From: Hormiphora californensis
Taxonomy: Eukaryota; Animalia; Ctenophora
Assembly: GCA_020137815.1 (NCBI GenBank)
Contig: CM035352.1
Coordinates: forward strand, 5,394,001 to 5,458,000
Reading direction: 5' to 3'
Length of the DNA: 64,000 nt
Positions 1 through 64,000 of the stretch are shown piece after piece. How positions within the stretch are numbered: position 1 is the first letter of the stretch; the number at the start of each line of letters is the position of its first letter. Under the pieces are notes generated by a model. The model had not been told where the DNA came from. It searched no databases and worked only from the letters and a program-made list of their open reading frames with translations. Both the position numbers and the translations under genes were made by a program.

Positions 1-465
1 AGATATGACGTGTGTCAGGGGACTTCTCAGGGACAAGGGGGGACCGTAAATTAGATTTTTTACCCCCTCTTCCTCCTACTCTCTCTCTCCCTTCTCTCTC
101 TCCCACTATTATCCACGTTCTCTCCCAGTTTGCGGTGGGACTGTCTCATTTGTTTTTCTCACAAGTCTGTTAGTTTTTGCCCATGTCCATTATTGAATCT
201 TTTATCACTTCCCTTTCTCTCGATCGATTGGCGCCTTGCTACCCATTGTACGGCTTATGAATTGTTGTCAGTCCCCCCCCCCTCAGACAAGGGGCTGCTC
301 CCGTTCATTGCCAGACCTCACTTATGTGTTTTCCGACAGGAGATGTTGTCTCGAATACACGCTTCAGGGGGGATGGGTCAATATATCAGCTGTGTCTTCC
401 CACGCTCTTCACTATTGCATGCCCCCCCCCCCTCTACATTTTCTCAGACTTTGTTGGGGTTTGTA

Positions 466-641
<176 letters not shown>

Positions 642-3469
642 TGGCCGTTCTCTTGCCAGATTTCTATCATTGTCTATATATTCCGGTCCTGGGGTCCGGG
701 GGGCTGGCTAAAGGGGAAGGTACAGAGAGGCAGGGAAGGGGAAGAGACGGAGGAGAGCTTGGGGACGACGAATATGACGGTGTCCCGCTACCCGGTTGGG
801 TTTGGGAAGATTGGCACGGAGAGAGGGGTAGGCGGAGATGGAGATTGCAGAGGTAAAGAAAGACGGAAAGGGCTTAAGCTGTTCCTCATCTTGCGCCAGG
901 TTCACTTTAGCCCTTTCCCTCCTTGTGCCATTGCTTACAACGTCATTCCATTTATCCGGGTTGCTCTCCCGTTTGGATCCCGGCTTTTCCACGAAGGGAT
1001 GCAGTGATTAACTCACGTTTGGGACCCCTCTAAACTGGCTAAAAGCAAACCCCGTCACACATGCTTGGGAAATTGCCATGTTCTATCGGTCGGGACCATC
1101 CCGGGGTCTTGGCAAGTCTGACCTTCTCGAAAAATAACCCTCCAATCCGCTGCTATTCCTAAGTAACTGCATTGGTCCTCCTTCGGTGCGCAAGCAGCTT
1201 TAATGCTTTTTACAAGCGGACAACGGGAAAGAGGAATTTGCGAAGATGTTGGGTGTGAGGGAGAAAAGAGGAAAAAATTTTTGACCTTTGAAAAAGAAAG
1301 AAGTCAAATTTTTTAAAAAACCCTTTTTCCAAAAATAGGAAACTTTCTTTTCCCTTTATTGGGGCTGGTTTTTTGCTCTTTCCCTTTTTTCCCCCCCCTT
1401 TTTTCCCTTTTCCCCAAAAGACCCAAAATTCAGCCATTTTAAAAAAAAAGCAGGTCCCGTCAACATGGTCTTTTCGGTAAAGGAGAAGGGACAAGAAGAG
1501 GAGAGAGAGGGAGAGGAAAAGGAGAGAGAGAAAGAATAGAAGGGGAGAAGATAAGAGAGAAAGAGGAGATAAAGGGAAAAAAAGGGAGAAACGGAGAGGT
1601 AGAAGGGGGAAAGAAAAAGGGCAGTTTTTTCATCGATCAGGGGTTCCCCTGGTTTAATGTCACGTGTTTCTCGAAAGATATCCCGTGTTCTATTGTCCCT
1701 CTTTAAAGCCTACCCGCTTCTCTCCACCCTTTTACCCTCGCCAGCTGTCAGCATATCGTCCTCTTTCTTGGTCCCGCCCTATCCTATAACTGTGAAAAAG
1801 TCTGTACATCCTTCTCCGCTCTACAGCCTCTTGTCAGCAGCTCCTAATGTGCTATTCATGTACGCTCGCGTATCTGCTATGTCCTACTATACATGCATGT
1901 CAATCACCTCTCTGCTATAAACCCTGACTCAGCAAGTTAATTCCGTGAATAGAACTTGCAGTGGCCTCTTCGGGAGCAGCAGCTCTAGATGTTTAGGAAG
2001 ACTGAGAGACGAGGAGAGAGAGAGAGGAGAGAGATCGAGGAGAGTAGAGAGAGAACTGAGCATCCTCTCCGGAGAGCGAGAGGATGCGGAGAGAGAACTT
2101 TTACACACTAAGCTAGGTAGACGCTAAAGCGTTGCTCATTCTCACACGTCTGTGGCTGGTTTGTCTAAATTGAGAGACAGATGGGAAAAGTTGTGGTTCT
2201 AAAACTTCCTAGTTTTTCTTTTTGCCACTTGACAGCCGCGTCAACTGAATGATTACTGAGAGATGAGGTAACGAGCTAGATATAATCCAAGAGAGAGAGA
2301 GAGAGGGAGAAAGATCAGAGCGGGGGGGGGGGGGGGGGGGGGGTCGAGACTGACTGGTGCCGGTTGTTTGTACCCATTTCCGTCTGAGCCCCTTCTTCTC
2401 CACTTTATAGTATTAAACCTACAGCTATTTGTCCTGACATCAGGCACATGTCACAGCCCTCTTTCTTTATAGCTTTTGTCGCGATGCCGCCCTTACCATT
2501 TTGATAAATAGAGATGGGTTGAGAATTAAAATTATGCTTTAATGTTTGGCTTATTCAGTAACTATCAAGTCTCGCGTTCCCAATTTTAAATCCGAATTTA
2601 ATATGCGACAGTGGGCAGGTCTGTAACGGGATAACCAACTCAGCGGGTCTCTCTCGCATAAATAATGTCTCTCAGTCACGCAAACAGCAGTGAAGGGGTC
2701 GATATTCCAAGCAGTAATAATTAATTTTTACTCAGTATACAATTTCTTTCCAAATTCACTTCTCTCTCCCGTTCTCTTCGTGGGAGGATGTAACCGCCCC
2801 TTCTTGAGAGGTGGTGGTATTCTCGCAGCCGCACCTTAGAGAAGGGCACAGCCTATTTCCCTCTGTCATGATGGAGAGTCAACTGTTTTGCTTCCACTCC
2901 CACTCATTCCTCTTTAGCATGGTGAAGAGAGAGAAGAGAGGGGGGAGACGAGAGAGAGAGAGAGAGAGGTGAAAAGATGGAAGGGTGGTGCATGTGAGGA
3001 CTGCAGCACCTCGTCTTCTTTCACTCATTGTTGCTCTTCTCTGTATGTTAAACTTGCTAACAATTCTGTCTTTGTTTTAGGACTGCTTCTTTTTTAAATC
3101 CTCGTCCCAGAGTCTGGGAGTCAAATGAGCTTTGTCTAGTAGAACAGTTATAGATTGAACTTGTATATATATTGAACCAGTGGGGGGATAGTTGATAGCT
3201 TGTAGGATGTCTTCTGGAATCGTCTCTGACAGGCACGCATTATAAGGGAGTTACCCCCTCGTGATACCTGGTGGGGAAGGGAGCTGTATAATTTACTTCC
3301 CACAAACGCAATTCCTCCCTCTATCGATATTATGTGGCGTGTTTGCCGGGCTTGAGAGTTCGCGTGTGTCCCCCGGAGAGAAGGAGAAGAGAGGGTAAAT
3401 CATGCATGTTCGCGTGTCTGGTAGAGAGTGTGTAGAGGTTCATGCGCTACCCTATAATAACGCACACAC

Positions 3470-3521
<52 letters not shown>

Positions 3522-3945
3522 TCTCACTGATATTCTACACTCTATGCTTCTACTGAAACCCTATATTTCAACCCCTTCCTAACTTTGTCGGGGGTGTGTT
3601 GTTGTCTTTCTGGACACACAGACTGGTGGACAGTCCTGATATTCTCTTACCTTGCTAGTTGCTCGACCCAGTCTCCCCGTTTGAACAAAACAAATATTCG
3701 CGTGACCAGGCTCAAGTTCAATTCCTTTTTAAATTTCAAGTTCTGAATCAAACACATTCTGGTCCAGCTTAGCCCTTTTGTTTGTTTATCAAGAAGCAGG
3801 TATATTATTTTTGCCAAGCTGCTGCAACAGTACATTTCTTTGATCTCTGGCTATTTCCATCATCTTTATTTCTCTTATTAGCGTTTTTGTTGACTATCTC
3901 TCTGTCTCCCTCACTCCCCCCTCTCTATCTCTCTCTCTCTATCTC

Positions 3946-4035
<90 letters not shown>

Positions 4036-4982
4036 ACTCTCTCGCTCTCTCTCTCTCCCCAATCATCTCTTGACTACGACACACCTGTCAACACTTCTCA
4101 GTAGCTTTTTCCGCCGAATTACTAACATATATATAACAATTACATGCATTTTCGTGTTTTATTTTCTGATCTGAATGGACCATTCATCAAACTCTTCATC
4201 ATTTCCAGCCCTTTGCGTTCCAATCAGGAATCATACTCACTCAGTCTACATATAAAATAATGTTAATATAGAAGCTTTCTTTTTCTGTCTCTCAAGTCAT
4301 ATTAGTATAATATATTTACGTCATGAAAGTTCGTAGACAATTTATTTTATGTCGTAAGCTGCCAGACAGATTATCTTGGTGCTCCCCATCTCTCAAGTAG
4401 TTGTTATAAACATTTTGTCGAGTTTTTCTCTACTAACACTACCAGAGAGGACTCTGTCTTTGAGTCGTGGTTGATATGATACGTTGACTGTTTTTCACTC
4501 TGTCTGAGAGCGGTCACATGTCTTGGTATTGTGAAGATTGAGATTCAGATGTCAAAAGTACTGATTGAGACCTGATATTAAAAGAGCTATTTTAGCGGGC
4601 TGATATCATTTTTCGTTGGTAGTATATGGTATGAACGTCTAAGAAAGTAAAGGGATTCGTAATACTAATATGTCATTGATTGCGATTCGCTATAAATATC
4701 TCTTAAGAGTATTTTTCTGTACATATATGGTGCGATTTGAAGTCAGTTCAAGGTACTGATAGACTGCAGCAACATCACGTGATATTTGGTCACATGATAT
4801 AGCGATCTCCTCACGTTGTGATGCCCCCCGTACTGCTGTGTTTTTCTCATGGGAACTAATTGTCTGCAACTTGCAACTGTTATGTGTATAACCCCCCCCC
4901 CTGCATCATAAAGTCTGGTCAGTGTGCAGTACCGGCTTTGGATGACTTGTCCCTGGACGGGGACCCTGACTTGTCTAGATTA

Positions 4983-5203
4983 AAGTCGGATTTTTTGAAA
5001 CTGTCACCCCCCGAAATAACAAAATTTGCCATATCTCCTGTTCCTGATAAGATAGAGACTTGAAATTTGGAGGTTCGGAAGAACTTAGCAAGATCTTCGT
5101 AACCTCCAAATTTCAAGTCTCTATCTCGTCAGGAACCGGATTTATGGTCATTTACGAAATTTGAAAATACCCAGGGGGGTGACAGTTTCAAAAAATCCGA
5201 CTT
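4983..5203. mobile_element. MITE with TA target duplication
   Basis: TIR AAGTCGGATTTTTTGAAACTGTCACCCC and its reverse complement, flanked by TA at 4981-4982 and 5204-5205; an inner inverted repeat (gatagagacttgaaatttggaggtt) is also present. Confidence 0.85.
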
Positions 5204-6072
5204 TATAGGCTGTTAGTTATCAGATATGTTAAAGCTTTTATTGTTTGGCTTGGCTTGAACATTGGAAAGTGGGAGTTTCGATTGTTTTTAGAAAGGCAGT
5301 TAACATGACACATTGTAACAAGGCCTGTCTTCCCACGCTGACTCTCATCACCAATCAGCCTTTGTTTCTTGTTAACAGTCCCTTGGGTTCCCACAAAGTC
5401 TCCCTCCCTTCTCTCTACCCCCTCTCTCTCTCATTCCCCTTACTATCTCTCTTCTTCTTCATTCATTCTCTCTCTCTCCCACTATCTTCACCCCGAGTCT
5501 GGTCCGCTAATTTTACTCCTCTCCCTCTCTCTCTGTGTGCAGTTCCCACGTCTGATGGGGTTTTAGATTTCCAAATTAATTTCCAAGTACAGAGGGCATT
5601 ATTGAGTTGACCCCCCTCTCTCGTTTCCCTATCAGAATCAGTGTAGCTCTTGCCCCCTCAATCACTCACATCCTTCCTATTTAATGTGACGCCTAATTTG
5701 AATCTCGTCTTACTGCTTACGAAGTTATACTGGACCCCTCTCTCTCTCTCTCTTTGTCTATAAACTCTCTCCCTCTCTCTTTTCTTTTCTAATAGATAAC
5801 TTTAAATGATTTTAGTTTGCCAGGCTTCCACTACCACGCATGATTTGATAGATCTATAATTAGGTTGTCACAATGTATGCCTCTATTGATCTCATTCTCA
5901 GTCCCCCCCCTCATACAACGCTAAAAGTATGAAATATGCTATTTTGCGTTAGTTCAATATATACCCCCCTTGATCTCGCTCCTCCCCTTTGCCACTTCGC
6001 TTTGATTCCTCTAACGCACCACCTTTCTCTCTTCTAACCACACATTTCTCTGTTTAGTGACCGATCACAATA

Positions 6073-7633
6073 ATGGAAGTTGGCGTGATGCTAGAGAGTC
6101 CCAATGCCCTCTATACAGTGGCCTTCTTCGCCTTCCTCCTGGCTAGTCTGTGTAATAACGTCCTCCTTCTGCTCCTGTTCATAAGGTAACCATGGCAACC
6201 ACTCTCATCAAATCAAATCAAGATAACTATTTGTGTAGTTTTTATTTATGAAACGTGTATTCCTAACATCCCTTATTCCCCAGGAACCCGGTTTTGTTGA
6301 GCCCGACCAACCTGCTGCTAGTCCACCTTGGTGTGTGTAACATCTCCCTAGTCCTCCTCTCCCTCTCCTTCTCCCTTGTCACCACCATCACCTCCCAGTG
6401 GATATTCCCTCCTCTCATCGCCACCATCTCAGGGATATCCACCACATTCCTGGGCCTGGTTACCCCCTTCACCGCCTTCACCCTGACCAGTGAGCGGTTC
6501 TTCCTCCTCAGTAATCACAGGAGATACCGTGATGTGTACACAACACGGTCTGTTGTGTTCCGCATTGTGGCCTGCTGGGTGGTGTCAGGTGCAATGGCTG
6601 CTGTCCCGATAATTCCTGGACTTGGCGGTTATGTGTTTGATCCTAGGACAGCGGCATGTCCTGCTGGAAACACCACAACCCAGCTCCTTCCCACCGTGGT
6701 TAACGCGGTATATCTGGTACTATGGGTCTACACCGCCCAGAACATTATCACCATCCCATCAGCAGCATCAGTACCAGAACCACTCCGGCAGAAACACCAG
6801 ACTAGGACCTCACCGCGAGGTGCTAGGTACCTGGGTGTGCTACTAGTCAGTGGTGTCTACTCTCTTCACGCTGCAGTTGATGTGGTACTGACCACTCTAG
6901 AACGGTTGGGTGTGTTGGAGTCTCTAGTGGCTACAGGCCGTGCTAAGGTCATGACTTGGTACATGGTGGTTGTGGTTATGCCCCTCTTGGCTATCCTGTT
7001 CGATCCACAGCTCCGGGCTGCCTGTACCGAACTTTGTAAGAGAGGTGGGAGAGGTGGGGAGAGGAGTGATGGATATGAGTACGAGAGTGTCTTCCCCTCT
7101 GCCGCACAGAGCTGTATGCAGCAAACAAGTTTCACTAAGTAAGTTAACATTACTTTCTATTCATTTTTCTTAGTCTTTTTAATAAGCTACATTTTGTATT
7201 CTATCCCAATTCCCATTCAAAACTCTAACCCTTTTCTCTCCCCCTCAGAGTCCCAGTTCACGATTACCCGTTCGTCCAACAACACCAAGTACCTTACACT
7301 GTCCGTCACGTTTCTGCAACCCTACCACCCGGAATGGTAGGCTTCTCCCGGCCTCCACCAAACCGCCAAGTAGCGACCATCAAAACGGGCACATTGCCAA
7401 TCCGACCCTCTGCTACCCGGCCAACCCAACCACAACAACAACCCCGTATGGTTGTGAGATCACAATCCCTGAACCACGGTACCCCAACTACCATTCCTGT
7501 TACAGTGGTGAGAGGGCGGTGTGATGGTGGAAGCAGTAGCAGTGCGGGAAGTAATCGGACTGTGACTGTGAAAAACGGGAAATCTTCCAGTACCACATCC
7601 AGCTCCACTGTGGGGGAAATAGTTGATCTTTAG
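6073..7633 (+). CDS. Orphan class A (rhodopsin-like) GPCR; exons 6073-6185, 6284-7138, 7249-7633
   Basis: Multiple hydrophobic helices, SPTNLLLVHLGVCN in TM2, ERF at the end of TM3, TM4 Trp, ECL2 Cys. GT-AG introns join the ORFs in frame. Ser/Thr-rich C-tail. Confidence 0.8.
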
Positions 7634-7863
7634 AGAGACAGACTTTAGGGAGAGAACACTGTTTGGTTGATTGCAATTGTTCTATTTGAGAGCTTATATT
7701 TTCCCATGAGAAAGTGAACACAGATTGGACCAGCTGCAGAGGTCACTTGTCTGGGTTGATAGATCAGATTAATATAACCACCTGCTAGCTGCTGCAGCTG
7801 TTGTGCTTCTTTTCGTTGTGCAACAGTCGGATTATATTACGATTGGAAAATGTGTCGTGGATA

Positions 7864-8126
7864 GGGATCCCTAAAAAAGTTCAGTATTTACACAGAGTTT
7901 ACACAGTCTTTACACAGTCGTTACACCCAGAGCGCCTTTCGCACTCGATTTGCAGCGTTTTCGGAAACTTTTTTCGCCGCAGCGCTCAATTTACTCAATT
8001 GTGCAGCACACAATCCAATATTTTCTTAGAAAAAGCCGCAAAACGCAGCACGCGCCGCTCTGGGTGTAATGACTGTGTAAAGACTGTGTAAACTCTGTGT
8101 AAATACTGAACTTTTTTAGGGATCCC
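7864..8126. mobile_element. MITE with ~70-bp TIRs and TA flanks
   Basis: GGGATCCCTAAAAAAGTTCAGTATTTACACAGAG... is mirrored at ~8057-8126; TA on both sides. Confidence 0.85.
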
Positions 8127-8842
8127 TATGGAAAATGCAAAGTGGGCTGTTGATGTAATGCTGGCTTATCTCTATTATAATTTGGAGATGAACGTCGTGA
8201 TGGCCGTTCGTTCAGCGGTATCTAAGCGACAGGCTGCTCCTTCATAAAACACTTTATGTGCCCAAAGCTGGAAAGCTGTTACTCACACTTTTGGAACTTC
8301 CAGTGGAAGTTGTTGATATTTTCGAATGCCTTTTAACATGCCAGTCCCCATAGTTACCAATTCAGTTGCCATGGCAACCGTGTTGAAAGGGGCGAAAAGA
8401 ACCACCAGGCGAAGCCGGGTGGGTTATCAAAATGCCCTTACTTGAGCGCACCCAATGGGTGCGCTAGTTCAATAAGTTATTGAAACGAATTGATTTTGTA
8501 GAATTATAAGCTGTTATTGTGTTACCAAACAACAATTCCGTCTTTCACTTATTTCCATGTTATTTGGAGAATAGAAAGAGGTTGTGGCTTTTATTTCCGA
8601 AACTGTGTTCAGTGGTGGTCAAATCTCTAAATTCGGCGCGCGCATCATGTTTTGCGCGTGCATTTTCCGCGCGTTTGAGCATCGAAATTTGAAAATTTTC
8701 AAAAACTCGTGATTTGAAAATTTTCGCGGCAATCTGTTGGCATGCGCTGCAGACCCCAAGTGCGCGCGTTTTCCACGGCTTGAGGGCCTGTAGCATAGGC
8801 CAAGGCAATCTGGGTGTTTGGCGAGGGCGCCCGTTAAAATCT

Positions 8843-10291
8843 GGTAAGCGGTAAAGGTTGACCCGTCTCCTGAGAATTTTATTTTTCTTTGGCCATAACT
8901 CAGCCATTTTCATAAACATTCATAAACATTCATAAATAAATTAAGTATGGTACACAAAGTTTTAGCTCAAAAGGAGCCAACACTCAGATGACATGGAAAG
9001 TCAGCAGGTTATATGTATCAGCCACATAACGATGAAAAGCAAAACATACTTCATGAATCACCCATCTCACGGAAAACACTCGGATCATTTCTCCAGTCAA
9101 TCAAGGAGTTACTGTGCTCCACCCGGTAGCCACGAACAGGTGGTTTGTCGGGAATGGTAGTTAAGTAGGACCCAAGGGACTGTTTCAACTCGAGCAGTGA
9201 TGTTGACTCTCTCACTGCACGGGGTAGGGAATTCCACAACTGCGCTCCTCTAACACCGAATGAAGAGTCATAAGGGCCAGATATGGATTTTTGAGCGAGG
9301 TAATTGTAGCGGGGGACCAATGCTCTTGTACCAAGACGGGTGTGCTCAGTAAACAGGAGACCGGTGCCGTTTGGAACTACCTCGTGTAGAACCTTCCAGA
9401 CATGGATAATCATGTATCGTTCACGACGCCGCTGGAGGGACAAGATTTTGAGATGTTGGAGCCGATCCCAGTACCCCATACCAGAGCAGCTCTCAATCCT
9501 ACGTGTGAAGTGTCTCTGGGCTTCTTCGACCAAGGCAATATCGGACTTTTTCACCGGACTCCATAATGGACAGCAGTACTCCACCTGAGGTCTTATGATG
9601 GACTTCAGTAAAGTTAGCATTGTATCATCGGATCTGTCTCGAAACACACTTAGTGCCCAACCACTCATGCGACGAGCCTTAGCTGTTATGCTGCCTATGT
9701 GCTCAAACCATGTGCAGTCTGCAGATACAAGAACCCCTAGATCTTTGACAGTGGAACTTGGCGATATAGTCTCACCTCCAGGTCCGCTATAGAGGTAGTT
9801 ATCAGTGGAGAAAGGAAGCTCCCTCAGAAGTTGGGTGGAACGAAGTGTATAGTTCAGCACCTCGAACTTATCCTGATGGAGTGACATATTGTTGTCTATA
9901 GCCCAACGACCAAATTCATTAAGACTCAGCTGTAGATCATCTCTGTCATTGAGTGACCTAATAGCTTTCCACAGCTTAGAGTCATCTGCAAATGTTTCTT
10001 GACCAATTTGCAAAATATTGGGCTCGTTGGAAAGATGACATTGAGCTCTTTCAGATGAGCCCAAGAAAATCCAAATCGGCGCAAATTGCGCGGCGTAATG
10101 GCGCAAAATGCGCGTTTTCGCCACTACGCCGCGCAATTTGCGCCAATTTTCATTTCATTGAGCTCATTTTAAAGATCTCAATGCCCTCTTTCCAATGAGC
10201 CAAAGATTTTGCAAATTGGTCAAGAAATGGCTGAGTTATGGCCAAAACAGTTTTAAATTCTCAGGAGACGGGTCAACCTTTACCGCTTACC
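8843..10291. mobile_element. Non-autonomous Mutator-like TIR element interrupted by a LINE
   Basis: TIR GGTAAGCGGTAAAGGTTGACCCGTCTCCTGAGAATTT and its reverse complement; 9-bp direct repeat TTAAAATCT at 8834-8842 and 10292-10300. Confidence 0.85.
8911..9994 (-). mobile_element. 5'-truncated CR1-clade LINE (RT C-terminal part plus 3' tail)
   Basis: Minus-strand ORF with FADDSKL, VKDLGVLV, IRPQVEYCCPLWSP and LSLQRRRER. Stop at 9051; tandem 3' tail (CATAAACATT)n at 8911-8936. The first ~48 aa of the listed ORF come from the host MITE. Confidence 0.9.
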
Positions 10292-11023
10292 TTAAAATCT
10301 GGGTGCCTTCCATTGCTAACAATTCATCGATTTTGGCGGTCGAGACGGGTCAGGGCTGTTGTTAGGGTCGGGTTAGGGTTTCGTTTGGGGTTATCGGTTA
10401 GGGCTATCGATTCTCTATCAGATACCGTTTAGTTTACAGTTTACTCAAATCGGCCATGTGGTTCCGCGGCTATAGCCGTTTGAAAAAAGTCAGTCTAAGT
10501 GGTTGTAGGTGTACTTTTTTAGCAGCGCGCACCTGTAAACACGCTGCAAGGCAACCCAGATTATAATCGAGCCCTTTGGCGAGTGCCGACAAACGGTTTT
10601 GTAGGGTTAGGGCTAAAGTAGGGTTAGGGTTAGGGTTGGGGTTAGGCCTTGACATTTCCTACCAGATAAACTTTGAATGAGCCAAAACGGTTGAGTGGTT
10701 TGGACTTTGGGCCAAACCGTTTGGCGGTTAGAGCCATTTTAGTGAATCAACATTTTTGGCAGCGCACACCACCAAACACCCAAATTGTAACGGCGCCCAA
10801 TTTTCGCCCTCAAGTTCATCTAAAAAAATGGGGGGGGTCCAGCCCTAAAAAAGCCAATGGTACCCTGATTTTGGCCGATGGCTTGGCTTTTTTAGGGCTG
10901 GACCCCCCCCCCCCCCAAAAAATTCTCGCTACAGACGTTTTCGATTTTCAGCCCTTTGATAGTTTTGAGTGATGAGTCGTTACCTCTACCTTCCTTCCCT
11001 TTCTTAGGAAAGTTAATACTGCA

Positions 11024-11581
11024 ATGGCGACCCAATCGACATATAAAAGCTGCAGAGAGCTGTTCGAAGACGCCAAATTTAGGAAAGAGCAGGGAAATCA
11101 ATGTTTTAAATCGGGTGACTCGAAGAAAGCTAAAAAGCACTATTTGTACGCACTAATGATAACACGGTCCATTTCATCGCGAGATACAGTTGGTCGTTCA
11201 ATGGCCTTCTTCAGTGGCTCGATACAGTCCGGTCTTGTTTACGATGAGCCTCAGTCCTTCAAGGAGGATGTTGAATGTCTTGAGTCAAACTGCCAGAAAA
11301 ACTTGTCACTCATCTTTGTCAATGAGAAGAACTGGGACAAATCTCTGGAGTACAGCAAACTTGCTCTGGAGAGAAATGAACATGATCCCAAATCACTGTA
11401 TCGACACTCTTTGTCAGCCCTAAATCTCGGCTTATTAGACGCAGCTGAGTCTTGTTGTCACAAACTATTAGAGTTAGAAGCAGACAACAAATTGTATTTA
11501 AAACTTTTAAGGGACATTCAGAATCAAAATGCGGCGAACAAGAATAGAGAGAAACAGATGTACAGTAGAATGTTTCAATAA
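11024..11581 (+). CDS. TPR protein, TTC9/FKBP-type TPR domain, single coding exon
   Basis: AKFRKEQGNQCFKSG, NLSLIFVNEKNWDKSLEY, KSLYR and C-terminal EKQMYSRMF typical of TTC9-like proteins. Confidence 0.85.
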   Translation: MATQSTYKSCRELFEDAKFRKEQGNQCFKSGDSKKAKKHYLYALMITRSISSRDTVGRSMAFFSGSIQSGLVYDEPQSFKEDVECLESNCQKNLSLIFVNEKNWDKSLEYSKLALERNEHDPKSLYRHSLSALNLGLLDAAESCCHKLLELEADNKLYLKLLRDIQNQNAANKNREKQMYSRMFQ

Positions 11582-11660
11582 CTCTTTGTAACATATTTTG
11601 TTAATATTTTGATGATATTTTATGTTTTATAACCCCATTTTCCCCATTTAGTAGCGCCCC

Positions 11661-12065
11661 ATGAGCGATACATCGACTCCAGTAATACAGAATATAGCAA
11701 AAGCAAACCTGGCCGACCTCGAGAAGCTGAAGGCACTGTTGGCGAGTGCCGGCGCTAACACCGCCAACCTCACCAACAACATCTTACTTCAGAACCCACA
11801 GATCCTTCAACAGGCCCAGGCCGTTCAACAACAGGCACAGCAGGCAGCAGCTGCAAAGAATAATGTGAAATCAAGGGGCGGGGTCAGTGAGCAGAGGTAC
11901 GCAGAATTATTGGCTGTTATTGAGGAGCTGACGAAGGATATCAAACCTACATATGCAGGGAACAGAATGGCTGCTGAGCGGTTAAAGAAGGGCATTGCAC
12001 TCGCCAGGACCCTGGCAAGGGATTGTCGTGTTGAGGCTGAGAGGATTGCACTGTCCAACAACTAG
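11661..12065 (+). CDS. CDK2AP1: CDK2-associated protein (DOC-1; NuRD subunit)
   Basis: C-terminal [44 protein letters not shown] matches the CDK2AP1/2 signature. Confidence 0.9.
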
Positions 12066-12102
12066 AGGGGGGATAGCATCATCTCAACTTGTGGTGACCA
12101 GG

Positions 12103-12460
12103 TGGTTACAGGTGTTACCATGGTTACTGGTGTTAGGGTGGTGTTACCATGGTTACATGTGCTACCATGGTTACTGGTGTTACCATGGCTACTGGTGTTA
12201 CCATGGTTACTGGTGTTACCATGGTTACTGGTTTTACCATGGTTACTGGTGTTACCATGGTTACTGGTGTTACCATGGTTACTGGTGTTACCATGGTTAC
12301 TGGTGTTACCATGGTTACTGGTGTTACCATGGTTACTGGTGTTACCATGGTTACTGGTGTTACCATGGTTACTGGTGTTACCATGGTTACTGGTGTTACC
12401 AGGTTACTGGTGTTACCATGGTTACTGGTGTTACCATGGTTACTGGTGTCACCATGGTTA
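12103..12460. repeat. 18-bp minisatellite (GGTGTTACCATGGTTACT), ~19 copies
   Basis: Direct tandem array. Confidence 0.95.
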
Positions 12461-12870
12461 CAGGAATTTCAAGATGTATGTCGAATTATACGTGTACAAA
12501 ATGCAATGGACAGAGAGTCAGAAAAATTATAAACTGTTTATTTCACATACCTAAGAATATATATAACAATTAGCCCTTCATATGAACACTTTATTTGTTG
12601 CTCCTTTATTCAAACTACACACAGTTAATTATGTATAACATTTTTACTGATATATTAACTGCTCTTTAAATATTTGTCTTTACCTTTCCCTCTGCCCTCA
12701 GGGGTCTACTAAGTTACACTTATCCTCCCAACGGCCAACCCACAATGTATAGTTCAACTCCCCCTCACGGCTCACGCTCCCAACCCACAATGTATAGTTC
12801 AACTCCTCTCTCCCCAATCCCCATACCCCATTGATTTAGAACTCCTCTCTATAGGATTCCCAATGGTAAC

Positions 12871-13761
12871 ATGAGTACAGCAGCAGTACATCTGAGGTGT
12901 TGGGATGTGGGACGGCTGACAGGTACCATCAGAACCTTTGGAACAGTTAGCAACAGTGATGGACCACCTGACTTGGATTTCAAAACTCGGCAACGGAAAT
13001 TCATGGAACTAGCTCGTAGAGAAACTGTAAGTTTTACAAAACATGAGTGTCCGTGACTATAAACATGATGTCGTCTTGAAAGTTTAGACAGTTTCCATAT
13101 CTTGATAAGATATCTTTCGTGAAAGCATCCAACTACAGTCGGACCCCGATTTAGTGGCCTCCGATTTAGTGGCACCCCGATTTAGTGGCAGGATTTTCCC
13201 CCCGATATAGGAAATTAACATTATTTAACCCCGATTTAGTGGCAGGATTTTTTCCCCTGAGGATGCCACAAAATCGGAGTCCGACTGTATCTATAAAATC
13301 ACCTGGTGTTTTCAGACGTCAAAGAAGGAAGAAGCTACGTTTGATTGGAAGAGGTTAGCTAGCTACGTGAAGAGTGAGGGAAGTAGGGGCCAGCAGGATG
13401 CAGTGAGAGATATTTTACATCTCACACAACAAATGGTAAATATCTCCCGGTCCGCAAAACCTCCTACTCACTCTATTGCTCGTAGTTTTTTATCTCCGCA
13501 TATATATTGTAAAAGCAGTAGATTTTATTACCCCTGCTGCAGTACACCACTCATCAGTCACCCGCCCACATAGGTTGGTGATGGTAGTGACATTATCACG
13601 ACAACTTTGGAGGAGCTGTTCCCACTATTCGCACAATTCGATCAGCTGGAGTTCAGAGAGATCTTCAAAGTAAAGGATAAGATCGGGGCTGTTGATGAAA
13701 CTGTCTTGAAAAAGGTAGTTAGTTTTGCTGAAAACTGTTTGATTCCTTACATCCCCCTTTA

Positions 13762-13833
<72 letters not shown>

Positions 13834-16800
13834 ATCCATCTCTCTTCTTCTCCTCTCCAGTTCCTGTTACCAGCCTGACACTCAGGTCTTCTCTTACTAC
13901 ACCAGAGTTACAGAGAGGAAACATCCCTGAGGTATTTCAGAACGTAGCAGTCGAAGCTGGAGAAGGTAGGGTGGGAGTATAGGGGGGTCCGCCAGGGGGT
14001 TGGTTCAAAAGTAAGTTAGTCAAAACGTGGCAATGATAGATCCTCGTCCAGTATCTTGTTCTTGTGTTTCAAGGCCTGGCCTGGCCTTGGGAGGGGGACT
14101 CTTGGATGTATGTCACTAGGCTTATACTAATTCTGTATGTTTAATAAAACAGCTACTGGGGCCTGGTATATATTCAGTTTCCTCCTCTTAGGACAAACCA
14201 CTCTCTCTCCCTCTCGGCTCTCTCCACCCTCTCTCGCACACTCCATCGCTGCTCGCCTTTCTCCGACTCTGCTTCTCTCTCTCTCGATCTACTCTCCTCT
14301 CTCTCTTCTCTCTCTCTCTCTCTCCTCTGGTTTGTGCCGTACTGCCAGGGTACCAGTGCGGGAGCTGCTGCAGTAGTAGAACAGCAAGGTAAGGGTGGGG
14401 GCCAGGGGGGCAGAAAAATCATTCGGCCGGTTTTAAAAGGATGCTCATTTAAAGGGTTTAAATCAACCCCAATATTTTTTGGGTTTTGGACGTTACCCCA
14501 CGATCTCCCTGTATTTTAGTGTTCACGGTGTTATCCTTCCCAGGTTCGTATTGGTGAGATGTATAAAGGAGAGGAGTCAGACCCTGCAATGCCCCGGGAG
14601 GAACTTGTCAGTGCTATTCATACTCACATATCATCGCCGGCAAACAACGAGAGTATTCAGGACTCGGTAAGAACAAGGAACCAAGTAAACAGCCAATCAG
14701 AAACCTTTTTTTTTTTCCGGTTGGTTATAGCCAAAGGGGGGGGGTTTTTCCGTTCGGTCGGGTTTTTTGGGAAAAAATGCAAAAATTTTTAAAAAAACCC
14801 CGCAATTAAAATTTTAAAAAAATACCTCTTGGCTTTGGGTTTTAAATCCTCTCCCATTTTTTTTTTCGGCTGAAAATTGCCCCGCATTTTCCCAAAAAAC
14901 CCCTTTTTTTCCCCATAAACACTGCTTGGCAAGTAAAGGTTTTTAAACTACCTACTCCTCCAGTTATTTGGTTTACTCGGCTACGAATCATTCGACCTCA
15001 TCGCCACTATCCTTCAAAATCGTGCTGTTATTCGTGCCCCCAGTGGGTTCGATGTCTTCGTAGAGGAGGAGTTAAGAGCACCACCACCACCCCACTTTAA
15101 ACAGGAGAGGGGTCCCTCAGTTACACACCAGGTTGGTGGGTAGTATAATACTAGAGAGGTAACAGGGTTGTAAATACCACCAAAGGGTGATGCTGGCAGA
15201 TACAATTTGTGATGTGCTCATATTGTAATCTGTTGAGGGACATGTAAATTGTAAGGATAGTGTGGTAAAAACTCACACAACTCTCCTGTCCCCGTTTCTC
15301 TCTCTCGATGTGTGTGTTGTGTTAACTGTAAGGAGGGTGTATGTGTAAAAAGGGGGGAAGTGCTCTTTTCCGTGTGTCTGACACCAGTGTGTCCATCTCT
15401 CTTTACAATAATCGACTCACTTGAAAATATATGTGGAATACCTTACTCTCGTTAATTAAGCTCGCATATTTCAAGAAACTTTTAAATAAGAAACTTTTTT
15501 TCTAGGAAACTACAGGTGTAAGCAATCCAAAAACAAAAAGAATTTCTTCTTTATCAAGAAACTAAACAAGTTAGGGGTGTTCTATTTTGTTGTGGTGTCT
15601 CTGAATTGTGTGATCTACATTAATAATAATAATAACTAAGTTTATATTCCGCCCATATCCGACAGGGACAGAGCAGCGAAACTGCTGCTGTCACTGAAGG
15701 ATGATCTGAACGGTTAATATACTGGTAAGACCTCGCCAACTTATCCCTAATAGAACAAAAAATAATAAAGAAAAATTACACCGGCTCACATTACTATCGG
15801 CTCACATAACTATCGGTGACTGATTACATAACAGACTGAGTTAGAGTCCTGGAACTCTCAAAAAATGATATAAAAGTCCGTATATTGGAACACAGAAAAA
15901 CACTCGTGCTATGAAAAACCCCAATTTATGCTTCACACTTCTGCTCGCCACGAGCTTAAATACAGAAAAATAATTAAAAACGGGTACCAGCTAGAGCACA
16001 TACCTCAGCAAAGTTTCTTATAAAAAAGTTTCTTACTAAAGCGTTTCTTAAAAAACGAGAGTAAGGTATATGCGAGTGGTATTCTTGACAAGACTATACG
16101 GTGCATTTGTTAAACAGGAAGAAGATAGGGGAGAAAGGGAGATAACTTTACAGCAGGAACCGACCGGACCAAGTAAACAACCAATCAGAGCTCGTTATTT
16201 AGGTCACGTGACTGGATATCAGCCAATCAGGGACCAGTATTTCCTGATTCGGTCGGTTCCTGCTTTACAGATAACCAGAAACGTGTGGAAACAGTTGGGA
16301 TGTTGTCTGGATAAATGTATTTTAATTAAAGTCGGAAGTCCCTCTGTTTGAAGTCCCTCTGGTTAACAGTGATGCAACATTAGCACTCCTTATCCCTAGG
16401 TAAATATCCTAACGGAGCGAGAGAAGATCTGGATGAAACAGATACGAAAAGAGGAAAGAAGGTTGAAGAAGGAGGCGAATAGTAACAATGGTCAAAATAG
16501 GCATCTATTTAATCCCGAGTTATTGCGAGAACAAAGGTACATCTCCCCTATATCTCTCAGATACCCTGGGGTGGGGAGCAGCTACCCACACTCTCTTGTT
16601 AACGAGAACTGTATTTACTGATCGAGTCTTCTAATTCTTCGGTGAAACAGAGGGTGTAGCCAGACAAACTATTGAGGTGTATTAATATCAAATGTTACAG
16701 GGAGTACGCCCTAATGACGGCCAACATGGTACCAGCCCTGCAGCCCCGTACACCAGTTAACCCTGAGTTACCCTTCGTGTTTGATACTCGGATGGATATC

Positions 16801-19800
16801 AAACAGACAGCTGCCTATATTCTAGGTAGGGACTATAATACCCAGTCTGGAGGGGGGGGGGTAGTTCTTTATTGCTTGTTGGCAGCGAGAAACAAAATGT
16901 TATTTGATATCTCTGACACAAGAGAAACAACCATCCTCCGTCTCATCAGGTGTAAAGGTGACCCTTCCCAGCGATGCGTTTCACGTATCAAAACCTGGTC
17001 ACGAGGAACACACCATTCCAGCCACCAGTGTAAACCCACCTGAGTGGACTGATGAGTATAAGAACATATCAGATCTGGATCAAATCGGACAAGTGGCATT
17101 CAAGGGTGTAAAACGGGTAGGTTATCTTTCTCAAACCAAAACCAAATCTCTATCTGTGGGCTCTCTATCCATCTTTCTATCTATCTTTTTTCTCTCGTCC
17201 CTCGACTACCTCTACTCACTTGGTTACGAAGTTACCCCTTGCCAGCACGCGCGAAGGTCGCCCGGCGACCTGAGCTAGGGGTTACAGAAGCGGTTTGATT
17301 CACTTCAAAAATTAATAGCTCCTCAACCACTCAATGAAAATGCACCAAATTTTGGTATTCCCCACCAAATTGTCTGACAATTACAATTCTGTACTCATAT
17401 TTGAAAAATTATCTCCGGAACCTTGGTTTTAAGATCAGTTTTAGGTGTTAATGATGAAATTTTTTTTTGAAAAAGTAGGTCAGGTATGCTTAACATCATA
17501 TTAAAGATCGTGGCAAAGTTTGAAGTTTCTATCTTCAAAGGTCTGGCCATCAAAATTAAAAAGGTCTTGAAGTTGGACCATTTGTACAAAATATGTTGTA
17601 ACTCAACTTCTACTTTGCCAAATTAAACCTGGTTTGAAACACTGAACTGCTAATCTATCCCTCGGAATACGGACGAAGTTTGAAACCGCCAGCTCTATTG
17701 ACCGCTCTGCAATACTTGTTTGTGTCAAAGAAATCAGGAAAGTAACAAGATTTGGTCTCGGTGTCGACCTGTGCGCGGCTCAGACCCCTAAGCTAGAACT
17801 ATGTAGTGTAGACTACAACTTTTCAGTGCTCAGTATAACGTTTTGAGCGCGTTATGAAAATAGGGCAAGCGGTTCTGATACCTCTAAACAGAGTGTGAGG
17901 TGTCTTCGATACCAATCTACTCACTCAATCACCTTCTTTGTTTCCTCTTGTGTAAATTCTGATGATTGTGACAGTGACACGCGGAATAGGAGCAGCAACA
18001 CAGTAGTGCCTGCGCGCACTGAACATTCTGTAACGCGCTAAGTCGACACTCAATGTAAAGTACATCAAGTTACGACTCTTGGGGACACTACTCCTCTCTT
18101 TTTCCCTACACACAGAAATCACACTAATCAATCACACACCTATACACCCATAATTACCATCAATATTTCAGTTAAACCGAATCCAAAGTATTGTGTTTGA
18201 CACCGCCTACGACTCCAATGAAAACCTTCTGATATGTGCACCTACGGGGGCGGGTAAAACCAATGTGGCCCTTCTCACCGTCTGCAAGCTAATCCGGAAC
18301 AACGTGGAGAATGGTGTCGTACAGAGGAACAAGTTCAAGGTTAGATCATCAGATGGAATTGTTAAAATAGAGAGGGGGGTTTAGATCATCATCTTAATCT
18401 GCGCTTTGGTGGGAAATAAATAATATATTATAAAATGGAATACTAATTTTAGGTGCTGGCATATTTTGTCATATTGCACTGTACACTTAGTGTTTGATAC
18501 ATGTGCCACATGCAAACACACCATGTACCACAATCACACAAACACCTTTCAGATTGTATACGTCACTCCCATGAAAGCCCTGGCTGCGGAAATGACTAAA
18601 ACATTCAGCAAGAAGCTTTCTGCTCTGGGGATCACTGTCAAGGAGTTAACTGGGGACATGCAGCTTACAAAACAGGAGATTAGTCAGACTCAGATGTTGG
18701 TAGTTACACCAGAGAAATGGGATGTTGTAACTAGAAAGAGTACTGGGGATACTGGACTTAGTCAACTTGTCCGGTTACTTATAATAGGTAACCTCGACCA
18801 AAACGCGGAGTTTTTACGTCAGCCGACCCGAAACCGGATTAAATTTTGCCACCCGCTGGTCTCAGGGCCTCAAAATATGTCAAAATATGTCTGAATTGTC
18901 ATTTGGGGTCATTTAGACCTTTTAATTGCATGTAATTACCCTTTAATTACATGTAATTACATTTTAATTACATGTAATTACTTCCAATTACATTCCAATT
19001 ACTTCAGCACCTCGAGAGCTTTCGAACGCACCCTAGAACACCTTTCTACTCCTTCTAATTACCGAGTTCTGTATACCCCTTATTTTGACTGTTTTTCGCG
19101 TCCTACCCCTTATAGGTTTGGGTATGGCCATCGCCACACCCCCTATACGTCGCGGGACCTCGAGACCTTTCCAACGAGCCATAGAACACCTCTCTACTAC
19201 TTCAGGGGGCTTCAAAACTTTCACTCTAAAAATATCTATGGTTTATGGTTTATGGTTTACCTCGACCAAAACGCGGAGTTTTTACGTCAGCCGACCCGAA
19301 ACCGGATTAAATTTTGCCACCCGCTGGTCTCAGGGCCTCCAAATATGTCAAAATATGTCTGAATTGTCATTTGGGGTCATTTAGACCTTGTAATTACATG
19401 TAATTACCCTTTAATTACATGTAATTACATTTTAATTACATGTAATTACTTCCAATTACATTCCAATTACTTCAGCACCTCAAGAGCTTTCGAACGCACC
19501 CTAGAACACCTTTCTACTCCTTCTAATTGCCGAGTTCTGTATACCCCTTATTTTGACTGTTTTTCGCGTCCTACCCCTTATAGGTTTGGGTATGGCCATC
19601 GCCACACCCCCTATACGTCGCGGGACCTCGAGACCTTTCCAACGAGCCATAGAACACCTCTCTACTACTTCAGGGGGCTTCAAAACTTTCACTCTAAAAA
19701 TATCTATGGTTATGGTTTTATGGTTTATGGTTTTATGGTTTTTTTTTCATCTGGTATTAAGGGCCTGTCGGCTCGGCCCCGTTGTTTTAGTTTTAGGGGG

Positions 19801-22800
19801 GATGTTTTAGGGGGGATGGGTTGAGTTTGGGTTATATTCGGGTCGGGGGGCCTTGCCAGGCCCCGAATGGTTTATGGTTTATGGTTTTTTTTTCATCTGG
19901 TATTAAGGGCCTGTCGGCTCGGCCCCGTTGTTTTAGTTTTAGGGGGGATGTTTTAGGGGGGATGGGTTGAGTTTGGGTTATATTCGGGTCGGGGGGCCTT
20001 GCCAGGCCCCGAATGGGTGTTAGATCACTTAAATCAAAGATTCACACCTCTTTCTCGAAATACATGGCCTACCATCCCCTGCCTAGCCTGCTAACACCTG
20101 TCTCCCAACCCCTGCCCCTAAATACCACCACTAACAATCCTCTCACTCTAGACGAGGTGCATCTACTGCACGAAGACAGGGGTTCTGTAATTGAGACCCT
20201 GGTCGCCAGGACTCTCCGACAAGTGGAGAGTAGTCAGCAGATGTGCCGTATTGTTGGTCTCTCAGCCACTCTACCCAATTATATCGATGTAGCTACTTTC
20301 CTCAAGGTTGGTTGGTTAGTCCATCTCTGTTCTTTATCTTATCTCATATTTTCTTGAGCTTGATTGCACCAATAATAACGGGTGACAACTAAAAATTGTT
20401 ACTAATTTAAAACAGCTGTAGAATTTTTCCCTTTTGAGATACAGCTTCGGGCCAGTGATAGAACGATTTTTCAGACAATTTTGAATCATGATAACATAAC
20501 GGCGATGACTAAAACGTTCATTCTCATAGCGATATCGGATCATTTCCTCTTGCCCCACCAAAGCATATAGTACGGAGATTTGAAATTTCTATGTTATCAG
20601 AAACGACCTTCCCGATGAGATAGAATTCTCATAATTGGAAGTCTGGTTGTTCATGCCATAACCAACATAACTGCCAAGTTTGAAGATTTTGGCTGATTAG
20701 GAAGTTGGGTTTCCACGGTCATTAATGTTTCGAGAGATGTCGAAATGGCGATTTCTCAAATTACCTGTAAACTACGCTTTGTTACAGAAGATTCTGATCA
20801 GGAATTGAGATTTATGAAGTTTGAAGCAAAGTTAATTTCGTTCAAAATTGTCTGAAAAATCATTCTATCACTGTCCCGAAGCTGTATTTCGACTAGAACA
20901 GGCGCTAGAGGTGCTAGAAAAACGTGTAGATTTCACGGACTATATACTTTGGTGGGGCAAGAGGAAATGATCCGATATCGCTATGAGAATGAACGTTTTA
21001 GTCATCGCCGTTATGTTTTTCTGATTCAAAATTGTCTGAAAAATCGTTCTATCACTGGCCCGAAGCTGTATCTCAAAAGGGAAAAATTCTACAGCTGTTT
21101 TAAATTAGTAACAATTTTTAGTTGTCACCCGTTACAAGTTTCATCCCTCACTACTACCCCAGGTTAACGTGTACAAGGGGTTGTTTTTCTTTGACGGCAG
21201 GTTCCGTCCCGTGCCTCTGGAGCAGACCTTTGTAGGCGTAAAGGGAACAAACAAGTTCAAAACAAGGGAGAATATGGATCAGGTGTGTTATGAGAAAGTT
21301 CTGGATAGCATAAAGAAGGGTAACCAGGTGCTGGTGTTTGTTCACTCCCGGAATGGGACCCTCAAGACAGCGGAGAAGCTGAGGGAGATAGCACAGACTG
21401 AGGACACCTTAGATCTCTTCACCCCTGTAGAACATCCCAAATACCAAGAGTGAGTGTTTATAATGGGGGAGGGTGCTCTTGTTTTCTGTCCTGCGTACTA
21501 GGCATTACGGAGGTGGTGGGGAGGTGGGTGATACTTATTACTTCTAGATTTCCAAATAACAGATCCCCTCCTCTCCTCTCTCAGTGGTCTAAAGAAGTTG
21601 ACCCGGTCCTCCCAAAAGAAGCTGAACTACCTCTACAGAGATGGGTTCAGTATTCACCACGCTGGTCTACCACGGGTTGATAGGAATGTGGTGGAACAAC
21701 TATTTAATGATGGTCTAATTAAGGTGTTGGTGTGTACTGCCACACTGGCATGGGGTGTCAACCTGCCTGCACACACTGTTATTATAAAGGGTATGTTATT
21801 GTTGTTGTTGTTGTCATAGAGATCAGATAGCATCTTCCCTCATAAAGTGGACATGTTTAGGGTTGATCCCCCCCCCCCCCCCCGGTTGATCCCATGATAT
21901 TTTAGGAACGGAGTACTATGATGCCAGTAAGGGAGAGTTTGTTGACATTGGAATCCTGGATGTCTTCCAGATATTCGGGCGTGCTGGTCGTCCCCAGTTT
22001 GATACCTCTGGACATGGCATCATCATTACTGCACAGGACAAACTGCACAAGTACCTGATGCTGGTAACCCAGCAACATCCCATCGAATCACAGTTCACTA
22101 AATCAATGGAGGATAACCTGAACGCTGAAATCTGTCTGGGGACGGTGAGTTGTGTGTGTGTTGGTAGTGATTAGTGAACCCCACAGGTCAGACTCTCTTA
22201 TTCATTATGGTAGAGCTGTTTACTCACTGGTCTATTTGAGAAATAAAATACCAAGTATTTTGGATGAATTGGGGGGGACGACATGTTAATTGTTAATAAA
22301 TCACCTCTTTTTTTCGATTTTGTTAATTAACGTTAATTAACAAAATTAACAAAGTTAACAAATCAGCAAAGACTGTTCTTATTGGTTGATAATACGACTT
22401 TAACTGGTTTAATTTTATAGTTTAATGACTTTTCTAACACATATATACCCAAACAAGGCCTCTTCCGATAACCAAAGTCCGACATACATGTTTTTTGGCT
22501 CAAAATCGATAAAAATCCAAAAGTTACAAATATTTCAATTTAGCGTATAAAATCTCACTTTAACGTGATTTTTTCATTGATAATCGATTCTTTGAACGAA
22601 AGAAGATGATGTACAACGTTTCTGTCGGAAAAAGAAACAAAATATTTCCAAAATCAATTTTTGGTCAAAAATTGAAAATTTGCTTCGCTACAAATCCTTG
22701 TGTTTTTTTTAGAAAAATTGATTTTTGGGATATTTTTGTTTTATGGTAAATTCATGAGTCTTATTTAGTTTTTAGGGTTAAAAAAAGTGGATTAGGGTCA

Positions 22801-25800
22801 ATTGACTTCAATTGCGGTTTAGTTTGGCTAGTTTTTATTAAAATTTACACAGAGGAACAAATCGCTGTAAAAAAGCCGTAGTAGAGGTAGTGGTGGTGTG
22901 TAAATCGTGCAGAAGGAACATCTTTGCTCGCATAACAAGTGTTAAATACCAAAAACACGTGCTAAAGGTGATTTAGATGGCATAAATGGCATTTGTTAAC
23001 GTTTGTTAACTTTTTGTTAATTTTGTTAATAAATCACCTGTTTTCTCGATGTTAATATTAACAAAGTTAACAAAATTAACATGTCGCACCCCCCGATGAA
23101 TTCCTTTTTTATATTCTCACCATGTCACGTTTGTAGGTTGGGTCGGTAGACGAGGCTATCCAGTGGTTGAAGTATACCTACATGTGGGTTCGGATGCAGA
23201 GAGACCCTATTATATACGGAATAACAGGGAAGATGAGGGAAAAGGATCCTGATCTACACCAGGTAACAGAGGCTCAACTCTATCAACTACCAGAGTCTGG
23301 TAACCAGACCCTTTTTTACCAATGGAATGCGGGACGATGGGGGATGTATCTATCAATGGTACTAATTATTAATTAGTTTAACTAGTAATTAAACTAAACT
23401 CTCTTCTACCAGCACCTGAGGATGTTGATTACAAAGACAGCTCTGACCCTGGACAAGTGTCGGATGATCCGATATAATCCCGACACAGAGACTCTCTCTG
23501 CCACTGACCTGGGTCGGACAGCTAGCAACTTCTACATTAAACATCCCACTATCGAGCACTTTAATGACACATTCAAACCTGAACTAGTTGAAAGTGAGCT
23601 GTTGGGATGTGTTAGCAAGGCTGATGAATTCGCTCAGCTCAAGGTACTACATTTTTATTTTGTCAGTTTCTTTATTCATCTCTGTGTATGACATTTTACA
23701 CTGTACAGATGACAGATGTGTTCCAGTCACACCTATATGACATGTCATATATTAACGTACACGCTTTATTTCTGCTTAATTTGTTGTTGGTTGTCCGGCG
23801 TGACGGAATGCAGCCCATTTTCTCAGCTAAATTCATCAATTTCAGTCTCAATAGTAACCAATACAGTAACCATGATAGTAACCAACCATCCCAATTACAG
23901 GTCCAAGAGGAGGAGGGAGTGGAGTTGAAGGATTTGTTCAACGAGCAACGTTACAATGTACTGGGTGGCACAGAAAATGTGTACGGCAAAGTGAACATCC
24001 TCCTTCAAGCTTACATCTCACAATGCAACATCCAGAGCTTCTCTCTCCTTTCCGATTCGCTCTACGTTGCACAGGTATAACAGGCTTCTAATACAAATTT
24101 GGAGTAAAATTGGAACAAAATGGCGGTAACTCAGTAGCCCCAATATCTCCCTTCTAATCTCCTCCTATTTTCAGAACGGAAGTAGGATAATAAGGGCTAT
24201 GTTTGACATAGCAATACACCGTGGCTACCCCCTTGCTGCTGCCCGGCTTCTCAACCTCTCTAAAATGATGAACCACAGAATCTGGGATGAAGACACACCC
24301 CTCCGTCAATTCGGCACCGCTCTCCCCTTCAATGTTTACGATCGATTGGAGCGCCTCCGACTCTCCCTCGACAAGCTCCGGGAGATGCCTGGTCGAGAGA
24401 TAGGGCACATGTTACATCACGTTAATGTGGGTGATCGTGTCAAGGAACACGTGGAATACATTCCCCACGTAGCACTGGACATCCTGGTTCAGCCTGTTAC
24501 TGCTACTGTGTTAAAAGTGGAGCTGACCATTACCCCCCAGTTTGTGTGGAGTGACAGGTGGCATGGTAAGGCGGGTGGTGTCCCCTGGTGGATATGGGTT
24601 GAAGACCCTAACAACCACGACCACATCTACCACAACGAGTATTTCAACCTGCAAAAGAAACATGTGGTACACGGTGAATCCCAGAAGATATCATTCTCAA
24701 TGCCCCTGATAGACCGGGACAACACATGTTATATTGTGAAGTGTGTCTCAGATCACTGGTTGGGAGCTGAGACCAGTGAAGTGGTGAATGTTAAGGGTAT
24801 TATAGTCCCTCAAGACCATGTTCCACACACCCAACTACTGGATCTCCAACCCATACCAGCTAGTATCATGCCGACACCAGAACTCCGTCGTTACTTCAAG
24901 TTTACCCACTTCAACCCGGTCCAAACCCAAGTATTCCATACCCTCTTCCACTCTGATGAGAATGTCCTACTTGGTGCACCTACTGGGTCTGGTAAAACTG
25001 TGGCTGCTGAGTTGGCCATGTTCCGGGTGTTCACCAAGTATCCCCGGGACAAGTGTGTTTACATAGCACCCCTCAAAGCCCTGGTCCGGGAGAGGATGAA
25101 GGATTGGGGTGACAGGATAGGAAGGGTCCTTGGGAAGAAGATCGTGGAGCTAACAGGTGATGTTGTACCATGATATGAAGGCTGTGGTAGCGGCTGATAT
25201 TATTGTCACAACCCCTGAGAAATGGGATGGAATATCAAGGTCGTGGCAAAACAGGAAGTATGTACAGAGTGTCCGAGGTTGTTGGTGATTGATGAGATTA
25301 CACCTGCTGGGCTAATGATCGTGGCCCCGTTCTAGAGGTGATAGTTAGCAGGACCAACTTTATCAGTTCTCACACAGAACAGCAAGTTAGGGTGGTCGGT
25401 CTCAGCACAGCGCTGGCTAACGCTGGGGACCTTGGTAGTTGGCTGAATATCTCTAATGCGGGCATGTTCAATTTCAAGCCATCAGTCCGTCCTGTTCCCT
25501 TGGAAACGCATCTCAGTGGGTTCCCGGGGCAACACTACTGTCCCAGAATGGCAACCATGAACAAACCGGCTTACAACGACATACGAATGTACAGTAAAGA
25601 GAAACCAGTTCTGATCTTCGTGGCGTCACGACGTCAGACCCGTCTAACTGCATACGATTTGATATCACACGCAGCAGCAGACGATCCTAAACAGTGGCTG
25701 CATGATATCGGGGATCTAGAGTTGGAGAACCACATCTCGACAGTAGGGGATCAGAACCTGAAACATTGCCTACAGTTTGGTATCGGACTTCACCACGCTG

Positions 25801-28800
25801 GTCTACAGGAGAGTGACAGGGCTCTGGTTGAGATGCTGTTTACAGAGAGGAAGATCCAGTTGTTGGTTGCTACGGCAACGTTAGCATGGGGTGTTAACCT
25901 TCCTGCACATCTGGTTATCATCAAAGGTATGTTGTTGGTTCTAGATCACTAGAGAGTCACACCCTGGACCCCTTCATAATAAGTTGACCACCACATCTGA
26001 ATTAGGAAGTTGACCATTCTGATTTTCCAGGAACTGAGTACTACGATGGAAAAGTTAACCGGTATGTGGATTTCCCAATTACTGATGTACTACAGATGAT
26101 GGGAAGGGCAGGCAGGCCACAGTATGACACCCAGGGTATTGCTTGTGTGTACATTCACGACCAGAAGAAACATTTCTATAAGAGGTTCCTATATGAGCCC
26201 TTCCCTGTAGAGAGTAACCTACTAGCAGTACTGACGGACCATTTCAACGCTGAAATTGTGGCAGGTATGTAAGTACTTTGAGTTGGTCCCTCCAGGGTCC
26301 CTCCTTTCACGCCCCAAACCAATGAAGATGCCAGCCAACATACCTATAACAACTTCTTAGTATCTTAACCGACCACCCAAACACCCCCAGGTACAATAAA
26401 GTCCAAACAAGATGCTATGGATTACCTCACATGGACCTATTTCTTCCGGAGACTCCTCAGGAATCCCTCCTACTACAGTTTAGAGGATTTAGAAGATGAG
26501 AATATTAACACTTTCCTGTCTTCCATTGTCAGCATGAAGTTACAGGTTAGTCATCACTAAATCCACCATAAACCCCCTCTCACCAATAGTTAGTGGGTGA
26601 AAAGGCCACAAAACATGAGATTTGACCTTCAAATCTATTTCAGGAGTTGGTTGATTCATATTGTGTCGCAGTAGAGGGACCGGAGGTGCGTCCTGAGATT
26701 CTAGGCTACATTGCCTCCTTCTACTACCTCTCCCACAAGACAGTCAGGATGTTTGCCGATACTCTCACCCCCTCGACTTCATTCAATGATATCCTAACTC
26801 TCTTGTGTCAGGTAGGGTATCCACTATTACACTCCTGATACAGCTGCTAATGTTCCTGCCTTCCAATTCCCACAATTCCACTGATATCTCTCCCCCTCCC
26901 CCGTTATCTAAGACTTTCAACTACCGATATATGACACGAGCCCCTTTCCTCAGGTGACTGAGTACGACGAAATGCCAGTACGACACAATGAAGACAAGAT
27001 CAATGAAGAGATGTCTACCACCCTGCCTATCAGGGTAGCGGCCCACTCATACGATGATCCCCATACCAAGGTTCACCTGCTGCTACAGGCCCACTTCTCC
27101 AGACAGGGCATGCCAATGAGTGACTACCTGACGGATCTAAAGAGTGTACACGATCAGGCCATCAGGATTCTGCAGGTACTGGTTGGGTTGGAGCTGGTTG
27201 ATTCATCTTTCTCTGTCTCTATTATATTCTGGTATCTCTCTCTATCCTTGATTTTGGAGTTGTGCCATCAAATCTCTCTCTCTCCCTAGGCGATGTTGGA
27301 TGTGTCAGCTGACAATGGATGGCTACGAACATCCCTCAACATTATGCACCTCGTCAAGATGATACTGCAAGGGTGCTGGCTGAAAGATGACCCTCTCCTT
27401 CAACTACCCTGTGTACAGCCATACCATATCCCACTGTTTTACACGTGAGTGTGCTCCTTCATAAACACAGCCAATGCTCCTTTATAAATCTTTTTAATGG
27501 ACTCTTATGAAAGTCGCTCACGGATAACTCTATTTAACTTTCAGTGAACAGACGGTGAATCTCTGTTTTCCAGAGATGGCAAAGTTTTACTCCGGAAACA
27601 TTGAATGTCTAAAGAAAGCGATTGGGGAGGAATTCAGTGACCGAGAGATATACCAAATTCAGAAGGGTCTATCACAGCTCCCTCTGTGTCGGGTGTCCCA
27701 CTCTATCAAGGGCTCTGAACTACTCGACAAGAACTATACCCCCGATACGGCTCCTAATGGAGCTCAATGGGTTCCTGTACACGCGGACAAGGAGTATAGT
27801 TTGGAAGTCAGACTGGCATTTGGGTCGGGCAAATCGGGAAAGAATCACGTTCGGAAAGCGGCATGTCCCCGGTTCAACAAGCCCGTTGATGAGACTTGGT
27901 GAGTAAAGTTTTTGGAACTGCTCGTGGTTTTTTATAAATTCAGTTCTGCGGGTATTTGGTTAAGCCAAGTCGGGCAAACATCCCATTGTATTTCCTAGGT
28001 GGGTTATGTTGGGAGAGGTAGAGACTGGTGAATTGATAGCAATGAAAAGGTGTGGGCCATCTCGGGGTAACTCCCTCTCCGTTCCTCTTGCATTCTACAC
28101 ACCAGAGCAGCCAGGCCGACATGTCTACACTCTATTCGTGGTCTCTCAAACGTACCTTGGACTGGGTGAATATTAATTTGTTACTTGTTGTTCCTTAGTT
28201 AGCACTTCTAACGGACCCTAGAAGTTACTAGCTTGTTCTTCAGTACGCCCCCCCCCCCCCCCGATTAGGGCCCTAGAAGGTTCTTGTTCCTAACCCCCCT
28301 CCTGTCCTTCAGATCAACAGTACGATATCTATCTGGACGTGTTAGAGCAGGAGATTCTATATCAGCTGGATGCAGACTTCCTGACAGACGAAGAAGGGGA
28401 GGAATTTGTGGATCCTCAACAAGACGATAAAAAGTTTTATGAAGGAGCACAAAACGAATATTATGAAGGAGCACAAAACGAATATTATGAAGGAGTTGAT
28501 GAAGATGATGGTTTTGTGGATGCTCTTGATCACCCATCTCCCCAAGCCCCAGATATTGATACGATACAAGATGAAGGTGTGAGGGGTCCACCTCCTGGAT
28601 TTGGAGGATCACCAATACGACCCAGGGATCCATCAGGGGCCAGGGGTCCAGCACCATCAGGGGCCATTCAGAGAGGTCCAGCCCCTCCCGGGTTCAGTAC
28701 CACATCAGATAACACCCCACCACCGGGGCTCACCAAGAAGAAGAGGAACAGGGGCAGGAAGAAGAAGGTGAAGGCAGAGGAGGAGGAGGATAAATGGGAT

Positions 28801-28821
28801 GAATGTAATACATGGGAGTAG
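12871..28821 (+). CDS. ASCC3: ASC-1 complex helicase, tandem Ski2/Brr2-like cassettes, multi-exon
   Basis: N-terminal RLTGTIRTF resembles the ASCC3 N-terminus. Cassette 1: [49 protein letters not shown]. Cassette 2: [23 protein letters not shown]. Sec63 domains present. Local indels at ~25170-25315. Confidence 0.93.
13136..13287. mobile_element. Tc1/mariner-type MITE in ASCC3 intron 1
   Basis: TA-CAGTCGGACCCCGATTT...AAATCGGAGTCCGACTG-TA; internal CCGATTTAGTGGC repeats. Confidence 0.85.
16154..16262. mobile_element. 109-bp hAT-type MITE, copy 1
   Basis: TIR CAGGAACCGACCG/CGGTCGGTTCCTG; 8-bp TSD CTTTACAG. Confidence 0.9.
17220..17915. mobile_element. Non-autonomous TIR element with 9-10 bp TSD (Mutator-like)
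   Basis: Imperfect TIR TTGGTTACGAAG...CTTCGATACCAA; flanking direct repeat TCTACTCAC(T). Confidence 0.7.
18791..20016. repeat. Intronic insertion of two 468-bp tandem units plus two ~145-bp tandem units
   Basis: Near-identical units start at 18791 and 19259; second pair at ~19730-19870 and ~19875-20016 with GC hairpins. Confidence 0.85.
20378..21132. mobile_element. MITE with ~190-bp TIRs and TA TSD
   Basis: ACGGGTGACAACTAAAAATTG... is mirrored; near-identical ORFs on opposite strands (20334-20561 and 20949-21167). Confidence 0.9.
22271..23094. mobile_element. TIR element with oligo-G/oligo-C termini and 8-bp TSD, copy 1
   Basis: TSD GATGAATT on both sides; homologous to 32662-33489. Confidence 0.88.
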
Positions 28822-29038
28822 TGTGTGTAGACAGTTGTTATATAACCCTTTGATTTGTTAATTGTTCTGCAATCCCTTTGTTTTAGGGAGAGCGTTTTTA
28901 GTTAAAAATGTATTTTAAATCTATCAAGCAATGTGTAAAATTTAAGTTTAGTTTTTGTAATTGTCAATTCTTCCTGCCAGTACCCCATTCCTCTAACACA
29001 GCTACTTCCACTCCTAGCCCAGGGCCCACTCTCTTGCA

Positions 29039-29179
29039 ATGTCTGACGAGTTCGCTATTGAGACCACTGATGCCGGTGCAGCAAAGTACACTCCCGTCCA
29101 GACTTCAACCATGAAGAAAGGCAGTCACATCCTGATCAAGGGACGACCGTGCAAGGTAATCTTTCTTTCTCGCTCTCTC

Positions 29180-29252
<73 letters not shown>

Positions 29253-29820
29253 GTCTCTCTCACCCTCAAAACCCCCGCAGGTTGACCACATCTCCACCTC
29301 AAAGCCTGGCAAGCACGGTAGTGCCAAGTGCCATCTTGTTGCTATCGACATCTTCACTGGTAAGAAAATGGAAGAGATCTCCCCCGCTCACGCTACCGTC
29401 CACAGCCCAGAAGTGAAACGTGTGGAGTACTTCCTTAGCTCTATCGATGACGGGTTCCTCTCACTCATGGATGATTCTGGGTAAGCGGACAATATTCACC
29501 CTGTACATTGTACAATGTATAGCAACCCTTCCCGAGTCAGCCAGTAGCCACCTTGATTCTTTATCTCACTGTACTCTGTAGTCTTAACATCTACCGAATA
29601 ATGATCTCCCCCATTCTAGGTATCGCTTGCTCATCTCTCTCTCCTAAGTCCTAACCCCTCATCACACAGTGATCTAAAGGAAGATGTCCGTCTACCTGAG
29701 AGTGATCTCGGAACGAAGATCAAGGAAATGTTCGACTCGGAGACACCCTGTATTGTAACTGTTCTATCCGCTATGGGAGAGGAGAGTGTCATTGAATGTA
29801 AAGCGGAGACCCAGAAATAA
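29039..29820 (+). CDS. EIF5A: Translation factor eIF5A; exons 29039-29155, 29281-29480, 29670-29820 (155 aa)
   Basis: [12 protein letters not shown] hypusine loop, [32 protein letters not shown]. Confidence 0.96.
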
Positions 29821-30118
29821 TATGGGATCTTCTTTTTTTTTGGGAGAGACGTGCCATCTTCTTCTCCCAGGGAGAGAAAGAGAGTGTATAACGCTGCTGG
29901 CTCGAGCATCTTATCTTTCTCTCTATTTTTTTCCATCTTCCCCCTTTCTTTTGACCGACCCTGTTTTAGTGGTTTTTAGTGTTTGAATTTACACATGTGA
30001 TCTTGTTTTTGTTTCCCCGACCCCGGTTAGATTTTCCAAGTCCCCCCAGTTGTCCAGCTATCAATTATAGTGAACCTAACTCCACCTTCCTCTCAATCCA
30101 CTCTCTCTACATAGCAAC

Positions 30119-32543
30119 ATGTTAGAACGTCCCGAGGCAGTGTACTATGTGGAGCAAAAGGGTAAAATAGGAACAGTGGAAGTGGCTCTAAAACCCAACA
30201 CAGAGACCCCATTTTCTCTTCAGCTCACTTCTTCGTGTCTTCAGGTATGAACTGCTGGACCCCAAACTGCTGAGAGATATTCACCATGTAGTTACCATTG
30301 TCACAGTTACCGTGTAGTTACCATTGCATTTGGTTACCATTGCCCTAGCTCCCCTCCCCCCCCCCCCCCCCCCAGATTGCAGATGCCCCGGTTCCACTGT
30401 GTGCCAACACCAGAATGAGATATGGAGGTATGGACGACCCCACAGTGGCTGATGGGGTCATTGGACTTAAAATACCCACCGGTAAATAATTTTCCAGCGT
30501 TAATTAAAAGTTAACTAAGAGTTAATTACCAATTAGTTACAGTAAGTGATAATACCCCTCCTTAGATCCGATAATGGAGGTAAACAATGGAAAGGGAGGT
30601 GAGGGACCGACAATTAAAAACATTCAGTGCAACAGATGCTCAAGGAAACTAAATTGCAAGTAAATAGGGTAAACCGGGGCAATTCGAACAACCGGGGCAA
30701 TTCGAACATAGTACTGCCCGTCTCTCACCTAGTTAAGCTATCATAATGACGTCATCCTATCTCCAGAAGAAAACTGCTCGTTCGAGCCTGCCCGTTACCA
30801 CTAAATAGGCTCTAGATCCGGTTTAAGTTGGTCGATTTCCGATTTGAAAAAACCAGCTGAAAGCTAATAATATCAGCTTTCAGATGGTATAAAAATTATT
30901 TAAATATTCGCATGTTTTCATTCCAAATTCTGGTAAATTAATATTACCGGGGCAATTCGAACAACCGGGGCAATTCGAACATGGGCAATTTGGTTAACAC
31001 ACCGGGGCAATTTGGTTAACTCCCGGGCCAATGATGTGCAGTTCTTTGTACCACGTGATCACGCGTGATACCGGGGCAATTCGAACAAGAACGACCAGCG
31101 TGTAGATTGCGTGTAGATTACATTGTTCGAATTGCCCCCACCTCTAACAACACCAGGCGGGAATCTTCTTCTGGTGTTGTGAGGACGTTCACGTGACTCC
31201 CACGTGACGAAATAAAGCACTCCTATTGGTGTTGTCCGAATTGCCCCGGTACCATTTTTTCCGACCAAAATTTTTAAATTAGTTATTTAGTTAAGTAAAT
31301 GATGGTCCCTAGAGTTGAAATTTATCTTATTTGAAAGATAAAATAATGAACTTTAATCCTATATAATTTTTTTCATTGTATCTTTTTTTAAATGGGAGTG
31401 AGAACCGATTAAGTAAAAAGTTAACCATTTTGCCCCGGTTTACCCTACTAAAGCCCCTTTCTTTTGCTCTCTCCCCTAATATTCCCCCTTCTGGGACAGT
31501 AATGCTTCTTTGTTTTCCCATCATTCCACCATCCACCCTCCTAGGAAGTTTACAAGAGTCCTGCCCCTTCCCTCCGCTGCCTGGTATGAGATGACTGACA
31601 CCCTACTGTGTCACGGCAGCCATAAGACTATTGTTAACGGGCTCTTCCCTAGACCAGGTAAAATACACCCCACTCTCACCTTGGTGACAATCACCATTTA
31701 GTTATTCTTTGTATCTCTTTCTCATATTTGCCTTGCTCGACCCTGTCTCACAAAACAATTACAAAACATGTGTCACATCCCCAAATTGGGAGTTTACTCC
31801 TTCACACACCCCCACTCTCTTGTCTCATATAAGACCGTCCTCTTCGCACCGGGCGGGGTGCGTGATGTACAGTCATATTGCCTGACAACCACTCTCCAGG
31901 TGATTGTTTGGTTGGTGAACAGGAGATCTGGGTGGCCTGGGACACCCTAACAAAACAACACGTGTATATCGGTGAAACACGTGACATGGAGCACAGATCA
32001 CGTGTTACTGCCTCTCTACACTGCATCAGGTGTAGAAACATCCTGGGCAGGGTGGTGTACAGTGGAGATAAAGTAGACTGGGCGATAGTGTGGAAACATA
32101 GTATAGCAGGACATGGAGCCCCACTCTACCATATCGAGAGTTATGTGGCCAGGGAGCTGCTAGATGCTAGTACGAGACATGTCAGTTTTAGATTTATAAT
32201 CCTACCCCGGGATGTTAACAATTCTAACACGTTCCGGGGTATTAGGTTGTGGATGATGGGGGGTGATCTAACCATTGCTACATCTCTATCTGAACAACTC
32301 AGCTGGGCATTAGGCCAGATCGGTGGGAAGATTAGTGACAATACCAAGGCAATGAAGGTCCTGTATACTAAACACTGTGAACAGAGCACTGTCCAGGGGA
32401 TATGGACGGATGCTGATGTGATATCCCTGCCGTTAGATCTGTGTTTGAATCTGTGGTTAGTGTTACAGTTGTCTTCTCTAACCCTGCCCCCTAGTAAGAG
32501 ATATGCCCAGAACTGCCGAGTAGGGTACATTAGATATGTGTGA
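30119..32543 (+). CDS. UBE3D: E3 ubiquitin-protein ligase E3D-like (HECT_2); exons ~30119-30244, 30376-30481, 30566-30659, 31545-31657, 31900-32543
   Basis: CxxC pairs (CNRC, CIRC), LPLPSAAWYEM..LLCH, PRPGDCLVG and C-terminal LPPSKR..CRVGYIR resemble the UBE3D/Ipa1 family. Confidence 0.8.
30667..31445. mobile_element. MITE with TA TSD and internal CCGGGGCAATTCGAACA repeats
   Basis: TA-GGGTAAACCGGGGCAA...TTGCCCCGGTTTACCC-TA. Confidence 0.88.
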
Positions 32544-32661
32544 AGAATTGTGTTGAGAAAAACAAAATATAAATTGAGTGAACATTTATCTGTCTAGATC
32601 AGAGATAGTTTGATTGTATATAAGTGTGGAAAAAAGGAAGGAAATCTTTGTGTGTATTTGA

Positions 32662-33489
32662 GGGGGGGGGGACATGTTAATTGTTAATAAATCACCTCTT
32701 TTTTCCGATTTTGTTAATTAACGTTCATTAACAAAATTAACAAAATTAACAAATGCTAAAATATTGATGTTATCGGTTGATAATACGACTTTAACTGATT
32801 TAATTTTGTAGTTTAATAACTTATCTAACGTTTGTATACCCATGCAAGACCTCCTCCGATAACATAACTCCAACATACAAGTTTTTTTGGCTCCAAATCG
32901 ATCAAAATTTAAAGAGTACGAATATTTCAATTTAGCGTGTAAAATTTCACTTGCATGTAATTTTTTCATTGATAATCCATTCTTCAGACGAAAGAAAGTG
33001 ATGTACAACGTTTCTGTTTGAAAAATTCGAAAAAATTCCCAAAATTGCTTTTTTTGGTCAAAAATTGAAAATTTGCTTCGCTACAAATCCTTGTGTTTTT
33101 TTTAGAAAAAATTATTTTTGGGATATTTTTCGATTGAAGGTAAATTTATGAGTCTTATTAAGTTGGAAAATGCGGATTAGTATCATTTGAGCTCAATTGC
33201 GGTTCAGGTTGGCTAGTTTTTGTTCGAATTTACAAAATGGAACAAATCGTTGTGGGAAGGCTGTAGTAGACGGCTTGGGGGTATGCAGATCATGCAGAAG
33301 AAACATCTTTGTTCGCAGAACAATATGTAGCAAGTTTAATACCAAAAAACCACGTGCTAAAAGGACTTTAGATGGTATAAATGGCATTTGTTAATGTTTG
33401 TTAACTTTTGTTAATTATGTTAATAAATCACCTGTTTTTTCGATGTTAATATTAACAAAGTTAACAAAATTAACTTCCCCCCCCCCCCC
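32662..33489. mobile_element. TIR element with oligo-G/C termini and 8-bp TSD, copy 2
   Basis: TSD GTATTTGA on both sides; diverged homologue of 22271-23094. Confidence 0.88.
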
Positions 33490-33662
33490 GTATTTGACTA
33501 ACATGATATTTGACTTTTATAAACACGAGTTTTTCTGATAGATCTAGTAACCATAGTTACATGAGCTGCTTCTGATAGATCTAGTAACCCCCCCCCCCAG
33601 TAACCATGGTTACATGAGCTGCATCCTCTTCTCAGTTCTCACCCTCCCTCTCTATAATAGCA

Positions 33663-34959
33663 ATGTCCATGATACCATCTCTCAAGACAATCAAGGGGAT
33701 TTGTATACTAGATAACGATGGAAAGAGGGTGGTATCCAAGTACTACGATACCACTGACGACACTTTTGCAACAGTAAAAGATCAAAAAGCATTTGAAGGA
33801 AAGGTGTTTAAAGCTACGGAAAAGGCAAATTCAGAGATCGTTGCGATCAATAACTATACTGTGGTGTACAGGTAATGATTCACTTTACAGATCTAAGTTA
33901 GATGATCTAACTCTGGCCCATTTTATCCGAACCCTTTATACCGTGTTACAGTACCCAATATATCCATTCTCTCAGGTCCAATGTTGACTTATTTTTCTAC
34001 GTGTTTGGGGACAGTAGAGAGAATGAGTTAATGCTGTTGTCAGTACTAAATGCTCTATACGATAGTATTAGTATGATCTTGCGGAAAAACGTGGAAAAGA
34101 GGGCCATTTTCGAGAACATGGATAGGTAACTAGATAGGATGTGTTATACCTGCGAGACCCTTCCTTGCTCCTTCCTCCAGTATAGGGGGTCATTGATTCC
34201 TCTCGTGTATATTGTTGCTATCTTATATCAACCTCACTCTCTCCCCAGTGTATTGTTGATATGTGACGAGGTGGCTGATAGGGGGATATTATTGGAATGC
34301 GATGCCACTAACATAGTCAATAGAGTACACGTCAGAACTGAAGATATACCACTCAGTGAACAGACTGTCAGTCAGGTAATGCAGTGCTGTTAATTTAGTA
34401 TGCTGGGAAACATCAAGAGAGAGAATGAGTTAAATTCTTTCTCGCGGTACTACAGCATTTGGGTCTCTACCGCATTTGGGTCTCTCCCCACTATCTCTAC
34501 CGCATTTGGGTCTCTCCCCTCTACCGCATGACCTCTTTTCAGGTATCTTACGATATCCTGAAAAGCTTCAATTGGCTCAGCCAATCTTGAGAGAGAGAGA
34601 AAGCGTCGTGCGAGAGAGCGAGGTAATCATGTTGTGAGTGTGCACTATATTTCTAGTAGACCATGTGTCATGTAGCAACTCTACTATGTATTTAACTGTA
34701 CACTACCTAAAGTTATCAACTCCGCCGAAGCATACTACTATATAACTTACTTACCAGCTGTGATACGTGTGTCTGTGCGATTTCTGCATCTCTCAGCATG
34801 CCCCATTAAATGTCTAACAAATCATTGAAACTCTATAAACACATGTGTTATGTTCTTTGAAATTCTAAAAATGTACATCTTCCACACAACTTGACATGTC
34901 ATTTGTTGCAGGTGTTCCAGTCTGCGAAGGAGCAACTCAAGTGGAGCTTGCTACGCTAG
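33663..34959 (+). CDS. COPZ1: Coatomer subunit zeta; exons 33663-33871, 33976-34125, 34249-34375, 34912-34959
   Basis: [55 protein letters not shown]. Confidence 0.95.
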
Positions 34960-35172
34960 CTACCCCCACTGTGTGTCCCTCTCTCAATGTATATCAAATA
35001 TTCCTAACAAACCGCTGAGAGACTCTCCCCCTCCCTGCTCTCTTGTAAAGTGGACATAACCCCCCCCCCCCTACAATATATAAATTTGTTTTGTGTGATT
35101 TGTGCTATTATATCTCTGTGTGTTCCCCCATCGGCGACTAAATATGTGTATAATGTCTTTTCTTTATTATTA

Positions 35173-35897
35173 GGGTAGAAAGGGGTAAAATGGCACACGG
35201 GGTAAAATGGCACATGTATGGGGTAAAATGGTCCTAGTTATTACATGTAGTCACGTGACTTTTTCTCCAGCGGAGACCTGCTCGTTCTGTTCCGAATTTT
35301 TGCTTTAAAACTGCTGTAATTTCTGTTTGAGTTGGCCGATTTTAATTTTGCAAAAACTGCCAGTTAGGGTTTTTATCCTTCTAAAACTTGGTATAAAAAT
35401 TTTTCAAAAAACCCACTATTAAGTTGATTAAATTGTCAAATTAGTCAAACTGGGGTAAAATGGTTCACCCTCGCTGGGGTAAAATGGTTCACCCTGGGAC
35501 CAATGAAATCGAGCCTCCAATACCACGTGATACCAACTGGGGTAAAATGGTCCAGCACACTGGGGTAAAATGGTCCAGCAGAACAGAAATTACTGAAGAT
35601 AACATGGACCATTTTACCCCAGTGCTCTAACAACACCAGGCACGTGATAAAAATCGAGCAATGCTATTGGCTGGACCATTTTACCCCAGTGCAAAATTTC
35701 CAAAAAAAGCCCTACCAAACTTTTTGAATTGATTAATTAAGCTATTAAATAAAACTTTCAGATTTTAAAATTTAGCTCGTCTGAAAGGAAAACGTTTCAT
35801 TGGATAGCCTATATAATTTTTTTTCTTCTTGCTGTATAAATTGAGTATTTTAGAACCTAAAACGTTAGAAAGTGTGCCATTTTACCCCTTTCTACCC
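35173..35897. mobile_element. MITE with TA TSD and internal GGGGTAAAATGG repeats
   Basis: TA-GGGTAGAAAGGGGTAAAATGGCAC...GTGCCATTTTACCCCTTTCTACCC-TA; same architecture as 30667-31445. Confidence 0.88.
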
Positions 35898-36005
35898 TAT
35901 AGCTATAGTTTAAATTGAATTTAATTGTTCTTTACAGTTTGTTATTTTGTGTAATTAAGTAATTAAAGCCCAATTAATTAACTTATTATCTCTTTACAGC
36001 TAGTT

Positions 36006-39000
36006 ATGAAAGAAAAAGAATATCTGGTGGTATTTGCCCATGACTTTCAGGATTTTAGGATTCCGGTAAGTGAGACAACTCCATACTACATGTACAGGGT
36101 GTCCCACTGTCTTTGCGTGACCTGTGATTTTGGGTGATGAGTGGGTTCCATTCAAATGCTCATAACTCATCGAAAAATTGGTCAAAATGGTTCTAACAAA
36201 AACCAGTGTTCTAGAGAATTGTCTGGCGAACATTTTGGTTGCAAGATTGACGTTCCAAGTCTTACCAATCGTCAGATATATCGTCCTAAAGTCAAAAATA
36301 CGTGTTCAAGAAATCAGACCGGGGTTCACGTTTTGAAAAATTCACAAATGCAAAGTTGCTCGGATCACATTACATCCCTCATAAGAGTTGTAGGAAATTG
36401 TCTGGCGGTCATTTTGGTACCCGAGTTTTTGTCCTAGCTCAATGTTTAGAGTGTCTTATGACTGTCTAAAGACGAAATTCAACCAACATTTTTGAGGGGA
36501 TCACGTGTCATCAACAAATGGGTAAAATGGTTTGAAATTTATAAGAGCTTCATTGGAATCGTCTAAGGTTCATTTTGATACCATGATTTTTTCCATAGCT
36601 CTACGTTTTAGTTGCGTTATGACTGTAGGAACATAAAAATTTTCTACGCTGAGTCTTAGTTGGTATCGGCTCACAACGCCTAATTAGGCGGCTCGGTGTC
36701 GTGTGTAATCCCATGATAATCAGCACATATCGTCTCAATTTCATCTAGACACTTGACAGGGTTGTTATGACGATTTGGCAAGGCCCCTGTTAATGTGTAG
36801 GATACGCAAGTGGTCTATCTCAACCCTATCATGCACTAAGATGTTATTCAAGCAGCAATGAGCTTCATAACAGGGCAAAATGTAATGCGATACCTGAGAC
36901 CACTTTTGTGAAAATTCCAGTTCTGACAGTCATAAGACACTCTAAACATTGAGCTAGGACAAAAACCCGGGTACCAAAATGACCGCCTGACAATTTCCTA
37001 CAACTCTTATGAGGGATGCAATGTGATCCGAGCAACTTTGCATTTGTGAATTTTTCAAAACGTGAACCCCGGTCGGATTTCATGAACACGTATTTTTGAC
37101 TTTAAGACGATATATCTGACGGTTGGTAAGACTTGGAACATCAATCTTGTACCCAAATGTTCGCCTGACAATTTTCTACAACACTGTTTTTGGTTGAGCC
37201 GTTTTGACCTATTTTTCGATGAGTTATGAGCATTTGAATGGAACCCACTCATCACCCAAAATCACAGGTCACGCAAAGACAGTGGGACACCCTGTACTAG
37301 TCATGCTCCTAGTACCTACTGTTATGTTCTAAGTTAGAACTTCTAACCCTCCTTTACATTTGTGTTTCGCGGGCGGGGCGTGCGAAACACAGTCTAGCTA
37401 GTCCCTAGTCCCTACTAGTCAGGCTCCTAGTCCCTATTTACCTCGATCGACTGTTGAAGGAGGAACATGTCAAATTCCTAGTAATCACCCTAATATTACC
37501 CACTTCCACCCCTCTTCCTATAACAGGAGCTGTTGAGTGTGTAATCACCCTAATATTACCCACTTCCACCCCTCACTCTTCCTATAATAACAGGAGCTGT
37601 TGAGTGTGTAATCACCCTAATATTACCCACTTCCACCCCTCACTCTTCCTATAACAGGAGCTGTTGAGTGTGTGTGAGATGAAGGGAGTGAAGATAGAGA
37701 TAGAAGGTGCGAGTAACCAGCATCCCTATTGTTTTATTACGGTCCAGCAGGAGAGTGATATCCACACCATTCTCAGCAGGTATTGAGAGGGGCACTGTAT
37801 AGCAGGTATTGTAATGAATATATATACCCTCTCTTGTACCCCCTCGAGAAACTTTTCAACACTACTTTAAACAAATAAATTTGAGCTGTGAGCACTGATA
37901 ATTGGTGTCATTTAATTGACATCATGAAACATATATGTTTGCCACAACCTAAAGTGTTTCAATTTGTTATATGAACGATTACACACTACTCCCCCTTCCC
38001 TCCCCTCCCAGATGTGTAATGATTCAGTTTATAGTGGAGGTATGGGAGAAGTGTACAAGTAGAAAGGAGTTATGTGCCGCCTCCTTCACTGGATACCACT
38101 CCTCCACTTCATTCAACATTCTACTACACTCTTTTGGACGGAAAGTAGCCATGGCTGATAAGATTGAGCTAATTGAACAGATAGAACACCTTCCTTTAGA
38201 GTGAGTTCAACTACCCAAATCCCACTTGTTACTCTATTTGCTATTGAAATGAGAGATTTCCTCTATCCATATCCCCTCTCCTCCAATCTTCATGCTCTCT
38301 CCATCTCCCACAGTGGAACAGTGAACTGCGTCCACCCAGACCAAGTGTACTACATCTGTGAGCGGTACGCCCCCAACACCCCCACCCCCGACATGGTTGT
38401 GTTTGGACCTCTAGTGGGGAGAAGTGATAGGAACGTGGTGGATAGGTTCGCTGTGAAGAAGCGGCTTTATATTGGACGAACCACAATGGATGCACAGTTG
38501 TCTTTTGTGATGGCTAACTTGGCAAAGGTAAGCTGAATCAGAACTGGTGGACCAATATCTTATTGGGTCCATCCCTACCTAGAACTGGTGGGCCCAATAT
38601 CTTCTGTTGTTGGGTCCATCCCTACCTAGAACTGGTGGGCCCACAGACACCCACACTACACGTGTGTTCTCGGATCACGTGACCTATGTGAGATCATGTG
38701 GCAGTACCAGAAGTCAGAACTGGTGGGCCCAATATCTTCTGATAATGGGTCCAGATCCCTACCAGTAAACCTCTGTTTTCTCCCATTGTTCCCTCTAATC
38801 TAACAACTAACTTGTCGCCATGGCAACCCCCCAGATCTAAACAACTAACTTGTCAACTCCCATCATCCCTGTTTCAGTAGACAGAGCGTGGTGAGTTTGT
38901 ATATGATCCTTTCCTGGGGACTGGATCTCTTATTATACCACCTGCCTACCACGGGGCATATGGAATGGGCTCTGATATCGACCTAAAGGCTCTTCACGGT

Positions 39001-41383
39001 TGGGGTAAGTTATTATCAGGAACCGACCGAAACAAGTAAACAACCAATCAGAACTCGTCGTTTAGGTCACGTGACTGGTTATTAGCCAATCAGGGACCAG
39101 TATTTCCTGATTCGGTCGGTTCCTGGTTATTATCAGTTTCGAGAGTCAGGTTCAAGTGTAAATTCAAGTCGCCTAACATTTCCTAAATCCCCAGGTAAAT
39201 CCACCAAAGCAACAGAAATCGAATACCAAGAAAACCAAAACATAGCGGGGAATATGGAATCGTACTCTCTTTCTAATCGATACCTGGGATGTTACAGTTC
39301 GGATTTCTCGTCGGGACTTCTCCGGGACACGCCCCTTTTTGATGTGATTCTAACAGACCCACCATACGGGATCAGAGAGGCTTCACTAAAGGTCAACAAA
39401 GACATAAAGAATTCTCAGTTCTCTTTATCAGAACAGTTCTTGGAGCTGTTAAACTTTGCTGCTACCCATCTTGTTACAGGTAACTGATTCCACCCCTTCA
39501 TGACATTATCCTTCCCCGCTACATCCCTCATCCCTTCCCCTCACTTCCCCGCCACCCCTCATCTCTCTTGGATTCAGTTTTATGTTCGGCAATCAGACAG
39601 TTTGACTTGCTGAACATGAGTACACACGGTGTCCCTTAAGAAGGTGAAACCTCGGCTAGAATAAGTTTTTTGGAGACCGGACCTAGGTTACGTATTTTTG
39701 ACCGAGGAATCCGAAAAACATAAAATTAAAATCGAAAACGTAGCGGTTTTTGCGTAAAACGGCAAAAACTGTCATTTTTCAGCGATTTTCGACTTTTTAC
39801 GCTTTCTAGAGATTTAAAAAATATTTCCTTACAAGATATGATCTTGTGCTTCTAGACTAATAAAATACAATCGATTTGCTACAAATTGGTCCCGGGTTTG
39901 TGTGATTTGGTCAAAAGCTCTCTTTACTGTGGCCCATCAAAGATGGCCACTCTGCAAATATGTATTTGGCTCCTGTGGCTGCAGATGTAAACCAAAAGAA
40001 GATTTATTACACACTAAAATTTGCGTCTTGTCAAGGCGAACAAACTGGTTTTTACGGCATTCCATTTCATGCAGGCGTTGAGGAGTTACAGCTGAAAAAC
40101 TGGTACAGTGGATTTTGGAAATACCCCTACTTCAACAAACCCTAATCCAAATAAGATTTCGAAAAATATACATCTGCATACATGAAAATGAAGCTCAGGC
40201 AAATGCCAACGTGATGCAAAAAACGGGAAGTGTCTAACTTATTTCGTTTAGAAGCTATAGCCAAAGTAAAAGTGCTTATATTTGCCTTGAAAACACCCTC
40301 TAAAAACCATACTTTTAGACAATTTCTGACAATTTAAAACAAATTCTGTCCACAGGGGGCTAAGTTGGTGCACTGGAGGTGACATTTTATTCGTATTGCA
40401 TTTTTAGACAGATTTGCTGTTTTTCAGGGCTTTTAGAGGGTGTTTTCAAGGCAAATATAAGCACTTTTACTTTGGCTATAGCTTCTAAACGAAATAAGTT
40501 AGACACTTCCCGTTTTTTGCATCACGTTGGCATTTGCCTGAGCTTCATTTTCATGTATGCAGATGTATATTTTTCGAAATCTTATTTGGATTAGGGTTTG
40601 TTGAAGTAGGGGTATTTCCAAAATCCACTGTACCAGTTTTTCAGCTGTAACTCCTCAACGCCTGCATGAAATGGAATGCCGTAAAAACCAGTTTGTTCGC
40701 CTTGACAAGACGCAAATTTTAGTGTGTAATAAATCTTCTTTTGGTTTACATCTGCAGCCACAGGAGCCAAATACATATTTGCAGAGTGGCCATCTTTGAT
40801 GGGCCACAGTAAAGAGAGCTTTTGACCAAATCACACAAACCCGGGACCAATTTGTAGCAAATCGATTGTATTTTATTAGTCTAGAAGCACAAGATCATAT
40901 CTTGTAAGGAAATATTTTTTAAATCTCTAGAAAGCGTAAAAAGTCGAAAATCGCTGAAAAATGACAGTTTTTGCCGTTTTACGCAAAAACCGCTACGTTT
41001 TCGATTTTAATTTTATGTTTTTCGGATTCCTCGGTCAAAAATACGTAACCTAGGTCCGGTCTCCAAAAAACTTATTCTAGCCGAGGTTTCACCTCCTTAA
41101 GGGACACCGTGTACAATGTACTCTCCTTTCCCTCTCCCACCCAGGTGGCCGTCTCGCATACTGGTTACCTATAATCAGGGATCTATATCAAGGTGATGTA
41201 TCGCTACCCCAGCACCCTGCCTTCCAGCTAGTATACAACTGTGAGCAGGTCTTCAGTAGAAAGAGCTCGAGGAGATTGGTAGTGATGTTGAAAACGCGAG
41301 AGAGAAATGAGGGTGAGACTAGTTTTGTTGTTGGAGATTCCGCTCACGGACAATACAGAGATTTATATTTTGCGAAGAATTGA
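36006..41383 (+). CDS. TRMT11: tRNA (guanine-10-N2)-methyltransferase; exons ~36006-36065, 37658-37779, 38012-38200, 38314-38527, 38881-39004, 39195-39479, 41145-41383
   Basis: YLVVFAHDFQDFRIPE, KKRLYIGRTTMDAQLSFVMANLA, VYDPFLGTGS, GSDID, FDVILTDPPYGIRE, GGRLAYWLP. Confidence 0.93.
36095..37294. mobile_element. Tc1/mariner-type non-autonomous element with ~370-bp TIRs
   Basis: TA-CAGGGTGTCCCAC...GTGGGACACCCTG-TA. Confidence 0.9.
37481..37670 (+). repeat. Three ~60-67 bp tandem copies spanning the TRMT11 intron1/exon2 junction
   Basis: Unit GTAATCACCCTAATATTACCCACTTCCACCCCTC..TTCCTATAACAGGAGCTGTTGAGTGT. Confidence 0.9.
39017..39125. mobile_element. 109-bp hAT-type MITE, copy 2
   Basis: Same TIRs as 16154-16262; 8-bp TSD GTTATTAT. 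A degraded third copy lies at ~14676-14762. Confidence 0.9.
39625..41111. mobile_element. Foldback element with ~680-bp near-perfect inverted arms
   Basis: CACGGTGTCCCTTAAG... is mirrored; identical ORFs at 39960-40145 (+) and 40591-40776 (-). Confidence 0.92.
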
Positions 41384-42497
41384 GCTATTCTTAGAATTTT
41401 AATTAATTGAACAATTTAGATACGTGTCTTAGTTTGTGCAAAGACATGAACAATGGAGAAATGTCGAAATCTGGGGTTTTCAGACTGACCTTAAAAATGT
41501 GCCGCGCAAATATTTTCCGCGCACAAGATGCAAAATTGGTGCGCGCGGGTCATGTGAGCTGGATTAAAGTCCGTTTCAAGCGACTTGACCCGTAATTCTT
41601 GGAATTTGGCGCATTGCGCGTGTATTTACAAAGGGGAAATCCTGAATTTCCAGGAATCTCAGGTCAAGTCGTTTGAAACGCACTTTATTATTTTTTAAAG
41701 TCGCTTTTTTTGTTTCTTCTTTTCAAATTTTTGAAAAGCGCTGCCTTATCCCGCGCTGCGGGGGCCAGCAACGTTTGCCAATTCAAATTTTGAAAAGCGC
41801 TGTGTCAATTTCAAATTTGTGAAAGAACTTCGGTTTAATCGTTCCCATTTCGCTTAAAACACTACTTTTTAATTAATTCCGAAACTTGAAAAGCGCTCGC
41901 ACTACCAAACACAAACTTGCTGCAGTGCGTGATCGGTGATTTTCGACGGCTCACCAGCGTAGGCCAAGTCAACCCCTTGCACCAGATATTGGCGTCCCTT
42001 CATGCATTTGCCGCTCAACAGAGGAGCCTGTAGCTCATTTTAAACCCACAAGATAGAAAATTATGGTGTTGAAAAGTGCTCCATTATCCCACACTGCTGC
42101 GGAGGGGCCTGTAGCAAATGCCAAAGTCCGGTGCCGTGTACTGCACGGCGTACTGCTTCAGTGTTTTCTTTAATCTTCAGTGTTTTCTTTAATCTTAGAC
42201 TTCAGAATATCGAAACTGCACATACTGCTCTTTTGAAACTGAAAACCTGCGACTCAGACAGAGACATTCAAATTCCAACCCACACTGGGTTACTATTTCT
42301 CCACCTCTCTTCATTGCTATTTCTATTAGATGGATATGAACGGAAGCTGATAAGATTTATTGATTATATATGGACAGCTGCGGAGATTTGACGATGGAGA
42401 GCTAAAGTGATGTCTACCACACGTGTTACCCTCAACCTATCTGTAAAGGTATGATCTGATACTTAGTTACTTTTAGTGAATTCGCCGAGTCATTATA

Positions 42498-43371
42498 CCG
42501 TGTGCGGCAAAAAAAATGCCCCCCCTAGACCACCATAGTTGCCGATGTGGTGGAGAGCTGTAACTTGGCAGGGTTGCTCCACTATGTCTATCTTGATCCT
42601 GACAGAAAAATCAGAGCTCTAGCTCAAAATTCATTTTTTTGATAGGAATGAACATTGTCATTCATTCCAAGAAAAAAATATTTTCGGTCCAGAATTCAAG
42701 CAATTATCTTTGGCCATCGATTAGCTTTCCAATGTGACCAAGATCATCTAAATTGGGCAACCACAAGAGACACAGTGTCATGTTTCTTTAAGTTAGTCAG
42801 GTCATGTGATCTTCACCGAATCGTTGATTATCCGGGATTGCTAATCGAGCCAATGGGCAGAGGAATCTCGTATCACGGCCGCTAATGAGGTATGTGTACC
42901 AATACAGGGTAATGTGATTCGAGGAAAGAGGACATTTATCAAAGAGCTACAGATCTCATGACCAATCAGCATCGTCATCCCTCATTAGTAGCCGTGATAC
43001 GTGATTCTCTACCACTTAGACCGATTCGTAATACTGAACACTCAACGATTCGGTGAAGATCACATGACCTGACTAACTTTAAGAAACATGACACTGTGTC
43101 TCTTGTGGTTGCCCAATTTAGATGATCTTGGTCACATTGGAAAGCTAATCGATGGCCAAAGATAATTGCTTGAATTCTGGACCGAAAATATTTTTTTCTT
43201 GGAATGAATGACAATGTTCATTCCTATCAAAAAAATGAATTTTGAGCTAGAGCTCTGATTTTTCTGTCAGGATCAAGATAGACATAGTGGAGCAACCCTG
43301 CCAAGTTACAGCTCTCCACCACATCGGCAACTATGGTGGTCTAGGGGGGGCATTTTTTTTGCCGCACACGG
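42498..43371. mobile_element. TA-flanked element with ~330-bp TIRs
   Basis: TA-CCGTGTGCGGCAAAAAAAATGCCCC...GCCGCACACGG-TA. Confidence 0.9.
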
Positions 43372-43428
43372 TAGTATCGAGGTATCACAGACATGACCCT
43401 CTACATCTCTCCCTGCAGGTTACACATA

Positions 43429-54791
<11,363 letters not shown>

Positions 54792-54831
54792 TTTAGGTCC
54801 ATTATCTCGGACCGGAATATGTGATTGTATC

Positions 54832-54971
<140 letters not shown>

Positions 54972-54984
54972 GAGAGAGTGAGAA

Positions 54985-55024
<40 letters not shown>

Positions 55025-56112
55025 GAGTTTCAGTGACTCTATTACTCGCCTTCATGTGTGTGTATTGCTCTTACTAATAACTAAATAAAATGTAAAAATG
55101 TTGTTTTGTACAATAGCGCTTATTTTATTCTTATTTTACAGCAATGAAAATGAGAAAAAAATCAGAAAGAAATTTTACATTAAAAACATTATAAAAATGA
55201 TGTGCATAGATTATATTATATCTGTGTCTATATGTGCTCTGATCTGGACATTATATATTAGCAGTTGTTTATTTAATACTGCCTCAGAGCTGTCTCAGTA
55301 TTAATCCGTACTGATATATTTGATTGAAAACAGAGAAACAGAGAAAAAAAGAAATGTGTAACTGGGAATGTTTAGATTGTGTGAGGGTCGGGTTTTTCTA
55401 GTAGCTGTTAGCTATGTATAAAGGGTTCACCCCTTCAGCTTGGTTATTACATAAGACCCCGGTATTAGTTATTTGCGGGTAGGTTTATGTCACAACGTGG
55501 CAGTCACGTGATATATAGGGTGTGATAAAGAGGCGGAAAAAGAGAACTATTTTTCGTTTTTTCCTCATATTTTTGGAATCGAGACCTCCTGAATGTGAGA
55601 AATTAGCTTTTATCTTTTTTATTTTCAGACAAAGAGAGAGAGAGGGAGGATCGTTGTGTTTTAATTGTATATGGGTCGTGTTTTACCTCATCACTAATAG
55701 TGTGTTGCTGTCAGTGTACCGCACGAGTAATTTGGATCACAGTGTACCATGTGAATCTGCTCGTTTGGGGCAAGATCAGAGAGGGAGGGAGACCTGTCAG
55801 AGCATTGGCCTGACAGAGGGAGACTGAGAAAGAGAGAGGAGAAGCGATGTTATATTTCCCACACGAGAAGGGTGACGAGCTACCAAATTCTGATCTTGCC
55901 CAACGAGCATGTTAACGGCCCATTCACGTCTCCAGTTGGTTTTCTCATGGGCTTGTGTGTGCGTGTGTGTGTTGCCATTTCAATTGTATATCGTTATATA
56001 TTTGTATTAAAGTGAACTCAACTTGAGTCGCTACCAAAAAGTTTATTTGTTTGATATTATTTTAGTAACACGGAATAAACACAACAAGTTAATTGGGTCA
56101 ATTAATTATAAA

Positions 56113-57513
56113 TTAACCAACGATTTGAGCAATGATCTTCTTGATCTCAGCGAGGGTCTTGGCAGTCAGTTCCACATCCCCACACACCTCCAGGTAGTCC
56201 TGTTGTGCAGTCACAGAGGTCTTCTTCAGTAGCACCCACTCTTTAATTGGGAGAGTGAATCCTTGGTTCAGTACATTGTTAACCATGGGTTCCACCGTGT
56301 TCTTCAGGATGGTGTCCATGAGGCCCTCCAGGTCCTTTACAGGTCCAACCTTGGTGTCTAGCAGCTTACTGACATGTGTAATGGAGGTAACGCTGGCAGT
56401 GATATCACCCCCAGACACACTAACAACACCACTGACACCCAGGGTGGTAGAGGCGGTGATCACCTTGATGCCTGCCACCTCCAACACCACATTCACGGGC
56501 AGGTGGAGGAGAATGTTCTGGTGGAGGAACTGGATGGTTGGGTACCTGGTGTTGGTAACCTTGTAGGTGATGGGGGTGTCAGGGTGAGCTGAGTAGAGAC
56601 CAGGCAGTTTGGTCTTGTAGTAGGCAGTGTTCATTAGAGGGTTACTCGCAGCCACCCACTTGTTGGGCAGCTTCTCCACTATCTTGCCAGCGTTGAGAGC
56701 TGCAAAACTGGCAGTATTGAGGGTGTAGTCGGATAGAAGGATACAACCCATGTAGCCAGGCAGCATGGCCCCACTGATACCTGTGGGTTTGAAGGGGAAG
56801 GACTGGCCACCAGCTGATACCTGGGCGGGAAGGTCGATCTGGTTCTTAGAGAAGGCGGGGTTAGCATCAGGGCCAAACTTGACAGACATCACATTGGGGA
56901 TGTCAATCTCGTGGGGAATAGAGGCAATGACACCATTTAGGGTGGTCCTGAGGACACCGCTAATCTCATTACACACCGACTTCTTGATCTCTCCCTTGAC
57001 CGTGTCTTCAAAGAATGACACGATCCAGCTGTAGAATGAGTTGTGAAGGTCAATATAGAAGCTCCTGTATGAGACTGAGCAACCCTTGGGGACAGTGGCA
57101 AACCTATTGTTCACCATATCTGCATAGGCCCCTGCAGTAACACTGAGGTCCAGTTTGGATGTCAGGGTCAGGGATCCGGTGACAGAGATCCAACCATTAT
57201 ACCTCCAGTTTCCCTTAACCTGCAGCTGTACCCCCGGGGTCCTCACATTCAGTCCAGTGTTGGGGATCACACTGAGAACTGGTTTCTCCAGTTTCAGTCC
57301 AGATAACCTCAGTCCTGTGATGTCCACATCTCCCTTAATGTCAGGGAGTTTCAGACCTCCCGCTGCAAATTTCTCCAGCTCTGTTAGCATGTGAGCGCTA
57401 ACATCACTAGCAAAGTTCAGCCCAGATTGGCCGATAGAAAGCCTGAGGGATTCCTTAGCTGTTCCGACATTAGCGGAGACCGCTCCAAGACAGAGGACAA
57501 GGATTAGGATCAT
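56113..57513 (-). CDS. Secreted LBP/BPI (TULIP) family lipid-binding protein, intronless, 466 aa
   Basis: Signal peptide, LSIGQSGLNFA N-terminal motif, LPDIKG, conserved Cys pair (KGCSV...SVCNEI), LLSDYTLNTA, and C-terminal NNVLNQGFTLP..QDYLEV. Confidence 0.88.
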   Translation of the reverse strand: MILILVLCLGAVSANVGTAKESLRLSIGQSGLNFASDVSAHMLTELEKFAAGGLKLPDIKGDVDITGLRLSGLKLEKPVLSVIPNTGLNVRTPGVQLQVKGNWRYNGWISVTGSLTLTSKLDLSVTAGAYADMVNNRFATVPKGCSVSYRSFYIDLHNSFYSWIVSFFEDTVKGEIKKSVCNEISGVLRTTLNGVIASIPHEIDIPNVMSVKFGPDANPAFSKNQIDLPAQVSAGGQSFPFKPTGISGAMLPGYMGCILLSDYTLNTASFAALNAGKIVEKLPNKWVAASNPLMNTAYYKTKLPGLYSAHPDTPITYKVTNTRYPTIQFLHQNILLHLPVNVVLEVAGIKVITASTTLGVSGVVSVSGGDITASVTSITHVSKLLDTKVGPVKDLEGLMDTILKNTVEPMVNNVLNQGFTLPIKEWVLLKKTSVTAQQDYLEVCGDVELTAKTLAEIKKIIAQIVG

Positions 57514-57548
57514 GTTTAGAGCTGTGCAGGGGTTGAGTAGGTGGGGGC

Positions 57549-57555
57549 CTTTATA
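57549..57555 (-). promoter_or_regulatory. Candidate TATA box of the LBP/BPI gene
   Basis: Minus-strand GGGGTATAAAGGCCCC about 35 nt upstream of the ATG. Confidence 0.5.
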
Positions 57556-58675
57556 CCCCTCTCCAGTCCACTGATCCAGCTGCTGACCACTTGTTAATAA
57601 AGGACACCGACAATGAGCTGATCTCTAGAGAGAAGATCCAGGTGGTAAAATTAGTAAAGTTAGTAAAGCTTTGAAGTTTGTGGGATATTTTGACAATAAC
57701 ACTGACAGGTCGAGGCAGGTGAACTCTTTTGTTATCACGTCGAGGCTTGAATTAAGAGTTTCACGACGGTCTCTAACTGCCCTTACCACACCTGGACAGC
57801 TGGGTGGGAGGGGGATTAGGGGCTTGGTGCTAAGTGGCCCGCCTTTACAAGGCCATGTTGACAGTTACAGTTGCTACAGATTCAATTGGGATATTATAGC
57901 ACCACGCCTTTCACAACCCGTTTTTCTATATTACTATTAGCAGACCAGCAGGTTCTGAAAGGCGTGGTCGCGCTTTATCAGGCAGGTAGGTATAGTCGCT
58001 GATATGAAGCAAGAGCCAGGTACTATAGCATATAATTTACAGAATTATTGATTAGCAGCTGTTGAGAGAACAACAAACAAGAATATAACTGAGGGATGAA
58101 TGGTAAAACAAATTAGTACAACATCACGGGGACAACACCCTTGGAACAATATAATATCTTTCAAGAGACAACAATACGTGTCACTTCGCGGGCATTATAC
58201 CAAAAATAGGCAAATTAAGTCAGGAATATAATACAGACCAGTCCCGCTGGTCCACATCATCTTTTGGTCAACATTTAGAAATTCAAACGGTTTCGCGTGG
58301 ACTTGCCAAACGGTCTGATGAGATGATACACACACATTTAACAACTCAAAATCAGACTCTGATTCAGAGTTTAAAAAGCACTGTCTCATTATTCAGTTCA
58401 TGTGAGTCCTCTCAGAATTCATCCTCATCATGTTCTCTCCCCTGATCGTCCACCCTTAACGTGCTCCCTTCATCATACCCATAGGTGTATGTTTGGTCGA
58501 TATTCAGGGTGTTCATGGTCTCTTCGTACTCGATCCTATTGTGAACCTTTCTATACATGTCGTTACGTAGTACATCTTCAGATAGACCCTGGAGAGAGAG
58601 GGTAGCTGTTAGATTGGACGATTAGAATAAACTTTAGTGAGACGTGGGGTTCAAAGACTCTCCCTGATTAACTTA

Positions 58676-58764
58676 ATCAGGGAGAGTGACTCATTAAGGG
58701 AGAGTGACTCATTAAGGGAGAGTGACTCATTAAGGGAGAGTGACTCATTAAGGGAGAGTGACTC
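58676..58764. repeat. 18-bp tandem repeat (AGGGAGAGTGACTCATTA), ~5 copies
   Basis: Direct tandem array. Confidence 0.92.
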
Positions 58765-58895
58765 TCAACACATTTGTTGTGTGTATACCTGTGATGAGAA
58801 CTCATTAAAGAGTGTTTTGAAGATAATTGACACTGCTGCTAACTGGAAGGGATGTAGATCGATATTCTCTCTATCATCCAGCCAACCCTCGATCC

Positions 58896-59322
58896 GTGAT
58901 AATAGACAACTGTACCTAGGGGGGGGGGGGGTGATAATAGACAACTGTACCTAGAGGGGGGGGGGGGTGATAGTAGACAACTGTACCTAGAGGGGGGTGG
59001 GGTGATAATAGACAACTGTACCTAGAGGGGGGTGGGGTGGGGTGATAGTAGACAACTGTACCTAGAGGGGGGGGGGGTGGGGTGATAATAGACAACTGTA
59101 CCTAGGGGGGGGGGGGGTGATGGTAGACAACTGTACCTAGAGGGGAGGGGGTGCGGGGTGATAATAGACAACTGCAGTACCTAGAGGGGGGGGGTGATAG
59201 TAGACAACTGTACCTAGAGGGGGGTGGGGTGATAGTAGACAACTGTACCTAGAGGGGGTGGGGTGATAATAGACAACTGTACCTAGAGGGGTGTAGGGGT
59301 GATAATAGACAACTGTACCTAG
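58896..59322. repeat. G-rich minisatellite: GTGATARTAGACAACTGTACCTAG plus variable G-runs, ~11 copies
   Basis: Direct tandem array of ~36-43 bp units. Confidence 0.92.
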
Positions 59323-60553
59323 ATGGCCGAGGGGGTGAAACAGGGCCGAGCAAGGGGGGAGGGGGGTTACAGACACGATCAGAGTTTTATACAAGGAGTC
59401 AAGAAAAAGACTAACAAAATGTCCTTGCCACACCTACCAGAAAAGAAAGAATCGTTGTGTTGCGTTGGGATGTATTTCCTGTTTTATTTGTACGTTGTTC
59501 TGCCGGATGTGAGAAAACAGAGGCTCCACGATTGATAATTTGGGTTGTACCAACCTAAAAATGGGGTTGAGTGTGTAAATTAAAAAGACACCTAACGCAT
59601 TTTGATTGTGTGCCTCTGGGGGACCAATTCATGTCATTTGATAACTTTGCTCGATCGTGAAAAAGTCAACTTCTACTCACATGAGAAGGGGAGAGAAGAT
59701 GGAGTGCTTGTCGTAGCGGCTAGTTTCCCTAACAGTTAACTAGACACTGACACAGTTGTCCACAGCTGAACTCAAACATGGCATTAATCTTGTCAGTTAG
59801 GAGATCGTGATTCCGCTAAACTATACCCATTGGAACATGAAGGATTGCAGTATAGGATCTAAATGACTTACACGATATCTAAACCCGCCTTCATAGCCCT
59901 TATAACGGTTCTAAAGCGACAGTTTAATAGAAGAAACGAACCCCATAATACATCAAGTATGGTTCCCGTCCGATAAGCGTCTAAATCATTTATGATCCAG
60001 CGAGATAAAATCGAACTCCACTCACTTATGAGTACCAGAATACAAAAGATTGCTACCATCCCCCCCCCACGTCTGATCTCATACAAGGGATTACAGAACG
60101 TGGAAGCAAAGGATCTTTTAAAAGGATAACCATTTCGGATCATAGTGCCCAATTCGATTTGCATTTAACGTGGCCATTCCCAAAATCGTCTCTTGCATCA
60201 GCTGTCTCCTGTGATCCACCAAAGGTACCGTGACAATCAAGCAAAGGAAGAGGACAGTTGGCGAATGTCAAGTTTACGCCAAAAAACACGCGTGGTTTGA
60301 GAAGGCGCCCGTGGTAGTCTTTCGCCACAGAGAGGAGCTTCTGGAGACAGTGGATCCAGAACAAGGCAGGATTCTCCAGTGAATGGGTCTCGTAGGGAGA
60401 AAGAGAGAGAGGAATCCCCTTGGCATGCCTGATGGGTCCGTCAGAAGGGAGTCTTGGCTCCAGGGTGTCAGCAAGATGGTAGAAAGGGCTTGCCAGGGGG
60501 TCCAGGAAGTGGGTTATAACAAGGCAAATATGCGTATCAGGTAAACCCCAGAG

Positions 60554-60997
60554 GTGAGGAAGGTGATTGCTGAACGGAAGGACAAGCTCTTTTTGAAGCT
60601 CCGACAGCACTTTGTTAGGAACAGGTTTTATGTCACTCAGTGTTTCCACTGTCAGCGCTTTGGTCATGTAGCAGGGTCCATCTACTGTCCAAACAAGGAT
60701 AAATCTGCGGTTTGTGCCTTCTGTACAGGGGATCATGATACTAGGACTTGCCAAGCCAAGAAGGATAACGTAGTGAGCAGAATGAAATGTGTCAACTGTG
60801 ATCATGGAGGAAGCAGAGAGGACAAGCGTCATGCTAAGAGTCACCCAGCCTCAAGCAGTATGTGTCCATTCTACATCAATGCTAAGGCTAGACTCATGGA
60901 GAGCACAAGTGGCGTGACTAAGGAAGAAAAAAACGTGTATCAGACGAGGGCATGGGAGGACCTGAGAGGAAAACGACTTGGAAGATTGGCTCACTAA
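60554..60997 (+). CDS. LINE ORF1 C-terminal part with three zinc knuckles; upstream part (~60200-60553) appears frameshifted or truncated
   Basis: CFHCQRFGH..C, CAFCTGDH...C, CVNC...H...C. Confidence 0.8.
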   Translation: MRKVIAERKDKLFLKLRQHFVRNRFYVTQCFHCQRFGHVAGSIYCPNKDKSAVCAFCTGDHDTRTCQAKKDNVVSRMKCVNCDHGGSREDKRHAKSHPASSSMCPFYINAKARLMESTSGVTKEEKNVYQTRAWEDLRGKRLGRLAH

Positions 60998-63915
60998 ATG
61001 TTCACTCAGTTATGAATAAGACGTCAGGTGTAATTACACACTTGGAGGAAAAAGGTTGTGACGTTTGTCTTATTCAGGAAACCTATCTGAAGCAAAGTGA
61101 CACTGCCAAGCTTCAGGAGATCAGAGATTATGGTTGGAACATCTTCTCCTCTCCTAGGGCTGAACGCTCTGGAGGAGGAATTGGGATCTTGTACAGGGAT
61201 GGCGTAAAGATCAAGTACACACCAGTAAAGACTAAGTTTAAATCATTCCAGGTCCAGGAAGCCCTTATCGGTATTGGGCAGGATCTTACAAGGTTGTGCA
61301 ATATCTATAGACCTCCTTACACGGGCAAGGCAAGATATACGGAAGCACAGTTCCTGGATGAGTTTAATGATTATTTGTCCGAGCTAGTCTGCAAAACTGG
61401 ATATCCCATCCTGATGGGCGATTTTAACTTCCAAGTCCACGACACCCAGAACTTCTATGCCAAGAAATTACTGGCACTGCTTGACTCTCTAGGGTTTGAT
61501 CAACTAGTTCCAATACAACCCACCCATGTTCGAGGAGGTACTCTTGATCTCTTGCTGTGCCAAAAAGACAGAGTTTCCAAGGTTCAATCGGTGACAATAT
61601 TTCCGGAAGGGACAACTTCGGACCACTTCATGGTTTTAGCTGATCTGTTGATCGAGACTACTGGAAGTGAATACAAAACCCGTGAACAGATTGACACATA
61701 CAGGGATTTTAGAGCAGTTGATCTGGAACTGTTCAGGCGAGCTTTTGGAGATGTGGATTGGAGTGCGGTGATGGAGTCTAAATCTGCTGAGGATGCTTTG
61801 TCTGCCTATGTGAGGATAATTGAGGATCTTGTGGAGAGGACTGTCCCATTGAAGAGGAAAAAGAAGAAAGGAGCGAAGCTTAGGCCATGGAGAGATAATC
61901 CAGAGGTGCGTGAAGTGCTTCGACTACGAAGGAAAGCCGAAAGGGCCTGGGAAAGCAACAGAACTAGTGTAACGAAGAAGCAATTCAATGACCTCAAGAG
62001 GCAGTTTGGACGTGTGGATAAAGAGGCGAGAATGAAGTATGTGAAAGAGGATCTAGAGGAATCAAGGGATGACCCAAAAGCACTTCAGAGGAAACTCAGT
62101 CGCCTTCTTGGAAACAGTGAAACTTTTCTACCGGAAACAAGTGATAAGAGGAAGCTAGCAGATGACTTTGGTGACTTCTTTGTTGGAAAAGTTGAGAAGA
62201 TTCGGACTACTGTGGTTGAGGAGCAGAACCAGAGGACTATGAGGAATATTTTACATCAGACCCCTGTCTGTTGTTTTGAAAAGTTTAAGGAAGTTTCCCA
62301 AGAGAAACTAATGAGGATTATCAAGGATATGCCTGACAAAACCTGTGACCTTGATCTCATACCTACGTGGTTGGTGAAAGGTTGTATCCATCAGCTAGCA
62401 CCCGTTTTGTGCAAGTTTGTAAACCTGTCGCTCCAGTGTTCCAGCGTTCCCGAAATTCTTCAACAAGCATTGGTTTTTCCTACAATTAAGAACCCCCATG
62501 GGGACAGAGACTCCTTGTCCAACTACCGTCCAGTCTCCAACCTACCGTTTATCTCCAAATTACTGGAAAAAGTTGTCTTAGAGCAGCTGAACTCATACCT
62601 CAATGACAATGAGTTACTGAACAAACATCAATCTGGTTATCGGGTGGGACATAGTTGTGAAACTCTCCTGATGGGTATGTTTGATGACTTACTTCAAGAC
62701 CTTGATGAAGGAAAGGTCACTGGCCTCTTTCTATTAGACATGAGTGCCGCCTTTGATACAGTGGACCATGGGAAGCTGCTAGAGATTCTGGAAGGACGTT
62801 TTGGAGTGAAAGGCTCTGTGCTGGATTGGTTTACCAGCTATCTACAGTGTAGGAATTATCGAGTTAATGTGGAAGGGGAACTTTCGAGGATCATCTCGCT
62901 GGTATGTGGAGTTCCACAGGGGTCATTGCTTGGGCCGGTATTGTTCTTGTTGTATGTCGAGGAGCTCCAGGACTTGGTTAGACCCTTTGGTCTAAGGATT
63001 AAGCTATACGCTGATGACTCGCAGCTCTACATCAGTCTTGTGCCTACTGACGAGGATAATTGGAATGCGGCGAAGGAGAGGATTGAGGAGTGTCTATCAA
63101 GTGTGAAACTATGGATGAGTGAACACTGGCTGAAGTGTAACGAGGCGAAGACAGAGTTTTTACTGTTAGGTAAGAGCAGTGCTCTGGATAAGATGGTGTT
63201 CCAGCCCACAGTAAACTTTGGAGGAGTCGAAATTAGCCCTATGGAATTTACTGGATCTGCAGGGAAGACCCTGGGTGTATTCCTTGATAGTAACATCTCG
63301 ATGGAAAGGCAGATCAACAGTGTTAAGAAACAATGTGGAATGCTTTTAAAGAATTTGTGGCAGGTTAACCGATGTTTGGATAAACCGACCAAGTTGCTTT
63401 TGGTGAAGCAACTCATCATTTCGAGACTTGACTACTGTAATGTCCTTTATGCTGGCTTACCAAAGAAGCTCCTAGACAGCTTACAGCGGGTTCTGAACTC
63501 TTGTGTCAGATTTATGTATGGCCTGTATGGTCACCAGGAGAGTTATATGCCCTACCTGAGTGAAATGCACGTCCTCCCGATTGAACAGCGAGTTAAGTTC
63601 AAGGTTTGCTTAATGGCGTACAAGATTGTACATGGCTTGGCTCCAGTGTACCTACAGGAACAGGTCCCTGTGGATGATGGGCTTCATGTGATCCGGACTA
63701 CCAGAGGAAACGCCCAGCCTGATGGCCTCAAGCTGAGGTATCCTAAACTATCCAGTGTGAATGCGACTTCTAAGTTGAGGAGGAGACGTCCGTCGGTTTA
63801 TCTGCCTGAAATCTGGAATAAGCTTTCCATTGATCTGAGAGCAATTGACTCTGTGGACTCGTTCAAGTCTAAGCTCAAGACTAGTCTCTTCACTGAGGCT
63901 TTTGGTGAATCCTGA
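60952..63915 (+). mobile_element. L2-like non-LTR retrotransposon ORF2 (APE endonuclease + RT), intact 987 aa
   Basis: GSLNV, IQETY, GGGIG, IYRPP, MGDFN, SDH; NYRPVSNLPFISKLLEK, LLDMSAAFDTVDH, GVPQGSLLGP, YADD, ISRLDYCN. Confidence 0.95.
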
Positions 63916-64000
63916 TCTTCCTTGGAGTGTTCTCTCCGTCTTGCCGAGGTTTGTGCTCTAGCTGGTACCGGTTTTATTTTTTCTGTATTTTGGCTCGTGG

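Follow-up and report, generated by a model that had tools for sequence, protein, structure and literature searches.

Does a run of seven unrelated genes on one strand of the genome of Hormiphora californensis, a pleurobrachiid ctenophore, form a single polycistronic unit? A first-pass annotation of 64,000 nucleotides of contig CM035352.1 (positions 5,394,001 to 5,458,000; hereafter the window, in whose coordinates all positions are given) had proposed one housekeeping transcript, resolved by spliced-leader trans-splicing at an acceptor before every gene. Leader trans-splicing is widespread in ctenophores, the phylum placed as sister group of the remaining animals, and was reportedly described there by Derelle in 2010. 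Other animals resolve operons by this mechanism, and operons of Pleurobrachia may already have been predicted in print on the basis of distance, several hundred such predictions having reportedly been made from gene spacing in the P. bachei genome paper of Moroz and colleagues (2014). Our literature search found no proof in print of such an operon arrangement in ctenophores. According to passages of a 2021 survey, operons have not been reported in this phylum (PMC7986045), and neither 'operon' nor 'polycistronic' occurs in the main text of Schultz 2021, the supplements of which may bear on the point (PMC8527503).

Gene layout and splice acceptors

All seven genes, TTC9-like, CDK2AP1, ASCC3, eIF5A, UBE3D, COPZ and TRMT11, were confirmed to lie on the plus strand, and the proposed stop-to-start gaps of 79, 805, 217, 298, 1119 and 1046 bp were reproduced exactly. 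The first six were identified by Pfam, PDB and homolog searches. Gene 1 (11007..11581, ATG at 11024) is intronless and encodes a TPR protein of 185 aa, for which TTC9-like is a provisional label; CDK2AP1 (11661..12065), likewise intronless, encodes 134 aa matching the CDK2AP family. ASCC3 helicase (12871..28821; best PDB match E 2e-132) has a coding sequence of about 6.9 kb in 28 exons. Of the 25 junctions that could be tested, 19 are in frame, and the frame breaks fall within error-rich stretches of the assembly. ASCC3 is followed by eIF5A (29039..29820; 3 coding exons, 155 aa), UBE3D (HECT_2; 30119..32543; 5 exons, 360 aa), COPZ (Clat_adaptor_s; 33660..34959; 4 exons, 177 aa) and a methyltransferase gene (35999..41383, ATG at 36006; 7 exons, 409–410 aa). 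The product of this last gene matches a Mnemiopsis UPF0020 methyltransferase; we take it to be TRMT11-like, following the first-pass annotation. Open GT-AG models were obtained for the last four genes, and RNA joints confirmed 7 of their 15 introns.

The gaps differ in how much room they leave. Gap 1 (11582..11654 up to the tandem acceptors 11651/11654) is 47% T and offers 70 nt between the TTC9 stop and the next acceptor, and in gap 3 (28822..29038; acceptors 29001/29017/29022) the first acceptor of eIF5A follows the ASCC3 stop after 179 nt. Both had been described as lacking a donor and AATAAA, and this was borne out: their best donor scores were -0.8 and 3.1, respectively, the weakest true donor scoring 3.6. 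Gap 4 (29821..30118; acceptor 30114) contains a donor-like site at 30026 (score 6.9), 88 nt upstream of the acceptor. Gap 5 is reduced to 283 bp when a non-autonomous DNA transposon of unassigned strand (32662..33489; 8-bp target-site duplication at 32654 and 33490) is removed, and gap 6 to 319 bp without a TA-flanked MITE, also unassigned (35171..35899; perfect inverted ends of 28 nt), close to the approximately 280 and 320 bp put forward earlier; the best donor-like sites of these two gaps lie inside the transposons. Gap 2 (12066..12870; acceptors 12701/12839/12854) is the weakest link of the cluster. It holds the expected minisatellite of about 350 bp (18-bp unit, 12103–12461), donor-like sites at 12102 and 12403 (scores 7.3 and 7.6) and TATA-like strings at 12528 and 12558, and could have room for a promoter. 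AATAAA was absent from every gap outside transposons, and a scan of the gaps found no opposite-strand coding ORF or gene between the seven.

To score acceptors, a matrix was derived from 41 cis acceptors found in the window, and for every ATG the highest-scoring site no more than 45 nt away was kept. The AGs named by the first-pass annotation all exist in the sequence, and all seven ATGs had a site scoring 7.4–14.9 (median of cis sites 9.0). Among control ATGs, taken from the window only, a score of 7.4 was reached by just 5.5% of the 564 on the minus strand and 6.7% of the 556 on the plus strand. The claim of an acceptor at every ATG thus held in general but not in the site chosen for ASCC3, where 12854 scored 2.9 against 7.4 for 12839 and 14.5 for 12701. 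TRMT11 has a pair of candidate acceptors (35999/36003), and the 42 cis acceptors counted in the window were all CAG or TAG. Such acceptors are not operon-specific, because a lone BPI-like gene on the opposite strand also has one (score 8.6).

RNA evidence for a spliced leader

RNA contigs of six of the eight runs listed were aligned to the locus outside gap 2 (minisatellite), the eIF5A 5' end (TC repeat) and the ASCC3 5' end; no contig of run X8 aligned to the locus. At COPZ, a contig from run X7 showed the final 18 nt of the ctenophore spliced leader, as published, attached precisely to acceptor 33660. The contig comes from a close relative, is 390 nt long and differs at 20 of 348 aligned letters (approximately 94% alike); its alignment begins at 33659, preceded by a loose end of 42 nt, the last 16 letters of which together with AG are identical to the 18 nt that end the leader of H. 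californensis. A contig from run X1 had the same start, with nine unaligned letters. Trans-splicing was therefore observed at one of the seven acceptors, that of COPZ, in a close relative.

A 40-nt copy of the leader exon was also found within the window, on the plus strand inside a TRMT11 intron (37846..37885). It was the sole copy found and lies downstream of all seven acceptors, so the leader at COPZ was not cis-spliced from a nearby copy. An SL RNA gene would combine the exon and a GT donor with a structured intron and an Sm site; here CT follows the exon directly and GT comes only two bases later, the fold z was -0.6 and an Rfam search of the window gave no match, so this copy does not qualify. 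Genomic leader copies are dispersed, with 718 in Hormiphora according to the main text of Schultz 2021 (PMC8527503).

At two further genes trans-splicing was hinted at. One RNA contig starts at the TTC9 acceptor 11007 and another at 11653, at the CDK2AP1 acceptor; in the first alignment, which comprised five contigs, both of those reaching a 5' UTR begin at acceptors. In a distant ctenophore, two mRNA-like contigs of CDK2AP1 have different 23-nt 5' ends, each ending in TGAG, as does the leader given in the main text of Schultz 2021 (PMC8527503) but none of the 42 cis acceptors counted in the window. No leader was seen on TTC9, UBE3D or TRMT11 in the aligned contigs. The proposal of a leader joined at these AGs accordingly stands for COPZ in a close relative, while TTC9 and CDK2AP1 have yielded hints only. 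The 18 nt on COPZ match the common leader and no specialised SL2-like leader was evident, as judged from one gene and with variants possible.

Transcript ends were seen at two junctions, where eIF5A 3' UTR contigs extend to 29960–29995 and COPZ 3' UTR contigs to at least 35119, coming within about 120–150 nt of the next acceptor with transposons removed. No contig joined two coding regions (0 of 5 in the first alignment and none among the later joints listed), and contigs of this kind cannot show a single transcript. In gap 4, one contig of depth 2 is unspliced over 30002–30168, which an outron, a precursor or DNA would all fit. Neither TRMT11 exon 1 nor a bridge over gap 1 was covered by the aligned contigs, absences to which no weight is given. 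The eIF5A contigs carry 130–163 loose letters upstream of exon 2. Contig depth was far higher at eIF5A than at the other genes, and such depths cannot rank genes.

Two further sources of possible leader sequence were considered and rejected. N-terminal extensions of homologs gave no sign of translated leader: that of homolog P0050 matched unspliced genomic sequence, and no leader translation was recognised in the others. Matches to a 20-nt leader pattern at 14 viral and 3 prokaryote loci did not continue as leader and were attributed to chance.

Gene order in other ctenophores

Conserved synteny had been named as a test of the proposal, and order was retained in lobate ctenophores for the six genes compared there. 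The Mnemiopsis gene model KAL5266108.1 is a fusion of eIF5A, UBE3D, COPZ and TRMT11 in the same order as in the window; it starts at eIF5A and leaves out ASCC3. In a lobate-type contig (L001), which could be DNA or RNA and was counted as synteny only, TTC9 is followed by CDK2AP1 on the same strand at a distance of 349 bp, compared with 79 bp here. The linkage of ASCC3 was covered through P. bachei alone, where model sb/3464719 fuses CDK2AP1 to ASCC3 exon 1; this exon gave no match in loci L001–L012.

Linkage between the two halves of the cluster comes from equal contig sizes, without positions. Homologs of TTC9, UBE3D and TRMT11 in other ctenophores have longest contigs of equal size (158,780, 370,207 and 642,261 bp), those of TTC9, CDK2AP1 and UBE3D share a contig size of 260,742, and CDK2AP1, UBE3D and COPZ of Bolinopsis share one of 21,284,423. 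At UBE3D, three of the equal-sized contigs show about 95% similarity to Mnemiopsis, so that they do not count as independent of it; of the 14 contig sizes tabulated, 8 carried just one of the genes found. The Bolinopsis UBE3D and COPZ RefSeq accessions are 555 apart, RefSeq numbering being no guide to adjacency. Six of the seven genes thus apparently stay linked in distant comb jellies, judging from gene models and contig sizes. In the main text of Schultz 2021, ctenophores are described as keeping almost no gene order, the largest colinear blocks between Hormiphora and Mnemiopsis comprising only four genes (PMC8527503).

Readings of the locus and comparison with known operons

From trans-splicing and tight packing we infer a polycistronic unit. 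That some such unit exists at the locus is probable, and the proposal that it comprises all seven genes is evenly balanced: the layout, the leader on COPZ and the order of six genes speak for it, whereas no contig links two coding regions and a promoter could lie in gap 2. Polycistrony does not follow from the leader and acceptors in themselves, because at least 56% of the long reads from Hormiphora carry the leader, as stated in the main text of Schultz 2021 (PMC8527503), and the BPI-like gene has an acceptor as well. Under the seven-gene reading, a continuous precursor of about 30 kb would start from one promoter upstream of 11007, and addition of the leader at the acceptor before each gene, presumably including the six other than COPZ, would release separate capped mRNAs. 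Their 3' ends would be made without AATAAA, near the downstream trans-splice site. Transposons in gaps and introns would be tolerated because gap DNA would be discarded, and an extra internal promoter, for example before eIF5A, would be compatible with an operon. The fuller version, an old ctenophore operon of at least seven genes kept intact between cydippids and lobates, with a 30-kb precursor, a common leader and no AATAAA, is put forward tentatively, as slightly less assured than the seven-gene unit itself.

An appreciable but minor possibility is that two or more smaller operons adjoin, for example TTC9-CDK2AP1, perhaps with ASCC3, and eIF5A-UBE3D-COPZ-TRMT11, with separate promoters and no read-through between them. 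Direct observation of adjacency in lobates is confined to these two blocks, eIF5A is the first gene of the Mnemiopsis fusion model, gap 2 is roomy and has TATA-like strings, and eIF5A mRNA is generally far more abundant than ASCC3 mRNA. Yet a promoter before eIF5A would have just the 179 nt of gap 3 available, and in other ctenophores contigs down to 158,780 bp are shared by the first gene and the last.

We regard it as improbable that the seven are monocistronic genes of a compact genome, each trans-spliced and with its own short or overlapping promoter and outron, their order being kept because each promoter sits within the end of the upstream gene. Trans-splicing as a genome-wide default, the similar acceptor of the BPI-like gene and the lack of contigs linking two coding regions would all agree with such an arrangement, and the unspliced contig over 30002–30168 could equally be an outron, a precursor or DNA. 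Against this, a 3' UTR, a promoter and an outron are hard to fit into the 70 nt of gap 1, the gaps outside transposons have no AATAAA, the search for opposite-strand genes between the seven found none, two gaps are interrupted midway by transposons, and promoter activity was absent from a comparable gap in Hydra (PMC3273482). That these are the acceptors of ordinary cis-spliced introns in 5' UTRs, or that the packing is an assembly artefact, is very improbable: despite the donor-like sites at 12102, 12403 and 30026 and the error-rich stretches of the assembly, cis-splicing is refuted for COPZ in a relative by the leader at 33660, gaps 1 and 3 have no donor, and the same order occurs in independent assemblies.

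The one-unit reading has parallels in several animals. In the chaetognath Paraspadella gotoi (250-bp cut-off, up to 9 genes; PMC12460157) and in the tunicates Ciona, with up to seven genes predicted, and Oikopleura (PMC7986045), operons of unrelated same-strand housekeeping genes with short gaps are resolved by a leader that is not operon-specific and is also found on lone genes. Those sets rest on genome-wide leader read counts, whereas one acceptor with leader is available here; the gaps of 79–805 bp are measured stop-to-start, whereas the median of 1 bp in Ciona and approximately 31 bp in Oikopleura are between annotated gene ends; and the gaps here carry transposons and one member is a 16-kb gene of 28 exons. 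The RFC140-flp operon of Hydra, also a non-bilaterian, has a T-rich gap with trans-splice acceptors, but comprises two genes and has a putative polyadenylation signal; its proof came from a dual reporter together with a test for promoter activity, the present locus being known from sequence and RNA contigs (PMC3273482). Operons of Caenorhabditis elegans share co-directional genes, spacing of about 100 bp and resolution by trans-splicing, but their downstream genes receive a specialised SL2, in contrast to the downstream COPZ with its 18-nt match to the common leader (PMC7986045). This leader, with its TGAG end, is the one described in the main text of Schultz 2021 (PMC8527503).

If the seven-gene reading is correct, this would be the first ctenophore operon with leader and synteny support found in print. 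Operons would then explain part of the rare microsynteny of ctenophores and the fused public gene models KAL5266108.1 and sb/3464719, and many fused models in the annotations of ctenophores would be unrecognised operons. With a named and conserved locus of seven genes, the question can be tested directly on existing types of data, including H3K4me3 and Micro-C maps of Mnemiopsis (PMC12221973) and Hormiphora Iso-Seq data (PMC8527503, main text).

The flanks bear on the extent of the unit. Upstream on the plus strand lies a rhodopsin-type GPCR gene (6073..7633; 3 coding exons, 450 aa), the last exon of which accounts for a small ORF at 7229–7633 that was rejected as a separate gene. The 3.4 kb between it and gene 1 is largely repeat-derived and is the likely place of the promoter. 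Downstream, the 5' part of a kinase gene on the same strand (42330..43530, ATG at 43429), which we take from its translated motif to be ULK/Atg1-like, is a possible eighth member of the cluster. Counting these two flanking genes, the same-strand run comprises nine genes.

Gene models, gaps and splice signals

Homology and gene models bore out the seven co-directional genes proposed in the first-pass annotation (10990..41383, + strand), namely TTC9-like, CDK2AP1, ASCC3, eIF5A, UBE3D, COPZ and TRMT11. Open GT-AG models were obtained for all of the last four, with RNA joints seen for 7 of their 15 introns. ASCC3 comprised 28 exons with 19 of 25 testable junctions in frame; its frame breaks are located in error-rich stretches and were thus read as probable assembly indels. 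CDK2AP1 was 98% alike over the domain to the P. bachei model sb/3464719, with which it clustered, and 89% alike to Bolinopsis XP_063677028.1. These matches and the copy of the ctenophore spliced leader described below place the window in a Pleurobrachia-type ctenophore. A codon scan of 11,000-41,400 identified no additional coding ORF on either strand, although short exons could escape it; its two top non-overlapping ORFs were minisatellite. The ASCC3 start codon is overlapped by an out-of-frame upstream ORF of 3 codons (12863-12874), and the last TRMT11 intron contains a 685-nt inverted repeat, 100% complementary with arms 119 nt apart (39624-41112), which could fold back in the precursor.

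The stop-to-start gaps 1-6 measured exactly 79, 805, 217, 298, 1119 and 1046 bp as claimed, lengths that may be wrong by a few bases since error-rich, homopolymer-inflated stretches (13861-17116, 24175-25926 and 47250-48400), together with the ASCC3 frame breaks, suggest low consensus quality. The last two gaps did shrink without transposons, to 283 and 319 bp. Matrices derived from the window's own cis splice sites (41 acceptors, 41 donors) gave an acceptor scoring 7.4-14.9 within 45 nt of all seven ATGs, a score of 7.4 being reached by 5.5% of 564 and 6.7% of 556 control ATGs. An acceptor before every ATG had been described, and this held for all seven, although the site originally named for ASCC3 was weak and those at 12839 and 12701 were better. 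The 79- and 217-bp gaps were, as stated previously, free of donor-like GT and AATAAA, the latter being absent from all gaps outside transposons. Gap 2 contained two donor-like sites and gap 4 one, at 30026, which would yield an intron of ordinary size (89 nt).

RNA evidence for trans-splicing

RNA contigs of six of the eight listed runs, the runs being represented by contigs with small shares, were aligned on two stretches. Five contigs aligned on 10900-12085, none of them crossing gap 1; the two reaching a 5' UTR started at 11007 and 11653, at predicted acceptors, and had no loose ends listed. Fifty contigs from four runs aligned on 29270-36085, with joints and loose ends known for the part of them that was listed. 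A 390-nt contig from a close relative (run X7), about 94% alike to the window, aligned from 33659 onward and left 42 letters loose before that position; the final 16 of these plus AG are identical to the last 18 nt of the H. californensis spliced leader. The listed letters preceding the leader part resemble a cDNA template-switch adapter. A contig of run X1 had the same start base and 9 unaligned letters outside the listed part. Because the sole leader copy detected in the window lies downstream of this site, the COPZ joint represents trans-splicing, and the acceptor proposed for COPZ was thereby borne out by the leader on the relative's contig.

Contigs of the eIF5A 3' UTR extended to 29960-29995, 119-154 nt before the UBE3D acceptor, and those of COPZ to at least 35119, ~150 nt before the TRMT11 acceptor with the MITE removed. 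One depth-2 contig was unspliced across 30002-30168, compatible with precursor, outron or DNA. No joint linking two genes was present among the joints listed, and TRMT11 exon 1 had no RNA contig cover. Two CDK2AP1 contigs of a distant ctenophore (L002 and L003, the latter terminating in poly(A)) carried differing 23-nt 5' ends, both finishing in TGAG; cis acceptors counted in the window were CAG or TAG in 42 of 42 cases. Judged by sequence, these ends are probably leaders.

Conserved gene order in ctenophores

The synteny expected in relatives was recovered in parts. In the homologous locus L001, a TTC9 ortholog (47%) lies directly upstream of CDK2AP1 (89% alike to that of the window) on the same strand, across a 349-bp gap with 45% T and without AATAAA. 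A single Mnemiopsis gene model, KAL5266108.1 (1102 aa; on a contig of 17,370,771 bp), maps in order on eIF5A, UBE3D, COPZ and TRMT11, and P. bachei sb/3464719 continues from CDK2AP1 into ASCC3 exon 1. Such public ctenophore models, here fusing four and two neighbouring genes, could be mined across whole genomes for candidate operons. Published colinear blocks between Hormiphora and Mnemiopsis reach four genes at most (PMC8527503), a count that fused gene models may have lowered.

Shared contigs were tabulated for 27 homologs chosen on contigs >8 kb (14 contig sizes, ASCC3 left out), the same contig being inferred from equal size, a proxy that carries no gene positions. By this proxy, TTC9, UBE3D and TRMT11 share contigs of 158,780 and 370,207 bp, and with CDK2AP1 also one of 642,261 bp; TTC9, CDK2AP1 and UBE3D share 260,742, and CDK2AP1, UBE3D and COPZ the Bolinopsis contig 21,284,423. 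A single gene was found on 8 of the 14 contigs, which is no test of absence because each protein is represented by its longest contig only. UBE3D on 158,780, 370,207 and 642,261 is about 95% alike to Mnemiopsis, so these contigs are not independent of it; that on 260,742 is 74% alike.

Operon interpretation and flanking features

These genes form a real, conserved, trans-spliced cluster and a candidate operon. Some kind of polycistronic unit, whatever its size, is probable, and one operon of all seven genes, with a predicted precursor and promoter, is the most likely reading, with roughly an even chance of being correct. Transcription would begin upstream of 11007, the common leader would be spliced to the acceptor preceding each gene, and 3' ends would be made close to these acceptors. 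The strongest junctions are gap 1, for its 70 nt, lack of a donor and conservation, and gaps 4-6, for the order conserved in Mnemiopsis and the leader joined at gap 5; the weakest junction is gap 2. A division into two adjacent operons is less likely than a single one. Less probable still is that these are compact monocistronic genes, with which the acceptor signal itself is compatible: it marks trans-splicing in general, not operons, since the lone, intronless BPI/LBP-like gene on the opposite strand (56113-57513, -) has an acceptor-like site as well (8 nt before the ATG, score 8.6). That gene, with a TATA-like box ~45 nt before its ATG, is a useful monocistronic control. The closest parallel to the probable workings of the cluster is found in chaetognaths, tunicates and Hydra, whose operons are resolved by a spliced leader; the precursor and promoter of the cluster are predicted.

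Operons had not been reported in ctenophores according to PMC7986045, and the word is absent from the main text of the Hormiphora paper (PMC8527503) and of the Beroe, Mnemiopsis and chromatin-loop papers; the literature compared included PMC3273482, PMC12460157, PMC12221973, PMC11184263, PMC11797021, PMC4824033 and PMC10282587. Among the publications listed by our literature search, none was on a ctenophore operon or on this gene set. Operons in P. bachei were reportedly predicted from gene spacing (Moroz 2014); the idea may therefore not be new, even if the locus and its conservation should be.

A promoter of the cluster would be expected just upstream of the first gene. There, within 10300-10940, lie tandem repeats of TAGGGT type (10602-10646) together with a perfect inverted repeat of 28 nt (10830-10910). 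The same-strand run continues upstream with a GPCR (stop 7633, +), 3.4 kb from the cluster, and downstream of TRMT11 with a ULK/Atg1-like kinase (42330-43530, on to about 55100, +), a possible eighth member whose 5' UTR probably includes an exon at 42330-42448, followed by a strong donor at 42449. A TRMT11 intron harbours a spliced-leader exon copy of 40 nt (37846-37885, +), the single match to a 22-nt pattern in the window (none in 100 shuffles). Compared with the published leader it has 4 nt missing near the 5' end and one further change, and it is followed by CT and then GTGAG; it may derive from the 5' end of a retrocopied mRNA or from an SL RNA gene that has decayed. One copy per window is unremarkable given the 718 in the Hormiphora genome (PMC8527503). 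A LINE at 60545-63915 (+), with an open endonuclease-reverse transcriptase frame of 997 codons and a zinc-knuckle-like ORF piece upstream of it, looks young.
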